Shown: positions 1-64,000 of the stretch, one piece after another
Position numbering within the stretch: position 1 is the first letter of the stretch
Layout of the letters: the number at the start of each line of letters is the position of its first letter
Assembly (NCBI GenBank): GCA_965237675.1
Contig: OZ250150.1
Span: forward strand, 5,540,659-5,604,658
Reading direction: 5' to 3'
DNA length: 64,000 bases
Source of the DNA: Candidatus Latescibacterota bacterium
Lineage (GTDB): Bacteria; Latescibacterota; UBA2968; GCA-2709665
Position numbers and translations under genes: made by a program
Notes under the pieces: model-generated
Databases searched by the model: none
The model's input: only the letters and a program-made list of their open reading frames with translations
What the model was told of the DNA's origin: nothing

Positions 1-1680
1 TGGCCACGACGGCCAGATGAGCCTTTTCCCATCGGGCGAAAACGCCACCTGCCCTACCGCCCCCCGTGTACGCTCAGGGATGGTGATTTCTGCTCGGCTC
101 TCCACGTCCCATAGCCTGACGGTGGCTTCGTCGGTTTTCCAGGAATCGCCTGACCCGGAGGCGAGCAGCGTTCCATCGGGAGAAAAAGCCACCGCATTGA
201 TCATAGCTGCATGTCCTTCCAGAGTAGCGATCTCCTTTCGGCTCCCGACGTCCCACAGCCTCACCGTGCGATCCTCCGACCCGGAAGCCAGTAGAGCCCC
301 GTCGGTGGAAAACGCCACGGATCTGACTGAACGCGTATGCCCTTCGAAGGTGTCAATCAGCTCCCGGTTCCTTACGTCCCACAGCTGGATCGCTAAACCC
401 CGTGGCGAGGCGAGCAGGTCTCCCTCGGGTGAAAACGCAATCGCATCGCCACCCGCGCCTTCGAGAGTCCCGATCCGTTCGCGTGTGCTCACGTCCCACA
501 GAATGAATGAACCAGAACCCCACGGCCCGGCTGCAAGGATGGATTCGACGGGCGAAAACGCCACGGACCCGACGTGGTCCGTATCTCCCCTCAGGATAGC
601 GATCTCGTATGGCGAACTCTCGGTAAGGAACGAATTCGACTCACTCACGTTCCCTTCCGCATCGACGGAGACGATGAGAAGGTGATGTCTGGGCTGATCG
701 GAGAGGTTCGTAAAGCCCCGTTCCCAGAAGCTGCCGTCATAGTTGAACTCAACGACGGCGTCCGTTTTGCCGAGCACACCACGACACGGTTTGGCGTTGC
801 CGATCAGGCCCACCTGATGAAGTCCCTCCGAGTCGCTCACCCGGAGCTTGACCGGGACGCTTTTCAATCCGGACTGATATCTCGTGGACGACGTGATCTC
901 CACGGTTGGCGGCGTCCCCTCCTCTATCGGACTGTCGGGATTGAAGCAGGTATGCACGGACAGGAATTCCGCGGCGCACGACGACAACTCGGACCGACGA
1001 CGACCGCCATAGGACATGATGTACCGATTGTCTCTGAAGTCGTGGTACAGTCCGAAGGTATGTCCGAGTTCATGAGTCACCGTGAAGAAACCGAACCTGT
1101 CCGGCACCACCAGATAACCGCCATTTTTCGTCCGCCGCCGTCCGACCCCTCCCGCAGGCTGACCATTGCCCTGACGAAGCGCATCAGTACCCAGGACGAT
1201 GAAGTAGATGTTCGCATCCAGATCGAACGCCTGTTCGAGCTCTTCCATCACCGCCCACCCAAGGGTGTTGTCGTAGTGACTGAAGGGATGCCGTCCGTCG
1301 ACGCGATGCACCAGCGGCTCGCCCTGGGCATCGGTCTCGATGCCGAAGGTCCAGTCGCCGTAGCCGTGGGCCTGCATCTGCTCGCGGTAGAAGGTCTGAC
1401 TCTGCTTGATCACCGTCTTCATCGAATCGACCACGTCCGAGCGGTACGGCCAGTCGTTCGGGAGGAAGTAGATCATCCGAACCGTGCGCGTTGCGCCGAC
1501 GTTTAGATCGGCCGGTCGCTTGGCCGCGGGGCGGGTGGGGTCCAGCCGCGACTGCTCGAAGTCGAAGGCGCAGAAATTCATGCTGTCTGCGGGCGGGGGA
1601 GAAGCGCGGGCGGCCGACAGGGGGGAGAGGAGGAGGCCCAGTAACAGGATGATGCCGAGATGAAGAACGGGAGGTTTCAT
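1..1680 (-). CDS. Secreted metzincin Zn-metalloprotease plus WD40 repeats; 3' end runs off the window, so it is absent from the ORF track
   Basis: Read manually: ATG at 1680 after AAAGCAGG. MKPPVLHLGIILLLGLLLSPLSAARA signal peptide, then PAAKRPADLNVGATRTVRMIYFLPND; VTHELGHTFGLYHDFRDNRYIMSYG (HExxHxxGxxH plus Met-turn) at ~1010-1080; WD40 motifs toward position 1. Paralog of 1841-4960. Confidence 0.9.
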   Translation of the reverse strand, partial: MKPPVLHLGIILLLGLLLSPLSAARASPPPADSMNFCAFDFEQSRLDPTRPAAKRPADLNVGATRTVRMIYFLPNDWPYRSDVVDSMKTVIKQSQTFYREQMQAHGYGDWTFGIETDAQGEPLVHRVDGRHPFSHYDNTLGWAVMEELEQAFDLDANIYFIVLGTDALRQGNGQPAGGVGRRRTKNGGYLVVPDRFGFFTVTHELGHTFGLYHDFRDNRYIMSYGGRRRSELSSCAAEFLSVHTCFNPDSPIEEGTPPTVEITSSTRYQSGLKSVPVKLRVSDSEGLHQVGLIGNAKPCRGVLGKTDAVVEFNYDGSFWERGFTNLSDQPRHHLLIVSVDAEGNVSESNSFLTESSPYEIAILRGDTDHVGSVAFSPVESILAAGPWGSGSFILWDVSTRERIGTLEGAGGDAIAFSPEGDLLASPRGLAIQLWDVRNRELIDTFEGHTRSVRSVAFSTDGALLASGSEDRTVRLWDVGSRKEIATLEGHAAMINAVAFSPDGTLLASGSGDSWKTDEATVRLWDVESRAEITIPERTRGAVGQVAFSPDGKRLIWPSWP

Positions 1681-1762
1681 CGTGGTATCCTGCTTTCGAA
1701 AAGTCGCTATCCCAAACTCTCGATCTCGGGCACTACGAGGACAGCCGCGGTGCAACGCCACA

Positions 1763-1792
1763 GTTATGGACAGGTTACGCGGCCGCGTCCAA
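1763..1792 (-). promoter_or_regulatory. Putative sigma70-like promoter TTGGAC-N18-CATAAC
   Basis: Same position and AACCTGTC pre -10 motif as the paralogous leader at 5043-5072 (offset 3280 bp, same as the start codons). Confidence 0.45.
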
Positions 1793-1840
1793 CAAGCCTC
1801 AACAAACGCTTTCGAACCAGAATTGTGCGGACCTTCAGTT

Positions 1841-4800
1841 TTACGAGGTTGTTTTTCCGAAGGCGCCGTCGAAGATCAGAAAATCGCCGAACCCGATGGC
1901 GCCGTCCTCATCCAGATCGTACCGCGCATCGTATCCAGCATGACCTTGACTTCGCCCAAATGCGGAGGCAAATAGCAAAAAGTTGCTGAAACCGACGGTC
2001 CCATCGCCGTCGAAGTCGGGATTGGGAGTTAGAGGGGCGATGTAGGGCGAAATATCCCACAGCAACATTGTGCCGTCCGATGCTCCGGAGACCAGGGTGG
2101 CGCCGTCGCGCGAAAACCCAACGGAATGGACCCAACCCGTGTGCCCTTCCAGTGTGGCGATCTGTTCTCGGGGCTCCACGTCCCTCAGCCTGACGGTGCG
2201 GTCCCACGACCCGGAAGCCAGAAGTGCGCCGTCGCAAGAAAACGACATGGAACCGACCCCGGACGTGTGCCCTTCAAGAGTGGCAATCCTTGCCATTCTG
2301 GCCGCGTCCCACAGCCCGACCGTGCCATTCTGATATCCCAACGCCAGAGTAACTCCATCGCTAGAAAGCGCCATCGTGGACAAGAACCCATGACCGGACA
2401 CACCGGCGGCATCGCCCGTCTCCACGTCCCGAATCAACACGGTGCCGTCAGAGGCGCCGGAGACCAGGGTCGCGCCATCGGACGAAAACGCCACCGAACT
2501 GACACCCTCAGTATGTCCTTCCAGCACGGCGATCGGTTCACCACCGGGCACGTCCCACAACTTGATCGTCTCATCACCTGACCCAGACGCGAGCACTTTT
2601 CCATCGGGCGAAAATGCCACCGAACCGACACCCTCAGTATGTCCTTCCAGCACGGCGATCGGTTCACCACCGGGCACGTCCCACAACTTGATCGTCTCAT
2701 CACCTGACCCAGACGCGAGCACTTTTCCATCGGGCGAAAATGCCAACAAGACATTTCCCTCATGGCCTTCGAGGGAGGCGATCTGGTCTCCGCTGGCCAC
2801 GTCCCAAAGATGAATCACGCCATCCTGAATCGCGCTATCCCATGCCAAGGTAGCCCGACGGGTTCCATCGGGCGAAAGCGCAAAGCCTTCGAGCGAGGTG
2901 ATCCGGTCTCCGCCGGCCACGTCCCAAAGATGAATGGCGGTACCAGACCCGGAAGCCAAACGGGTTCCATCGGATAAAAACGCCAACGAATGGACCGCCT
3001 GCGTATGGCCTTCGAGGGAGGCGATCTGGTCTCCGCTGGCCACGTTCCACAAACGCACTGTGTAATCACTGAGCAACCGCACGCCGGCCGCGATCATTTT
3101 CCCATCGGGGGGTGAAAACGCCACCGAATGGACGGTCTCCGTATAGCCTTCAAGGGAGGCGATCCGGTCGCCACTGGTCACGTCCCATAACCGCACCGTA
3201 TTTTCACTTAACTCGGGGAAAAACGAAGGAAAAAACGCGTCTCCCAACCCGGCCACGAGCATTTTCCCATCAGGGGGCGAAAACGCCACCGAAGCGACTC
3301 CATCGGTATGGCCTTCGAGCGTGGCGATATTCGTGTTCGTCGCCACGTCCCACAACTTCACCGTCTCATCAAATGTTCTTCCTCCTGACGCGATCAATTG
3401 GCCATCGGGCGAAAACACCACCGAAGCGACCCCATCGGAATGGCCTTCGAGCGTGGCGATATCTGTTTTCGTCGCCACGTCCCACAACTTCACCGTCTCA
3501 TCATTTGATCCGGATACGAGCATTTTCCCCTCAGGCGAAAACACCACCGAAGCGACCCCATCGGAATGGCCTTCGAGCGTGGCGATATTTGTCTTCGCCG
3601 CCACGTCCCACACCTTGATCGTCCTGTCCCAGGATCCCGACGCCAAGATGACGCCGTTTGGCGAAAAAGCCACCGAATTCACCCCGTCTGTATGCCCTCT
3701 CAAGTTGGCAATCTGCGTGGTGGACTCCAGGTGCCACACTGTAATCATCCCGTCCCAAGACCCGGTTGCCAGAATGGCGCCATTGGGCGAGAAGACCACC
3801 GAACCGACGTCGCTATTTGCGCCGTGCAGGGTTGCAATCTGGTGTGGGGACATTTCCGAGAGCACGAAATCCGTGTAGCCTACGTCTCCCTCTGAATTGA
3901 CAACCTGAATGCGAATCGGATGGGCAACCGGATCCGAAAGACTGGATCCGAAGGAAGATGGAATGGTACCGTCATACTCGAATTCCACGACAGCATCTCT
4001 TCCGCCTGACAATCCGCGACACGCCTTGATCTCGGACACTCCGGCAGTGATGTCTATGTCCCTGGTTACAGCGAAGAGGATCACTTGGTGAAGGTCGTAC
4101 GAGCCGCCAACCTTGAGTTGGATCGGCGCGCTCCTGGTACCAGCCACATAAGTCCGCGACGAAACGAGCTCAGCGGTCGGTCTACGCTCCCAGTCACTTT
4201 CGAGAGAGCTTTCGTCATTAAAGTACGGATTTACGGCCAGAAACTCCGCAGCACACGCTGACAGTGAGTTTCGTCTCCAACCTCCGTACGACATGATATA
4301 CCGATTGTCCCTGAAATCGTGCAGCAGCCCGAACGCATGTCCCAGTACGTGGGCTACGGTTATAAAGATTACACTGCTAGGAACCAGGGCACTGCCGCGC
4401 TTCTTGTAACCTCCACCGGTTCCCCCCGCACGACGCCCTCCGCCCAGGCCGATTGCATTTATACTATGGTCAACGACGATCAGGTAGATGTTCTCCTGGA
4501 GGTCGAAGATCAGATCGATCTCGTCATAGACAACGTGGGTGTTATCCAAATAGTGGCTGTCCGGGTGCTGCCCGACCACTTGATGCACGAGCGGCTCACC
4601 CCGGGCGTCGGTTTCGATGCGCAAGGTCCCCATGCCGTACCCGTGCGACTCCATCTGTTCGACAAAGAAGGTCTGAGCCTGGCGAATCCTGACGCTTATC
4701 GAATCGATGACTTCCTGCCGGAAAGGACGGTCGTTGGGCAGGAAGTAGATCATCCGCACGGTGCGGGGTTCGCCCACGTTCAGGTCCGCCGCGAACTTAG

Positions 4801-4960
4801 CAGCGGGGAGGGGATGCTCCCGCCGCCATTGCTCGTAATCGAAAACCACACAGGAGTGGACGCTGTCGGCCGGCGGAGACGACGCATGGGCAGACGACCG
4901 CGGGAAGACAACAAGGCCGAGCACAATACAAAAAGCGGATTTTAGGACCGAAGGTTTCAG
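1841..4960 (-). CDS. Secreted metzincin-like protein with catalytic Glu>Val, long WD40 array and C-terminal class B dockerin-like domain
   Basis: Within ORF 1841-5083. The position homologous to the paralog's ATG is CTG at 4958-4960. Motif AHVLGHAFGLLHDFRDNRYIMSYG; many GH...VAFSPDG...LWDV repeats; ends PDFDGDGTVGFSNFLLF...YDLDEDGAIGFGDFLIF. Confidence 0.85.
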   Translation of the reverse strand: MKPSVLKSAFCIVLGLVVFPRSSAHASSPPADSVHSCVVFDYEQWRREHPLPAAKFAADLNVGEPRTVRMIYFLPNDRPFRQEVIDSISVRIRQAQTFFVEQMESHGYGMGTLRIETDARGEPLVHQVVGQHPDSHYLDNTHVVYDEIDLIFDLQENIYLIVVDHSINAIGLGGGRRAGGTGGGYKKRGSALVPSSVIFITVAHVLGHAFGLLHDFRDNRYIMSYGGWRRNSLSACAAEFLAVNPYFNDESSLESDWERRPTAELVSSRTYVAGTRSAPIQLKVGGSYDLHQVILFAVTRDIDITAGVSEIKACRGLSGGRDAVVEFEYDGTIPSSFGSSLSDPVAHPIRIQVVNSEGDVGYTDFVLSEMSPHQIATLHGANSDVGSVVFSPNGAILATGSWDGMITVWHLESTTQIANLRGHTDGVNSVAFSPNGVILASGSWDRTIKVWDVAAKTNIATLEGHSDGVASVVFSPEGKMLVSGSNDETVKLWDVATKTDIATLEGHSDGVASVVFSPDGQLIASGGRTFDETVKLWDVATNTNIATLEGHTDGVASVAFSPPDGKMLVAGLGDAFFPSFFPELSENTVRLWDVTSGDRIASLEGYTETVHSVAFSPPDGKMIAAGVRLLSDYTVRLWNVASGDQIASLEGHTQAVHSLAFLSDGTRLASGSGTAIHLWDVAGGDRITSLEGFALSPDGTRRATLAWDSAIQDGVIHLWDVASGDQIASLEGHEGNVLLAFSPDGKVLASGSGDETIKLWDVPGGEPIAVLEGHTEGVGSVAFSPDGKVLASGSGDETIKLWDVPGGEPIAVLEGHTEGVSSVAFSSDGATLVSGASDGTVLIRDVETGDAAGVSGHGFLSTMALSSDGVTLALGYQNGTVGLWDAARMARIATLEGHTSGVGSMSFSCDGALLASGSWDRTVRLRDVEPREQIATLEGHTGWVHSVGFSRDGATLVSGASDGTMLLWDISPYIAPLTPNPDFDGDGTVGFSNFLLFASAFGRSQGHAGYDARYDLDEDGAIGFGDFLIFDGAFGKTTS
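2501..2745. repeat. Recent tandem duplication of one WD40 repeat (126-bp period)
   Basis: 2501-2619 and 2627-2745 are identical; they encode SPDGKVLASGSGDETIKLWDVPGGEPIAVLEGHTEGV twice. Confidence 0.9.
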
Positions 4961-5042
4961 TGTGATAACCTGCTTTCCAGAATCAGCTATCCCAAGCTCA
5001 CGATCTCGGTTCGTAACGTTAGAGGCGCGCTGCCACGCCACC

Positions 5043-5072
5043 GTTATAGACAGGTTGTGTTGCTGCGTCCAA
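5043..5072 (-). promoter_or_regulatory. Putative sigma70-like promoter TTGGAC-N18-TATAAC
   Basis: Minus strand TTGGACGCAGCAACACAACCTGTCTATAAC, conserved with 1763-1792. Confidence 0.5.
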
Positions 5073-5126
5073 CAAGCCCACAAAGACCCCGTCGAACCAG
5101 CAAGGCACGAATCTAACGGATCTCGC

Positions 5127-5860
5127 TCACTCTGTTACCAGATGCCATTTCAGCTTGGATCCGGGCAAGGAAACGGCCACCCCTTCCACCTCCAGTTCAT
5201 CCAGCTTCACCGGCAAATTCCCGCGTAGAAGAAAACCCTGATCTTCATACGGGCCGATGAGAGAATCTTCTTTGTTGTCCAGTTTGATCTTTCGTCCTCC
5301 TACACACGTAAAGACAATGTCCTTGAACTTGCGGGGTTTGCCAATATCGGCAGTGGCGTATGCCTTACCCAGAATCTGTGTCGGATCCAGCGAAAAACCG
5401 CTGGCGACAGCCTGTGTTGTCCAGCGCTGGCACGATATTTCAAGTGTCACGACCTCATCTCCGCGGTTGTTGCGCCCCACCACGCGAACCGGCTTGTCGA
5501 ACACCTTCACCCGGGAACTTGTAAACGCCGCGATGCGATCATCCAGCAGAGGGTGCGAGCGAAACGCCCGCATATTCTTTTGGTCGACCCCGACGTAATC
5601 CGTGCAATACCGCAATTTCTTCAACACACGCGTCATTTCGGCGAGCCCTTCGCCGCCGTATTGCCGCTCCAGATACAACGCCGCCATGGCGTCGGCCTCT
5701 TCCTCCATCGATCGCGGCTAGCCTTCGTAAAACACATCGGTCGCGGCCTTGACCAGGTTGTATGCCAGGCCGCCGAATATTACCGCTTTTTCCACTTTGT
5801 CTTCCTTTGATTTCTTCCCGGCCAGCACACCCACAAGCACGCCCGCGCCTTCAGCTTCGG
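5127..5860 (-). pseudogene. Truncated M48-family (HtpX/BepA-like) peptidase, C-terminal part
   Basis: Frame reads ...AATDVFYEG*PRSMEEEADAMA...FRSHPLLDDRIAAF, with TAG (5718-5720) where the M48 YSRxxExEAD motif has Tyr. SHPxxxxRI is present; no HExxH found upstream. Confidence 0.7.
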
Positions 5861-6286
5861 CATGCGTGAAAAATGCCTGTCTTTTGTCCGCATTGGGCAG
5901 GTGATTGGACGATTAATCGGGTTTGTGCGTTGATTTCCACCTATTTGGTTGCGGCTGAACAACGCGAAGCCGCGATAGATAAAGCATTAGATCATTTGCA
6001 GTCGTTAAAGCGGGCAGTTCTATTCGATGGGCCTGCCAAGCCGGAGGCGCGTGCAAAAATCAGGAAATTGCGGCGTCTGGCGGCCCTGGAAATGGGGTCC
6101 CAAACGGTTCACGAAGCCGTGGTACCTCTGATTATAATGACCGGACGGCGGGCACCGGGCAGCGCCGGAATACTGGAGCGAGCAGAAGGCGCCGCCCGTC
6201 GCTACGCCCGCCACCACGTCCGAAGCAACGCCAGTGGCGAAGAAAGAGCGCCGTTCAAAGCGGTTTATTCCAAATCCGGTACATCG

Positions 6287-6420
6287 TCAACCAGACGCGG
6301 TGCTCTTGCCGAATGCGCCGGCAAAGATCAGAAAATCGCTGAACCTGATCGCACCGTTTCCGTCCAGGTCGTAACGTGCTTCGTATCCGGCATCGCCTTG
6401 ACTTTGCCCGAATGCGGCGC
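6287..6420 (-). pseudogene. Orphan 3' half of a class B dockerin-like domain
   Basis: Reads AAFGQSQGDAGYEARYDLDGNGAIRFSDFLIFAGAFGKSTASG*, closely matching the C-terminus of 1841-4960. No start; lies ~35 bp behind the stop of 6456-10709. Confidence 0.85.
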
Positions 6421-6455
6421 CGCGTCCGGTCGAGCAATGCGGCGGTGGTTTGCAT

Positions 6456-9400
6456 CTACGATCCAAACGCATCCACGAACTTGAAGAAATCGGCGAAATC
6501 CACCGTACCGTTGCCGTCGAGGTCAAAGCGGGCGTCCGTGCCGCCGTACGCATCGGCAAACAGGAAGAAATCCACGAAATCGGTCCGGCCGTCACCATTG
6601 AAATCGGTCGCGGCTTGTCCGCCGGTTACACCACTGCTGATAATTTCCAGAGGCAGGTCGGAGGACTTCACGAGTGCGTAACCGAAGTGGTTTGACGGCA
6701 GCCCCGGCAACGTGCCGATATTGACGGTGACGGCAGCGGTTGTGCCGGAGGTGCGGGTCACGGTGAGCGGCTTGCTTTCGACGCTACCCCTGGCAATCGT
6801 GATCGTCGTCGCACCGCCGCTGATGCTGCCGTTGGTGACGGTGAGCGGCAGGACGAGCTCAAACGGCGCACCCATGGGTGCAATCGCCCTGCACTGATCC
6901 ACACCGACCTTTTCTAACGACACTTCAAAGGAAAATGGAGAGCCGGGGTTGGCGCCAAGGCGGAGCGCTGCCAGGCCTGTCAGCCCGGAAAAATCGCCGG
7001 ACTTCAATGCCGTTATACCGCTGGACGCCAACCTGAGAGCATTGATCTCACCGAGATGCGCCGGTGTTACATCGCTGCAGTTGCTTTCAGGGGCTGCGCT
7101 TACGATCACGTCGCGAACTTGAGGTGTGCGGCTGCAGACAGGCAGAGGGGGTGCGATGACGTTGGTTTCGCGGGAAACCTTTCCTGCGCCGAGTTCGTTC
7201 ACTGCGCGCACTTCAAAGAGGTATTCATTGGCGTTGTCCAGGTTACCAGTGGTATAGCCGGTGGCATTCGTCTCGTTGGGAGCACTGCCGGGGATGGATG
7301 TCCATGGACCGAATGCCCCGTTCTTCAACCTTTTCCGGTACTCGAAACCCGCAATCTCGCTGCCTCCATCGCAAGGCATGATCCAGGACAGCTTCACTTG
7401 GTTTCCCTCGTTGATGGCTGCCACGGATGGCGCATCCGGGGCAAGCAGGTCGGTATAGGTCAGGCGTAAATCGATTTGATCGTTTGCGTTCCAAACAGGA
7501 AATCGATCGGGACCGGGGGAAAAACTATACGAAGACAACGAAGAAAGCGTCCAGCCGTCGTTATATTCCGCATCCGAAAAAACAAATCCTTCAACTAGAC
7601 CTTCGACATATAACGTCCAATGACGAAGATCACATCCAGAGATCGCGGCGGAACCGACGATGCCCATGGAGAGACCCTTTTCGTACCCATTCCACGTCAT
7701 AATCCATCCAATCCTGTAAGTGGATCCCCGGTATACGAAATCGGCGTCTGAGATTGTCCCATAAGGCGCGGATGCGATTCTCAGATTTCGGCCAAAATAA
7801 CCCCTTGAATCCCCTGATACTCCCACCGTGATTCTACCCGACCAGACTTCGGTTTCAACAGGCCCCTCGGTGACCGCCAGCGGCAGGTTGGCGGATCTGA
7901 CAAGGACGTACCCTTGATGGCGTCCAGGTAGAACCGGCAATGGGTCTCCGATATTCACAGTAACTGCAAATGTCGTCCCGGGAGTGCGAGTAACTGTGAG
8001 GGTCTCACTTCCCACACTACCTACGGGAATCGTAAGGGTTGATGTACCGCCAGTGATGCTCCCGTTGGTAATGGTAAGCGGCAGCACAATATCAAACGGC
8101 ACACCGCTGGGTGCGACTGCCTTGAACTGGTTTGTCCCAACCTTCTCAAGGGAAACGAAGAGGGGCAGCGGATCGACTGCATTGCCAGACAAAACGAGTT
8201 CTATCAGTGGTTCTGTGAGACCGTCGAATATACCCGCCGGGAGCGACGTCAACGCATTGCCACGTAGCCAGATCAATCTCAGTTCTGTGAGACCGTCAAA
8301 TATACCTGCAGGGAGCGACGTCAACGCATTGTCAGACAAATGGAGATCTCTCAGTTCTGTGAGCCCGTCAAATATACCCGCAGGAAGCGACGTCAATCTA
8401 TTGCTATTCAGGTAGAGCGTTCTCAGTGAAGTGAGCCCGTCAAATAAACCCACAGGCAACGCAGCCAACTCGTTGTAGCGCAGCCAGAGTCTTATCACAG
8501 AGTCTAGTCCATCAAAATCCCCTGCTTTCAGTGCTGTGACGCCTTTTCTCTGTAGGTCGAGTATGGTAATCGCAGCGAGATGTGATTCTGTCACATTGCG
8601 ACAATTGCTTATGCCCGACACTGCGGCCACAATCGCGTCGCGCACCTGCGGTGTGCGGTCGCAGACGGGAGTTATGGGCCCCGTCCACTCAGACACGTCC
8701 CAGAATTTGATTGCCTTGTTCGCAGTGGCAATCAGCTGCTTCCCATCGGGCGAGAAAATCAGCCGTCCCGCGCTACCCGGTCCCGCCGAGATAGTGGCCA
8801 AATAATCCTTTGTCGAAACGTTCCAGATTTCAATCAGGCCATTATCCGCTACGGCGAGAATAGCTCCATCCGGCGAAAAGGCGAAAGTAGCCCACGGGTA
8901 GTCACGCATATGCTGATAGGTTCCGGTTTCCATTCCCGTCGCTATGTTCCACAGCTTAAACCCGTAGCCGTGAGGATGCCTTGATGCGAGACTTGCACCA
9001 TCGGGCGAAACCGCTACGCTCCCAGCCGCATCCGTGTCAAAGGAGGAGATCTCTGATCTTGTTGTCACGTTCCACAGCTTGACGCCGCCGCCGTTGGACT
9101 TTGATACGAGCGTCCCATCGGGAACAAAAGCGACTGACAAAATCCCATCCGAATGCCCTTCGAGGGTCGCACTATGCGCGCCAGTTGCTACGTGCCACAA
9201 CCTGACTGTGCGATCCAACGATCCGGAGGCGAGCATCGACCCATCGGGTGAAAAGTCCAGAGACAGGACTCGACCCGTATGCCCTTCGAGTGTGGCGACC
9301 TCTTTTCTTGTGTTCACATTCCACATTTTGATCGTGCCATTCGCCGATCCGGACGCGAGCAGTGTCCCGTCGGGCGAAAACGCTACTGACCAGTTCACGT

Positions 9401-10709
9401 AAGCATTGCCCCCTGTATGGCGAAAGACAGTTTTACGTTCCCTTTGCACAGCGTCCAGCAACTCGACTGTACCCCCGGTCCCGATTGCCAGATGCGCGCC
9501 ACCGGGCGAAATCGCCAGGCCGCCGATGTCATAATAGTAAGGCCTGTCCAGTGTGGCGATATGTTGCGGCGAATTCCCTGCCTCAAGCGTAAAGGAAGTC
9601 AGACTCGCGGTGCTGGTACGATTCCCTGCCGTATCAACTGCCACGACATAGATCGGATGCCGGCCCGTATTTGAGAGCGTCGTATGGGCCTCCGCTACGG
9701 TACCGACGTTGTCGGATGGAAGCCTGCCGTCAAAGTTGAAGTCAACGAGTGTATCCGTTTCACCCGACAATCCGTGACAGACCTTCACTTCGGGGGTGCT
9801 GCCCAAAAAGGGATTTTTGGGGCGAACGAACAGGATGACCTGGTGAAGTCCATCGTCGTCGCGAACTCTCAGCTGGACCGGCGTGCTCTCCGACCCGAAA
9901 GGATATTCCGATGAAACAAGCTCAACGGTAGGCGGCGATTCATTGGCAAGCGGGACGTCGGCGTTGAAGTACGGGTGCGCAGACAGAAACTCGGCGGCGC
10001 ACGCGGATAATCTGGCAGATGACCGGTCCGCGCGTCCATACGACTGTATGTACTTATTATCACGGAAGTCATGGTGCAGGCCGAAGGCATGTCCTAATTC
10101 ATGCGCGGCGGCAAACCAATTCCATTCGCCGTATATCATCGCCCATCCGCTGTCCTTCGCCCCTTTTCCGCGTCCGTGGGCGGATCTGGCACTGACGTCC
10201 ATGACAATCAGCATTATGTTTTTCGAGTTGTCGAATGCACGTTTAATCTCGCCTTCTGTGTATCCTCGGCTACTATAGTGGCTGTCGGCGTAGTCCCCAT
10301 CGACCCGATGAACGATCGGATCGCCCTGGTCATCGGTTTCAATCCGGAAAGTCGTGTTTCCGTGTCCTTGCGCCTCCATCTGCTTGCCAAAGAACGTCTG
10401 GAGATCAAGAATCCCCGATTTCATCGAATCGACCACCTCGGTGCGATACGACCGGTCGTTCGGCAGAAAGTAAAAGAGCCGAACGTTCCGCGGTTCTCCC
10501 ACGTTCAGGTCCGACGCCCACTTGCCCGCGGGACGGGGGTGATCGCGCTCCGGATCTTCGTAATCGCCACGCTGGTTTGGTTGCGCCGACTCGGCGGGCA
10601 GGCAGAAATGCACGCTGTCGGCCGGCACGGAAGACGCATAGCCGTCTGACGGCGGCAGGAGCAAGACAGCGAGAACAGCCGATGCGGCGATAGGCAGGAT
10701 CGACTTCAT
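6456..10709 (-). CDS. Secreted metzincin + WD40 + LRR + FN3 protein with class A dockerin-like C-terminus
   Basis: Signal peptide; AAHELGHAFGLHHDFRDNKYIQSYG; WD40s; CDRTPQVRDAIV cap plus LxLxxNxLTSLPAGIFDGL LRRs; FN3 (Y.FEVRAVN..GAG); ends ATDFNGDGRTDFVDFFLFADAYGGTDARFDLDGNGTVDFADFFKFVDAFGS. Confidence 0.9.
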   Translation of the reverse strand: MKSILPIAASAVLAVLLLPPSDGYASSVPADSVHFCLPAESAQPNQRGDYEDPERDHPRPAGKWASDLNVGEPRNVRLFYFLPNDRSYRTEVVDSMKSGILDLQTFFGKQMEAQGHGNTTFRIETDDQGDPIVHRVDGDYADSHYSSRGYTEGEIKRAFDNSKNIMLIVMDVSARSAHGRGKGAKDSGWAMIYGEWNWFAAAHELGHAFGLHHDFRDNKYIQSYGRADRSSARLSACAAEFLSAHPYFNADVPLANESPPTVELVSSEYPFGSESTPVQLRVRDDDGLHQVILFVRPKNPFLGSTPEVKVCHGLSGETDTLVDFNFDGRLPSDNVGTVAEAHTTLSNTGRHPIYVVAVDTAGNRTSTASLTSFTLEAGNSPQHIATLDRPYYYDIGGLAISPGGAHLAIGTGGTVELLDAVQRERKTVFRHTGGNAYVNWSVAFSPDGTLLASGSANGTIKMWNVNTRKEVATLEGHTGRVLSLDFSPDGSMLASGSLDRTVRLWHVATGAHSATLEGHSDGILSVAFVPDGTLVSKSNGGGVKLWNVTTRSEISSFDTDAAGSVAVSPDGASLASRHPHGYGFKLWNIATGMETGTYQHMRDYPWATFAFSPDGAILAVADNGLIEIWNVSTKDYLATISAGPGSAGRLIFSPDGKQLIATANKAIKFWDVSEWTGPITPVCDRTPQVRDAIVAAVSGISNCRNVTESHLAAITILDLQRKGVTALKAGDFDGLDSVIRLWLRYNELAALPVGLFDGLTSLRTLYLNSNRLTSLPAGIFDGLTELRDLHLSDNALTSLPAGIFDGLTELRLIWLRGNALTSLPAGIFDGLTEPLIELVLSGNAVDPLPLFVSLEKVGTNQFKAVAPSGVPFDIVLPLTITNGSITGGTSTLTIPVGSVGSETLTVTRTPGTTFAVTVNIGDPLPVLPGRHQGYVLVRSANLPLAVTEGPVETEVWSGRITVGVSGDSRGYFGRNLRIASAPYGTISDADFVYRGSTYRIGWIMTWNGYEKGLSMGIVGSAAISGCDLRHWTLYVEGLVEGFVFSDAEYNDGWTLSSLSSYSFSPGPDRFPVWNANDQIDLRLTYTDLLAPDAPSVAAINEGNQVKLSWIMPCDGGSEIAGFEYRKRLKNGAFGPWTSIPGSAPNETNATGYTTGNLDNANEYLFEVRAVNELGAGKVSRETNVIAPPLPVCSRTPQVRDVIVSAAPESNCSDVTPAHLGEINALRLASSGITALKSGDFSGLTGLAALRLGANPGSPFSFEVSLEKVGVDQCRAIAPMGAPFELVLPLTVTNGSISGGATTITIARGSVESKPLTVTRTSGTTAAVTVNIGTLPGLPSNHFGYALVKSSDLPLEIISSGVTGGQAATDFNGDGRTDFVDFFLFADAYGGTDARFDLDGNGTVDFADFFKFVDAFGS

Positions 10710-10781
10710 TCTACCAGCCTCCCGTACGTGAGTCCAGTTTCACGGCGCATTCATGCGTAGATGGGGCGTCTCAATCCCACG

Positions 10782-13700
10782 TTATTTTTGTCTTCCGACG
10801 ACGTCGACAACGCGCCCGTTCCCATCGACCACGTTGACGGGCCCCTCCGCAATGCAATCTCCCCAGTCCAGGAAATGCTCCGCGACGAGCTTCGCGCTTA
10901 ACGGGTCGGGCAGCCGGTACTCATCGGCCTGGCTAACGTCGACCTGATAGCCGTGATCGGCCAGCGACTGGATCGTGATCGCGCTCAAAGGTAGGGACCC
11001 TTCGACGTCCGGCCTGATACTCGCGGTCATCAGTTCGTCGCCAAACACGGATCCCCGCCAATGGCCGCTGTCGCTCTCTACGGGTACCTTTGGGCCGCTG
11101 TAATGCCGGCCCCCCGCATTGTCGAATGCCAGAATTGCCAGGGGGCCGGTGAAGTACCTGTCACTATCTCCACGGACCAGGTTCAGTGTTTTCCAGAATG
11201 TCCCAAACCCGAGAACATGCGCCATCTCATGCAGAATTACCTCTAACAGAAAGGTGTCGGACATCCACGTCAGGTCGTCCTTATCGATTGCTATCGATCC
11301 GATCTTCGTAACGAGGGCACCGGATAGTCTATTCCTTTGGACAATGAGCGTTCCGCCTCTCCCGAGGGTGCCGCGGACGCCGTCAATATCGCCAATACCC
11401 ACGAAAATTCGCAGATCGTCTACAAAGTCGTTGACGCGTATCCGCTTATTCAAATCATCGTCCCACTCGTCAACCGGATTGTCCGAGAAGTCGCTGTCCG
11501 GAATGTCTCCTGTAATGATCGACGTCCAACGTGCGGCGGACCTGTGGAATAGCGCCTTTTGAGACGCGCTGAATCCGTCGCCGGAGTCGCTTTCAAGGAA
11601 GACGATCTCGATACGAAAAGGAGACGGCGCGCCGCCCACGGCCACGCCCGATGGATCGACTAGCCCGTCCGCGCCCGTGAGGAGATCTTCGACGTTGGAG
11701 CCGTCGAGGTTGGCGCGCTGGATCTTGTTCGTGCCAGCGTCTGCCCAGTACATCTTCCCGCCAGTCACGTCCACGGCCAGACCATTGGGCTTATCCAGGC
11801 CATTGGCAACCAGATCCTCGACCTGCGAGCCATCAAGACCAGCCCGCTGAATCTTATCCGTACGCCGGTCCGTCCAGTACATCTTCCCGCCGGACACGTC
11901 AACGGCCAGCCCGGTGGGACTGCCAAGGCCGCTGGTAACAAGATCCTCCACCTGGGAACCATCGAGGTTGGCCCGCTGGATCTTTTGGGATCCCGGGTTC
12001 GTCCAGTACATCTTCCCACCTTGCACGTCCAGGGTCAATTCCCCGGGAAACACAAGACCACTTGTAATCAGATCTTCAACAATGGCGCCATCGAGGTCGG
12101 ACCGCTGAATCCTGCTGGTCTGCCTGTCCGTCCAGTACATCTTCCCATCGGATACATCCAGAGCGAGGCCGTATGGTATACCCAGGCCGGTGACCAGATT
12201 TTCGACATTGGACCCATCGAGGCTGGCGCGCTGGATCCTCGACGCGCCCGCGTCCGTCCAGTACATCTTGCCACCGGCCACGTCGAGGGCCAGACCGTCC
12301 GGGCCATCCAGTCCACCGCCGACGACCAGGTCTTCGATCACCGAGCCGTCGAGGTTGGCCCGCTGAATCTTGTCCGTGCCCCAGTCCGTCCAGTAAAGCA
12401 TCGACACGCCGGTGGGTGTGGCCCGCGGCGCGACGGTAACGGCCACCGAGCTCGAGCAGTTGTTGCCGGTATCGGATTCTCCGGACACGGGCTCAACGCA
12501 GGCCCCGTAGAAGTACGTTCCGGCGCTGGATGGCGCATGCAGGCGAATCGACGCATCAACGACGCCGGAGGCTGCAAGCCCCCACACCGCACCCGTGCCA
12601 ACTTGCGTATCGCTCCCGGAAATCATCGCGTCCGGCGAGCGGTAATAGCGCAGTTCAGTCGAGGCCGCCGGACCATCCCCGCGGTTGCGCACGGTCACGC
12701 TTAGTGTAAAGGACTGCCCGGGTGTCAGGGTACCATTGCTCACGGTGGGCGCCTCAACGACCAGGTCCGAGCTTCGGCCGCCAGGAGACGAGACGTCCTT
12801 GCCGAAGTTCTGTGCGAAGATCAGAAAATCGGAAAATCCAATGGCCCCGTCGCCATCCAGATCGTACCGCGCGTCGAACGCCGCGTCGCCCCGTTGTTTC
12901 CCGAATTGTCCCGCAAAAAGCAGAAAGTCGTTAAAACCAACCGTCCCATCGCCGTCGAAGTCGGGAGAAGGCGTGGCATTGAAGGTGATCACATTCGTCG
13001 TCGTAAGCACGTCGCTGGACGTCGTGCTTTCGGCAAGCGTGACCATCGCAATACGGATGGAAAACTCCCGACCCGTGACGTCCGCAACCGTTTCAAACTC
13101 GGCGCGCGCCAGAAAACCGGACGGCGCCAGCGTGACCGGCGTACGGGACGCGAAGTTGGCGCCTGTGGAATCCGCCGGAAGTGTAAGGGGAAACGCGCTG
13201 TTTTCGGCTTTGACGAAGGCCAGAAGCGAAGCATCAAAGTCAAATTTGAGGACCATGCCGATCAGAGGTGTTCTCATGCCCTCGGCGAAAACCTCGAAGG
13301 CGATGGTTTGTCCCCTTCCAGCAACGGTGCCTGACGTGACGCCATCGTCGATCCGGTTGCCCATCCCGCCGTCGGGAATTAGGTCAAGTGACAGAACATC
13401 GGTGCCGTCAGCGCCGGGAGGAGGCGTGGCATTGAACGAGATCACATTTGTTGTCGTAAGCACGTCGATGGACGTCGTACTTTCGGCAAGCGTGACCATC
13501 GCAATACGGATGGAAAACTCCCGACCCGTGACGTCCGCAACCGTTTCAAACTCGGCCCGCGCCAGAAAGCCGGAAGGCGCCAACGTGACCGGCGTGCGGG
13601 TTGCGAAGTTGGCGCCTGTGGAATCCGCCGGAAGTGTAAGGGGAAACGCGCTGTTTTCGGCTTTGACGAAGGCCAGAAGCGAAGCATCAAAGTCAAATTT

Positions 13701-13940
13701 GAGGATCACGCCGATCAGAGGCGTTCTCACGCCCGCAGCGAAAACTTCGATCGCAATGGTCTTTCCATTTCCGGAAACCGTGCCTGCGATGACGCCGTCA
13801 TCCATCCGGTTGCCTGCTCCGCCATCGGCAATCAGATCAACGGAGAGTATCGCATTCGCATTCGGGCCGGCAAAGACTTGACCCGTAAATGTCAGCGACT
13901 TTAGAACGAGGAAAAACAACAGGCCTCTTCTGGAAGTCAT
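10782..13940 (-). CDS. Adaptor-scaffoldin-like protein: 2 cohesin-like modules + class B dockerin-like + CARDB-like + 6 YWTD repeats + leishmanolysin-like (M8) protease
   Basis: Signal peptide; two ~150-aa modules with LKFDFDASLLAFV...GFLARAEF; PDFDGDGTVGFNDFLLF; MYWTD repeats; HEMAHVLGFG...GHW...DELMT...LSAITIQSLADHGY. Confidence 0.85.
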   Translation of the reverse strand: MTSRRGLLFFLVLKSLTFTGQVFAGPNANAILSVDLIADGGAGNRMDDGVIAGTVSGNGKTIAIEVFAAGVRTPLIGVILKFDFDASLLAFVKAENSAFPLTLPADSTGANFATRTPVTLAPSGFLARAEFETVADVTGREFSIRIAMVTLAESTTSIDVLTTTNVISFNATPPPGADGTDVLSLDLIPDGGMGNRIDDGVTSGTVAGRGQTIAFEVFAEGMRTPLIGMVLKFDFDASLLAFVKAENSAFPLTLPADSTGANFASRTPVTLAPSGFLARAEFETVADVTGREFSIRIAMVTLAESTTSSDVLTTTNVITFNATPSPDFDGDGTVGFNDFLLFAGQFGKQRGDAAFDARYDLDGDGAIGFSDFLIFAQNFGKDVSSPGGRSSDLVVEAPTVSNGTLTPGQSFTLSVTVRNRGDGPAASTELRYYRSPDAMISGSDTQVGTGAVWGLAASGVVDASIRLHAPSSAGTYFYGACVEPVSGESDTGNNCSSSVAVTVAPRATPTGVSMLYWTDWGTDKIQRANLDGSVIEDLVVGGGLDGPDGLALDVAGGKMYWTDAGASRIQRASLDGSNVENLVTGLGIPYGLALDVSDGKMYWTDRQTSRIQRSDLDGAIVEDLITSGLVFPGELTLDVQGGKMYWTNPGSQKIQRANLDGSQVEDLVTSGLGSPTGLAVDVSGGKMYWTDRRTDKIQRAGLDGSQVEDLVANGLDKPNGLAVDVTGGKMYWADAGTNKIQRANLDGSNVEDLLTGADGLVDPSGVAVGGAPSPFRIEIVFLESDSGDGFSASQKALFHRSAARWTSIITGDIPDSDFSDNPVDEWDDDLNKRIRVNDFVDDLRIFVGIGDIDGVRGTLGRGGTLIVQRNRLSGALVTKIGSIAIDKDDLTWMSDTFLLEVILHEMAHVLGFGTFWKTLNLVRGDSDRYFTGPLAILAFDNAGGRHYSGPKVPVESDSGHWRGSVFGDELMTASIRPDVEGSLPLSAITIQSLADHGYQVDVSQADEYRLPDPLSAKLVAEHFLDWGDCIAEGPVNVVDGNGRVVDVVGRQK
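12985..13703. repeat. Near-identical duplicated cohesin-like module (453-bp period)
   Basis: ~12985-13250 matches ~13438-13703 almost base for base. Confidence 0.85.
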
Positions 13941-14040
13941 CCGAAATAATCCTTATAGCGAAAGTGAATGCTCGTCTGATCCGGCGCGTAATCTCCGTGC
14001 GCTACCGCGCCCCGTCGGTCCACGACGCAGGGGCCTGCGC

Positions 14041-15387
14041 CTAAGAACCGAACGCATCCACAAACTTGAAGAAGTCGGCGAAATCCACCCTTCCGCTGCC
14101 GTCCAGATCGAAGCGAGGGTCCGTGCCGCCGTACGCATCGGCAAAGAGGAAGAAATCTGCGAAGTCGGTTCGCCCGTCGCCGTTGAAGTCGGTTGCGGCC
14201 GGACCTTGCACCAGCGGTGTTCCGATACGGACGGGCGACCACGGTCCGTCTGCGGCGTCGGAGACCACACGCAACTGAACGTCGTACCGCGTGCCGCCGG
14301 TCAGCCCGGTCACCTCGTAACTCAGCGTACCGGAACCTGTCGTCCAGACATCCTGCACCACAGTCCAGTTAGCGTCGGCCTTGTCCGGGGCGTCGCTGCG
14401 GATGTAGCGCAGGTCGTACGCAGTAATGGCGTAGCCGTCGCTGATGGAAGGCGCAGCCCACGACACGGTTAGCGAGCCGGTACCGGCTGTCACCGAAAGG
14501 ATGGCTGGTGCGCCTCCGCGGGACGTCAGGTCATAGGCATACAGCTTCTTGTCAACGTAGTCAATCACCCACATCGTCGTGCCGTCCGACCAGATGCCGA
14601 CAGGGCGGTTGTTCCCGGCGGCATCAAGCGAATTGACGTCTTTGGCGGGATCCCGGCCATAAAAGGTCAAATTGTAAGCATAGATCTTCGCATCGGCGTA
14701 GTCTGCCACCCACATGGTCGTGCCGTCCGACCAGATTCCCTGTGGGTGGTTGTTTCCAGCGGCTTCAAGCGCATTGACGTCCTTGGCGGGATCCCGGGCC
14801 TTGCGCTCCATGTCATAGGCATACAACTTATCGTCAGTGTAGTCTGCCACCCACATGGTCGTTCCGTTCGACCAGATTCCCTCCGGGTTGTCGTTTCCGG
14901 CAAGTTCAAGCACATTGATGTCTTTGTCGGAGTTCGGGGCCTTGGTGGACATGTCGTACGCATAGACCTTTTCGCCCCACCACGGGTCGTCCGCCACCCA
15001 CATCGTCGTACCGTCCGACCAGATGCCCTCCGGGTCGCCGTTTCCTGCGGCGTCCAGCGTATCGAAGTCATTATTGGGGTCGCGCTCCCCGGACGCCAGG
15101 TCATAGGCATACAGCTTCTCGTTGAACTCGTCCGCCACCCACATCGTCGTACCGTCCGACCAGATGCCCTCCGGATCGTTGTTTCCTGCGGCCGCCAACG
15201 CATCGATGTCCTTGCCTGAATCCCGGGCGCAACATTCTGCGACGGAAATTTTCTGCAGCTTACGCAACTTCCCCTCTTCTTGTCCGCCGACCGGTAGGCC
15301 GTCGCCCGAACCAGGAAACACCCACATCGCCACTATGACCGTAAGAATCGACACGGTAATTCCAATATTGAAGATTCTGCGTCTCAT
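14041..15387 (-). CDS. Five GIWSDGTTMWVAD repeats + FN3 + class A dockerin-like domain
   Basis: Probable ATG at 15387 after AAAGGA (ORF track starts at 15417); N-terminal hydrophobic helix; 5 repeats of ~47 aa; AYDLRYIRSDAPDKADANW FN3; DFNGDGRTDFADFF tag. Confidence 0.85.
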   Translation of the reverse strand: MRRRIFNIGITVSILTVIVAMWVFPGSGDGLPVGGQEEGKLRKLQKISVAECCARDSGKDIDALAAAGNNDPEGIWSDGTTMWVADEFNEKLYAYDLASGERDPNNDFDTLDAAGNGDPEGIWSDGTTMWVADDPWWGEKVYAYDMSTKAPNSDKDINVLELAGNDNPEGIWSNGTTMWVADYTDDKLYAYDMERKARDPAKDVNALEAAGNNHPQGIWSDGTTMWVADYADAKIYAYNLTFYGRDPAKDVNSLDAAGNNRPVGIWSDGTTMWVIDYVDKKLYAYDLTSRGGAPAILSVTAGTGSLTVSWAAPSISDGYAITAYDLRYIRSDAPDKADANWTVVQDVWTTGSGTLSYEVTGLTGGTRYDVQLRVVSDAADGPWSPVRIGTPLVQGPAATDFNGDGRTDFADFFLFADAYGGTDPRFDLDGSGRVDFADFFKFVDAFGS

Positions 15388-15536
15388 CGAGGGAATCCTT
15401 TCGGTTTCCGATTCCACAAAACGTGCCCACTTCCGCCGGACCCGGTTCCCGCGCGAAATCGCGGCGGCCCGACTCCCGCAGGGGTTGGGTGGGCTTCGCT
15501 TCAGCCAGGGTTCATCGACAGCAGGCCCATATTCGC

Positions 15537-17478
15537 CTACGAGCCGAAAGCATCCACAAACCTGAAGAAGTCGGCGAAATCCACCGTGCCGTTCCCATCC
15601 AGGTCAAAGCGAGGGTCCGAGCCGCCGTACGCATCGGCAAAGAGGAAGAAGTCGACGAAATCGGTCCGCCCGTCGCCGTTGAAGTCTGTTGCCGCCAGTC
15701 CCTGGGCTACTGGGGCACCCGTTTTGGCGGGCGACCAGGGGCCTTCGCCCGCATCGCTGATCGCCCGCACCTGCAGGTCGTACTGCGTACCGCCTGCCAG
15801 GCCGGTCACCTCGTGGCTCAGCGCACCGGAACCTGTCGTCCAGATGTCCTGCGCCACAGTCCAGTTAACGTCGGCCTTGTCAGGGGCGTCGCTGCGGATG
15901 TAGCGCAGGTCGTACGCAGTGATGGTGGAACCACCCGCGGATGCCGGCGCGGCCCACGCAACCGTGATTGAGCCCACCCCGGGAGTCATTGAAGGGATGT
16001 CTGGGGCAACGAGAGTCTGGTTAACGGAACGAGGAGGGTGATCTTTGAGGACGGGATATTGGGATGCGGTGCCAAAATCCCACGGGTCGTCAGCGGATCC
16101 ATCTCCATCCAAGTCCACGTTCCAGTCAGCGTAGATGCCGGTGTACCCCATAGGCGACCGCAGTTCGTGCGTGGTCTTGCCAATGCCACCCTGACTGCTG
16201 ACCTGCCCGGTCGTTTGAGTATCCCAGTAACTGTCGGAAATGACACCGTTATCCCAGTTCGCATCAAGTAGGCCGCTTCCATCAGACACCCTGCCGGTGG
16301 CATAGCTGACGGTGATGCTGCCAGAGCTCGTTCCGACCAATCCTCCGAAAAAGTCGCCCCTTCCGGACACGTCACCAGTGGCATGACTGGCGGTGATCAT
16401 GCCAGCGTTATTATCGCCAACCAAGCCGCCGACATCAGCATAGCCGTTGCCGGACACAGGGCCGGTCGCATAGCTGTCGGTTATGGTGCCACCACGATTG
16501 GCGCCGACCAGTCCACCGAAGTTATCACTATGGCCTGACACGTCGCTTGCAGAATGGCTGGTAGTTATGGTGCCATAGTTTTGTCCAACTAGGCCACCAC
16601 CATCGGTGTAGCAGGTCCGGCTGGAGCCGCCAATGTAGATACCAGTCAGATCCTCGAAAAGGTCGCGCAATCCGCCACCGCCGGTTCCTCTCGCACTGAG
16701 CACCCCGCCAGTGGAGTAACTGCTGTCGATGATTCCCGCATTCGTCCCAACCAATCCGCCTATGTTGTCAAAACAACCGCCCACGATACCACTGGAAAAG
16801 CTGTTTGCGATGGTGCCGCTGTTCTTACCAACCAATACGCCGCCATCTCCGTATCCGGATCCCGCCACGGTCGCAGAGACCAACCCAGTCCCGTTTGATA
16901 ACCGAATTTGCGTGCGTAACTGAGAACAATCCGGTCCCGGTTCTCCCTTTTATGTACAAATTGGAAATAGTGTAGCCATTCCCGTCGAAAGTAGCCGCAA
17001 ACGGAAGGCTACGGTTTCCGATAGGCAGCCATCCTGCACCATTGTTCCAATAAGCATCGCCTTCGTCGGGTGTGCCATTTCCGTTGCTGTCAAAATCCAG
17101 GTCGGCGGTTAGCTCGTAGCCGATGCAACCGGACGCGGGACAGCCCATACCGGGAGACGCGTCAGGGAAGGCAATCGCGTAGTCGGTGCGTGATGATGCA
17201 CCATCGCCGTCCAAGTCCCATCGTAACGCGTTCAATTGCGCCAGGTTGGACACTTCAATGAGTCCATCATCGTCCGTGTCGTAATCCCCCGTGTGGTTCG
17301 TATGAGGTGATGTGGCGCCAGTGGTGATCTTTAGAGATTGGTCCGGAAGCTGCTTGATGATGTTACCGAGGATAATACTTCCATTCCTCACGTGAACGAC
17401 ATCTTTCGTCGGTCTCGCAAATGACGTCGAGGTCACCAGAAAAGCGGTCAGGCACGCGACGATGATGAAACGCGGCAT
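15537..17478 (-). pseudogene. Frameshifted GLUG-repeat + FN3 + class A dockerin-like gene (split into ORFs 16825-17478 and 15537-16883)
   Basis: Removing one G of the minus-strand CGGG at 16890-16893 gives ...SVIKRTGLVSATVAGSG... and one 647-codon frame, colinear with the GLUG region of 21290-25684. Confidence 0.8.
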
Positions 17479-17754
17479 ATTTCAGTCCTTTATTTAATAT
17501 GCCTCTTAGGAAGCCGTCGCAAACTCGTTCTGATCCCATACGAGCGCTTTCTGGATTCCTGCGTTCGTAACAGCGACAGCGATTTACCTCTCAAATTGAT
17601 GCGGATACGGCTGTTGGTCGCGATATATGAGAAACAGCTTCCACAATAATCCCGCCAAAGAAAGGCCGGGTTCTATCCTACTCAATCAACGGCGTTCCCG
17701 GTCGCCGTCAACGGGTGTGCAACCGGAAAATCGTGTTTGGATTCTCCGTGACGT

Positions 17755-18052
17755 CAGCGCGGCGAGTCTGTACGTCATTGTGCTCTCGTCCATCACCAGC
17801 CGCTAGAGATAGACCCCGCTCTGTCCCAGGGAACCGCCGGCGTCGTCGCGGACGTACCAGTGGAGGCGGTGCAGGACCCGTCTCACGCTTACCCGTCAGG
17901 GCGAACAATCCGCCAGGTTGGAACCGGTTCCCGCAGAAACCAGGATCGACAGTCTCGCTGTCAGAGGGTTTGGGTGCGTTCTGCCAAAACTGGGGACACG
18001 CGGGCACAACCTTCATCGTCTTGGCCGCCACCACGCAACTGTGAGCCCGCAC
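17755..18052 (-). pseudogene. Decayed FlgD-Ig/T9SS-type C-terminal sorting domain behind a dockerin stop codon
   Basis: Across frameshifts: PQFWQNAPKPSDSETV / SWFLREP / FALTGKR / HRLHWYVRDDAGGSLGQSGVYL*RLV. Aligns to the intact QNMPNPFNPATV...NLLGQE...WDGTDALGRRVASGIYLYRI of 41742-42551. Confidence 0.75.
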
Positions 18053-18666
18053 CTACGCACCGAACGCATCCACAAACTTGAAAAAGTCCGCGAAATTTAC
18101 CGTACCGTTGCCGTCCAGATCAAAACGCGCATCGGTACCGCCGAACGCATCGGCAAACAGGAAGAAGTCGATAAAGTCGGTCCTCCCGTCGCCATTGAAA
18201 TCCGTCGTCGCTTGATCCTGCGCCAGGGGCGTTACGGTATGCCACGCCGACCATGGGCTTTCGTTAGAACCGCTTACCGCCCGCACCTGTACGTCGTACT
18301 GCTCGCCACCGGCCAGACCGGTCAACTGGTGGCTCAGCGCCCCGGATCCGGTCGTCCAGACGTCCTCAACCACGGTCCAGTTCGCGTCGGCCTTGTCTGG
18401 GGCGTTGCTGCGGACGTAGCGCAGATCGTAGGCAGTGACGGCTGAGCCGCCCTCGTTCGTTGGCGCTGTCCATGTAATGGTGAACGAGCCACGACCGGCC
18501 GTCACCGCAAGGATATCGGGCGCGCCCGGTGGGGAGATGTTCGTGGAAGGCATATTGTAGGCATAGATCTTAAGGTCAAAATCATCCGCCACCCACATGG
18601 TCGTGCCGTCCGACCAGATCCCCTCCGGGTTGTCGTTGCCGGCGGCGCCCAGCGAATTGAAATCTT

Positions 18667-20482
18667 GAGTCTACTCCGAAAAGTCATATTTACTTATCCG
18701 GGAAAAAGTACTAAATTCGAGGTGTGTACGAGTCACAATATTTCAGATAACGGGTCGGTAAAAAGAGCGAGGGACAGGACGGATGTTTAAAAGAAGCGGC
18801 ACATGCAGCCAACCGGATCTATTTTCCATCTTCGAGTCGCATTTCAAAGGCGCTAAACAGGACCGGTTGAATGAACCGACGGCCTGGCATAATCTGTTTT
18901 GCCAGCACATCACGTCAAAGATAGATGAGGATGTGTTTTCTGTGTTGTTTGATCCCAACATCGGCCGACCCAATGCCCCGATTCGTCACCTGGTGTCGAT
19001 GATGATCTTGAAGGAGGGCTTTGGGTGGAGCGATGCCCAACTTTTCGAGCATTGTCGGTTCAACATTCTGGTGATGCGGGCATTGGGGTTGATGAATCTG
19101 TCTGATGACGTGCCTGCGGAGTCCACGTATTATCTGTTCAAGCAGTCTTTGTATGCGGATCAACTGAAAAGGGGTCGAGATCTGATTGGAGAGACCTTTT
19201 TCAGCTTAACCAAGACGCAGGCCAAGGCCTTTGGTGTGTTGGGTCAGCAGATCCGAATGGACAGTAAGTTGATCGGCTCGAACATTGCCCTGTGTTGTCG
19301 GTTGCAGTTGGTGGTGAGTTGCTTACAAGCGTTCTGGGGATCGTTGGACAAGGACCAAAAGCGACGATTATCGGCAAGAAATCGGCAGGTTTTGGACGCA
19401 TTGCTCAAGGGGAAGCCCCATCAGGCTGTCTATGGTCTCACCAGCGGTGAAAAGGGCGAGAAGTTACAGGAATCAGGGCAGTTATTGAGCAGGCTTCAAG
19501 AGACCTATACCGACAAAGACAGCGATCAATATGGTCTGATCGTGCGTATTTTTGGGGACCAATATACCGTTTTATCGTCCTGTAAAAAGGTGCTTCCTAA
19601 GCCTCCTAAGGAGATCTGTTCCTCCTCCTTGCAGTCTGCCCATGATGAAGATGCGGCCTTTCGCAGGAAAGGCGAGGATAAGGTGAAAGGGTATAGTGTC
19701 AACCTCACCGAGACCTGCGGTGAGGATCATCTCAATTTGGTCACGGATGTTGACGTGAAACCGGCGACGACCCCCGACAACGCGTTTGTCCAACCTGCCA
19801 TCGAGCGGACACAACAGGTGGTGGGTGCGATTCGGGAGGTGTCGATGGATGGGGCCTATAATGATCAATCCAACGCTGAGTATGCAAACAAACAGGACAA
19901 GCAATTCTATTACAGTGGCCTGCAAGGAACGCCGGGGCGCTTCGTTTATGAACGGACAAAAGAAGGCGTCGACGTCATCGACTCACAAAGCGGAGAGGTT
20001 CAGCTTGCCCAAGAATACAAACCGGGAAAATACAAAATCATCATTGATGGCAAACCCCGATACTTTAAACCACAGCATATCGACAATTACCTCAAACGCA
20101 AACAGATTGAAGCCCTGCCTGCCCACATCAGAAACCGACGCAATAACGTCGAAGCCAGTATCTTCCAGTTGAGCTATTACACCAAAGATGGCAAGACGCG
20201 CTATCGCGGACTGATGCCACACCAATTGTGGGCCTGGTGTCGTGGCCTATGGATCAATCTGGTTCGGATCCAGAATGACCTCACACAACCCCCGATGCTT
20301 CCCGTATAAGGGGGGATTCTTATGCACAACCTTCCCCCAATACACGGCGAGCAACCTTGTAAACTGCCTCTGAGTTGATGTGCCGCCCGCAGATGCACAA
20401 TCCCCGCGCATCGCTACATCTCAATACACAACGCTGACACCTGACACGAAATCTTCCTGAACCCCCTTCTCGGAGTGGACTC
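18667..20482 (+). mobile_element. Insertion sequence, 1816 bp, IS1182/IS5-like
   Basis: Terminal IRs GAGTCTACTCCGAAAAG / GAGTCCACTCCGAGAAG (15/17 match); 6-bp target duplication AATCTT at 18661-18666 and 20483-20488; lower GC than flanks. Confidence 0.92.
18783..20309 (+). CDS. DDE transposase with DUF772-like N-terminus
   Basis: GRPNAP...MMILKEGFGWSD...F N-domain; RMDS, DGAY and RRNNVEASI as candidate D, D, E motifs; lies between the IRs. Confidence 0.9.
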   Translation: MFKRSGTCSQPDLFSIFESHFKGAKQDRLNEPTAWHNLFCQHITSKIDEDVFSVLFDPNIGRPNAPIRHLVSMMILKEGFGWSDAQLFEHCRFNILVMRALGLMNLSDDVPAESTYYLFKQSLYADQLKRGRDLIGETFFSLTKTQAKAFGVLGQQIRMDSKLIGSNIALCCRLQLVVSCLQAFWGSLDKDQKRRLSARNRQVLDALLKGKPHQAVYGLTSGEKGEKLQESGQLLSRLQETYTDKDSDQYGLIVRIFGDQYTVLSSCKKVLPKPPKEICSSSLQSAHDEDAAFRRKGEDKVKGYSVNLTETCGEDHLNLVTDVDVKPATTPDNAFVQPAIERTQQVVGAIREVSMDGAYNDQSNAEYANKQDKQFYYSGLQGTPGRFVYERTKEGVDVIDSQSGEVQLAQEYKPGKYKIIIDGKPRYFKPQHIDNYLKRKQIEALPAHIRNRRNNVEASIFQLSYYTKDGKTRYRGLMPHQLWAWCRGLWINLVRIQNDLTQPPMLPV

Positions 20483-21289
20483 AATCTTTGGAAGGGAAAT
20501 GCTCCCTGGACGTCATGTCATAGGCATACAGCTTCTCGTCAAAGTCGTCTGCTACCCACATCGTCGCACCGTCCGACCAGATGCCCGTCGGGCTGTCGTT
20601 TCCGGCGGCGTCCAGAGTATTGAAGTCTTTGGAAGGAACACGCTCCCTGGACGTCATGTCGTAGGCATACAGCTTTTCGTCGTCGAATTCGTCCGCTACC
20701 CACATGGTCGTCCCGTCCGACCAGATGCCGTCGACGGTTCGATTCCCAGCAGCAGCACGCAGCGTGTTGAAGTCCTTGACCGCGTTCCACCCGTATGCGG
20801 TGGTGACGCTACGGCCAACGGTGACTACGTATTTTCTTGTCGTCCGACCATCATTTGCCGTCACAGTTATGGCGACGTCATTTCTACCCTCCGACAAGGC
20901 GACCGAATGCGCGGCGCCGCTTGTGACCTGGCTTCCGTTGACGTCGATTGCAGCGCCTGAATTGTTGGCCGTGGGCGTTACCGTAACCTGAGTCACATCG
21001 TTGGCGACCCCCACGTGGTAGGATGTCACTTCGCCGTCAAAACCGGTGATGGGTACCGGGCTGACGGTGAGTCCGCTCAGTGTGGCATCCGAGGATGCCT
21101 GCCCGTAACCGGTACCGGGCAAGGCGAGGTATAGCAAAATCAGGACGCAAAATTCGTGATTGGCACCTGACAACTTCATAAGGCTGCTCCCCCCTCCGGC
21201 AAACCGCCGGAATCCGAGCGCGGCCTCCTGCATTCGGAGTGCCGCAGACCGAGCATCTCCTGGACCATCGCGACTACCCTAACCCACAT

Positions 21290-24200
21290 TTACGTTCCGA
21301 ACGCGTCGACAAATTTGAAAAAGTCGGCGAAATCCACGGTGCCGTTGCCGTCCAGGTCAAAGCGCGCGTCCGTGCCGCCGTACGCATCGGCAAAAAGGAA
21401 GAAATCCACGAAATCGGTCCGGCCGTCGCCGTTGAAGTCCGTTGCTGCACCTGTCGTACCGCCACTAGACGGCATATTGTAGGCATATATCTTCGAACTG
21501 TAATGCCTGATACGGTCCCCTGCATTATTGGAAGTTCGACGTTCGTAGTTTGCCACCCACATTGTCGTTCCATCGGACCAGACACCGCTGGGTTCTTCGT
21601 TTCCGGCAGCAGTCAGCCCGTCGAAGTCCTTGGTTTCGTCACGGGCCTTGGTCGCCATGTCGTAGGCGTAGACTTTGTCGTCTCCTACCTGATTCACTCC
21701 CCGATCTTCCACCACCCACATCGTCGTACCGTCCGACCAGATGCCGGCTAATTGGCCGATGACGCCGCTTAAGTTGTTGAAGTCCTTTGCTGCGTCACGG
21801 ACTTTCGTTGCCAGGTTGTAGGCGTAAATCTTGTCGTCCTGCGAATCCACCACCCATAAGGTCGCGCCGTCCGACCAGAGGCCGGTCGGATATTGGTTCC
21901 CGGCTGCGCCTAGCGTGTTGAAGTCCTTGCTCCGGTCATGAGATTTGGTGGCGATGTTGTAGGCGTAGATCCTTTCGTCACCCGGGTCAGCTATCCACAT
22001 CGTCTTCCCGTCGGACCACATTCCCCGGGGGCTCGTGTTTCCAACGGGTCCCAGCGTATCGAAGTCCTTTCCGGGATCCCTAACCCTGGTGGACCTGTTG
22101 TAGGCGTAGAGTTTCTCATCCGCCAGGTCGGAAACCCAAATTGTGGTACCGTCCGACCAGAGGCTGGTGGGGTAGTCGTTTTCCGCGGCGTTCAGGGTGT
22201 TGAAGTCTTCAACGGCGTTCCACCCATACTCGGTGCTGACGCTCCGTCCTACGGTTACGGTATATACCCTGGTAGTCCGACCATCATCGGCCGTCACAGT
22301 TAAGGTGACATCATTTCGCCCCTCTGACAGCGAGATGGAATGCGCGGCGCCGCTGGCGATGCTGCTCCCATCGAGGTCAATAATGGCACCTGGCTGGTTA
22401 ACGGTAGGCATGACCCAGACCTGCGTGACGTCGTTGGTCACACCCAGATGATAGGCCGTCACGTCACGCGAGAAGCTCATGATGTGATCTGGAATGACCG
22501 TCAGCCCACTCAGCGTGGCATCTGCACGGCTGGGCATGTTGTAGGAGAATATTCTATTCTTCCCTGAATCCGCCACCCACATGGTCTCGCCGTCGGACCA
22601 GATGCCCCTAGGACTCGTATTGCCGGCAGCCTTCAGGGTATTGAAGTCCTTTGAGGCGTTGCGGGACCACCCGGTGTACGCGTATAGCTTAGGCGGGTCT
22701 CCCAGATCCGCCACCCACATCGTGTTGCCGTCGGTCCAGATGCCCGCCGGAAAGTTGTTTCCCGCAACCACCAAAGTGTTGTAGTCGAAGTGAGTGAGTC
22801 GCTGTTTTGTATGCCGTTGGTATGCGTATATTTTGTCATCTGAGCTGTCTGCGACATAAATTCCACCAATGTAGATCGTGATGCCCGTCGGAACGGTATT
22901 TCCGGCAGCGGTCAAAAGGTCTATTTCCTTACTCGAATCCCGCGCGTAACTGGACATCTTGTAGGCATATATCTTGGCATCACGAACGTCCGCGACATAC
23001 ATCGTCGTGCCGTCCGACACAATACCCCTGGGAGAGTTGTTTCCCCAGGTTCCAAGTGTATGGAATCCATCAATACCCCGCATCTTCGTGGACATGCTGT
23101 AACTACACAGGTTCGCTCCTATGTTGTCGTTGCCAGTCGCGCAGGCAACCCACATCGTGGTGCCGCTCGACCAGATGCCGCGAGGAGTGACACCGCTATC
23201 GAGCCCAAGGTCGTTGAAGTCATCAGTAACCTTCCAGCCGAAGGGGGCGTTGGAGCCCCTGTCGGCGGTGACGGTGTACTCCCTTGTCGTCGTGCCGTCC
23301 TGTGCGGTCACCGTGATGGTAATCACGTTCCGCCCTTCCGCGAGCGAGACGGCGTGACCCGATCCGCTGGAGACCGAGCTTCCATTAATGTCAATGGTTG
23401 CCGTATTGACTCTAGGGTAGGATGCAACGGTAACCTGGGTGACTTCGTTAGCCACGCCAATGTGATAGGACAGCACATACGGGCGGAATACGATAGGCGC
23501 CGGGCCGATGGCAAGTTGGCTGAGGGCAACATCCGGAAAGGGCATCTGGTAGACGTATACCTTCTCCGTGTCTTCGTCCGCCACCCAAATGGTCTCACCG
23601 TCCGACCAAATGCCTCGCTGTCTGGTGTTCGTCCCGCCAGCCACGATATCGATGTCCCTGGAACTGTCGCGGGACCGGTCGGACATCCTGTAGGCGTATA
23701 TCTTGTCGTCATTCCCATCGACCACCCACATCGTCTCCCCGTCCGACCAGATGCCGGCCTCGGGCCAGTCGTTTCCAGCTGCCTGTAAGGAATTGAAGTC
23801 TCTTCCGCTGAGATAATAGCTCCCGTCCGACAGCCTGTACGCGTACAGTTTGGCGCTGATATCGGTGACCCACATCGTCTCTCCGTCCGACCAGATACCG
23901 AATGGCCGATCATTGGCCGATGCCAGGCTGAAGTCCCGGGCACTGTCGCGGGACCGGTCGGACATCCTGTAGGCGTATATCTTGTCGTCATCCCCATCGA
24001 CCACCCACATCGTCTCTCCGTCCGACCAGATACCGAATGGCCGATCATTGGCCGATGCCAGACTGAAGTCCCGGGGGTTATCTCGGCTTCCATCCGACAG
24101 GCGATACGCGTACAGCCGGGCGTCAAAGTAGTCAGCGACCCACATCGTCTCGCCGTTGGACCAGATTCCTGCCGCCTGGGTATTGCCGCCGTCAAGCGTG

Positions 24201-25684
24201 AAGCTGGAATGAGTCACGACCGGCGGCGTGGTGGCGACAGCCCGCTGCTCACCGAATTCACGCCAGGTGGCAGTGCCGTCGCCGTCGAAGTCCGCCCGCA
24301 GCGCCGGGTAATCCGACGCAGTCTCGAAGTCCCAGGGATCGTCCCCGCCGGTGGTCGCGTCGCGGTCGCCGTCCGCGTTGTCCAGGTCCAGGTTCCAGCT
24401 GGCATAGATGCCCGTGTAGCCGGTCGGCGTCTGTAACTCCAGGGTCGTCTTGCCCTCTCCGCCGGCGCTCGACACCTTTCCGGAGGTCGTGGTATTCCAA
24501 TAGCTGTTGCTGATGCCGCCGTCCCTGTCCCCCCCTACCAGCCCGCCGACATCGCTTCCTGTACTCGTCACCCAACCCGTCGCATAGCTGGCCCGGATAT
24601 AACCGGATTGGTTATACCCCACCAGCCCGCCGACAAAGTCGTCGCCGGTCACGGCACCCGTGGCGTAACTCGCCCAGATGCTGGTGTCATTCTGCCCCGC
24701 AAGTCCGCCGACATTGGTTTTGCCGGTCACCGACCCGGTCGCATAGCAGACCGCGATGCTGCCGCCGTTGTGAAGCCCCACCAGCCCGCCGACATACGAC
24801 TGATTGCCCAAACCTTTCACCGACCCCGTCGCGTAGCTTGCCTGGATGCTGCCGTAGTTATACCCCGCCAGCCCACCGACCCGTCCATGGCTGGCCGAGC
24901 CGGTCACCGACGCCGTCGCATAACTGGCGACGATGCTGCTGCCGCTGTCGCTGGGGCCGCCGTTCCTCCCGACCAGCCCCCCGACTTCACTGCTTCCCGT
25001 TCCCGTACTTGTCACCGACCCCGTCACGTAGCTCCCGGTGATGATGCCGGCGTTCTTCCCCGCCAGCCCACCGACAATGATACCCCGTCCCGAGCCTGTC
25101 ACCGCGACCTCTCGAACCCCCACGTTTCGCACCCGCCCGCCGTTGCCGACGACCCCGAACAGTCCGATCCGACTGGAGGAACGAATGATGTACAAATGGG
25201 AGATGGTGTGACCATTGCCGTCGAACGTGGCGACGAATTCGTTGCCGGTACCGGCGCTCCCGATAGGCTCCCAGCCCCGGCCACGGTTCCAGTATTCGTC
25301 GGCCGCATCCACATCGCCATCGCCGTCGGTGTCGAAGTCCAGGTCGCCATTCAGTTCGTACCCCGTACAGACGGGGACGTCCGGAGTGGCGGAATGCCCG
25401 TCGTGGTCTGCGAGGGCGCAACCCATGCTCGCCGCGGCGTCGGGGAACGCCGTGGTATAGGCGACTGCGTTCGTGCCGTTGTCCACCGTACCGTCGCCGT
25501 TCAGGTCCCATCGGATGGTGTTCAACTGAGCCAGATTGTCGATCTCGATCAGGCCGTCGCCGTCGCTGTCGTAGGAAACTGCGGCCTCTACGGCCGGTGG
25601 CGACGCGAGCAGAAGAGCGGTGCACAAGGCCGGCAACCCTGGTACCAGGAGGGAGAATCCGTGATTCACATCTGAGGTCTTCAT
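21290..25684 (-). CDS. Secreted GLUG-domain protein + 3 blocks of five GIWSDG repeats + 2 cadherin-like sandwiches + class A dockerin-like
   Basis: Probable ATG at 25684 after AAGGA (ORF track 25708); YDSDGDGLIEI...VGGLVG.N...SYATG GLUG repeats; DATLSGLTV...GRNDVTLTVTA sandwiches; dockerin tag. Confidence 0.88.
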   Translation of the reverse strand: MKTSDVNHGFSLLVPGLPALCTALLLASPPAVEAAVSYDSDGDGLIEIDNLAQLNTIRWDLNGDGTVDNGTNAVAYTTAFPDAAASMGCALADHDGHSATPDVPVCTGYELNGDLDFDTDGDGDVDAADEYWNRGRGWEPIGSAGTGNEFVATFDGNGHTISHLYIIRSSSRIGLFGVVGNGGRVRNVGVREVAVTGSGRGIIVGGLAGKNAGIITGSYVTGSVTSTGTGSSEVGGLVGRNGGPSDSGSSIVASYATASVTGSASHGRVGGLAGYNYGSIQASYATGSVKGLGNQSYVGGLVGLHNGGSIAVCYATGSVTGKTNVGGLAGQNDTSIWASYATGAVTGDDFVGGLVGYNQSGYIRASYATGWVTSTGSDVGGLVGGDRDGGISNSYWNTTTSGKVSSAGGEGKTTLELQTPTGYTGIYASWNLDLDNADGDRDATTGGDDPWDFETASDYPALRADFDGDGTATWREFGEQRAVATTPPVVTHSSFTLDGGNTQAAGIWSNGETMWVADYFDARLYAYRLSDGSRDNPRDFSLASANDRPFGIWSDGETMWVVDGDDDKIYAYRMSDRSRDSARDFSLASANDRPFGIWSDGETMWVTDISAKLYAYRLSDGSYYLSGRDFNSLQAAGNDWPEAGIWSDGETMWVVDGNDDKIYAYRMSDRSRDSSRDIDIVAGGTNTRQRGIWSDGETIWVADEDTEKVYVYQMPFPDVALSQLAIGPAPIVFRPYVLSYHIGVANEVTQVTVASYPRVNTATIDINGSSVSSGSGHAVSLAEGRNVITITVTAQDGTTTREYTVTADRGSNAPFGWKVTDDFNDLGLDSGVTPRGIWSSGTTMWVACATGNDNIGANLCSYSMSTKMRGIDGFHTLGTWGNNSPRGIVSDGTTMYVADVRDAKIYAYKMSSYARDSSKEIDLLTAAGNTVPTGITIYIGGIYVADSSDDKIYAYQRHTKQRLTHFDYNTLVVAGNNFPAGIWTDGNTMWVADLGDPPKLYAYTGWSRNASKDFNTLKAAGNTSPRGIWSDGETMWVADSGKNRIFSYNMPSRADATLSGLTVIPDHIMSFSRDVTAYHLGVTNDVTQVWVMPTVNQPGAIIDLDGSSIASGAAHSISLSEGRNDVTLTVTADDGRTTRVYTVTVGRSVSTEYGWNAVEDFNTLNAAENDYPTSLWSDGTTIWVSDLADEKLYAYNRSTRVRDPGKDFDTLGPVGNTSPRGMWSDGKTMWIADPGDERIYAYNIATKSHDRSKDFNTLGAAGNQYPTGLWSDGATLWVVDSQDDKIYAYNLATKVRDAAKDFNNLSGVIGQLAGIWSDGTTMWVVEDRGVNQVGDDKVYAYDMATKARDETKDFDGLTAAGNEEPSGVWSDGTTMWVANYERRTSNNAGDRIRHYSSKIYAYNMPSSGGTTGAATDFNGDGRTDFVDFFLFADAYGGTDARFDLDGNGTVDFADFFKFVDAFGT

Positions 25685-25775
25685 GAGTCTATTCCTTATC
25701 CTTGGCACGATGCGGTGGATAGTGCGCCTCTCGCTGCAAACGCGGTCCGATGGAATCCGCGCTCAACGCTTGAAT

Positions 25776-28031
25776 CTAAGACCCGAACGCATCCACAAAC
25801 CTGAAAAAGTCTGCGAAATCCACGGTACCGCTGCCATCGAGGTCAAACTTTGCATCGGTCCCGCCGTATGCATCTGCAAAGAGGAAGAAGTCCACGAAAT
25901 CGGTCTTGCCGTCGCCGTTGAAATCGGTCGAAGCGGAGGTTACCGGCGTCGTCCCCGTCCACTGCGACGCGTTCCACAGTTCGATCCCGTTCAGACTTAC
26001 CGTGGCGAGCAGGGATCCGTTGGGAGAGAACAACCCGTTTACGCCGAAACCCCAGCTGTCCTCGAGCCGGTCGGGATGTCCGAGCCTGGCGATATTTTCC
26101 TTTGTCGCCACGTTCCACAGAAGCACCTCGCCCAACCCCGCGCCGGTGGCGAGGACCGTCCCGTCGGAGGAAAACGACGCCTCTCCGTGCCCCTGGAAGG
26201 TTGCGATCGTATCTCGTGTCGCCACGTCCCACAGCAGCATGGGTCCGTCAGTGCTCGACGCGAGAATGCTCCCATCGGGAGAAAACGCAACGTCGAGAAC
26301 CCGGCCGGTATTTCCCCCCAGTGTGGCGGTATTGGTGCGCGTCGCCACGTCCCACAGCTTGACCGTTCCGTCGCGCGAGCCGGACGCGAGCGTACCATCG
26401 GATGAGAATGCAACGGAAAAGACATGGCTCGTGTGCCCGGTGAGGGTTGTGATGAGGGTTTGGTTGGTAACATCCCACAGCTTGATCGTCTTATCCCCCG
26501 AGCCCGAAGCGAGAGTGTCCCCGCTGGGCGAAAACGCCACCGAATGGACCCCCGTGGGGCCCCCCTGATGTCCCGGCAGAGTGGCGATAAGCGACTGGTT
26601 CGCCACGTTCCACAACTTGATATTGGCCTCGTTGGTTCTGGTCGATCCGGAAGCGAGGGTGGTCCCGTCTGGAGAGATTGCCACCGCAGAGCTACCCCCC
26701 CTCAAACTAGCGGTATGCGTTCGCGTCGCCATGTCCCATATCTGGATCCCCGCGGACGAATTTACAGCGAGGATCGTCCCGTCCGGCGAAAACTTCGCGC
26801 CATAGATCTCCGGCGACGTATCTCTCGTATATCTGAAAAGCGTGGCGAGGTGGTGTTCCGACGCTTCCGAAAATACAAAGTGAGTATCGCGAAGCGGTCC
26901 GGTATTCGCATTCCCCTCGGTGTCGACCGCGAGGACCGCCACGTACTGTGCGACGGAGGCGGAGAGACTCGAAACGCCTTCCGAGGGAATGATGCCGTCG
27001 TAGTTGAATGTAGCAACAGCCTGGTTTTGACCGGAGAATACCTGGCACGATTTCACTTCTTGCGATCCCGCAGCCGGATGGGGCGATTTCGTTTTAAGGA
27101 AGAATAACACCTGGTGAAGGCCCCTGCTGCCGGAAGCTGTAACCCTGAACTGGACGGACAAGCTCGTTGCGCCGGCTGGATATCTCAGGGAAGAGATAAG
27201 CTCGACGCTCGGCGAATTAAATTCCCCCAGGTCGTATCCATACTGAAATCCGTGGATCGGGATTGCAGGATTGAAATAGGGATGTACCGACAGTAAGCCG
27301 GCGCTGCACGCCGATAGCCGGTTCCATCCCGGGCCATAGGACATAATGTTCGCGCCGTCGTTGAAATCGTGCTGCAAGCCGAAAGCATGGCCCAGTTCAT
27401 GCGCCGCCGTCTCGACGCTAAAACTGGCGGGAAGCAGCGCATAGCCGCTGTTATTCGCCCACCGGCCGCCAAAACCCGCTACGTTGCCCCAACCGAGGTT
27501 ATCGTAGGTGCTGTGGTCGACTACGATGAAGAGGATGTTATTACCGGTATCAAACGTCGGTCTCAGATCCCTGAACACGTTTCCGACGCCGACCATCCGA
27601 TACGAGCGGAGATAGCTGGCATCGGAGTTCGGCGCGTCCACACGGTGCACCACCGGATCGCCCTGGTCGTCGGTTTCATACTGCAAGGTCTTGTTGCCGT
27701 TGCGGTGCGACTGCATCTGGTCGCGGAAGAAGGTCTGGATCCGGGGAATCCTGGCTTTAATCGTGTCAACCACGTCCGGGTTGAACGTGCGGTCGTTGGG
27801 CAGGAAGTAGATCAGGCGCAACGTGCGAGACTGGCCGGAGTCCGACACCGCCGGCAGCTTGGCGGCTGGACCGACGGTGAAATCGTGCTCTAACTGCTCA
27901 TGATCGAGCGGTTGGCAGGACTGCGCCCAATCGAATTCAGAGGAAGACGCAAAGCCCGCAGTCGGAAGCGAGAGCAAAACTGCAAGCAATGCCAATTGGG
28001 CGAATTGAAGAATGGAGAATTTGCGGGGCAT
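25776..28031 (-). CDS. Secreted metzincin + WD40 + class A dockerin-like protein
   Basis: GGAGG RBS; signal peptide; AAHELGHAFGLQHDFNDGANIMSYG; WD40s; STDFNGDGKTDFVDFF tag. Confidence 0.9.
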   Translation of the reverse strand: MPRKFSILQFAQLALLAVLLSLPTAGFASSSEFDWAQSCQPLDHEQLEHDFTVGPAAKLPAVSDSGQSRTLRLIYFLPNDRTFNPDVVDTIKARIPRIQTFFRDQMQSHRNGNKTLQYETDDQGDPVVHRVDAPNSDASYLRSYRMVGVGNVFRDLRPTFDTGNNILFIVVDHSTYDNLGWGNVAGFGGRWANNSGYALLPASFSVETAAHELGHAFGLQHDFNDGANIMSYGPGWNRLSACSAGLLSVHPYFNPAIPIHGFQYGYDLGEFNSPSVELISSLRYPAGATSLSVQFRVTASGSRGLHQVLFFLKTKSPHPAAGSQEVKSCQVFSGQNQAVATFNYDGIIPSEGVSSLSASVAQYVAVLAVDTEGNANTGPLRDTHFVFSEASEHHLATLFRYTRDTSPEIYGAKFSPDGTILAVNSSAGIQIWDMATRTHTASLRGGSSAVAISPDGTTLASGSTRTNEANIKLWNVANQSLIATLPGHQGGPTGVHSVAFSPSGDTLASGSGDKTIKLWDVTNQTLITTLTGHTSHVFSVAFSSDGTLASGSRDGTVKLWDVATRTNTATLGGNTGRVLDVAFSPDGSILASSTDGPMLLWDVATRDTIATFQGHGEASFSSDGTVLATGAGLGEVLLWNVATKENIARLGHPDRLEDSWGFGVNGLFSPNGSLLATVSLNGIELWNASQWTGTTPVTSASTDFNGDGKTDFVDFFLFADAYGGTDAKFDLDGSGTVDFADFFRFVDAFGS

Positions 28032-28228
28032 ACGTACCTCCAGATTAGCTCAAGTTCCAGCCATGTGATCTTGTGCCAGTGCAAGTCCAGTTGTACTCGA
28101 CCCTGGAAAATGACAAGGAACCCGTCGGCTATACCCTGTCGCGACATCCGCTGGTACTGTCGCAAAATGCGACAGTTTCGGCAGGATGAACCGCATCCGC
28201 CGCAACTTTCGAGGGCGGATGACACTGT

Positions 28229-28801
28229 CTAGCTTCCGCCAACGCTCGCGCCCAATCCTAGAAGGAGTGAGAAGTCGTTGGTCCCGGCATCATCAAACCA
28301 TCGCCGATACCCGCCTTCGGCCCGCACTACAAGACCACTTCCCACGCGCCAGCGATAGCCCAGCCCGGCCCCCAGGCTGACATCAGTCTCGGATTCGGAT
28401 TCGCCGGATGCCTCAGCGCTAACGACCCGTATAGCACCACGCCCAAATACGTAGGCGCCCGACGTCGCGTTGCCGCCTGAATGGAATGCGCCTCGACCTG
28501 CAAGATAGAGAGATGTGAAGGCAGCTCCCTCTCCTGAAGTCCGCCCCAAACTGAACTCGGGACCAATTGAAAATCGCTCATCCAGAAACCAGGAAACGTA
28601 AATCGAAGGATTTCCAGCGATACTCGATCCGAGGGCAGACGGCACGCCGATCAAGGTGGCGCCAACGCCATCGGTATTAAAATGGGAAACCCCGAAAAGT
28701 GTGCCAATCTCAGCGCCGGAAGCCGATTCCATCTGCTGTGCGGCGACCGTAGAGGTCGCCAAACAAACCAACAGACAAACAACCGGGATGCAACGCCACA
28801 T
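28229..28801 (-). CDS. Small outer-membrane beta-barrel protein
   Basis: AAGGAGG RBS and ATG at 28801 (MWRCIPVVCLLVCLATSTVAAQQ signal); alternating beta strands ending SLGAGLGYRW...VRAEGGYRRWF...FSLLLGLG. The ORF-track extension to 29170 overlaps another ORF and is unlikely. Confidence 0.75.
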   Translation of the reverse strand: MWRCIPVVCLLVCLATSTVAAQQMESASGAEIGTLFGVSHFNTDGVGATLIGVPSALGSSIAGNPSIYVSWFLDERFSIGPEFSLGRTSGEGAAFTSLYLAGRGAFHSGGNATSGAYVFGRGAIRVVSAEASGESESETDVSLGAGLGYRWRVGSGLVVRAEGGYRRWFDDAGTNDFSLLLGLGASVGGS

Positions 28802-28839
28802 AACTTCCTCCTTTACATCGAATGGGGTAACGTAGACGC

Positions 28840-29445
28840 CTATAGCTGGAAAAATCGACACTCTCCGCGATCGCATAACGCGGTAATCGTGTTCGAACTG
28901 GCATATCGTCCCCGGATTCCGTCGATCGAGAGCTCCATAACCAGTCTGTATTCTCCCGAGGTGGCAGGGGTGTAACCGCACATTCTTCGGACTCTTCTCG
29001 TGCCGGGGACATCGGTCCAGGGACGCGCCGAGCTGTCTCTCCTCTGCCAGTGGGAAAAGTGAATCTTGTAAGTGACGCCATTTACGGTTACCTCCGACCA
29101 ACCCAGGCACCTGAAGGGAATGAAGGAGACGGGCCGCCACACGATCCGGCCGGGGGAGACGCTGATCCATTCCAGCGGTTCATAGGGTCCCGTCATTGGG
29201 GGACCTGGCGCCTCGACATACACCCGGAAACGCTGGGTGGCGCTCAATCCACCCGGGTCCGTGGCTGTTATCGTCACCTCGGCACTGCCCGATGATACGG
29301 GGTTGATTGTCACCGTCGAACCGACTGTCGTGACCGCCGCTATCGATGAGTCACTGCACACCGCTGCGAACGTCAACTCGTCTCCATCTCCGTCCCGGAA
29401 GTACGGGGATACGTCCAACACAGCGTCACCATCCCCCTGGATCAT
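28840..29445 (-). CDS. Ig/cadherin-like domain protein, probably N-terminally truncated
   Basis: YFRDGDGDELTF...VTITATDPGGLSATQRFRV is typical of Ig-like stalk domains. No in-frame signal peptide; a possible one lies out of frame at ~29520-29570. Confidence 0.55.
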   Translation of the reverse strand: MIQGDGDAVLDVSPYFRDGDGDELTFAAVCSDSSIAAVTTVGSTVTINPVSSGSAEVTITATDPGGLSATQRFRVYVEAPGPPMTGPYEPLEWISVSPGRIVWRPVSFIPFRCLGWSEVTVNGVTYKIHFSHWQRRDSSARPWTDVPGTRRVRRMCGYTPATSGEYRLVMELSIDGIRGRYASSNTITALCDRGECRFFQL

Positions 29446-29711
29446 GTCCTGGTCGGCGATGATGGCTAAGGGCTGACCGAATGGCCTGAGCCTGATATCC
29501 GGGTGCTCGGTCGGGTTTGCAGGGATACAGGGAAGACACTGCCGATGAGACCATCAAGCGATGGTATTTTAATCGATCGAGTGTGCGGTGAGAAACAAGG
29601 ATTTCGCCAGAGATGCAATAGCCTCGAAGGAATATCGGACTCTCTGCGGATAAGAGGGTGAAGATCTAGGTTTTCTTGTAGAGCGGCGTCTTCATTTATC
29701 GTCTGCCCGAC

Positions 29712-30240
29712 TCAGAAACCAGACGTTTGATACGCGAAGTCTCTCACACGTTTATCTTCATCAAATTTAATTATCACAGTCAGAGTTCTCTGAGATGTAG
29801 AACTGTTGGGAGTCGATCTGTCTGATTTTTCTGACTCTACCCTTTCTGTCAAAGGTCTTTGTTTGGAAGGTGGCGCGGACGCGGCAAGTTTCACCGTACT
29901 GGGACACATTGAACGTCGCCTCGAAGAGCGTATTTCGTGACATTTCATCCGCAGCTACCAATGGGTTAAGCAACTCTTCGAGTTTCAAGCCCTCCACGTA
30001 TTCTTTTGTAGCACTAATAAACCCCAGTTCCAGGTTCGCCTGTTTCGTATAGTACCCATCGTCCTGCAAGACATTCATTAAGGCCCTAATGACCGCCTTG
30101 ACGTCCGAGGTGTCGAAACTGCGAGTCTGGAACGCGTGCATTTGAAACTGGGGCGTGGCTCGGGTCGTTGTGCAGCCAGCAAAGACGACGGGAGCTGCGA
30201 TGACGGCCAGCATCAGTGGTATTCCGGAATTACGCTACAC
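29712..30240 (-). pseudogene. Degraded lipoprotein gene, apparently fused out of frame to the 3' end of a second gene
   Basis: AAGGAAGG RBS then GTG TAG (30240-30235) in frame with the lipobox FAGC. After ...IDSQQFY another frame gives SSTSQRTLTVIIKFDEDKRVRDFAYQTSGF*, a BamE/SmpA-like C-terminus. Confidence 0.55.
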
Positions 30241-30430
30241 GATGCCTTCCTTGAAGACTGGTGTTTGTAGCAATACTCATTGATCTGTTAACTACAATCT
30301 TCAATCATCTTGACGACATGCCACCCGTACAATTGAGATACCTAACACAGGAAACTTGAGAAGTGGTGGCTCATGTCAATGGATCTCTTGCGCATATTTC
30401 GATGGCCCTGGTAGGACTTCAGCAGCCCAC

Positions 30431-33337
30431 CTATCCCGACGTACCGAAGGCGTCCACAAACTCGAAGAAATCGGCGAAATTCACGATGCCGTCGCCGTCG
30501 AGGTCAAATTTGGCGTCCGTGCTGCCGAAGGCGTCCACGAAGTCGAAAAAGTCGGCGAAATTCACGATGCCGTCGCCGTTAAAATCTGCAGTCTTCTGTC
30601 CCTGCGGCCCCGGCGTTTCGCTGCTCCCGTTACCCGCCACGAGGGCCAGGCCGAAGGGATTGTCCAGTCCATCGGCGCGGGTGACAAGGTCTTCGACATT
30701 GGAGCCGTCCAGGTTCGCGCGCTGAATCTTGTCCGTATCGAGGTCAGTCCAATACATCTTGCCAGCGGCCAGATCCAGGTCCACTTCGATGGGTTTATCC
30801 AGACCGCGGGTGATAACGTCTTCGATATTGGAGCCGTCCAGGTTCGCGCGCCGGATCTCGCCTGTTTCGCGATCCGTCCAGTACATCTTGCCGCTCGCCG
30901 CGTCCAGGGCCAACCCGCTGGGACTGCCCAAACCGCTGGTGACAAGGTCTTCCACGTTGGAGCCATCCAGGTCCGCACGCTGAATCTTGTCAGCGGACGA
31001 GTCCGTCCAGTACATCTTGCCGCCGGACACATCCAACACAAGACCGGCGGGACTGTTCAAACCCCCGGCCACCACCAGGTCTTCGACATTTGAGCCGTCC
31101 AAATCCGCACGTTGAATCCTGTCCGTGCCCCAGTCCGTCCAGTACATCTTGCGGCCGGACGGGTCCAGCGCCAGCCAGACCACCGTGTGCAAACCGCTGG
31201 TGACAAGGTCTTCCACGTTGGAGCCGTCCAGATCGGCACGCTGGATCTTCTTCGTACCCATGTCCGTCCAATACATTTTGCCGGCTGACACGTCCAGCGC
31301 CAGCCCGACCGGCGTGTCTAGACCGCTCGTGACCAGATCTTCCACGTTGGAGCCGTCCAGGTCCGCACGCTGGATCTTGTGCGTGCCGTAGTCCGTCCAA
31401 TACAGATTCGTATCCCCGGCAGCCGGGGTCTCTGCCGTCACCGTTACGGTCACGGCAGACGAGCAGTTGTTGCGGATATCGGATTCTTCGCTGACGCTCT
31501 CCACACAGGCTCCGTAGTAGTAGACGCCCGAGCCTGACGGGGCGGCCAGGGCGATGGAGTGGCTGCCGCTTCCGGAAGCCGAGAGGGCGCCCACAGCTCG
31601 GGACCCGGCCTCGGTATCACTCGTGGAGATCGTCGCGTCCGGCGAGCGGAAATAGCGCAGGGTCGTCGCGGCCGACTGGGCCCTGCCCTGGTTGCGGACG
31701 GTGACGCTAAGCGTGAATGAAGCCCCGGCAGCCGGGCTGCCATCGCTGACCGATGGAGACTGAACCACAAGATCCGGTGTTGCCGAGTCCCCGGGTGCGC
31801 CGACTCCGGTCAGGTTGGCCGGCATGATGTAGGCGTACAGCTTGTCGTCCGAGTAGTCCGCCACCCACATGGTCGTCCCGTCCGACCAGATCCCGTGCGG
31901 AGACGTGTTGCCAGCGGACTCCAATGTCTCGAAGTCTTTGCCGGGATCCCGAGCCCCGGTGGCCATGGCGTAAGCATAGATCTTGTCGTCCGAAATGTCC
32001 GCTACCCACATAGTCGTCCCGTCCGACCAGATGCCCGTCGGATACGTGTTGCTAGCGGACCCCAGGGTGTTGAAATCTTTGCCGGGATCCGGAGCCCCGG
32101 AGGCTATGGCGTAGGCGTAGATCTTCTCGTCCGAATTGTCCGACACCCACATAGTCGTTCCGTCCGACCAGATGCCCGTCGGAGACGTGTTGCCGGCGGA
32201 CCCCAGGGTGTTGAAATCTTTGCCGGGATCCGGAGCCCCGGAGGCTATGGCGTAGGCGTAGATCTTCTCGTCCGAATTGTCCGACACCCACATAGTCGTC
32301 CCGTCCGACCAGATGCCCGTCGGAGACGTGTTGCCAGCGTACTCCAGGGTGTTGAAATCTTCGCCGGCGTCCCGGGCTTTCGAAGCCATGTCGTATGCAT
32401 AGATCTTCTCGTCCGAATTGTCCGACACCCACATGGTCGTCCCGTCCGACCAGATGGCCCACGGATGCGTGTTGCCAGCGTACTCCAGGGTGTTGAAATC
32501 TTTGCCGGGGATGCGCGCCGTCCCCTCGTCCGGTATGGCAGACGGCATGTTGTAGGCATAGATCTTGTCGTCCGAGTAGTCCGCCACCCACATGGTCGTC
32601 CCGTCCGACCAGATCCCGTGCGGAGACGTGTTGCCAGCGGACTCCAATGTCTCGAAGTCTTTGCCGGGATCCCGAGCCCCGGTGGCCATGGCGTAAGCAT
32701 AGATCTTGTCGTCCGAAATGTCCGCTACCCACATAGTCGTCCCGTCCGACCAGATGCCCCCCGGATACGTGTTGCTAGCGGACCTCAGGGTGTTGAAATC
32801 TTTGCCGGGATCCCGAGCCCCGGTGGCCATGGCGTAAGCATAGATCTTGTCGTCCGAACCGTCCGCTACCCACATAGTCGTCCCGTCCGACCAGATGCCC
32901 ACCGGATACGTGTTGCCAGCGTACTCCAATGTCTCGAAGTCTTTGCCGAGATCCCGAGCCCCGGTGGCCACGTCGTATGCATAGATCTTATCGTCCGAAG
33001 TGTCCGCCACCCACATAGTCGTCCCGTCCGACCAGATGCCCGTCGGAGACGTGTTGCCAGCGTACTCCAGGGTGTTGAAATCTTCGCCGGCGTCCCGGGC
33101 TTTCGAAGCCACGTCGTATGCATAGATCTTATCGTCCGAAGTGTCCGCCACCCACATAGTCGTCCCGTCCGACCAGATGCCCCCCGGATCCCTGTTGCCA
33201 GCGGACCTCAGGGTGTTGAAATCTCTGCCGGGGGCGTGGACGGGGGTGTAGATTTGACCGTAGCTGACGCCCTGAGGGCCAAGGGCGAACAAAACGGAAA
33301 TCAACACGAGGCGTTGCCAGTTCGCATTCGTCTTCAC
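30431..33337 (-). CDS. Secreted protein: 2 blocks of five GIWSDG repeats + CARDB-like + 6 YWTD + class A' dockerin-like
   Basis: GTG start after AGGAG; signal peptide; ends ADFNGDGIVNFADFFDFVDAFGSTDAKFDLDGDGIVNFADFFEFVDAFGTSG. Confidence 0.9.
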   Translation of the reverse strand: MKTNANWQRLVLISVLFALGPQGVSYGQIYTPVHAPGRDFNTLRSAGNRDPGGIWSDGTTMWVADTSDDKIYAYDVASKARDAGEDFNTLEYAGNTSPTGIWSDGTTMWVADTSDDKIYAYDVATGARDLGKDFETLEYAGNTYPVGIWSDGTTMWVADGSDDKIYAYAMATGARDPGKDFNTLRSASNTYPGGIWSDGTTMWVADISDDKIYAYAMATGARDPGKDFETLESAGNTSPHGIWSDGTTMWVADYSDDKIYAYNMPSAIPDEGTARIPGKDFNTLEYAGNTHPWAIWSDGTTMWVSDNSDEKIYAYDMASKARDAGEDFNTLEYAGNTSPTGIWSDGTTMWVSDNSDEKIYAYAIASGAPDPGKDFNTLGSAGNTSPTGIWSDGTTMWVSDNSDEKIYAYAIASGAPDPGKDFNTLGSASNTYPTGIWSDGTTMWVADISDDKIYAYAMATGARDPGKDFETLESAGNTSPHGIWSDGTTMWVADYSDDKLYAYIMPANLTGVGAPGDSATPDLVVQSPSVSDGSPAAGASFTLSVTVRNQGRAQSAATTLRYFRSPDATISTSDTEAGSRAVGALSASGSGSHSIALAAPSGSGVYYYGACVESVSEESDIRNNCSSAVTVTVTAETPAAGDTNLYWTDYGTHKIQRADLDGSNVEDLVTSGLDTPVGLALDVSAGKMYWTDMGTKKIQRADLDGSNVEDLVTSGLHTVVWLALDPSGRKMYWTDWGTDRIQRADLDGSNVEDLVVAGGLNSPAGLVLDVSGGKMYWTDSSADKIQRADLDGSNVEDLVTSGLGSPSGLALDAASGKMYWTDRETGEIRRANLDGSNIEDVITRGLDKPIEVDLDLAAGKMYWTDLDTDKIQRANLDGSNVEDLVTRADGLDNPFGLALVAGNGSSETPGPQGQKTADFNGDGIVNFADFFDFVDAFGSTDAKFDLDGDGIVNFADFFEFVDAFGTSG
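31830..33230. repeat. Array of near-identical 141-bp coding repeats arranged as two blocks ~723 bp apart
   Basis: cccacatagtcgtcccgtccgaccagatg-type sequence recurs every 141 bp; the stretch at 31861 recurs at 32584. Confidence 0.88.
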
Positions 33338-33406
33338 GGTGGGAGTCCTCCTAGTGGGTCATAACTCCATGCTGCATTTTAACCTGGTAATGGTCACGAG
33401 ACCTGA

Positions 33407-36400
33407 CTATCCCGACGTGCCGAAGGCGTCAACAAACTCGAAGAAGTCGGCGAAGTCCACCGTGCCGCTGCCGTCGAGGTCGAATTTGGCGTCGGTGCTG
33501 CCGAAGGCATCCACGAAATCGAAGAAGTCGGCGAAGTTCACGATGCCGTCATCGTTGAAGTCGGCTGTGACCTGTCCTTGCGACCCGGTACAGTCCGGCA
33601 GATTGAGCTTGTCCAGGTCATTACCGAGGATGTCCCGCAATTCAGGGGGGATGCACCCTGTCAGGGTGTTGCCGGCGAGGTACAATAACGTCAACCGGGT
33701 CAGACTGCTGAACGTGGAGGGAATGGATCCCGTCAGCTTGTTATCGTCCAGGCGCACTTCCTGCAGCAGACTCAGGTTACCCAGTTCCGCCGGAATCGGG
33801 CCGGTCAACTGATTACCGAAGATGAGCAACTGCCACAATTCAGACAGGCGACCCAGTTCGGCCGGTATGGGCCCGGTCAGCCGGTTGCCCTGCAGGTTCA
33901 ATATCTTCAACCGCGGCAAATCACCCAGCCACGTGGGGATCGTTCCGGTCAACTGGTTGTGCTGGAGGGCAAACTGCCTCAGGTCGGTCAGGTTCCGCAG
34001 TTCCGCGGGGATTTGCCCGGTCAACCGGTTATTCATCAGGCCCAGGTGCGTCAGGCCGGTCATCGTACCCAGTTCCGCCGGTATGGTCCCTGTCAACTGG
34101 TTGTACGCGAGGTATAGCGCTTTCAGGCCGGTCAGGCGGCTCAACACAGCCGGTATCGTTCCGTTCAAGCTCTCGTTCCAAAGTCTCAAATTCGTTACGC
34201 GCTGCGGCGTCCCGCTAAGCGTGACACCGTCCCAGGTGGAGATTAGGGTGGTTTCGGACCAGTTCAGCGTCGCCGTCCCGGCCAGGGGGTCCCGCGCTTC
34301 CAGCAGCGCGTTGCAGTCGGATACCAGCCACGGGTTGGCAGCCGGGTTCGGCACCGCGCCCCCGGTTGCGCACCGGCCCTGCGGCGCCGGAGGCGTGGGG
34401 GCGGTGGGGGTCGCGAGGGCCAGGCCGAAGGGATTGTCCAGGCCGTCGGCTCTGGTCACAAGGTCTTCGACGCTGGATCCGTCCAGGTTCGCACGCTGGA
34501 TCTTGTCGGTGTCGAGGTCGGTCCAGTACATTTTGCCTGCGGCCAGATCCAGGTCCACTTCGATCGGTTTATCCAAACCCCGCGTGACGAGGTCTTCGAT
34601 ATTGGAACCGTCCATGTCTGCGCGCCGGATCTCGCCGGTTTCGCGATCCGTCCAGTACATCTTGCCGCTGGCGATGTCCAGCGCTAATCCGCTGGGACTC
34701 CCGAAACCGCTTGTAATCAGGTCCTCGACGTTGGAGCCATCCAGGTCCGCACGCTGAATCTTGTCCGCGGACGAGTCCGTCCAATACATCTTGCCGCCGG
34801 ACACGTCGAGCACCAGGCCCGCAGGACTGTTCAGACCCCCGGCGACCACCAGGTTCTCCACATTGGAACCGTCCAGGTCCGCACGCTGAATCCTGTCTGT
34901 ACCCCAGTCCGTCCAGTACATCTTGCCGCCGGACGCGTCCAGCGCCAGCCAGACCGGCGTGTGCAAACCGCTGGTGACCAGGTCTTCCACGTTGGAACCG
35001 TCCAGATCGGCTCGCTGAATCTTCTTCGTACTCATGTCCGACCAGTACATTTTCCCTGCGGACACGTCCACCGCCAGCCCGACCGGGGTATCTAGACCGC
35101 GGGTGACCACGTCTTCAACGTTGGAACCGTCCAGATCGGCCCGTTGGATCTTGTGCGTGCCCCAGTCCGTCCAATACAGCTCCGGCATGGCCTGCGGTTC
35201 GCCCACGTCGGTCAGGTTGATCCTCACGCCAATGGTAACGCTGCCGCCCTGGCCGTCGGACACCCGCACCGTAACCTCGTAACGGTTCTTCACCTCGTAG
35301 TCGTATACGACGCCCGAATTGGTCTGTAGCTGACCGCTGGTTGAGACGAGGTTGAAACTCGCCGCATCGGTCCCTTCCAGGCTGTAGGACAGAGTGCCGC
35401 CGTCGCTATCCGCCGCGCTCACCGGGTTGCCGATGTTCTGGCCGGCACCCGTATTCTCGGCGAAGCTGCGCGTGGCGCTTGCGCCCTCGCTGAACGTCGG
35501 TACCTGGTTCGTTCCGCCGCTGGTCCCCGCGGTCACGGGTAGAGTCGCGGTAAGGGGGTCGCCGTTGTAGTTCGCTATGGCACCCGCGCCCACCGTGAAC
35601 GTCAGCGTACCGTCGCTGTCGATGTCGCCGCTGAACGTGAGCTCAACCGTCGTCACCGTGTCACTCACGCGGTTTATCCCGAATCTGGCCACGTTGACGC
35701 CTGCAATCCCCGATGCCGACACGGCATCCCGAATGTCCAGGGCGGACCGTGTGTAGGATGCGCCCGAGAGTGTGAGTGTCACCACACTGCCGTTCAGCGT
35801 CGCTTCCGTCAGCGGTGACACTGTCGATGCCGTCACCGATTCCATCCCCGCGCTCACCGGCAACTGCGCCGTCAGCGCGCCGCCGCTGTAGTTTGCTATG
35901 GCACCCGCGCCCACCGTGAACGTCAGCGTACCGTCACTGTCGATGTCGCCGCTGAACGTGAGCTCAACCGTCACCTTTGTGTCGCTCACGCGCTGCACGC
36001 CGAAAGTGCCCACGCTCACGCCCGTTATGCCCGATACCGTCACGCCACGCCGAACGTCGAAAATCGAACTCGCGTATGCACCGCCCGTCAGTGTCAGTGT
36101 TACCACACTGCCATTCAACGTCGCTTCGGTCAGCGGAGACACTGTCGATGCCGTCACTGATTCCATCCCCGCGCTCACCGGCAGTTGATCCGTGAGCGCG
36201 CCGCCGCCGTAGTTCGCGATCGCCCCGGCGCCCACCGTAAACGTCAGCGTGCCGTCCGCGTCGATGTCGCCGTTGAACGTGAGCGCTAATGTCACCTTTG
36301 TGTCGCTCACACGCTGCACGCCAAATGTGCCCACGCTTACACCGGTGATTCCCGAGACGGTCACACCACGCCGAACGTCGAAGATGGATCTTGCATACCT

Positions 36401-38191
36401 ACCGCCCGTCAACGTTAATGTTACCACGCCCCCGTTAAGTGTCGCCTCGGTCAACGGAGACACTGTCGATGCCGTCACGGATTCCATCCCCGCGCTCACC
36501 GGCAGTTGATCCGTGAGCGCGGGGCCGTTGTAATTCGCGATCGCACCGGCGCCCACCGTGAACGGCAGCGTTCCGTCCGCGTCGATGTCGCCGTTGAAGG
36601 TCAGTTCAACCGTGACCACCGTGTCGCTCACACGCTCGATACCGAACGTGCCCACGCTCACGCCCACAATACCCGATACCGACACACCACGTCGAACGTC
36701 GAAGATGGAACTCGCGTACCTACCGCCCGTCAACGTCAGCGTCACCACGCTGCCATTCAGCGTCGCTTCCGTCAACGGTGACAATGTCGATGCCGTCACT
36801 GATTCCATCCCCGCGGTGACCGGCAGTTGATCCGTGAGCGCGGGGCCGTTGTAATTCGCGATCGCCCCGGCGCCCACCGTGAACGTCAGCGTACCGTCAC
36901 TGTCGATGTCGCCGTTGAACGTCAGTTCAACCGTCACCTTCGTGTCGCTCACGCGCGTTACGCCGAACGTTCCCACGCTCACGCCAGCAATCCCCGATAC
37001 CGTCACACCTCGCCGAACGTCGAAGATGGAACTCGCGTATCTGCCGCCCGACAGCGTCAGAGTCACAAGGCTGCCATTCAGCGTCGCTTCCGTCAACGGT
37101 GACACCGTCGTCGCCGTCACCGATTCCATCCCCGCGGTGACCGGCAGCTGATCCGTGAGCGCGGGGCCGCTGTAGTTCGCGATCGCCCCGGCGCCCACCG
37201 TGAACGTCAGCGTACCGTCACTGTCGATGTCGCCGTTGAAGCTGAGTTCAACCGTTACCTTCGTGTCACTCACGCGCTCGATACCGAACGTGCCCACGCT
37301 CACGCCTGCTATGCCCGATACCGTCACGCCTCGCCGGACGTCGAAGATGGAACTCGCGTATGCACCGCCAGTAAGCGTCAACGTCACCACACTGCCATTC
37401 AGTGTCGCCTCCGTCAACGGAGACGTTGTCGATGCCGTCACCGACTCCATCCCTGCGCTAACGGATAACTCCGCGGTGAGTGCGGCGCCGCTGTAGGACG
37501 CGATTGCGTCAGCCCCGACCGTGAACGTCAGCGTACCGTCCTCGTCGATGTCTCCGTTGAACGTGAGCTCAACCGTGACCTTCGTGTCGCTCACGCGCTC
37601 GATACCGAACGTGCCCACGCTCACGCCTGCTATGCCCGATACCGACACACCGTCACGGACGTCGAAAATGGAACCCGCGTATGCACCGCCCGCCAACGTC
37701 AACGTCACCACACTGCCATTCAGCGTCGCCTCCGTCAACGGTGACGTTGTCGATGCCGTCACCGACTCGATCCCTGCGCTAACGGATAACTCCGCGGTCA
37801 GTGCGGCGCCGTTGTAGGATGCGATCGCCCCCGCGCCCACTGTGAACGTCAACGTCTCGTCTTCGTCGAAGTCACCGTTGAAGTCGAGCTCAACCGTCAC
37901 CTTCGTATCACTTACGCGCGTTATCCCGAACGTCCCCACGCTCACGCCAGCAATGCCCGATACCGACACACCACGCCGAACGTCGAAGATGGAACTCGCG
38001 TAGGCGCCGCCCGAAAGCGTCAGCGTTACCACGCTGCCATCCAGCGACCCTTCCGTTAACGGCGACGCTGTCGAAGCCGTCACCGACGGGCTGTTTCCCT
38101 GGGCGTAACCCAAACCCGGCAGGGCAAATGCCATCAAGACGACAACCAGTGACATCAAGGCGAATTGCCGATTCGTAAATGGCCATTTCAT
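33407..38191 (-). CDS. Secreted protein: 8 x 107-aa beta-rich repeats + cadherin + 6 YWTD + plant-type LRR + class A' dockerin-like
   Basis: SVTAST.SPLTEATLNGSVVTLTL...TLTFTVGAGAIANY x8; NQVPTF...DYEVKNRYEVTVRVSDG cadherin; L.L..NQLTG.IPAELG.L LRRs. Confidence 0.9.
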   Translation of the reverse strand: MKWPFTNRQFALMSLVVVLMAFALPGLGYAQGNSPSVTASTASPLTEGSLDGSVVTLTLSGGAYASSIFDVRRGVSVSGIAGVSVGTFGITRVSDTKVTVELDFNGDFDEDETLTFTVGAGAIASYNGAALTAELSVSAGIESVTASTTSPLTEATLNGSVVTLTLAGGAYAGSIFDVRDGVSVSGIAGVSVGTFGIERVSDTKVTVELTFNGDIDEDGTLTFTVGADAIASYSGAALTAELSVSAGMESVTASTTSPLTEATLNGSVVTLTLTGGAYASSIFDVRRGVTVSGIAGVSVGTFGIERVSDTKVTVELSFNGDIDSDGTLTFTVGAGAIANYSGPALTDQLPVTAGMESVTATTVSPLTEATLNGSLVTLTLSGGRYASSIFDVRRGVTVSGIAGVSVGTFGVTRVSDTKVTVELTFNGDIDSDGTLTFTVGAGAIANYNGPALTDQLPVTAGMESVTASTLSPLTEATLNGSVVTLTLTGGRYASSIFDVRRGVSVSGIVGVSVGTFGIERVSDTVVTVELTFNGDIDADGTLPFTVGAGAIANYNGPALTDQLPVSAGMESVTASTVSPLTEATLNGGVVTLTLTGGRYARSIFDVRRGVTVSGITGVSVGTFGVQRVSDTKVTLALTFNGDIDADGTLTFTVGAGAIANYGGGALTDQLPVSAGMESVTASTVSPLTEATLNGSVVTLTLTGGAYASSIFDVRRGVTVSGITGVSVGTFGVQRVSDTKVTVELTFSGDIDSDGTLTFTVGAGAIANYSGGALTAQLPVSAGMESVTASTVSPLTEATLNGSVVTLTLSGASYTRSALDIRDAVSASGIAGVNVARFGINRVSDTVTTVELTFSGDIDSDGTLTFTVGAGAIANYNGDPLTATLPVTAGTSGGTNQVPTFSEGASATRSFAENTGAGQNIGNPVSAADSDGGTLSYSLEGTDAASFNLVSTSGQLQTNSGVVYDYEVKNRYEVTVRVSDGQGGSVTIGVRINLTDVGEPQAMPELYWTDWGTHKIQRADLDGSNVEDVVTRGLDTPVGLAVDVSAGKMYWSDMSTKKIQRADLDGSNVEDLVTSGLHTPVWLALDASGGKMYWTDWGTDRIQRADLDGSNVENLVVAGGLNSPAGLVLDVSGGKMYWTDSSADKIQRADLDGSNVEDLITSGFGSPSGLALDIASGKMYWTDRETGEIRRADMDGSNIEDLVTRGLDKPIEVDLDLAAGKMYWTDLDTDKIQRANLDGSSVEDLVTRADGLDNPFGLALATPTAPTPPAPQGRCATGGAVPNPAANPWLVSDCNALLEARDPLAGTATLNWSETTLISTWDGVTLSGTPQRVTNLRLWNESLNGTIPAVLSRLTGLKALYLAYNQLTGTIPAELGTMTGLTHLGLMNNRLTGQIPAELRNLTDLRQFALQHNQLTGTIPTWLGDLPRLKILNLQGNRLTGPIPAELGRLSELWQLLIFGNQLTGPIPAELGNLSLLQEVRLDDNKLTGSIPSTFSSLTRLTLLYLAGNTLTGCIPPELRDILGNDLDKLNLPDCTGSQGQVTADFNDDGIVNFADFFDFVDAFGSTDAKFDLDGSGTVDFADFFEFVDAFGTSG
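35530..38090. repeat. Eight tandem 321-bp coding repeats
   Basis: 107-aa periodicity; antisense shadow ORFs recur at 36558/36879/37200/37521 (321-bp steps). Confidence 0.9.
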
Positions 38192-38204
38192 AAGTCAGCT
38201 ACCC

Positions 38205-41200
38205 CTATTCAAAGGTGCCCCTTGTGACGCGTCCGCCCTCGATGCTGCATCCTCCGGCAGCGACGCAAGTATAACGGGTTCCATCCTGAAGTTCGATCAG
38301 GCCGCCATTCTGGAAGCTGAGTACCGCGCGCCCTCCGCTTATTGTGAGGTTTGCATTCCGAAGAAGCCGTGGAACAAAGAAGCCGGTTGGGAAATTCGGG
38401 AGTGCGTCGCCGACGCCATAGGTGCCGCCACTGCTGCCGCCGACGGCGCTTACGGCCAGTCCCGATGGATCGACCAAACCGTCGGCGCTGGTGAGGAGGT
38501 CTTCGACGTTGGATCCATCGAGATCCGCGCGCTGGACCTTGTCCGCGTCGACGTCCGTCCAGTACATCTTGCCACCGGAAACGTCGAGATCCAACCCGTT
38601 GGGGCTTGTCAGGCCGCTGGTGACCAGGTCTTCGACGCTGGAACCGTCGAGACCGGCGCGCTGGATCTTGTGGGTTCCTCGGTCCGTCCAGTACATCTTG
38701 CCGCCTGATAAATCGAGAGCCAGGCCGGTGGGGCTGCTCAGGCCGCTGGAGACCAGGTCTTCAACGTTGGATCCGTCGAGATCCGCGCGCTGGATCTTGT
38801 CCGATCCGGGGTTCGTCCAGTACATCTTGCCGTTTGCAACGTCCAGAGCGATTTCACCGGGAAATGCCAGGCCGGCCAGGGTGAGGAGGTCTTCAACATT
38901 GGAGCCGTCCAGATCGGCGCGTTGAATCTTGCCGTTCTGCCGATTCGTCCAGTACATCTTGCCGGCGGACACGTCAACGGCCAGTCCGTACGGAATGCTC
39001 AGGCCGCTGGTGATGAGGTCCTCCACGTTGGAGCCGTCCAGATCAGCGCGCTGGATCTTTGCCGTACCCGTGTCCGTCCAGTACATCTTGCCGGCCGCCA
39101 TATCCAGGGCCAATCCGTCCGGCCCATCGAGTCCCGCGCTGCTCACCAGGTCTTCGACGTTGGAGCCGTCCAGGTCGCCGCGCTGAATCTCATCGGTGCC
39201 CCAGTCCGTCCAGTAAAGCTTCGACGCCACGGTGGGAGGCGGCGGTGGCGGCTGCGACGCGACTGTGACGCTCACAGCGGAGGAGCAGTTGTTTCCCGTG
39301 TCGGACTCGCCAGACACGGCATCCACACAGGCTCCGTAATAGTAGGTTCCGGAATTCGATGGGGCTGTCAAGTTAATCGATAGAGCCAGATCAATCGATC
39401 CACCATTCCCGCCGGAAGCCGGAAGGCCGTTCACGGCATCAGTGCCGACTTCCGTGTCGGTCGTCGAAATGTTCGCGTCGATCGATCGGTAGTAACGCAA
39501 CGTCGTCGCCGCGGACATACCATCACCCTGGTTGCGAACGGACGCACCCAGCGTAAAGGAGGCGCCGGCAGCGGGGCTGCTGTTGCTGACGGAAGGCGAT
39601 ACGACGACCAGGTCGGCAGCGCCTCCGCCACCACCGCCGCCACCATTACCACCGCCCCCGTTGCCTCCACCCGTTGCCGCCGTCCCCACGGCCACTCCCG
39701 ACGGATCGACCAGTCCGTTGGCTCCCGTAACCAGGTCTTCCACGCCCGAGCCGTCCAGGTTGGCGCGCTGCACCTTATTCGTTCCCGCGTCGGCCCAGTA
39801 CATCTTCCCGCCGGATACGTCAAGGGCCAGACCGTTTGGGCTATGCAAGCCGCTGGTGACCAGGTCTTCGACCCCTGAACCGTTGAGGTTGGCGCGCTGA
39901 ATCTTGTCCGTGCGCCGGTCGGTCCAGTACATCTTGCCGCCAGGTACATCCAGGGCGAGGCCGGTGGGACTGCTCACGCCGCTGCTCACGAGGTCTTCGA
40001 CCCCGGAGCCGTCCAGGTTGGCGCGCTGGATCTTATTCAGGCCCGGGTTCGTCCAATACATCTTGCCGCCGGACGCGTCCAGGGCCAATCCACCCGGAAA
40101 CGTAAGGCCGCTTGTAACAAGATCTTCGACGTTGGCGCCACTCAGATCGGCCCGTTGGATCTTGTTCGTCTGCCGGTTCGTCCAGTACATCTTGCCACCC
40201 GTCATGTCCAGCGCCATACCGTACGGTATTCCCAGGCCGGTGACCAGATCTTCAACATTGGAACCGTTGAGATCGGCCCGCTGTATCTTGTTGGCGCCCG
40301 CATCCGTCCAGTACATCTTGCCGCCCGCCATATCCAGCGCCAGTCCATCCGGGCCGTCCAAACCGGCGCCGGAGACCAGGTCTTCGACCCCCGAACCGTC
40401 CAGGTTGGCGCGTTGAATCTTGTCCGTGCCCCAGTCCGTCCAATAAAGCTTCGATGTTCCGGGGGCAGGCGGAGTCTGCGTCGTTACGGTCAGGGTGACG
40501 GCAGAAGAGCAGTTGTTACCGGTATTGGACTCTCCGGAAACCGCGTCGACACACGCTCCGTAGGTATAGGCGCCCGCGCCCGTTGGCGCCGTCAGGTTGA
40601 TCGACTCGGCGCTGGCGCCTGAGGCTGAAAGTCCGCTCACCGCGTCCGCGCCGACCTGCGTATCGCTCGTGGAAACCGACGCGTCGGTCGAGCGATAGTA
40701 GCGCAACGTCGTCGCGGCAGACGATCCGTTACCCTGGTTGCGGACGGTCGCACCCAGCGTGAAGGTCGCCCCCGAAGCCACGTTATTGTTGCTGACCGAA
40801 GGCGATTGAACAACGAGATCAGGGCTCCCGCCGTTCCCGCCGCCCGTTGAAGGCGGCGGACCTCCAAAACTCGCCGCAAAGATCAAAAAGTCCGTAAAAC
40901 CGATCGAACCATCGGAATTCAGATCGATCCCTGCATCGTACGTCCCATCGCCCTGCCGGGACCCGAACACGCTTGCAAAAATCAGGAAGTCGGAAAATCC
41001 AACGAAGTCATCGCCGTCGAAGTCGGGGGATGGCGAGGCGTTGAACGTGATCACGCCGGTGGTTGCGAGTTCGTCGCTCGAGGTCGTACTCTCGGCGAGC
41101 GTGACCGACTCGATGCCTATCGAAAACTCCCGCCCGGTAACGTCTGAAACCGTCGTAAACTCCGCGCGCGCCAGAAAGCCGGACGAAGCCAACGTAGCGG

Positions 41201-41549
41201 GGTTACCCGTTGCAAAGTGGGTGCCGGTCGAGCCTTCCGGAAGCGTGAGGGGAAACGCGCTGTTTTCGGCCTTGACAAAGGACAGGAGGGAAGCGTCAAA
41301 GTCAAATTCGATAGTCATACCGATCAGAGACGTCCTCACGCCCGTTGCAAAAACCTCGACGGCGATGGTTGTGCCCCGACCGGAAACTGTCCCCGACGTA
41401 ACCCCATTATCCGTCCGGTTGCCGGCCCCTCCATTGGGAATGAGGTCAACCGACAAAACGGCATTTGCATTGGGTCCGGCATACGCATGACCCGCAAAGA
41501 CCAGCAACCCGAGGACGGCAATCAACAACAAGCTCTTTTTAAAAGACAT
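38205..41549 (-). CDS. Adaptor-scaffoldin-like protein: cohesin-like + class B dockerin-like + 2 x (CARDB-like + 6 YWTD) + small C-terminal domain
   Basis: GAGGAG RBS, ATG at 41549 (MSFKKSLLLIAVLGLLVFAGHAYA). N-terminal module is homologous to those of 10782-13940; PDFDGDDFVGFSDFLIF...DLNSDGSIGFTDFLIF. Confidence 0.87.
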   Translation of the reverse strand: MSFKKSLLLIAVLGLLVFAGHAYAGPNANAVLSVDLIPNGGAGNRTDNGVTSGTVSGRGTTIAVEVFATGVRTSLIGMTIEFDFDASLLSFVKAENSAFPLTLPEGSTGTHFATGNPATLASSGFLARAEFTTVSDVTGREFSIGIESVTLAESTTSSDELATTGVITFNASPSPDFDGDDFVGFSDFLIFASVFGSRQGDGTYDAGIDLNSDGSIGFTDFLIFAASFGGPPPSTGGGNGGSPDLVVQSPSVSNNNVASGATFTLGATVRNQGNGSSAATTLRYYRSTDASVSTSDTQVGADAVSGLSASGASAESINLTAPTGAGAYTYGACVDAVSGESNTGNNCSSAVTLTVTTQTPPAPGTSKLYWTDWGTDKIQRANLDGSGVEDLVSGAGLDGPDGLALDMAGGKMYWTDAGANKIQRADLNGSNVEDLVTGLGIPYGMALDMTGGKMYWTNRQTNKIQRADLSGANVEDLVTSGLTFPGGLALDASGGKMYWTNPGLNKIQRANLDGSGVEDLVSSGVSSPTGLALDVPGGKMYWTDRRTDKIQRANLNGSGVEDLVTSGLHSPNGLALDVSGGKMYWADAGTNKVQRANLDGSGVEDLVTGANGLVDPSGVAVGTAATGGGNGGGGNGGGGGGGGAADLVVVSPSVSNSSPAAGASFTLGASVRNQGDGMSAATTLRYYRSIDANISTTDTEVGTDAVNGLPASGGNGGSIDLALSINLTAPSNSGTYYYGACVDAVSGESDTGNNCSSAVSVTVASQPPPPPPTVASKLYWTDWGTDEIQRGDLDGSNVEDLVSSAGLDGPDGLALDMAAGKMYWTDTGTAKIQRADLDGSNVEDLITSGLSIPYGLAVDVSAGKMYWTNRQNGKIQRADLDGSNVEDLLTLAGLAFPGEIALDVANGKMYWTNPGSDKIQRADLDGSNVEDLVSSGLSSPTGLALDLSGGKMYWTDRGTHKIQRAGLDGSSVEDLVTSGLTSPNGLDLDVSGGKMYWTDVDADKVQRADLDGSNVEDLLTSADGLVDPSGLAVSAVGGSSGGTYGVGDALPNFPTGFFVPRLLRNANLTISGGRAVLSFQNGGLIELQDGTRYTCVAAGGCSIEGGRVTRGTFE

Positions 41550-41702
41550 TGGGTAACACTCCTCTGTGCCAGGGAAGATTTCCGTCCGGACGTTGCCTCG
41601 GTGTGAAATTGGACGCTTAATTTCGCAACGTCGTGACCGACGCGCCTGCACCTGCTTTGCCGCAGGACTGAAAGGCGATGCCGACCGCCTGTACAGCTTC
41701 GT

Positions 41703-41726
41703 GGCATCCCTGAGTTCAGAGATGCC
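41703..41726. terminator. Stem-loop just downstream of the cohesin-CTD gene
   Basis: GGCATC-C-CTGA/GT/TCAG-A-GATGCC inverted repeat. No U-tract, so it may be an RNA stabiliser or processing hairpin rather than a terminator. Confidence 0.3.
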
Positions 41727-41741
41727 GTATGTTCTTCAGAC

Positions 41742-42551
41742 CTACTTCAATAACAACATTCGTTTGGAAGCCGAGAATGCGCCGGCCTGTATCCGATACA
41801 GATAGATGCCGCTTGCAACGCGCCTGCCCAACGCGTCCGTCCCGTCCCACGTTGCCGAAAACGATCCGGCATCCCTCCGTTCGTTCACCAGTACCCGCAC
41901 CTCCTGGCCCAGCAGATTATATATCGACAGCCGGACCGCCCCGGCCTCGGGCAACTGAAAGCCGATCACGGTGGCGGGGTTGAACGGATTCGGCATATTC
42001 TGCTCCAGATTGAATCGAACCGGCAATGGCTTCAGATCACCGATTTCAGCATGGGTCAACATGTCGACGGCGCCATCCAGACCGACCAGAACGCTTTCCG
42101 ATACCTGAAAATCAGACGACGCCGGTGTGCCGCTCGTCCTGAACACAAGCTCGACGAGCTTCCCGTCGCCGCTGGCGCCCTGGCGGTCGACCTTCACAGC
42201 GCCGATATCCACCTGTCCCGGCGTCCGGTTCGAGGACAGGAATAGCGTCTCCTGCCCGAAACCGGATTTCAGCAGGTTGCCGTCCAATTCCGTGGCATTC
42301 ACGAACTCGTATTTCACGGGATCGAATTGCAGCGAAAATCCGTATCCCTTCAGATCATTGGCCTGCGCCAACGTGACACGCAACTTCAGAATTCCGCTGT
42401 CGGCGTCCGGGTCATTCACGCGCTCCAGCTTGAGCGTTGCAGAGGCGTTCCGGCCGCCGGTAATGGTCAATCCGCGGGTCATGTCGCCGGCAAGTGCCGG
42501 TCCGGTCAACACAAACGCCGCACATACGGATGATATAAGACGAGTCCACAT
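41742..42551 (-). CDS. Cohesin-like domain + FlgD-Ig/T9SS-type CTD; putative anchoring scaffoldin
   Basis: AAGGAGG RBS, ATG at 42551, signal peptide; ANDLKGYGFSLQFDPVKYEFV...ASGDGKLVELVFR cohesin pattern; LEQNMPNPFNPATVIGF...WDGTDALGRRVASGIYLYRI...KRMLLLK. Confidence 0.85.
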   Translation of the reverse strand: MWTRLISSVCAAFVLTGPALAGDMTRGLTITGGRNASATLKLERVNDPDADSGILKLRVTLAQANDLKGYGFSLQFDPVKYEFVNATELDGNLLKSGFGQETLFLSSNRTPGQVDIGAVKVDRQGASGDGKLVELVFRTSGTPASSDFQVSESVLVGLDGAVDMLTHAEIGDLKPLPVRFNLEQNMPNPFNPATVIGFQLPEAGAVRLSIYNLLGQEVRVLVNERRDAGSFSATWDGTDALGRRVASGIYLYRIQAGAFSASKRMLLLK

Positions 42552-43629
42552 AACTGCCTCCTTCGTTGCCGTCACCCGAACGGTGACGTGGTGAGTACTG
42601 CCGACAGTGGCGCTGCCCGATCCTGCTTCCGATTCTCCGTCCGGAGGCCGGCGGGCACTTATATATCGGGCCGATTCTCTATCAGGGTTGTTGATGACAA
42701 TTTGCCTCAATCCGGAACGCATCCGATCGAACACCGTGTTTCTGTTTCATATCGCGTTAGCCGACTTGAAACCGCATTTAAGCCGAAGTTACAATCACCT
42801 CTCAGCTCTGCTGGACGGACGCGGCTTTCGCCGCGTCACCTCCTTCCGATTCTCCATCCGCCCACGGCAACGATCGGAAACCAGGCGGCGCACAACATTG
42901 AAGGTTCCGCGAAAGTAGACTGCTCGGCGGCTTTCACTTGCACACAAAACCGCAGTAGGAGGAATTACGCCGATATGGGATGGAGGGGACTGCGTGGAAA
43001 CGTGGAAAGACGGGCCCGGCGTTGCTACCACGCCGGAAGAGAGGAATGGGAAGGAAAGCGGGAGTGGTAAAACTCCCTTGAGATGATTAGTGCGATCATT
43101 GTGAGTCGCGCGGCGTGTCTGTCGACAAGACGCTCTCTCCGGGGCAGATGCGGCCGTTAGCACATGCCTCGCGGCCACCTGAAAGAGTACCATGTCCACT
43201 TCCTCCCTTTCGCCTGCAACAACCAGCGCGGAACCCGTGGGCAATCGCCAGCCAGTATTTGCGCGATGCCCCAGCGCGCTTCAACGGTGAGCGGTTTCGA
43301 ATGGATTAGCCGAATCCATTTTTAGGTTCCGGTTTCGGCAATGTTTCATGATGAAGACAAAGCGGCTTCAGCCGCTCAACGACTTACAATCGTGAAACAT
43401 AGTACAATTGACCTGGTACCCAAACTCCTTTCTCGCGAATTCTTCAGACCGACTCATACCCCGATGGGCTTGAATTCCCCAGAAGCGTTCGGCACACGAC
43501 GATTACAGATGACATCTGTAGTCAGACTCTACCGTGTCCGATGGGTATGTTGACTAATATAGACAATTCGTCCTTAGAACAACGCATGTGCTCATAGTGA
43601 TGTCAACGATTAAGGTTTGTTCCGACGTT

Positions 43630-44328
43630 CTAAACTTGTCCCAGTCTCCAATTTCTGCGATACGTGGTCGGGTTATTTCCATACTTCTCTTTGAAAGCCT
43701 TGCTAAACGTCGATAAAGATCCAAAGCCACACAGATAAGCGATCTCTGAAATGGAAGCCGTGGTGTTCTTCAGTACTTCTTCAGCCTTGGCCAGGCGAAC
43801 ATTCCGCAGACTCCTGCTGAATGATTCGCCCAGATGTTTCTTGAACAATGCATATCCGTAGGACTTGGAGAACCTGAAATAACGTTCGACATCTTCAAAT
43901 TTCAAATTGGGATTGGCGTAGTTGTCTTCGAGAAACGACTCCAGGCGGCTCGTCCACATGTCCTGCAAAGGCATATATTTTCTGATGTTCGCCAAAAATA
44001 CATCTCTATCAATTGGTTTATCAAATACGCTCATGGCAAATGGCTTTTGCGCTTGCTCTCCCAATTCCAGGGTTCCCAAACTTGTCACGAGTAGCATGGC
44101 TGTCTGAATTCTCCCTGCCCTCACGCCCTCCAAAAGTGTTATCCCATCCATTTCCTCGACACATGCCTCTACCACGGCGAGGTCAATCCGTTCTTCTCTC
44201 AACATTTCGAGTCCTTCAGCTCCATTTTCCGCGGTGACGATCTCATAGGGTTCGTCTTCCAGGAATCCTGCGAGTTGCGATGTTACAACAGGGTCACGAT
44301 CTACGATCAATATCTTACGCTTACCCAT
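43630..44328 (-). CDS. Receiver + AraC HTH transcriptional regulator, copy 1
   Basis: KILIVDRD...DLAVVEACVEEMDG...VTS...DKP receiver; ISEIAYLCGFGSLSTFSKAFK AraC motif. Probable ATG at 44328. Confidence 0.9.
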   Translation of the reverse strand: MGKRKILIVDRDPVVTSQLAGFLEDEPYEIVTAENGAEGLEMLREERIDLAVVEACVEEMDGITLLEGVRAGRIQTAMLLVTSLGTLELGEQAQKPFAMSVFDKPIDRDVFLANIRKYMPLQDMWTSRLESFLEDNYANPNLKFEDVERYFRFSKSYGYALFKKHLGESFSRSLRNVRLAKAEEVLKNTTASISEIAYLCGFGSLSTFSKAFKEKYGNNPTTYRRNWRLGQV

Positions 44329-44503
44329 TTCGTTAGGTCCCCCTGGACAACCAGAATTGCCCGTATTCACGGCACACAGATTTACCACGTACATACCTTG
44401 GTAATCTCCAGACCCGTGCGCTTCGGAGCAGGTCATTGCGGTGCACCCTTAGAATATCTATGTCGAAAATATGAAGTCAAGTCCGCAAGTTTGTTCGGGA
44501 GTA

Positions 44504-45202
44504 CTAAATTTGTCCCAGTTTCCAATTTCTGCGATATGTGGTCGGATTTCTTCCATCTTTCGCCTTGAATACCTTGCTAAACGTCGATAAAGATGCGAAC
44601 CCACACAGGTAAGCGATTTCCGAAATGGACGCTGAGGTGTTCTTCAGTGCTTCCTCGGCATTGGTCAGCCGAACCTTCCGCAGGCGGATACTGAATGATT
44701 CTCCCAGATGTTTCTTGAACAATGCATATCCATGGGTCCTGGAGAACCTGAAATGACGCTCCACATCTTCAAATTTCAATTCAGGATTGCTGTAGTTGTC
44801 ATCGAGAAACGATTCCAGGCGGCTCTTCCATATGGCCTGTAAAGGCATATGCTTTCTGATGTTTTCCAAAAATACATTTCCATCTATCGGTTTATCATAA
44901 ACGCTCATGGCGAAAGGCTTGTGCACTTTCACTCCCGATTCCAGGGTTCGCAAACTTGTCACGAGCATGAGGGCAGTCTGAATTCTCCCTGCCTTCACGC
45001 CCTCCAAGAGTGTTATCCCGTCCATATCCTCGATACATGCCTCCACCACAGCAAGGTCGATCTTCTCCTTGCTCAACATTTCGAGTCCATTTGTTCCATC
45101 TGCCGCGGTGACGATCTCATCAGGTTCGTCTTCCAGGAATCCTGCAAGTTGCGACGTTACAACCGGGTCACGATCTACGATCAATATCTTACGCTTATCC
45201 AT
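44504..45202 (-). CDS. Receiver + AraC HTH transcriptional regulator, copy 2 (tandem paralog)
   Basis: Same 699-nt length and very similar sequence to 43630-44328 (874-bp period). Confidence 0.9.
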   Translation of the reverse strand: MDKRKILIVDRDPVVTSQLAGFLEDEPDEIVTAADGTNGLEMLSKEKIDLAVVEACIEDMDGITLLEGVKAGRIQTALMLVTSLRTLESGVKVHKPFAMSVYDKPIDGNVFLENIRKHMPLQAIWKSRLESFLDDNYSNPELKFEDVERHFRFSRTHGYALFKKHLGESFSIRLRKVRLTNAEEALKNTSASISEIAYLCGFASLSTFSKVFKAKDGRNPTTYRRNWKLGQI

Positions 45203-45965
45203 TTCGTCAGGTCCCCCAAAACAATCAGAGTTGCCTATATTCATGCCCACAGATTTACAACGCACATGCCGTACGACATCTCCGGTTTAGAGCACGCCGG
45301 AGCACACCGTTTCTGTGCACATGATGCAAATCTGTGCCGAAAATCAGGTTGGAAACCGTCTTACTGGAAGGTACGCGTAGAGAGGATTCAGCTTGATCGC
45401 CTGAGTAGCGACCCGGAGAGGAAGTGAAACGCCTGGACTGCGGAAGAAACGACCCCAAGGATAACGAGAACAACGGGCTCGGCACACTGGCGGCGCCAAG
45501 CGCGAAGGGACGGGATTTGAGAGAAAACGCCATAGCCAACTCTGTGAACAGTCTTGTAAATTGGGCCTGATAACCGTTAACGAGGCATCTGCAAGGATTG
45601 TTTTCAACCTCCTGCAGAATTTACACCCAATTTACGTAATTATTTGATTTTACTTTATTTAAAATCTGTTCACATTGTTGATATCGACGAATTCCTCCCA
45701 AAGGGATACAAAATACGTTGGTGTCGATGACCTCGTGAGGAAAGGCGCGGCAAGTCGCGTCAGTCAATCCTGGTCATCATCAATTCCTGTCGACCATTGC
45801 GCTTCCCACGCCCTTACCCCGCGTAAAGTTCCAAGAAAAATCTGAACTGAACGATAAGTGTTTAAATTATCGAAACTTATAATTTTTGACCGTTCGTGGA
45901 ACTTTCATTAACTGTCCGAAACACTGACTGCGCAAAATGCGTCCTCAATACAACGGCCGCTCTTC

Positions 45966-46139
45966 GTGTTCTGTCCCTGAAATATGTCACCATTCCTCCG
46001 CCTGTCTGCGAGCAGTTTTTCCGCACAGGCAGGCCGGTTCATCGCGTCTCGCTGCGTTGCGTGATTTGCTTGCGTTGAGCGCCAGCCCTTCGTCGACTCG
46101 TCAGCCAAGTTTCGGCAATCTGTTTCCGGGACAGAACAC
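45966..46139. mobile_element. MITE-like element, copy 1 (174 bp)
   Basis: Ends GTGTTCTGTCCCTGAAA ... TTTCCGGGACAGAACAC form an inverted repeat; internal CCTGTCTGCG...CGCACAGGCAGG stem; homolog at 60894-61098. Confidence 0.7.
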
Positions 46140-46219
46140 TCGAAGCGAAAATGCACCCTGAATTATCCGGGCTGCCAAAACCCGGGAACGCGATTGGTGA
46201 CCCGACCAGCGGTTCTACG

Positions 46220-49200
46220 TCATCGGTACACGATCAACCGTTCCTTCTCGCGCACCCGTTTCTGGCCATCATCCGCGGTAACCGTATAGAGGTAAACTCC
46301 ATTGGCCGGCAGGTGCCCGTCAGCATCCCTTCCATCCCATCGAACCTGATTATATCCGGCCCGTCCCGGCAACCCCTCCAGAATACGGATCAGACGCCCC
46401 GAAAGGGTATAGATACGGATGCTCACTTCCGCCGGACGGGACAGAATGTATGTAAAATCCGTCGCTTCCGCGGTCGGATTGGGCACGTTCAGCACCCGTT
46501 CGATCGCAAGGTCGGACGAAACCTGGAATGCGATGGACTTCTGAGCAGGCCCGTTGCCCAGTTGATCCAGCCCTGAAACCGAAAGTTCATAGCGGCCGTC
46601 ATCAAGGCGCGGAGAATAGGTGAAACGTAACGAGGTCCTATCCTCGTTCCGATCCACCACACGATCCGAAACCAGTCCCTCAGAGATTTCATCTTCCGAT
46701 CCGGTCAGAACGAGGCGCACGGATCCGCCGTCGATACCGCTCGTATCTCGAAATACGACCGAGAACTTCGGCGTCGACGGCAGGAAATCATCCGCCCGGA
46801 CCTCGCCCGCGGCGTCCAGCGCGACCAGTTCGACTTCGGGACCGACCTGATCATCGCTCGGATGGACCTCAACGGCCTCGTCGGCTGTCGTCTCTCTCAC
46901 GTAAAAACTCCGACCGCCCGAGAGATCCTCCAACCGGGCCGTAACAACATTCGTTCCGGCAAACCTTGCGGTATTCCAGACCAGGGACGCGGACGCCGTT
47001 TCGCCGACAGGGGTTTCTTCCGGAACTGACGCGCGTCCGATCAGCCGGCCGCCCTCCGGCGCGCCGCTGTAAAATGCCACCACACCGCCGGGAACCAGAT
47101 CTAAGGGTCCCCTGTTCCGGACCTGGACGGTCAGCCGAACCGGTTCCAGTTCTTCAACTTCCAGGGGGGACGCCCGCAACCCGAAGAGGACCAGATCCGA
47201 CTGCGGCCGGTACCGCACCTGCCAACCCGTCAATGCGGCGGACGGCCCCAGTCCGTCTCCCGACAGCCGAACCCGGATCCGGATACGATTTGCTTTCAGG
47301 TCGCCCAGGTTGATCTCGCCATCCGGCGCGAGGCCTGTCCATTCCGCAAGGGGTGCGAACCCGCCGGAGGGAGCCTCGCCAAGAATGTCCACGACCGCCC
47401 GGCCGCCGGGCGCCTCTCGAACGTCAAGAGTCAGCCCGTGCCAGGCGCCGGCGGGACCGATCGGCTCCGACGTCAAACTTCCATACGGCGGCAGCGTTTT
47501 CCCCGCGTACCGGTAGACCATCGGACCGTTGAGTTGACCCAGCCAGACTTTGTTATTGATCCAGTCGTACTGACCGGTTAAAATGTCGGTCTCGAACTGA
47601 TCGCTCTGGTACTCTTCGATAAATCGCCCGGTTCGGGCATCCACGACGCGAACCCGATGGGTTGATCCGGTACCGAATTCAATCAGATAGAGATACCTTC
47701 CGTCCGCGATAACCCCGTCCGTAAAGAGATAGGCAAACCCGGTCTCCGTCGGCGCCACGGTAAATTCACGCTCCAGGCGCCAGCCGTCCGACGGATCGAA
47801 CACGCGAACGGACCACCCCGCGCGCTGTACACCATCCACCGCCGCCGCCAGATTGTAAATGTAAGTACCGTCCGACGTAATCAGCGAGTGGCCATCAAAT
47901 ACAAACCCGGTACGGAACTCCATCAGCCCGTCCGGCACCCGCACGCGATCCACGACCCCCGTTGCCGGCGCAACGCGCACCAGTTCGCGCCCCCTGCCAT
48001 CGTCAGCATAGATAAATCCATCGCCGTGATAGGTTGCCGAAACGCCAAGAACGGGCGTCTCCGAAAGCGCGGCGTGATTCTGTCCCGCCCGCGTGCCCCC
48101 AAGCCCCGTCCCGATCCGCTCGAATACATCGGTCCCCGGATAAACCGCCGTTGGAGAATAGAACCGGTTCACGTAGAGGTAGGTGCCATCCGTACACAAA
48201 ACGCCCGTGCCGCGGACGCCCTCGGCCTCGAACGCCTCTTCCCGCGTGTCCGCGTTCAATCGCAACGGAGGCGGATCGACGACCCGTGAAATCGCTCCGT
48301 CAGCCATGCGCACGTCTGCGGAGGTGCCCCATCGGATGGCATTGCCGGCCCCCTGGCGCCACAGGACCTCCCGCGCGGGTGCGGTGGACTGCGCCGTGAA
48401 TTCCATGGTGGCGGACCACGCCCCGAACTCCTCACCGTCTCTCAATCGAGACCGCCAGAAGTACGTTCCGGGCGCCACCTCCGGCAGCTTCCACAACACG
48501 AGCCCGGCGGGACCCGAGACGGGTCCGGAACGGATCACACCCGGCCCGTCGAACGCCGGCGAACCACTCACCTCGAACTCCCCGTGCACTTCCTGCGCGC
48601 CGGCGCCCGGGCGCACCGCCAACCGCACCCCCGAAGCGGGCACCACCTGGCTCTGGCGCGGCATCGTGGGGACGGCCGACAGACTCCCGACCACGTCCAA
48701 CTCGACCTCCACGTGGTTGTTGGCTTCATCCAACTCCGGAATCTCATCGGAAGGATCCACGGTAAGCGCCAGCAGATGCCTGCCTGCCCGTCCCGCCAAC
48801 CGCCACATCACCGCGGTGCTGTCCGACTGCCCGAAGGCGGGGAAATAGCCGGTAAACAACGTATCCACTTCCCCCCGATCCAGATTGCGATCCACCAGAA
48901 CAACCTCGGGCCCCGCACGCGGGGTAATCCCGATGTTCTCGATCCGGATCGCGACCCGCACTGAATCTTCGACGGTCAACTGACCGGTGCGCTCGACTTT
49001 CAGGCTTTCCGAGTCCAGTGAGAAATCCGGGTTGGGCAATATGGCCAGTTCCTGGGCGGGGTCTCCAATCAACTGCATGCCAAGGGTAAGCGTTTCCAGA
49101 TCGGGGAACCGTGTATCCAGGGCTGCCTTGGCAAGGGTCAGGCCGGTTCCGAACCGCCGGATGCCGTCTTTGAAATACGCTGCAAACAAACGATCGTTCA

Positions 49201-51979
49201 GGAAATCATTGCTTATCACGGCCGCGAGCGTTGAGGCCGAGATATAAGCGATCGCGCCGCCATCCGCCTTCTTGGTCACCTCCTCCGCGAGGCACGTAAA
49301 CCTGGGATCCGAGAATTGCCCGTTCAGACAGGACAACGCCACCACAATCGGCAATCGATCCGCATTGACGATCTGCCGCATATAGTCATAGCCGCGCTCC
49401 TGGTATTCCCCCCTTAAGAACCTGGCCATGCTCGCAACGCTTCCGTGTCCCAGGAAATTCACCAGCAGCCGACCCTCGTTGATCTGCCGGATCACCTCGC
49501 CCGTATCCTCATTGGGTTCAACACCAACATCCCTGTCGTTGTATACCTTAAAGGACTCCAGGCCGAGCGGCTCGGTGTAGTTTGCCGACAACCGATCACT
49601 GGGGGCCGTAAAGATCGATAGAGGATCGTAGTTGGCCATAAACAGCACCCGGTCCCGCCACCGGGCAGGGGGCGCCTGGTCATACGACACGATCTTTTGC
49701 ACAATGACGGCCGCCTCGCGGCGAGTGACGACGGAAAGCCGGCCGACAAAAATATCCTGGAACAGATCCTCGTCCAAACCCGCCACAGATCCAAAGAAAT
49801 GGTCCGTATATGCCAGCCCCCGTTTTACGGACTGGAAGGGAAGCGCGGGCACGTAAGCCCGCCGCCCCAGTTCGGCCCTATCGAAGTGGTCCCGGTAGTC
49901 GAAACTATCCCGGCCGAATAACAGAAGATAGGTCGGTCGCCGAGCCCAGTTTTCGAAGGCATAGCGCATGAATTGACGGATCGCTTGCGGCTCGAACTGC
50001 CCGAAAGCGAACGCGTCGTAAATCTCGGTGACGTCGACCACCTGTACCGCCAACCCCTGTCCGCGCCGGTGTTCCGCCAGGCGTTCCGCCGCTTCCCGAA
50101 ACCGCGGATGGACGATAATCACATAGTCGGCCCCCTCCTGCCCGAACCCCGGCACCTCCGCGGCCTCCGCGGCGGGCGCCCTCCGGATGGCTTCCGAATC
50201 CATCGCGACAAAACGCCCGACCACGGCCGACAGTTCGAATTGGGCTTGAAATCCCATATCACCGGGCGTCATCTGAACGTGCTGGAACTTCCGGTCACCG
50301 GAAACGTCGTAGATGGACACGTCGTCCGTACGAAAACCCGTAATCGAGAACGTTTGCCCCGCGGCGGTTTCATCCGGCTCGAATACCAGCGTGCCCTCAA
50401 GCGCTTCAAACCGCCGGGGATATGCGATATCTACCCAGTTGAGCAACACCGACTCGATGTAGTCATTCGGGAAATCCTCCGCTCCAGGTGTGGCGAGGGT
50501 TACCCGACTCGTGTCGCCCAGTTCAGACACCGGCACCTCCCCTTCGGCGATGAACGCGCGTTTTCCATCCCATCTGTCGTCGGCCACAATCGTGCCGTTC
50601 GAAAGCCGCACAACCGTATGGTGATCGGGTTCGAACAGGCGTCTGAATGTCAACGCGTGCATCCCCACCCGAACGCGGGCCACTGTTCCCGCGGTGTGGT
50701 CCAGCCCCGGCAGTGGAACGGGTACGGTCACCGGAAACGCACCGACGTTCTGGAGACTCGTACCGGGCCTGCCCGGCGATCCGGTTCGCCCCCAGTACCA
50801 GTGGTCCCGATTTGCGTCAGGCGCGTCTCCCAGCGGATCGTAAAGCGAATCGACCTCGGCGTGCGCCCTGTGCGTGAACCGAAGGGCCGGTGGGTATCCG
50901 TTCCGGGGCGACCCGTCCACCCCCTCAAATCGCCGGCCGGGTCTGCCGTCCAGCGAGAGCCAGTACACGTGTTCCCGTCCCAGTTCGTTCTCGAAGTCCC
51001 GATCCGGCGCGCGTCTATACTCGCCATAGAAAATCACGCCCTCACCCTCGTCCAACACACCATCTCCATCGTCCTGCACGTCCAGGGGCACCTCCCGACC
51101 GTTCAGGAAAAGCTTCAAACGCTCCAGATCGCCCGGATGAAGGGCGATGCCCGCATCGGTAAACCAGCTCGCGTCCAGCCGATACAGGCCGTCCTCCCGT
51201 ATCCGGATCTTGTCATATTCGGCCGCCGGATCCAGACCCTCCGCGATCCGGAGCTTCCGCAGCCCGTCGCGCCGTTCGGCACGGCCCCGCCATCCCCGCG
51301 CCTGTTCCGCATTCAACAACGCCGTTCGGTAGAGGTCCTCGAATCCACCGCCCGTGCCCTCATCCGTCGACCGGACCCTGATGGACGGCTCGTCGCGCAC
51401 AAACCGCACGCGCACCCGCATCCTGCGCGCAATGCGCAACTGTCGCCGCGCCGGATTGTACTGGATGGGTCTTAACGAAACTCCGGCCACCCGCTGATCC
51501 CGCATGACACCGGTCCGGGTGACCGCGGCCCGTTGTTCGGGATAAAACCCGTCGTGCTCGTAAAAATCCGCGTCCGGCTCGTAGACCTCTACCGCGGTCT
51601 GGGATGGCCCCCGTCCCACCGGTCGGGACCGCGGCACCGGCATCAGCAGCACCCCGGAAATCTCGTCGTACTCGGCCTCCACAACCGTAACCGCCACCCG
51701 CGTTCCGTAAGGCACGCCCAGGAGCGCACCTCGCACCGGCACGGCAGGACGTCCGGGTTCGGGCAACCACATGCCCCCCGGCAGCACGACCTGATCGTAG
51801 GCCACACCCTCAAGATGGGCCGTGCGAAGCTGATAGTCCGATCCGTCGACCTCGATCTCCACCCCATCCTCTCCCGCCCACACGAGTCGTGGCTCGCCTC
51901 TGTAAGCCGCTGGCGCCCCGTCCGGGATCATCAGCATCAGAGAACAAATCGCACAAACCTGTAAAAAACGCGCAACCAT
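46220..51979 (-). CDS. C25 (gingipain-family) cysteine peptidase, PorU/T9SS-sortase-like, with propeptide, CARDB domains and FlgD-Ig CTD
   Basis: Signal peptide; PGRPAVP...PIQYNP propeptide; ADYVII, IYDAF, DIFVGRL, NFLGHGS (His) and LSCLNG (Cys); C-terminal DTSGID...DDGRYEL...VLNVPNP...WDGRDADG...NGVYLY. Confidence 0.85.
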   Translation of the reverse strand: MVARFLQVCAICSLMLMIPDGAPAAYRGEPRLVWAGEDGVEIEVDGSDYQLRTAHLEGVAYDQVVLPGGMWLPEPGRPAVPVRGALLGVPYGTRVAVTVVEAEYDEISGVLLMPVPRSRPVGRGPSQTAVEVYEPDADFYEHDGFYPEQRAAVTRTGVMRDQRVAGVSLRPIQYNPARRQLRIARRMRVRVRFVRDEPSIRVRSTDEGTGGGFEDLYRTALLNAEQARGWRGRAERRDGLRKLRIAEGLDPAAEYDKIRIREDGLYRLDASWFTDAGIALHPGDLERLKLFLNGREVPLDVQDDGDGVLDEGEGVIFYGEYRRAPDRDFENELGREHVYWLSLDGRPGRRFEGVDGSPRNGYPPALRFTHRAHAEVDSLYDPLGDAPDANRDHWYWGRTGSPGRPGTSLQNVGAFPVTVPVPLPGLDHTAGTVARVRVGMHALTFRRLFEPDHHTVVRLSNGTIVADDRWDGKRAFIAEGEVPVSELGDTSRVTLATPGAEDFPNDYIESVLLNWVDIAYPRRFEALEGTLVFEPDETAAGQTFSITGFRTDDVSIYDVSGDRKFQHVQMTPGDMGFQAQFELSAVVGRFVAMDSEAIRRAPAAEAAEVPGFGQEGADYVIIVHPRFREAAERLAEHRRGQGLAVQVVDVTEIYDAFAFGQFEPQAIRQFMRYAFENWARRPTYLLLFGRDSFDYRDHFDRAELGRRAYVPALPFQSVKRGLAYTDHFFGSVAGLDEDLFQDIFVGRLSVVTRREAAVIVQKIVSYDQAPPARWRDRVLFMANYDPLSIFTAPSDRLSANYTEPLGLESFKVYNDRDVGVEPNEDTGEVIRQINEGRLLVNFLGHGSVASMARFLRGEYQERGYDYMRQIVNADRLPIVVALSCLNGQFSDPRFTCLAEEVTKKADGGAIAYISASTLAAVISNDFLNDRLFAAYFKDGIRRFGTGLTLAKAALDTRFPDLETLTLGMQLIGDPAQELAILPNPDFSLDSESLKVERTGQLTVEDSVRVAIRIENIGITPRAGPEVVLVDRNLDRGEVDTLFTGYFPAFGQSDSTAVMWRLAGRAGRHLLALTVDPSDEIPELDEANNHVEVELDVVGSLSAVPTMPRQSQVVPASGVRLAVRPGAGAQEVHGEFEVSGSPAFDGPGVIRSGPVSGPAGLVLWKLPEVAPGTYFWRSRLRDGEEFGAWSATMEFTAQSTAPAREVLWRQGAGNAIRWGTSADVRMADGAISRVVDPPPLRLNADTREEAFEAEGVRGTGVLCTDGTYLYVNRFYSPTAVYPGTDVFERIGTGLGGTRAGQNHAALSETPVLGVSATYHGDGFIYADDGRGRELVRVAPATGVVDRVRVPDGLMEFRTGFVFDGHSLITSDGTYIYNLAAAVDGVQRAGWSVRVFDPSDGWRLEREFTVAPTETGFAYLFTDGVIADGRYLYLIEFGTGSTHRVRVVDARTGRFIEEYQSDQFETDILTGQYDWINNKVWLGQLNGPMVYRYAGKTLPPYGSLTSEPIGPAGAWHGLTLDVREAPGGRAVVDILGEAPSGGFAPLAEWTGLAPDGEINLGDLKANRIRIRVRLSGDGLGPSAALTGWQVRYRPQSDLVLFGLRASPLEVEELEPVRLTVQVRNRGPLDLVPGGVVAFYSGAPEGGRLIGRASVPEETPVGETASASLVWNTARFAGTNVVTARLEDLSGGRSFYVRETTADEAVEVHPSDDQVGPEVELVALDAAGEVRADDFLPSTPKFSVVFRDTSGIDGGSVRLVLTGSEDEISEGLVSDRVVDRNEDRTSLRFTYSPRLDDGRYELSVSGLDQLGNGPAQKSIAFQVSSDLAIERVLNVPNPTAEATDFTYILSRPAEVSIRIYTLSGRLIRILEGLPGRAGYNQVRWDGRDADGHLPANGVYLYTVTADDGQKRVREKERLIVYR

Positions 51980-51990
51980 GGATACGATAC

Positions 51991-53658
51991 CTACTCGTTT
52001 TCGAGCTTCAATTCCCTGATTCCGCCCCTGTCGAAAATCACCACGCGGCTTCCACGCACCGGCTCGAGTACAACCTCAGCCTCTCTGAGACCGTGAATCC
52101 GTACTTCGCCCCACGTCCTCTTTATGGTACCGGGAAGCAACCGCTTGCCGTCCGCCGCATAAAACGTCCTGACATCGTCCTGCCGATGTACGGAAAAATA
52201 ACCGCCGTTTTTTATGTCGATCCGCCAGTGCATCGGACCCAGCCGCTTCACGTCGCTCTCAAATCCGTCGGAATCCGTAAGCCAGCAGTGATTCACGGCA
52301 ACCGCCGGCGTTCCAACCCCGGCGCGCACCGCCGTCGCGCTGCTCAGCCCGAATGAGAACAATGGTATTTCTCCGAGGCTGCCCGCCGGGCTCAAGGCCG
52401 AAGGCACGTTCAACACGTAGACCGCTCCGCTGCTTTCTTTCGTAAGCGGCGCCAACGCATCGAGGACATTTTCGCTCAAGACCGACGCGTCCCGCCAGAA
52501 GACTCCCTCCCGGGCAAGCACCAGCCCATAATATCCAATCAACGTAGCCATAAGAAAATTCCGACACCACAGAACCACCCGGCGATTCGGCTGCCAGCTC
52601 GTCCAGACATTCGCAACCGCAATGCAGAAGAATACGGAAGGCAGATAGAGGTACCAACGGTGAACCCTTCCCAGAACGGGCACCAGGCTGGCCACGGTCA
52701 TTCCACCCAGATACAACGTGTCCCGCAATACCTCGCGCGGCCGGCCCGACACCCAGAACACGCCGGCGGTCGCCACCAGCAGAACGACGCCGAAAAGACG
52801 GTAATCCGTCATCCCCAACTTGGCTCCGGACTTGAGAACGTCCAGGCCAAGCCCCGTTGCCGCCAGATTCCGTACCGGAATCCCTGAAAATATCCCCCCA
52901 AGTACCATCCAACGGGCACACAGGTAGACTACCACGGTCACGAGGCAGAACGCCAGAGCCCGCCGTGCTTCCGGTGCGCGGAATGTTCGGCCATAGAAAC
53001 AAAGGATCAGAAGCACGCCCGGCAGCGACAGCGCCATCTCTTTCGAAAAAAGCGCCAACAGGAAACACAGGCTTCCACCCGCCAGCAATCCCGGAGTCGG
53101 ACGAGCCTGGTAGTCCAGAAACAGAAGCAGCGCCGACAGATAGAACAGCGTGCATACAGAATCCGTACGGCCCACGATCCAGAATATCGTATCCGTGTGA
53201 ACGGGCAGCACGTGAAAAAGAAGGAGCGCTATCCAGGCGGACAATGCCCCGGCCAGCAGCCGCCGCGCCAGCAGATAAACCAGAATGCCACAAAGGACGT
53301 GAATCAACACGTTGCCAACGTGGTAGAGCACGGGTTCGTATTCCACGAACAGAAACGTCGCGTACAGCGACAGTGTGACAACCGGACGATAATATCCCCC
53401 GGCGCCCGCGATCCCGGTCCAGCCGGTGGTCAGTATGGGTTGAATACCCTCCACGCACAAACGGAGGTGTCCCCAGTCGTCGTCGAGCAACGACACACCC
53501 GAAGATAGCCAGAAGAGCAGGACGGTGATCAACCCGAACCCCAGGCAAGCGGTGCAGATCCACCCGGTGGAACCGTGCTCCCGCAAGGCGACCCCGCAAT
53601 AAAAAAACCGGCGTACGGCCAGCCCCGTCCTTTGGACAAGAGGGTTCGGACGGTCCAA
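51991..53658 (-). CDS. GT-C-fold membrane glycosyltransferase (PMT/TMTC-like, no TPR)
   Basis: LDDD, YYRPV, YHVGNVLIH, PVHTDTIFWIVGR and LFSKE motifs; many TM helices. Start uncertain. Confidence 0.7.
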   Translation of the reverse strand: MDRPNPLVQRTGLAVRRFFYCGVALREHGSTGWICTACLGFGLITVLLFWLSSGVSLLDDDWGHLRLCVEGIQPILTTGWTGIAGAGGYYRPVVTLSLYATFLFVEYEPVLYHVGNVLIHVLCGILVYLLARRLLAGALSAWIALLLFHVLPVHTDTIFWIVGRTDSVCTLFYLSALLLFLDYQARPTPGLLAGGSLCFLLALFSKEMALSLPGVLLILCFYGRTFRAPEARRALAFCLVTVVVYLCARWMVLGGIFSGIPVRNLAATGLGLDVLKSGAKLGMTDYRLFGVVLLVATAGVFWVSGRPREVLRDTLYLGGMTVASLVPVLGRVHRWYLYLPSVFFCIAVANVWTSWQPNRRVVLWCRNFLMATLIGYYGLVLAREGVFWRDASVLSENVLDALAPLTKESSGAVYVLNVPSALSPAGSLGEIPLFSFGLSSATAVRAGVGTPAVAVNHCWLTDSDGFESDVKRLGPMHWRIDIKNGGYFSVHRQDDVRTFYAADGKRLLPGTIKRTWGEVRIHGLREAEVVLEPVRGSRVVIFDRGGIRELKLENE

Positions 53659-53768
53659 CGCCAGTTGAATAACGTTCAGATATGCAGATATTGAAGAACG
53701 GGCCGTGCGCCTGTGGGATCGCTCTGACCTTCACCACGACCCGCACGCCCGGATTGGCCCTCGCTCTG

Positions 53769-54743
53769 CTACGACTCGAAATGACTGATAATACGCCGAA
53801 GGGTGTTGTCGAGGCTCATCTTGGGTTCGTAGTCCACGAAAGACCTGATTTTCGAGAGATCCGGCACCCGGTAGTTCAGGTCTTCGTAGGATCCCTTTGC
53901 AAATGCCTTGTCGTAAGGCACGAATACGATCGGCGCGTCGCTCTCCGTCAGTGTCTTGACCTTATGCGCTAAATTGATGATGCTGGTTTCGTTGGTCTCG
54001 ACATTACCGCCCAAATTGAAGATTTCGCCCGGCGCATCGGGATGTTCGGCCAGTGCAACAAGGCCGTCCAGTGCATCTTCGACATCGGTAAAACAGCGCC
54101 GTTGTTCCCCATTACCGTAAACCGTAATTGGATGACCCAGGAGCGCCTGCTTGACCATTCGGGGCACGACCATGCCATAGTCGCCGGTCTGCCTGGGGCC
54201 GATCACGTTGAAGAACCGCACAATCAGCATAGGCAGCTTCTTTTCCCGCCAATAGGACAGGCCCAGCATCTCGTCCACCGCCTTCGTCGTGGAATAGATC
54301 CAGCGGTCGACGGTAATAGGCCCAAGCAGCCGATCGTCGTTCTCCTGGAAAGAAACCTTGCCGTTCTTCTTGCCGTACACCTCCGAGGTCGATGCAAGCA
54401 TGACGCGCTTTTTATCTTTATTGGCAAGTTCAAGGACGATTTCGGTGCCCCGGATATTGGTTGTCAGGGAATGCAGCGGATTGTCGATAATATAATTTAC
54501 GCCCACCGCAGCAGCCAGGTGATAGATCGTATCGCACCACTCCACCAGCGGACGCAACGTTTCCGCCTCCAGAATCGTGCCAACCTTTATGTTGAACCGC
54601 GGGTTGGACTCCAGGTGGTGGATATTGTTGTAATCTCCGGTGGACAAATCGTCCAGCACGGAAACCTCGTCACCTCGTCTCAAGTGCCGTTCGGCCAGAT
54701 GTGAACCTATAAACCCCGCCCCGCCGGTAATCAACACCTTCAT
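53769..54743 (-). CDS. NAD-dependent nucleotide-sugar epimerase/dehydratase
   Basis: ITGGAGFIGSHL, ASTSEVYG, YSTTK (YxxxK), RFFNVIGPRQ. Confidence 0.93.
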   Translation of the reverse strand: MKVLITGGAGFIGSHLAERHLRRGDEVSVLDDLSTGDYNNIHHLESNPRFNIKVGTILEAETLRPLVEWCDTIYHLAAAVGVNYIIDNPLHSLTTNIRGTEIVLELANKDKKRVMLASTSEVYGKKNGKVSFQENDDRLLGPITVDRWIYSTTKAVDEMLGLSYWREKKLPMLIVRFFNVIGPRQTGDYGMVVPRMVKQALLGHPITVYGNGEQRRCFTDVEDALDGLVALAEHPDAPGEIFNLGGNVETNETSIINLAHKVKTLTESDAPIVFVPYDKAFAKGSYEDLNYRVPDLSKIRSFVDYEPKMSLDNTLRRIISHFES

Positions 54744-55963
54744 ACGTACGTCCCTTCCCAGCAGTTTCCCGGAGAACCGCCCCCGGCCCGCTTGTTTTCG
54801 GATAGCTTACGATAGAGGTGGTTGAAATCTTTCGCCAATCGTGTCAACCCGTAGCATTCAACGATTTTTTGCCTCGCTTCAGCGGAAATTTCCCGCCGCT
54901 CCCGTAAACCCCGCAGCATCGCTCCGGCAAGCGCAACGGAGTCGCCGGGAGCAACCATCAGGCCAATCCGTTCGCTCCGCAGAAAATCAGGCACCCCACC
55001 CACACGAGTCGCAACGACGTAACATCCGGATGCCGCCGCCTCCAGTAACGCCACCGGCAACCCCTCATGATATGAAGATAACACGGACAAATCGAGCGCG
55101 CCGTATATTCGCGCCATATCGTTCCGGAAGCCTGTAAACCGTACCCGGTCTTCAAGGTTTCGCGCACGCACAATGGTTTCGAGTTCGGGCCGCAGTTCCC
55201 CGTCGCCAACGACAACAAACCGGACATCCGGCAACGCCCCGGCCACGTGATCGGCGGCAGACAGGAAGATGTCGACGCCCTTTATGGGCACAAGCCGCGC
55301 CACAATGCCGACAAGCCGCGTCGAATCGCCGAACCCCAGTTCATCGCGGAAGCCCGCGTCGCCCCGCCGCTGGTTAAGGAACGGCTCGAGGTCCACACCC
55401 AGCGGAACGGTACGAATGCGGGAAGGCGCCGCAATACGATCCGCCAACAGTTCGTCCCGCTGCCGTTCCGTGATGGCGACAATGACATCGGTTCGGAAGG
55501 CCAGGAGCCTTTCCACAAGGACGATCAGGCGGGTCTTCCAGGCTGAAAAATAGCCCTTGAAGACCAGACCGTGAAACGTATGCAGCGTTACCGGAACGCC
55601 GGCCAGCCACGCCGCCACACGACCGAGCACACCTGCTTTCGACTTATGGGTGTGGACAATATGAGGACGCACACGCCTCAATAGCCGATATAGCGCAACC
55701 AGCGCCATGAAATCCCGGATCGGAACAATCGACCGGCTGAACCCGTGGACCTCCAGGGGTTGAATTCCCGAGCGGCGGATGACGTCTTCCATCTCGGCTT
55801 CGCCGGGTGCCACCTGCCCTTTGACGACAAGCGAGCGACAACCCCGGAGTTCCAACGCTTTGGAGAGAAAAAGCAGATAGGGCGTTGGACCGCCAATATT
55901 CAAACGATCGATAATCTGAACCAGATGAACAGGTGTTTGCGCGTCAGAAGAATCCGCAAGCAA
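54740..55963 (-). CDS. Glycosyltransferase family 4
   Basis: RLNIGGP, HTHKSKAG, ARLVPIKG, SYHEGLPVALLEA. Confidence 0.92.
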   Translation of the reverse strand: MLADSSDAQTPVHLVQIIDRLNIGGPTPYLLFLSKALELRGCRSLVVKGQVAPGEAEMEDVIRRSGIQPLEVHGFSRSIVPIRDFMALVALYRLLRRVRPHIVHTHKSKAGVLGRVAAWLAGVPVTLHTFHGLVFKGYFSAWKTRLIVLVERLLAFRTDVIVAITERQRDELLADRIAAPSRIRTVPLGVDLEPFLNQRRGDAGFRDELGFGDSTRLVGIVARLVPIKGVDIFLSAADHVAGALPDVRFVVVGDGELRPELETIVRARNLEDRVRFTGFRNDMARIYGALDLSVLSSYHEGLPVALLEAAASGCYVVATRVGGVPDFLRSERIGLMVAPGDSVALAGAMLRGLRERREISAEARQKIVECYGLTRLAKDFNHLYRKLSENKRAGGGSPGNCWEGTYV

Positions 55964-56294
55964 ACCGGCTCCGCAGGAGGAATCGCCATGATCGGGTTGG
56001 ATAAACAGGCTCCGGCGCCGGAATCAGCCTCTCAAATATAAACACCCAAGCGTAAACCGGCAATGTAAAAGTGATTTTGTAAGTGCAAGTGAATCGTGTA
56101 GATACGCGCGCCTGACTCAGGCGATGAAGACGCCTTTCCCCGCGCGAGGCGCCTTTACCTCCGGACCGGAGAACCCGTTTTGCGTTCTCCATCGGCCGCG
56201 CGCGCCCCGACCGGCGAGGGACGGTCCGGCCCCTCGGGAGCGCTACGCTTCCGTTGCGCAGCCTCGAGACCAGACCTGAACCGGCGGCGGATGC

Positions 56295-57383
56295 TCAGGC
56301 GTCCGCCATGGCCACCGAACTCAGGATCCGCAACAGGCGCAGGCTACTTCGCTCCAGGGAAAAACACGCTTCCATTTTTCTGCGTCCGGCCTCGCCCATC
56401 CGATGCCGAAGCGCCCGATCCAGGATCAGCCGTTCCAGACAGGAAACCCACTCGCCGTGCGAGCTTGGGCAGAATCCGTTGACACCGTCTTCCACGATTT
56501 CCCTGTTTATTCCCACCGGGCTGCTCACAGCCGGAATTCCCATCGAGAGGTATTGCAGAAGCTTGTACCCTCCCTTTCCCCGCGTCCAGGGATCGTCGGG
56601 CAGGGGCATCAGGCCGATATCGAAGCTGCGCAGATCCCGAACCTCGGTTTCCAGAGACCAGGGGCGCCACTCCACCGGCAAAGCGTCCGTCTGAAACCCC
56701 CCCTCGCCAATCAGACAGAGTCGGAGATGGGGATGCCGGTCGCCCAATTCAGCCAGGGGGCCCCGGATCAGTTCCAGATAGGGGGCCGACGTGAAGCTGC
56801 CAATCCAGCCCAGAACCACTTCGCTGCAGCCATCGGCATCTCTGCCGGGGGAATACCGCCCCGTATCGATCGGCCCCGTGATGATCGATACCTCCGGGCA
56901 GTATCGTTCGGCATAAGCGGCTGTGTACTCATTTTCGACGATAACCCTGCCTGCCGCCCGGAGCATCTTCGCCAAACCTCGCGAGTGGTGCCACGTTCGG
57001 AGCCGTGCCATCCAGTTTTCGTCGGGTGACTCGGTGGTAAAAATCGCGTCGTCAAAATCGAAGATGACCTTCCGTGAAAAAATTCGTAACAGCCTGGCAA
57101 TCGGCGCGCAGAAAAAAACCCGCTGCACAAACACCACGTGGTACCGAGGCGCAAACCGGAGGGTGCACAGCCCCACCCGGAGTGAGCGCCACCACACCCA
57201 GATATAGTGGATCAGACGACCGAACCCTCTCCTTGAGTATGTCCAGGTGGATATCCGATCGGACAATACAACCGCCACGTCGGCCTGCACCCCATTGGCT
57301 CTCAGGAAGGGCAGGTAGTCAAACACGCGTGTACGGCTTGCCGCAAACCGGGGTCCGGTGAGTGCGACAAAAAAAACCCTCAA
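56295..57383 (-). CDS. Glycosyltransferase family 4
   Basis: IFDFDDAIF, GWIGS, DIGLMPL...GKGGYKLLQY...PVGINREIV. Confidence 0.9.
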   Translation of the reverse strand: MRVFFVALTGPRFAASRTRVFDYLPFLRANGVQADVAVVLSDRISTWTYSRRGFGRLIHYIWVWWRSLRVGLCTLRFAPRYHVVFVQRVFFCAPIARLLRIFSRKVIFDFDDAIFTTESPDENWMARLRTWHHSRGLAKMLRAAGRVIVENEYTAAYAERYCPEVSIITGPIDTGRYSPGRDADGCSEVVLGWIGSFTSAPYLELIRGPLAELGDRHPHLRLCLIGEGGFQTDALPVEWRPWSLETEVRDLRSFDIGLMPLPDDPWTRGKGGYKLLQYLSMGIPAVSSPVGINREIVEDGVNGFCPSSHGEWVSCLERLILDRALRHRMGEAGRRKMEACFSLERSSLRLLRILSSVAMADA

Positions 57384-57461
57384 GGCAGGAAAACTCCTTC
57401 AATATAAACACGAGATTCTCGGGAATCAATGGAAAACGGCGCATTTGCGGGGAACCCGCCA

Positions 57462-58304
57462 TCAGTGCGCAAGCCACGATTCGGGACATTCGCGCCCGAG
57501 AAGATCGAACAATCTTCGATTCTCTTCGTTATAAAACCCGTACAGATGTCGAAGCACGGATTCGCTGGGTGGATAGTCGCTCTCGGGCAGAAGACGCCCC
57601 AGAACGCTTGTCAAAGGGGACAATACGGGGAAATAATACCGGGCGATCAGGTGTAATTTGCAACTGTTGAATCGGTTCACCCGCTGCGTCGACCCTGAAA
57701 AACGAAAGGAATCGTCGATTTCCAGAAATGCACAGACCTTTTTCAGGCCCTCGTGCGGACGTTGTACGATATCCTCTTCAAAGAAAAGGACCAGAATCTG
57801 ATCCCGCATGAAAAATTCCAGATAGGCCGTGAGCAGTGTGAAAAACCGGCCCACCTCGAAGATTCCGAACCCTTCCAGCAATCCGGAACGCTTACCTGCC
57901 AGCAAATCGTCCATTCGATGCAGTGGAGAAATCCGACGGGTCCGGATCAGATGCTTGACCGCGGAAACCGCCCGATCGACCGGGTTCTTGAGCGTAACGA
58001 TCAGTTTCGCATCGGGCAGATGCCGATGGATGAGCCGGTGCACATCCGGCATATGTCCTTCACCTCCCCGCCCATCTGCCCAGAAATAGTCCGGCGTTTT
58101 CTCACCAACACCCCTCCTGTTGCCCGCACCTGCGAAATGACTGGCATACCAGTCGATACCCTTTTTGTAGTTCCGGTCCTTATCGAAGAAGTGCACCTCC
58201 CGTGCGGGCATGTACACGTCCGGATGCTGGCGAAGCATGGCAGAAAGCCATGTCGTTCCGCATTTCTGCGCGCCGATAATCAGGAAATTCGGCAATCGAG
58301 CCAT
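57462..58304 (-). CDS. PAPS-dependent sulfotransferase
   Basis: LPNFLIIGAQKCGTT (5'-PSB loop), EVHFF, GEKTPDY, LKNPVDRAVS (3'-PB). Confidence 0.9.
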   Translation of the reverse strand: MARLPNFLIIGAQKCGTTWLSAMLRQHPDVYMPAREVHFFDKDRNYKKGIDWYASHFAGAGNRRGVGEKTPDYFWADGRGGEGHMPDVHRLIHRHLPDAKLIVTLKNPVDRAVSAVKHLIRTRRISPLHRMDDLLAGKRSGLLEGFGIFEVGRFFTLLTAYLEFFMRDQILVLFFEEDIVQRPHEGLKKVCAFLEIDDSFRFSGSTQRVNRFNSCKLHLIARYYFPVLSPLTSVLGRLLPESDYPPSESVLRHLYGFYNEENRRLFDLLGRECPESWLAH

Positions 58305-58313
58305 GTGCGTATC

Positions 58314-59768
58314 CTAACGCCGGATCAATCCCGCCAGGCGCATTGCCTCCGCGGCGGTTTCTCCTGAAAAAAGCCGGAAAGCCAGAGGATAGGCGAACAC
58401 GCCCGCAGCCACACAGGTCGCAAGCAACACCGGATCGGGCAGCACGCCGACCGCCAGCCACTTGTAGCCGGCGACCACTCCCATCATCAGTCCGCTGCTC
58501 AGAGCAGCGGGCTGCAACGCTTTGAGGTATTCTCCAAATGTTATTCGGGCAAGCCGGTTCACGATACTTTGCGATACCCCGGTCAGGACCACCACCCCCA
58601 GGCTCACCGCCAACGCGGCACCCGTTATCCCCCCCGTAATACCGAGCCGCACGGCCACAAGCATAAAAACGGCGGCGCCGATATTCCATATTAGCGCCAG
58701 GCCGGTGCGGCCCAGGGCGGAAAAGACCAACCCCGCCGGAGACGCGATAGACCGCAGCGCTCCAGCCGGACAGAGCAACTGAAGGACGGCCGCGGCGGGC
58801 GCCATTTCCGGCTCAAAGAGCCACACCACCCCCGGATCGGCCAACAGGTAGAACCCCGCCACAACGGGGAACACAAGAACGGCGACGTATTTCACAGTGA
58901 AAAGATACGCCCGTCCAAGCCTGACGCCATCATCCTGCAGGACGGAAAAGGCCGGAAAGGTGACCTTTGAGACCGCCTGAACCACGCGGACCTGTGGAAA
59001 CGCGATCAGCCGGTAAGCCAGCCCGTAGAAGCCCAGCGCCTCGATCCCCAGAAATCGCCCTATAAGGAGATAGTCCAGGTTCTGCTGCACATAGCCCACC
59101 AGCCTTGAACCGGTCCACGTACCGCCGAATCCGAGCAGTGCCTTTGCATCGGCGAGTGTAAAGGAGCGGTTCGGGTTTACCGGACAGAAAATCCAGGGTC
59201 CCACGCCCAGAACCACGTGGCGGACCACGTACGCCCAGATCAGACTCCACACCTCGTATCCCCACACGGCCAGCAATGCCATCGTGAATCCACTCGAAAA
59301 CGCCGCGCAGACATCCAGAATAGCCAGGTGCTTAAAACGGAACGTACGCTCCATCTGTGCCCGGGGAACGGTTCCAAGGCCCGCGCACACCACCGCCCAT
59401 GTCATTGCCGGAAGAACAGCGGAAACCTGAGGGTCATTAAAAAAAAGCCCGCCCCAGAACCGGGCGGTCAGATAGAGAAGGAAGGCCAACAGAAAGGAAA
59501 TGCACAGGCCCATCCAGAACGCTGCCGCCAAATGCGCCCCGTGCGCATCCCGCTTCTGAATGAGGGCACGTCCCAACCCCATTTCCGCGGCCAGTATGCC
59601 CACCCCCACGATCGTCGCCGCGGCAACTTCGGTCCCGAACGCCTGGGACGGGTTGCTCAGATGCCGCACCGCCAACCCCAGCGCACCCACTTGAACCAGA
59701 TAGCCAACACCCTGCGCCAGACCGGTCCACGAGAATCCCCGGACGGTTGTGCGACGCAGGTCGGTCAT
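58314..59768 (-). CDS. wzx: Wzx-type polysaccharide flippase
   Basis: Probable ATG at 59768; GLGRALIQK, NLDYLLIGRFLG..ALGFY.LAYRL, FPAFS; many TM helices. Confidence 0.85.
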   Translation of the reverse strand: MTDLRRTTVRGFSWTGLAQGVGYLVQVGALGLAVRHLSNPSQAFGTEVAAATIVGVGILAAEMGLGRALIQKRDAHGAHLAAAFWMGLCISFLLAFLLYLTARFWGGLFFNDPQVSAVLPAMTWAVVCAGLGTVPRAQMERTFRFKHLAILDVCAAFSSGFTMALLAVWGYEVWSLIWAYVVRHVVLGVGPWIFCPVNPNRSFTLADAKALLGFGGTWTGSRLVGYVQQNLDYLLIGRFLGIEALGFYGLAYRLIAFPQVRVVQAVSKVTFPAFSVLQDDGVRLGRAYLFTVKYVAVLVFPVVAGFYLLADPGVVWLFEPEMAPAAAVLQLLCPAGALRSIASPAGLVFSALGRTGLALIWNIGAAVFMLVAVRLGITGGITGAALAVSLGVVVLTGVSQSIVNRLARITFGEYLKALQPAALSSGLMMGVVAGYKWLAVGVLPDPVLLATCVAAGVFAYPLAFRLFSGETAAEAMRLAGLIRR

Positions 59769-59882
59769 CCGGCCCCTCCTTATCAGCCCGTTGAAAAAGT
59801 CCATCCGGTCTGCGGCCGGCTCTTGTGGCCGAATTACTGCGTTGCTCGGCTTCGCCTGCAGAGCAACTTTCTCAACGGACTG

Positions 59883-60857
59883 TTATGCGGTCTCCACACG
59901 GGCCAACCGCACGCCGGTCCACACCGCCGTTCCGATCACACTCACCAGGATTGTAAAGCAAACCGCGGCCGGCACCACAGCCGCCACGATTCCGGACAGG
60001 GCCAGCAACCCGCCCACAAGATGAATGCGCCGAACCGCGGCACGGACGGAATATCCCATCCTGACCAGCCGCTGAGCCACATGATCGCGGCTTTTCCGCA
60101 TCACGGGCAGGCCCTTTTTCTTTCTCACGACACAGAGAAACACGGCTTCGAAACACGGGACGCCCAGCACCACAATCGCGCACAGTTCACCCTGCACCCC
60201 CGGCATCGCCCTGGAGACCTCCACCGCCATCGCGCCAAGCACGAATCCGGAAAAAAGACTGCCGGCATCGCCCATATAGACCCGCGCCGGATGGGCGTTG
60301 TAGACCAGAAATCCAAAAAACGCTCCGGCCAGGCTGGCGCCCAGAATCACGACCGGCGCCGCGCCGGCGACCAACCCCAGGCCCGCCAGGCCAATCGAAG
60401 CGATGGCGCCCGCGCCCGCGGACAAACCATCCATCATGTCGAGCACGTTGAACGCATTGCACATCCATACCAGCCACGCTCCGGTAAGCACGGCGTCAAC
60501 CACTGTACTGCCCGTCGTATTGAACCGCAGCCCGCTCCCGACCGTTATCGCAACCGTAAAGATTTGAAATCCAAGCTTTTGAAAGGGGGACAACGGCCAT
60601 TTATCGTCGACAAATCCAATGGCGCCCATTCCGAGCGCGCCAATCCACAGGCCAATGGGAAACGACAATGGCGCAAAGGGAAGCAGCAGCAAAGTGGCAG
60701 TCGCTATGGCCACGCCGCCTATTGGAGGAACCGACTGCGCGCCGTTGGCGCCGCCCAATTTCAGCCAGGGAGCACGCAGCGCAGCGGCCCGAAGAAGCGG
60801 TGTCAATAACAGAGCGCTTCCGAAACCGAATACGAGAAAAAGAGCGGAGGACAACAC
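59883..60857 (-). CDS. WecA/MraY-family polyprenyl-phosphate sugar-1-phosphate transferase
   Basis: PPIGGVA, GFVDD, NAFNVLDMMDGL, YNAHPARVYMGDAGS. Confidence 0.9.
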   Translation of the reverse strand: MLSSALFLVFGFGSALLLTPLLRAAALRAPWLKLGGANGAQSVPPIGGVAIATATLLLLPFAPLSFPIGLWIGALGMGAIGFVDDKWPLSPFQKLGFQIFTVAITVGSGLRFNTTGSTVVDAVLTGAWLVWMCNAFNVLDMMDGLSAGAGAIASIGLAGLGLVAGAAPVVILGASLAGAFFGFLVYNAHPARVYMGDAGSLFSGFVLGAMAVEVSRAMPGVQGELCAIVVLGVPCFEAVFLCVVRKKKGLPVMRKSRDHVAQRLVRMGYSVRAAVRRIHLVGGLLALSGIVAAVVPAAVCFTILVSVIGTAVWTGVRLARVETA

Positions 60858-60893
60858 GGCGTACTTTCTGAGTGCGGGCGGAAATCGGGGTTG

Positions 60894-61098
60894 GTGTCCC
60901 GTCCCGGAAATATGAAGCCATTCTTCCCTGTCTGCGTGCGTGAGGCAGCACGCACAGGCAGGCGCCGGTTCATCCCGTCTCGCTGCGTTCCCTTCACTCG
61001 CCGACCTTGCTCACGCGCCGGTTCCTGAGCCTGTCGAAGGATGCGAGCCGGGCGACTCGGCGGCCGAATTTCGGCGATCTATTTCAGGGACAGAACAC
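60894..61098. mobile_element. MITE-like element, copy 2 (205 bp)
   Basis: GTGTCCCGTCCCGGAAATA ... TATTTCAGGGACAGAACAC termini; same internal stem as 45966-46139 plus an extra CCTGAGCCTGTCGAAGG REP-like segment. Confidence 0.7.
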
Positions 61099-62231
61099 GG
61101 GGGGTGAATTCCCTGACAGTTGGGTTGAAAGCTCCGTACAGCCTCGACAACCTGGGCCACGTCTCCTTCGGTCATGCTGGGATACAGCGGCAGCGACACC
61201 AGTTCCCTCCACACCGACTCCGTCACCGGCAACGCGCAACGATACGGCTCGTGGATCGGATAAAGGTGATTCGGATAATAATGCACGCTGGAATCGACAT
61301 CACGCCCGTGCAGGTGGGCAACCAGATTGTCCCTATCCGCCACGCGCGGGATATAGGCATGGAACGCGCTACGCGCGTACGGCGCAATCCTGGGCGTCCG
61401 CAGCCAAGTCAGATCGGAAAACGCCTTATTGTATTGCAGAACGATTTCCTGTCGCTGGGCATTGGCCGACTCCAGCCTCGCGAGTTGAACCAACCCGATG
61501 GCCGCATTCAGGTCGTTCATATAGAACTTGTGGCCCACCTCGGTGACTTCGTACATCCAACGCTTCTGCTGCGGCCCTGCCGTAAACCGGTCCCAGGTAC
61601 CCTGGGGGATGCCCATCCAGCTCAGCCGCTTCAGGCGCTCGGCCAGTTGCGCGTCGTTGGTGGTCAGCATACCGCCATCGCAGGTCGTCAGGTTCTTCTG
61701 GGCCTGGAAACTAAAACACCCGATCGTTCCCAATCCTCCAGCCATCCGGCCTTTGTACCGGGCGCCGCACGCATGGGCGGCATCCTCCACAACCGGGATT
61801 TTCCTGGGTGTGGCAATCTCCAGGATCGGGTCCATGTCGCACGGGTGGCCGCTGTGATGCACAACCATAATTGCAGCCGTTCTGTCCGATATCCGTTCGG
61901 CGACGCGATCCGGATCCAGGTTCAACGTGACGGGATCGATGTCGCAAAATACGGGGATGGCCCCGTTCTGCAGGATGGCATGGTTGGTGGCGACAAAGGT
62001 CATGGACGTGGTAATGACCTCGCGGCCCTCCACGCCGAGCACCTTGAGCGCCAGCAACAGCGCCGACGAACAGGAGTTCACGCTGACCGCAAACGACGTC
62101 CCGATATACTCGGCAAACCGTTTCTCGAAGGCCGCGGCCTTCGTGCCTGCCCCCACCCATCCGGATAGCATCACCTCGCGGACCGCCACCACCTCCTCTT
62201 CGTCGAAACAGGCCCGCCAAATCGGAATCAT
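61011..62231 (-). CDS. DegT/DnrJ/EryC1/StrS PLP-dependent sugar aminotransferase
   Basis: ATG at 62231 overlaps the upstream TGA; VNSCSSAL, TFVAT, VEDAAHACG, FSFQAQKNLTTCDGG. Confidence 0.93.
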   Translation of the reverse strand: MIPIWRACFDEEEVVAVREVMLSGWVGAGTKAAAFEKRFAEYIGTSFAVSVNSCSSALLLALKVLGVEGREVITTSMTFVATNHAILQNGAIPVFCDIDPVTLNLDPDRVAERISDRTAAIMVVHHSGHPCDMDPILEIATPRKIPVVEDAAHACGARYKGRMAGGLGTIGCFSFQAQKNLTTCDGGMLTTNDAQLAERLKRLSWMGIPQGTWDRFTAGPQQKRWMYEVTEVGHKFYMNDLNAAIGLVQLARLESANAQRQEIVLQYNKAFSDLTWLRTPRIAPYARSAFHAYIPRVADRDNLVAHLHGRDVDSSVHYYPNHLYPIHEPYRCALPVTESVWRELVSLPLYPSMTEGDVAQVVEAVRSFQPNCQGIHPPCSVPEIDRRNSAAESPGSHPSTGSGTGA

Positions 62232-63190
62232 GAAATCTCCTTCGGCCCGGAACACCCACGTGAAGAACCAAAGCCGGGCCGACCCTCAATGCCCTGCATC
62301 AGAACCCGTCGATACGCCCTCAGCCGTGCCCCGGCCTCCTGCCGGAATGGGGGCAATAAAAACAGACCTCCCCAAAGCACTGTTCTCAATACCATTTCCG
62401 GAAACGTCAGTATCCCCAGCAGGCGGGCCGCACGATCTCCCAGGTGTTTTTTGATAACGTACAGATGGCTCGCCATGCTCTCCACCAGCATTCGTTCCAG
62501 CGCCTTCTTTGAACTCTCACCCCCCGCATGGAATGCATAAGCCTCCGGCAGATAGGCCACGGTCCACCCGGCCCCACCCAGCCTGAGGCAGAAATCGACG
62601 TCTTCATAATACATAAATATGGCTTCATCCATGCCGCCGACCGCACGGAAAGCGCTACGACGCACAAGGAAACAAGCACCCGTCACCCAGTCGGCGGAAA
62701 TTGGCCCAACGGAGCTCCGGCAGCCGAATCTAAGAAATGAAAAAACAAGATGCAACAGGAATTTCCGGCAGATTTCGCCAGCCAGGCGCGGCGCCATGCC
62801 ACATGAAAGCTGCGCTCGACCTCGCCGGTCCATAAGCCGTGGCCCCACCGCGCCGACCCGGACATTGGCTTCAAGGTATTCCAACATGCGTTCAACCGAA
62901 TCCGGACCCACGGTCACGTCGGGATTCATGGCCAGAATATAGGAACCGGTGGAGACCTCCGCCCCACGGTTAACGCCTCGGCCGAACCCGAAGTTCCCTC
63001 CCGTCTCAACAAGCCTTACCCGGTCGCCAAAGGGTTCCAGCGCATCGGGACTGCCATCCGACGACGCATTGTCCACCACCACCACGTCCAGCGGCAGCCG
63101 CGCCTTTACTTCGAGGAGGGACGCGACGCACCGGGACAGGTCCTCACCCGCGTTCCAGTTCACCACCACCGCCGTCACCGCCGGTTTCAT
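62228..63190 (-). CDS. Glycosyltransferase family 2
   Basis: VVVNWN, VVDNASSDGS, NFGFGRGVN, NPD, DWVTGAC, FMYYEDVDFCLR. ATG at 63190 after AAGGAG. Confidence 0.92.
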   Translation of the reverse strand: MKPAVTAVVVNWNAGEDLSRCVASLLEVKARLPLDVVVVDNASSDGSPDALEPFGDRVRLVETGGNFGFGRGVNRGAEVSTGSYILAMNPDVTVGPDSVERMLEYLEANVRVGAVGPRLMDRRGRAQLSCGMAPRLAGEICRKFLLHLVFSFLRFGCRSSVGPISADWVTGACFLVRRSAFRAVGGMDEAIFMYYEDVDFCLRLGGAGWTVAYLPEAYAFHAGGESSKKALERMLVESMASHLYVIKKHLGDRAARLLGILTFPEMVLRTVLWGGLFLLPPFRQEAGARLRAYRRVLMQGIEGRPGFGSSRGCSGPKEIS

Positions 63191-63998
63191 CTCCTTCTCC
63201 ATCCATACGGGCCAGAATACCCAGGAAACATGCATGCCAGAAAATCAGCCGGTTGCCCATCATCGTATTGTCGGTCATAATATATACCAGAAGCGCCGCG
63301 TAAACCGCGAGAAACGCAACGCAGAATCCCTTGACGTGCGGATCCTCCGTGCGGCGAAACTGGCTGTAGGCGATCCGCAGCCCCCTGACAAATATCCACA
63401 AGAAGGCAATTACGCCCAGAATTCCCATGCGCAACATAATCGTCAAATAGGTATTGTCCACACCGCCTGACGTAAATACGTAGGGTTGGGAATACTCGTC
63501 GACCCGCAAATAGGAAATCGTGGCGCCGTGTCCCCCGCCGAGAAGGGGTCGCTGCCATATCTTCTCCAGGGCCAGCGCATAGGCCAGCAGGCGTCCCTGA
63601 ATTGCCAGGTCTCCCTCGGTCACGGTGCGCCGCAACCGATGGGCCGCCATGTCCTCGACGCCCGCGCCCGTGAACTGTTGGAAATAATAGCCCAGGCCGA
63701 CGAGTAATACAGGAATCAGCATCAACGTCAGAATCCGCCGTCCTCGATGTCTCCCCCGGTCCAGCAAGACGAGACCGCCCACGCAGAACAGCCCGAACAA
63801 CAGGCTGCCCCACATCGCGCGTCCCATCGTGACCACCAGCGCAAGACCGATGGGTACCAGAAGAAGACCACCGAACATGCGCCGAACGGGTGACGTGTCG
63901 TATAAAAACGATGCCGTAAGAACCAGTACGCCCATCGGAAGCAGGAGCCCCTCCCGCCGGGCCACGCGGTAGAACGACCCGGCAAAAGAGAGATCGAC
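63144..63998 (-). CDS. O-antigen ligase/Wzy-like polymerase; 5' part outside the window
   Basis: TM helices; TMGRAMW, GRLLAY...RPLLGGGHG...VDNTYLTIMLRMGILG. Frame is open to the window edge. Confidence 0.8.
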   Translation of the reverse strand, partial: VDLSFAGSFYRVARREGLLLPMGVLVLTASFLYDTSPVRRMFGGLLLVPIGLALVVTMGRAMWGSLLFGLFCVGGLVLLDRGRHRGRRILTLMLIPVLLVGLGYYFQQFTGAGVEDMAAHRLRRTVTEGDLAIQGRLLAYALALEKIWQRPLLGGGHGATISYLRVDEYSQPYVFTSGGVDNTYLTIMLRMGILGVIAFLWIFVRGLRIAYSQFRRTEDPHVKGFCVAFLAVYAALLVYIMTDNTMMGNRLIFWHACFLGILARMDGEGDETGGDGGGGELERG

Positions 63999-64000
63999 AG

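Follow-up and report, generated by a model that had tools for sequence, protein, structure and literature searches.

The gene island

The window (the whole 64-kb stretch of DNA that was analysed) contains 11 open reading frames (ORFs), all on the minus strand, that carry a duplicated calcium-loop/helix module, here called the tag. Each of the two copies per ORF has the pattern D-x-[DN]-x-[DN]-G-x3-[F/L]-x-D-F followed by a helix-like stretch rich in F and L; 17 columns are invariant in the alignment of the 11 sequences, which reach 74-92 bits with a tag HMM. An earlier note on this DNA had described 11 co-oriented tagged proteins. The tags are indeed present on all 11, but only nine are intact genes, one being frameshifted and one interrupted by an insertion sequence, and ORF 1-1761, which extends beyond the window and has a type B tag at its end in the genome, is a twelfth member.

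Two types of tag can be distinguished. Type A has a 27-residue period and a DFF-x-F-x-DA-x-G helix, is strictly C-terminal, and occurs in eight copies, on genes 6456, 14041, 15537, 18053, 21290, 25776, 30431 and 33407. In type B the period is 33 residues, and the tag lies at the C-terminus of 1841-5083 and inside the proteins of 10782-13940 (aa 327-385) and of 38205-41549 (aa 209-265 of the longer ORF).

All genes below lie on the minus strand unless stated otherwise. The lead gene (41742..42551; 269 aa counted from the ATG at 42551), read earlier as cohesin-like with a C-terminal domain, encodes a putative anchor with a signal peptide, one predicted cohesin-fold domain (about aa 35-175) and a type IX secretion system (T9SS) type A C-terminal sorting domain of family TIGR04183 (aa 185-269). 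Two further genes encode putative adaptors, for which sequence reading and fold comparison place the cohesin-like sandwiches of the earlier note at the N-terminus. Adaptor 1 (38205..41549; sequence and Pfam) has a signal peptide, one such domain (41037-41477), a type B tag (40848-41045), two CARDB domains and two YWTD propellers. In adaptor 2 (10782..13940) a signal peptide is followed by two sandwiches (13431-13868 and 12975-13412), a type B tag (12786-12980), CARDB, a YWTD propeller and an M8-like HEMAH zinc site (Peptidase_M8 26.6 bits, cut-off 21). The CARDB domains that Pfam recognises in these two proteins are distinct from the cohesin-like sandwiches.

The remaining tagged genes encode cargo. 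A cadherin domain, a YWTD propeller and LRR precede the type A tag (33410-33580; NF041540 32.2 bits, above cut-off) of 33407..38191, while 30431..33337 has propeller-type repeats of about 43 residues, CARDB and a YWTD propeller in front of its type A tag (30434-30604; NF041540 34.6 bits, cut-off 29). The gene at 25776..28031 joins a metzincin head (HELGHAFGLQHD; Reprolysin_5 28.9 bits, cut-off 27) to a WD40 propeller and a type A tag (25779-25943), and 21290..25708 combines GLUG, propeller-type repeats and two cadherin-like domains with a type A tag (21293-21457). The next gene (18053..21233) is split in two: the front (20481-21233) holds a signal peptide, a cadherin-like domain and repeats, the back (18053-18598) fn3 and a type A tag (18056-18220), and a repeat unit is common to both stumps. 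Between them, on the plus strand, lies an IS1182-family transposase gene (18783-20309; Pfam DUF772, and NF033551 at 88 bits, under cut-off). A frameshift near 16880 divides 15537..17478 into a front with the signal peptide (16825-17478) and a back (15537-16883) with GLUG, fn3 and a type A tag (15540-15704). Propeller-type repeats, fn3 and a type A tag (14044-14208) make up 14041..15417.

Three more proteins have heads of the metzincin kind. The first (6456..10709) carries WD40, LRR and a type A tag (6459-6623). Directly behind its stop, in a different frame, stands what is left of a type B tag, its second half (about 6290-6418), which is consistent with the idea that tags are swappable and would mark an exchange in a gene now ending in type A. 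In 1841..5083 the metzincin-like head (Reprolysin_5 just 19.2 bits) is without the HExxH motif and is followed by two WD40 propellers and a type B tag (1844-2035). The third (1..1761) is the N-terminal part of the metzincin and WD40 protein whose type B tag lies beyond the window.

Upstream of the island, 46220..51979 encodes a C25 peptidase of PorU-like type (Peptidase_C25 245.7 bits) that itself ends in a T9SS sorting tail. Between it and the anchor are two response regulators with AraC-type DNA-binding domains (43630..45265; Pfam), which from their position may possibly regulate the island.

The tags as dockerin modules

A dockerin consists of two segments in tandem, about 22 residues long, in each of which an EF-hand-like calcium loop (D1, N/D3, D5, D/N9, D12) precedes a helix. 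Both loops are in register in all 11 tags. The best solved match of the 11-tag profile is the dockerin of 2y3n_B, over its full length and both repeats (E 1.2e-8), while calmodulins are matched through single loops only. Pfam Dockerin_1 (PF00404) gives 52 matches in a six-frame scan of the genome, 30 of them above cut-off. On the window proteins hmmscan reports two tags, at 18.2 and 16.6 bits (cut-off 22.9); the tag of adaptor 2 rises to 23.1 bits, just above it, in the six-frame genome scan with neighbours added. NCBIfam NF041540 matches all eight type A tags, three of them above its cut-off of 29. Judged by sequence, the tags of the island are dockerin modules, as the earlier note had proposed.

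Further, six near-identical type A tags differ by 240 synonymous and 72 non-synonymous codon differences, compared with 41 and 59 for the fn3 domain immediately upstream, and DNA similarity among type A tags ends at the tag edges. The synonymous excess and the confinement of similarity to the tag suggest that the type A tag is under selection.

Cohesin-fold domains of the putative anchor and adaptors

The cohesin fold is a nine-stranded jelly-roll beta-sandwich of cohesin topology. The model of the anchor has a pLDDT of 67, and its top Foldseek matches are nearly all cohesins (best E 5.3e-9); in the fold comparison it reaches VIA Z 14.1 (rmsd 3.1, 137 residues), and every one of the top 45 entries is a cohesin. 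The domain of adaptor 1 is modelled at pLDDT 96.1, with cohesin 2vo8 as best Foldseek match (E 1.7e-5) and VIA Z 12.2 (rmsd 2.8 over 123 residues). Its top nine entries are all cohesins, with Z 12.2, 12.1 and 11.9 to those of Clostridium perfringens, but pilin and antigen I/II sandwiches follow close behind at Z about 10. The two domains of adaptor 2 match a local HMM at E 6e-64 and 1e-62. The models thus point to a cohesin fold in all three proteins, which bears out the earlier reading at the level of fold.

At the level of family that reading does not hold equally well. The window anchor scores 20.9 bits with Pfam Cohesin (PF00963), under the cut-off of 24.1. Its HMM matches, at E 4e-19 and 9e-19, two proteins from elsewhere in the genome that themselves score 46.6 and 45.9 bits with Pfam Cohesin. 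In the genome as a whole one anchor paralogue (27.8 bits) and four other proteins pass the cut-off, and some of the 278 anchor homologues have a precomputed PF00963 match. No Pfam or NCBIfam family matches the adaptor cohesin, which has no significant relative by sequence among solved structures (best E 0.62) and whose profile does not connect to that of the anchor family (3.8% probability in hhalign). The anchor family, given the scores of its paralogues and homologues, therefore borders on Pfam Cohesin, while the adaptor family does not.

Genome-wide inventory

The genome is 5.61 Mb and rated 99.93% complete. The tags are not peculiar to the window: the tag HMM matches 103 ORFs across the genome, compared with roughly 15 cohesin domains, at most two per protein. 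In contrast, the adaptor cohesins (three domains) and the eight type A tags are found in the island and nowhere else in the genome. In the 22 family genomes compared, adaptor cohesin and type A tag occur together in 14, the cohesin alone in two, the tag alone in none and neither in six; these counts are not independent, since close kin share one syntenic island. In five of the six best adaptor loci the gene immediately upstream of the adaptor is an anchor gene, an order seen again in related genomes. Cohesin and tag are also joined in three other proteins of the same genome (L105, L106 and L137).

All the cargo domains that had been claimed from the sequence are recovered by Pfam (WD40, Ldl_recept_b for YWTD, LRR, Glug, fn3, Cadherin-like and a Peptidase_M8 stretch), and so is the Reprolysin-type metzincin head. 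The metzincin heads of the four WD40 proteins match, by profile, the O-glycan proteases 8df2 (E 4e-9) and 6z2o (E 1.4e-7), and three of the four keep HExxHxxGxxHD; they are probably relatives of these proteases. The absence of glycoside hydrolases stands as well: Pfam matches no such family among the 22 window proteins scanned, and thus on none of the 11 tagged ORFs. Elsewhere in the genome, 88 tagged ORFs scanned include one GH5, two heparinase-like lyases and 33 WD40 proteins. Pfam gave no match to a family of carbohydrate-binding modules (CBMs). Neither the glycoside-hydrolase-rich cargo nor the scaffoldin with many cohesins and a CBM that define a cellulosome is found in the island or among the other proteins scanned.

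Sorting tails and export

The anchor tail scores 32.8 bits with TIGR04183 (cut-off 23), placing it among T9SS type A sorting domains; it also matches FlgD_ig (39.1 bits). There are 13 ORFs with TIGR04183 tails in the genome, eight of which carry a cohesin, and the tail is found on just two of the 103 tagged ORFs. The cargo proteins of the island carry Sec signal peptides and are without a sorting tail. Among T9SS components, SprA is above cut-off (615 bits summed). The PorU-like protein scores 314 bits with NF033707, under the cut-off of 420, and 30.2 bits with TIGR04183; a PorV-like protein has a best stretch of 101.7 bits against a cut-off of 250 and a second of 53.4 bits in the same frame. 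GldL and GldM gave no match in the genome, in searches whose controls were also silent.

Neither GspD nor another secretin was found in this nearly complete genome. With the tail on so few tagged ORFs and no secretin found, a surface anchor has no evident way to meet its cargo. One solution would be that the dockerin is an export ticket: tail-less proteins exported by Sec would plug into a cohesin in the periplasm and ride through the SprA pore together with it. Tat hitch-hiking is a comparable case. Such a route, with a type IX system that would carry little other than cohesin proteins, would explain the failure to find a secretin, the tail-less cargo and the many small single-cohesin anchors together, and more than 100 tail-less proteins would have to use it; we regard it as a long shot.

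A proposed two-tier assembly and its alternatives

At the level of parts, the module identities and gene architecture agree with the cohesin/dockerin hierarchy of the earlier note. The island, which belongs to an uncultured bacterium of Gemmatimonadota/Latescibacterota type, probably encodes a non-cellulosomal cohesin-dockerin assembly kit for a two-tier, exchangeable surface coat. By means of its tail, the small anchor cohesin would pass through SprA and become fixed to the outside of the outer membrane. Each adaptor would plug its type B dockerin into an anchor-type cohesin, and the three island-private cohesins of the two adaptors would receive the eight type A-tagged cargo proteins. Other type B-tagged proteins may dock directly on the six anchor paralogues and on further cohesin proteins that bear a tail. 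Together these parts would form an exchangeable coat in which O-glycan-protease-like metzincins stand beside WD40, YWTD, LRR, FN3 and cadherin domains, suited to gripping and cutting glycoproteins, not plant fibre.

The strongest competitor, although rather unlikely, is promiscuous docking in one tier, where any tag binds any cohesin, the adaptors are cargo with extra sockets, and types A and B reflect descent, not specificity. The two types do align column for column, the three other proteins that combine cohesin and tag resemble the adaptors in this respect, and the co-occurrence of type A tags with adaptor cohesins may be shared descent, the island being syntenic across the genus. However, the amino-acid sequence of the type A tag hardly varies among its eight unrelated cargo proteins, although silent changes are many, and types A and B differ at helix positions that we take to be the cohesin-contacting ones of known complexes. 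Further, the adaptor and anchor cohesin families are too distant to be linked by profile, which suggests different dockerin partners.

In a second alternative the tags act independently of cohesins, in calcium-dependent folding or stabilisation, in wall or polysaccharide binding, or as the signal of an unknown exporter, and the cohesins bind something else. The excess of tags over cohesin domains and the lack of a known route from cargo to a surface cohesin would fit this, and Peer et al. reportedly found in 2009 that dockerin-like modules without partner cohesins are widespread. Plug-to-socket ratios like about 103 to 15 are, however, normal in cellulosome producers; tags and cohesins recur in the same proteins and in neighbouring genes across genomes, and the sorting tails are concentrated on cohesin proteins. 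We consider cohesin-independent tags improbable.

That the complexes form and stay in the periplasm or on the periplasmic side of the outer membrane, with the tail being only an Ig-like FlgD-type domain, is very improbable: it would suit the FlgD_ig match, the silent GldL and GldM searches and the Sec-only signals of the cargo, but not SprA above its cut-off, the adjoining PorU-like C25 peptidase with its own tail, an anchor that reaches the TIGR04183 cut-off, or adhesion domains and mucin-type proteases, which would make little sense in the periplasm.

If the two-tier surface coat is correct, it has several implications. Cohesin-dockerin assembly is known almost wholly from plant-fibre degradation by Gram-positive anaerobes. 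In this diderm the modules appear to organise about a hundred secreted proteins, with carbohydrate enzymes nearly absent. A third of the tagged proteins are WD40 propellers; others carry LRR, YWTD, FN3 or cadherin domains, and some are relatives of mucin proteases. Should the binding be true, this would be a general and exchangeable way to dress a Gram-negative-type cell with eukaryote-like binding domains, a class described as abundant in sponge symbionts in the available part of Kamke et al. (2014, PMC3909097). The unrecognised cohesin family and its private dockerin class are a candidate orthogonal plug-and-socket pair, and the two-tier model gives a clear prediction of the binding pattern. 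The export paradox, with tails mainly on the sockets and no secretin found, bears on what a type IX system can carry.

Comparison with known systems

Both module folds, as predicted, and the logic of an adaptor with cohesin and dockerin are shared with cellulosomes, and the solved structures that match best are cohesins from cellulosomes and from Clostridium perfringens and a dockerin of Pseudobacteroides cellulosolvens. Clostridial and ruminococcal cellulosomes are built from an anchoring scaffoldin, an adaptor scaffoldin (cohesin and dockerin) and dockerin-borne enzymes. They differ from the island in belonging to monoderms, in being anchored by SLH domains or sortase, and in having long multi-cohesin scaffoldins with CBM and a cargo of mostly carbohydrate-active enzymes.

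The metzincin heads resemble the O-glycan proteases of Akkermansia muciniphila (OgpA, PDB 6Z2D/6Z2O; 8DEK/8DF2) at E 4e-9 to 1.5e-7, a match to a partial domain that spans about 165 of 360 profile positions. Here the heads are fused to WD40 propellers and a dockerin, and their proteolytic role is predicted.

A cohesin anchor, an adaptor with dockerin and cohesin, and dockerin-tagged peptidases with no cellulases form an architecture that has been proposed before, likewise from sequence, for the "planctosome" and for Ca. Stygibacter, and the island is less new than the earlier note implied. Andrei et al. (2019, ISME J, PMC6461901) put the planctosome forward for Nemodlikiaceae, a group of freshwater Planctomycetes. 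As far as the available part of that source goes, it resembles the island in belonging to a diderm, in its cohesin anchor, its dockerin and cohesin adaptor and its dockerin-tagged M12B reprolysin-like zinc peptidases, and in having no link to cellulose. Its anchor is held by a lamin-tail domain, in contrast to the T9SS tail here, and its cargo is described as peptidases only (PMC6461901), whereas WD40, LRR and YWTD repeat proteins dominate here; two dockerin classes, a Pfam-invisible cohesin family and about 100 tags per genome set the present system apart. In our genome, lamin-tail domains do occur in one protein (L176), together with two Pfam cohesins and a sorting tail.

For Ca. Stygibacter (Cloacimonadota), Williams et al. 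(2021, Front Microbiol, PMC8542988) proposed a cellulosome-like complex. From what the available part of the paper describes, it belongs to a diderm of the wider FCB group and has a cohesin scaffold whose T9SS-type C-terminal domain would attach it to the surface of the producing cell, together with dockerin-tagged peptidases (there S8 and C25). Some of its cargo is GH18 and GH57, compared with a glycoside hydrolase in one of 88 tagged ORFs here. Finally, Stygibacter has a single scaffoldin of 3,755 residues with tandem cohesins and CBM2/CBM3 (PMC8542988), while in the present genome, with no CBM matched, the corresponding parts are many small one-cohesin anchors and two adaptors.

Organization of the gene island

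The source genome comprises 5.61 Mb on three contigs, with 58% G+C. Between positions 1 and 42551 of the window all long ORFs except one are on the minus strand. In transcription order, the first gene (46220-51979, minus strand) encodes a C25 peptidase that resembles PorU and has a sorting tail; past 53769 there is an ordinary polysaccharide-synthesis cluster. Two AraC-type response regulators follow, and then the anchor (41742-42551, minus strand), a protein of 269 residues in which a cohesin stands between a signal peptide and a T9SS tail. Close homologues of it are encoded in MAGs that carry the label Gemmatimonadota or Candidatus Latescibacterota. Directly after the anchor lies adaptor 1 (38205-41549, minus strand), followed by two cargo genes, a small lipoprotein with a small beta-barrel protein, five more cargo genes, adaptor 2 (10782-13940, minus strand) and three metzincin-WD40 genes, the last of which leaves the window. 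In the mid-island pair (28229-30213, minus strand) the lipoprotein has 148 residues and the lipobox FAGC, and the beta-barrel protein matches the OMP beta-barrel family PF13505 with 31.4 bits. A search for data sets containing 33407-42734 listed six of DNA, from two studies, and none of RNA.

The sole long plus-strand ORF of the island is an IS1182-family transposase gene (DUF772; 18783-20309), which stands between the front and back halves of one tagged cargo gene; neither terminal inverted repeats nor a target duplication could be pinned down for it. Further, the ORFs 16825-17478 and 15537-16883 (minus strand) overlap at 16825-16883 and form one GLUG-fn3 gene with a frameshift near 16880, which could mark a pseudogene or a mistake in the assembly. 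Two of the 11 tagged ORFs named in the earlier note are thus back halves of broken genes.

Two classes of dockerin-like tags

All 11 named ORFs do share the duplicated calcium-loop/helix tag, with two copies of the motif D-x-N/D-x-D-G ... F-x-D-F each, and their alignment has 17 invariant columns. The tags fall into two classes. Type A has a period of 27 residues and a DFF-x-F-x-DA-x-G helix, and is found in eight genes, always at the extreme C-terminus. Type B has a period of 33 residues; it is C-terminal on the protein encoded at 1841-5083 and on that of the gene running out of the window, and internal in both adaptors, immediately behind the cohesin domains.

On window proteins Pfam Dockerin_1 scores 18.2 and 16.6 bits, both below the cut-off of 22.9. 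The best solved match to a profile of the 11 tags is the dockerin of the Pseudobacteroides cellulosolvens complex (2y3n_B, E 1.2e-8), and it spans both repeats and the linker. Stand-alone EF-hand buffers were considered as well; calmodulins match single 17-residue loops, whereas the dockerin matches the whole module, and this reading was rejected. Each of the eight type A tags is also hit by the NCBIfam dockerin_GC model, and three of these hits exceed its cut-off. In a six-frame scan of the genome, Dockerin_1 gives 52 matches, of which 30 are over the cut-off, including the tag of adaptor 2, so the window tags grade into recognised dockerins, of which they form the divergent end. Our tag HMM finds 103 tagged ORFs genome-wide. 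At the level of sequence, these results support the identification of the tags as dockerins.

Pairwise comparison of six nearly identical type A tags (15 pairs, 49 codons) gives 240 synonymous versus 72 non-synonymous differences, while the fn3 domain directly upstream of three of these tags shows 41 synonymous versus 59 non-synonymous differences. This indicates that the tag is under strong constraint at the protein level. The nucleotide likeness among type A copies is confined to the tag, starting and stopping at its borders. Recent gene conversion would be another source of the identity, but it is rejected by the number of silent differences across the six copies.

The gene at 6456-10709 carries a type A tag at its present end, while its relatives end in type B, and just past its stop (6290-6418, minus strand) the latter half of a type B tag survives, untranslated and in another frame. 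For this reason its tag appears to have been exchanged.

Two families of cohesin-like domains

The claim that the lead gene is cohesin-like holds for the predicted structure. The anchor model, built with 23 homologues, has a pLDDT of 67 (64-83 across the cohesin domain), and its Foldseek list consists almost purely of cohesins (best E 5.3e-9). VIA-align (Z 14.1, rmsd 3.1, 137 residues) ranks nothing but cohesins in its first 45 places. At the sequence level the anchor scores 20.9 bits on Pfam Cohesin, below the cut-off of 24.1, and its profile gives weak cohesin matches among solved structures (NagJ cohesins, E 0.02). One of its paralogues exceeds the Pfam cut-off (27.8 bits), and some homologues carry a precomputed PF00963 match. 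In addition, the anchor-family HMM matches two proteins encoded in the source genome, with E 4e-19 and 9e-19; on Pfam Cohesin these two reach 46.6 and 45.9 bits. We count the anchor in the cohesin family as a borderline case.

The adaptor domain is recognised by no Pfam or NCBIfam family, and a single-sequence search of solved structures found no cohesin for either the anchor or the adaptor sandwich. Among 1.84 billion proteins the adaptor domain has relatives in 185 representative clusters at E <= 0.001, and many of these repeat the order of a sandwich followed by a 'PSPDFDGDG' dockerin. Its fold is predicted with a pLDDT of 96, and in agreement with the earlier note the best matches are cohesins, namely non-cellulosomal ones from Clostridium perfringens (Z 12.2, 12.1, 11.9). 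The top nine entries are all cohesins, with pilin and antigen I/II sandwiches next at Z about 10. The adaptor domain is therefore best described as a predicted cohesin-fold domain, whose membership in the family rests on fold and context. CARDB domains, also considered as cohesin-like sandwiches, are separate Pfam-recognised domains and were rejected. A profile-profile comparison of the anchor and adaptor families gave no significant link (probability 3.8%), and we therefore treat them separately. Peer and co-workers are said to have catalogued non-cellulosomal cohesins and dockerins in 2009.

Co-occurrence of cohesins and tags

In the source genome the adaptor-type cohesin is present in the two window proteins (three domains) and as one weak match elsewhere, and the eight type A tags of this genome are all within the window. 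We surveyed 22 genomes of the family, the source genome included. The adaptor cohesin was counted at a best E < 1e-60, this strict threshold being set because the search model also contained dockerin columns, plus one moderate case at 1e-35 covering the cohesin part; type A tags were counted at a best E <= 1.5e-26, the next-best value being 2e-20. Both are found in 14 genomes and neither in six; two have the cohesin without the tag, and none has the tag without the cohesin. Where present, the type A tags are within a few kilobases of the adaptors. The surveyed genomes are close kin with one common syntenic island, so this pattern reflects conservation and not independent co-evolution.

The anchor gene is directly upstream of the adaptor gene in five of the six best adaptor loci. 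At the 19 best anchor loci from named MAGs, a tagged ORF is found within 6 kb in 12 and a strong adaptor cohesin in four. A complex prediction from the adaptor cohesin and type A tag alignments with two calcium ions speaks neither for nor against binding (score 0.09, mark 0.32).

The source genome has six anchor paralogues. Two Ig/fn3 giants of ~2260 residues, at 1688870-1696639 and 5035761-5043466 of the source contig, each lie directly beside an anchor-cohesin paralogue and carry at their ends canonical dockerins that Pfam scores at 40.3 and 34.5 bits. These look like dedicated plug-socket gene pairs, occurring twice in the genome. A second island of ~90 kb (4882788-4973147 of the same contig) contains one anchor-cohesin paralogue (4937727-4938545) together with about 25 WD40 and LRR genes that bear type B tags.

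Sorting tails and export

The tail of the lead gene, the CTD of the earlier note, scores 32.8 bits on TIGR04183 (cut-off 23). SprA is present in the genome over its cut-off, and PorU-like and PorV-like proteins are found below theirs. Searches for GldL and GldM gave no match, with the controls in the same searches equally silent.

Genome-wide, 13 ORFs carry the TIGR04183 tail at E <= 1e-5. Eight of them have a cohesin: five anchor paralogues and the ORFs L105, L106 and L176, the last (3904799-3909757 of the source contig) being a protein of 1653 residues in which a T9SS tail is combined with two Pfam cohesins and four lamin-tail domains. In a ninth ORF there is a weak match to the adaptor-type cohesin. 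Only two of the 103 tagged ORFs have a sorting tail, and both also have a cohesin. Tails thus accompany the sockets and never the plugs alone.

The main unexplained point is that the tagged cargo has no evident route across the outer membrane; no GspD or other secretin was found in the genome, which is rated 99.93% complete. Together with the tails on the sockets, this is the basis for a hitch-hiking reading, held to be unlikely, in which tail-less cargo would plug into a cohesin in the periplasm and exit through the SprA pore with the cohesin protein.

Cargo of the tagged system

In the window, metzincin heads are fused to WD40 propellers and score 28.6-28.9 bits on Reprolysin_5 (cut-off 27). 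Their profile matches Akkermansia O-glycan proteases (8df2/8dek, E 4e-9; 6z2o/6z2d, E 1.4e-7). The motif HExxHxxGxxHD is kept in three heads and lost in the fourth. The metzincin-WD40 paralogue at 1841-5083 (minus strand) has no HExxH motif and may be inactive and serve for binding only. At its end, adaptor 2 carries an M8-like zinc site. Pfam also recovers the other domains listed earlier, i.e. YWTD propellers, LRR, GLUG, fn3 and cadherin-like domains, and there is in addition a propeller-type repeat of ~43 residues. This repeat, with a consensus like DFNTL..AGN..P.GIWSDGTTMWVAD..D.KIYAY, is present in many copies at 21290-25708, 30431-33337, 14041-15417 and 20481-21233 (minus strand). It gives weak matches to assorted propeller families (NCH3, Arylesterase, SGL) and may be an undescribed blade type.

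We scanned 88 of the 103 tagged ORFs, those outside the window and of 150 residues or more, at E <= 1e-7 and 1e-8. WD40 proteins dominate (33), followed by fn3, cadherin or Ig giants (about 11) and LRR proteins (seven). There are two heparinase II/III-like lyases, one sulfatase-maturing-enzyme-like protein and one GH5 glycoside hydrolase, while 19 have no family match. At least two S8 subtilases and at least one M10 matrixin are present, a lower bound since the best 25 families per protein were taken. The tagged system is not a cellulosome.

Comparison with known systems

What the earlier note had observed, tagged ORFs together with cohesin-fold sandwiches, is confirmed, while its interpretation as a cohesin-dockerin hierarchy is partly supported. 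We found no literature on a cohesin-dockerin system of this kind in Gemmatimonadota or Latescibacterota, and Kamke et al. 2014 (PMC3909097) mentions neither 'dockerin' nor 'cohesin'.

Related systems have been proposed in other diderms. Andrei et al. 2019 (PMC6461901) proposed a 'planctosome' consisting of an anchor, an adaptor and dockerin-tagged M12B and M14 peptidases. Its proposed anchor domain is the lamin-tail, the same domain as in L176. Supplementary Figures 13 and 14 of that paper may show architectures nearer to the present one. In the proposal of Williams et al. 2021 (PMC8542988) for Cloacimonadota, the scaffold carries cohesins and a T9SS tail, and the dockerin-tagged proteins are peptidases and glycosidases. 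The passages describing these two proposals mention no bench test.

A system of this kind has thus already been proposed, never proven, for diderms, and what we describe is a new variant in which binding is putative. It is distinguished by two tag classes that come with a private cohesin family, by cargo dominated by eukaryote-like repeat proteins, by sorting tails coupled near-exclusively to cohesins, and by the problem of cargo export.
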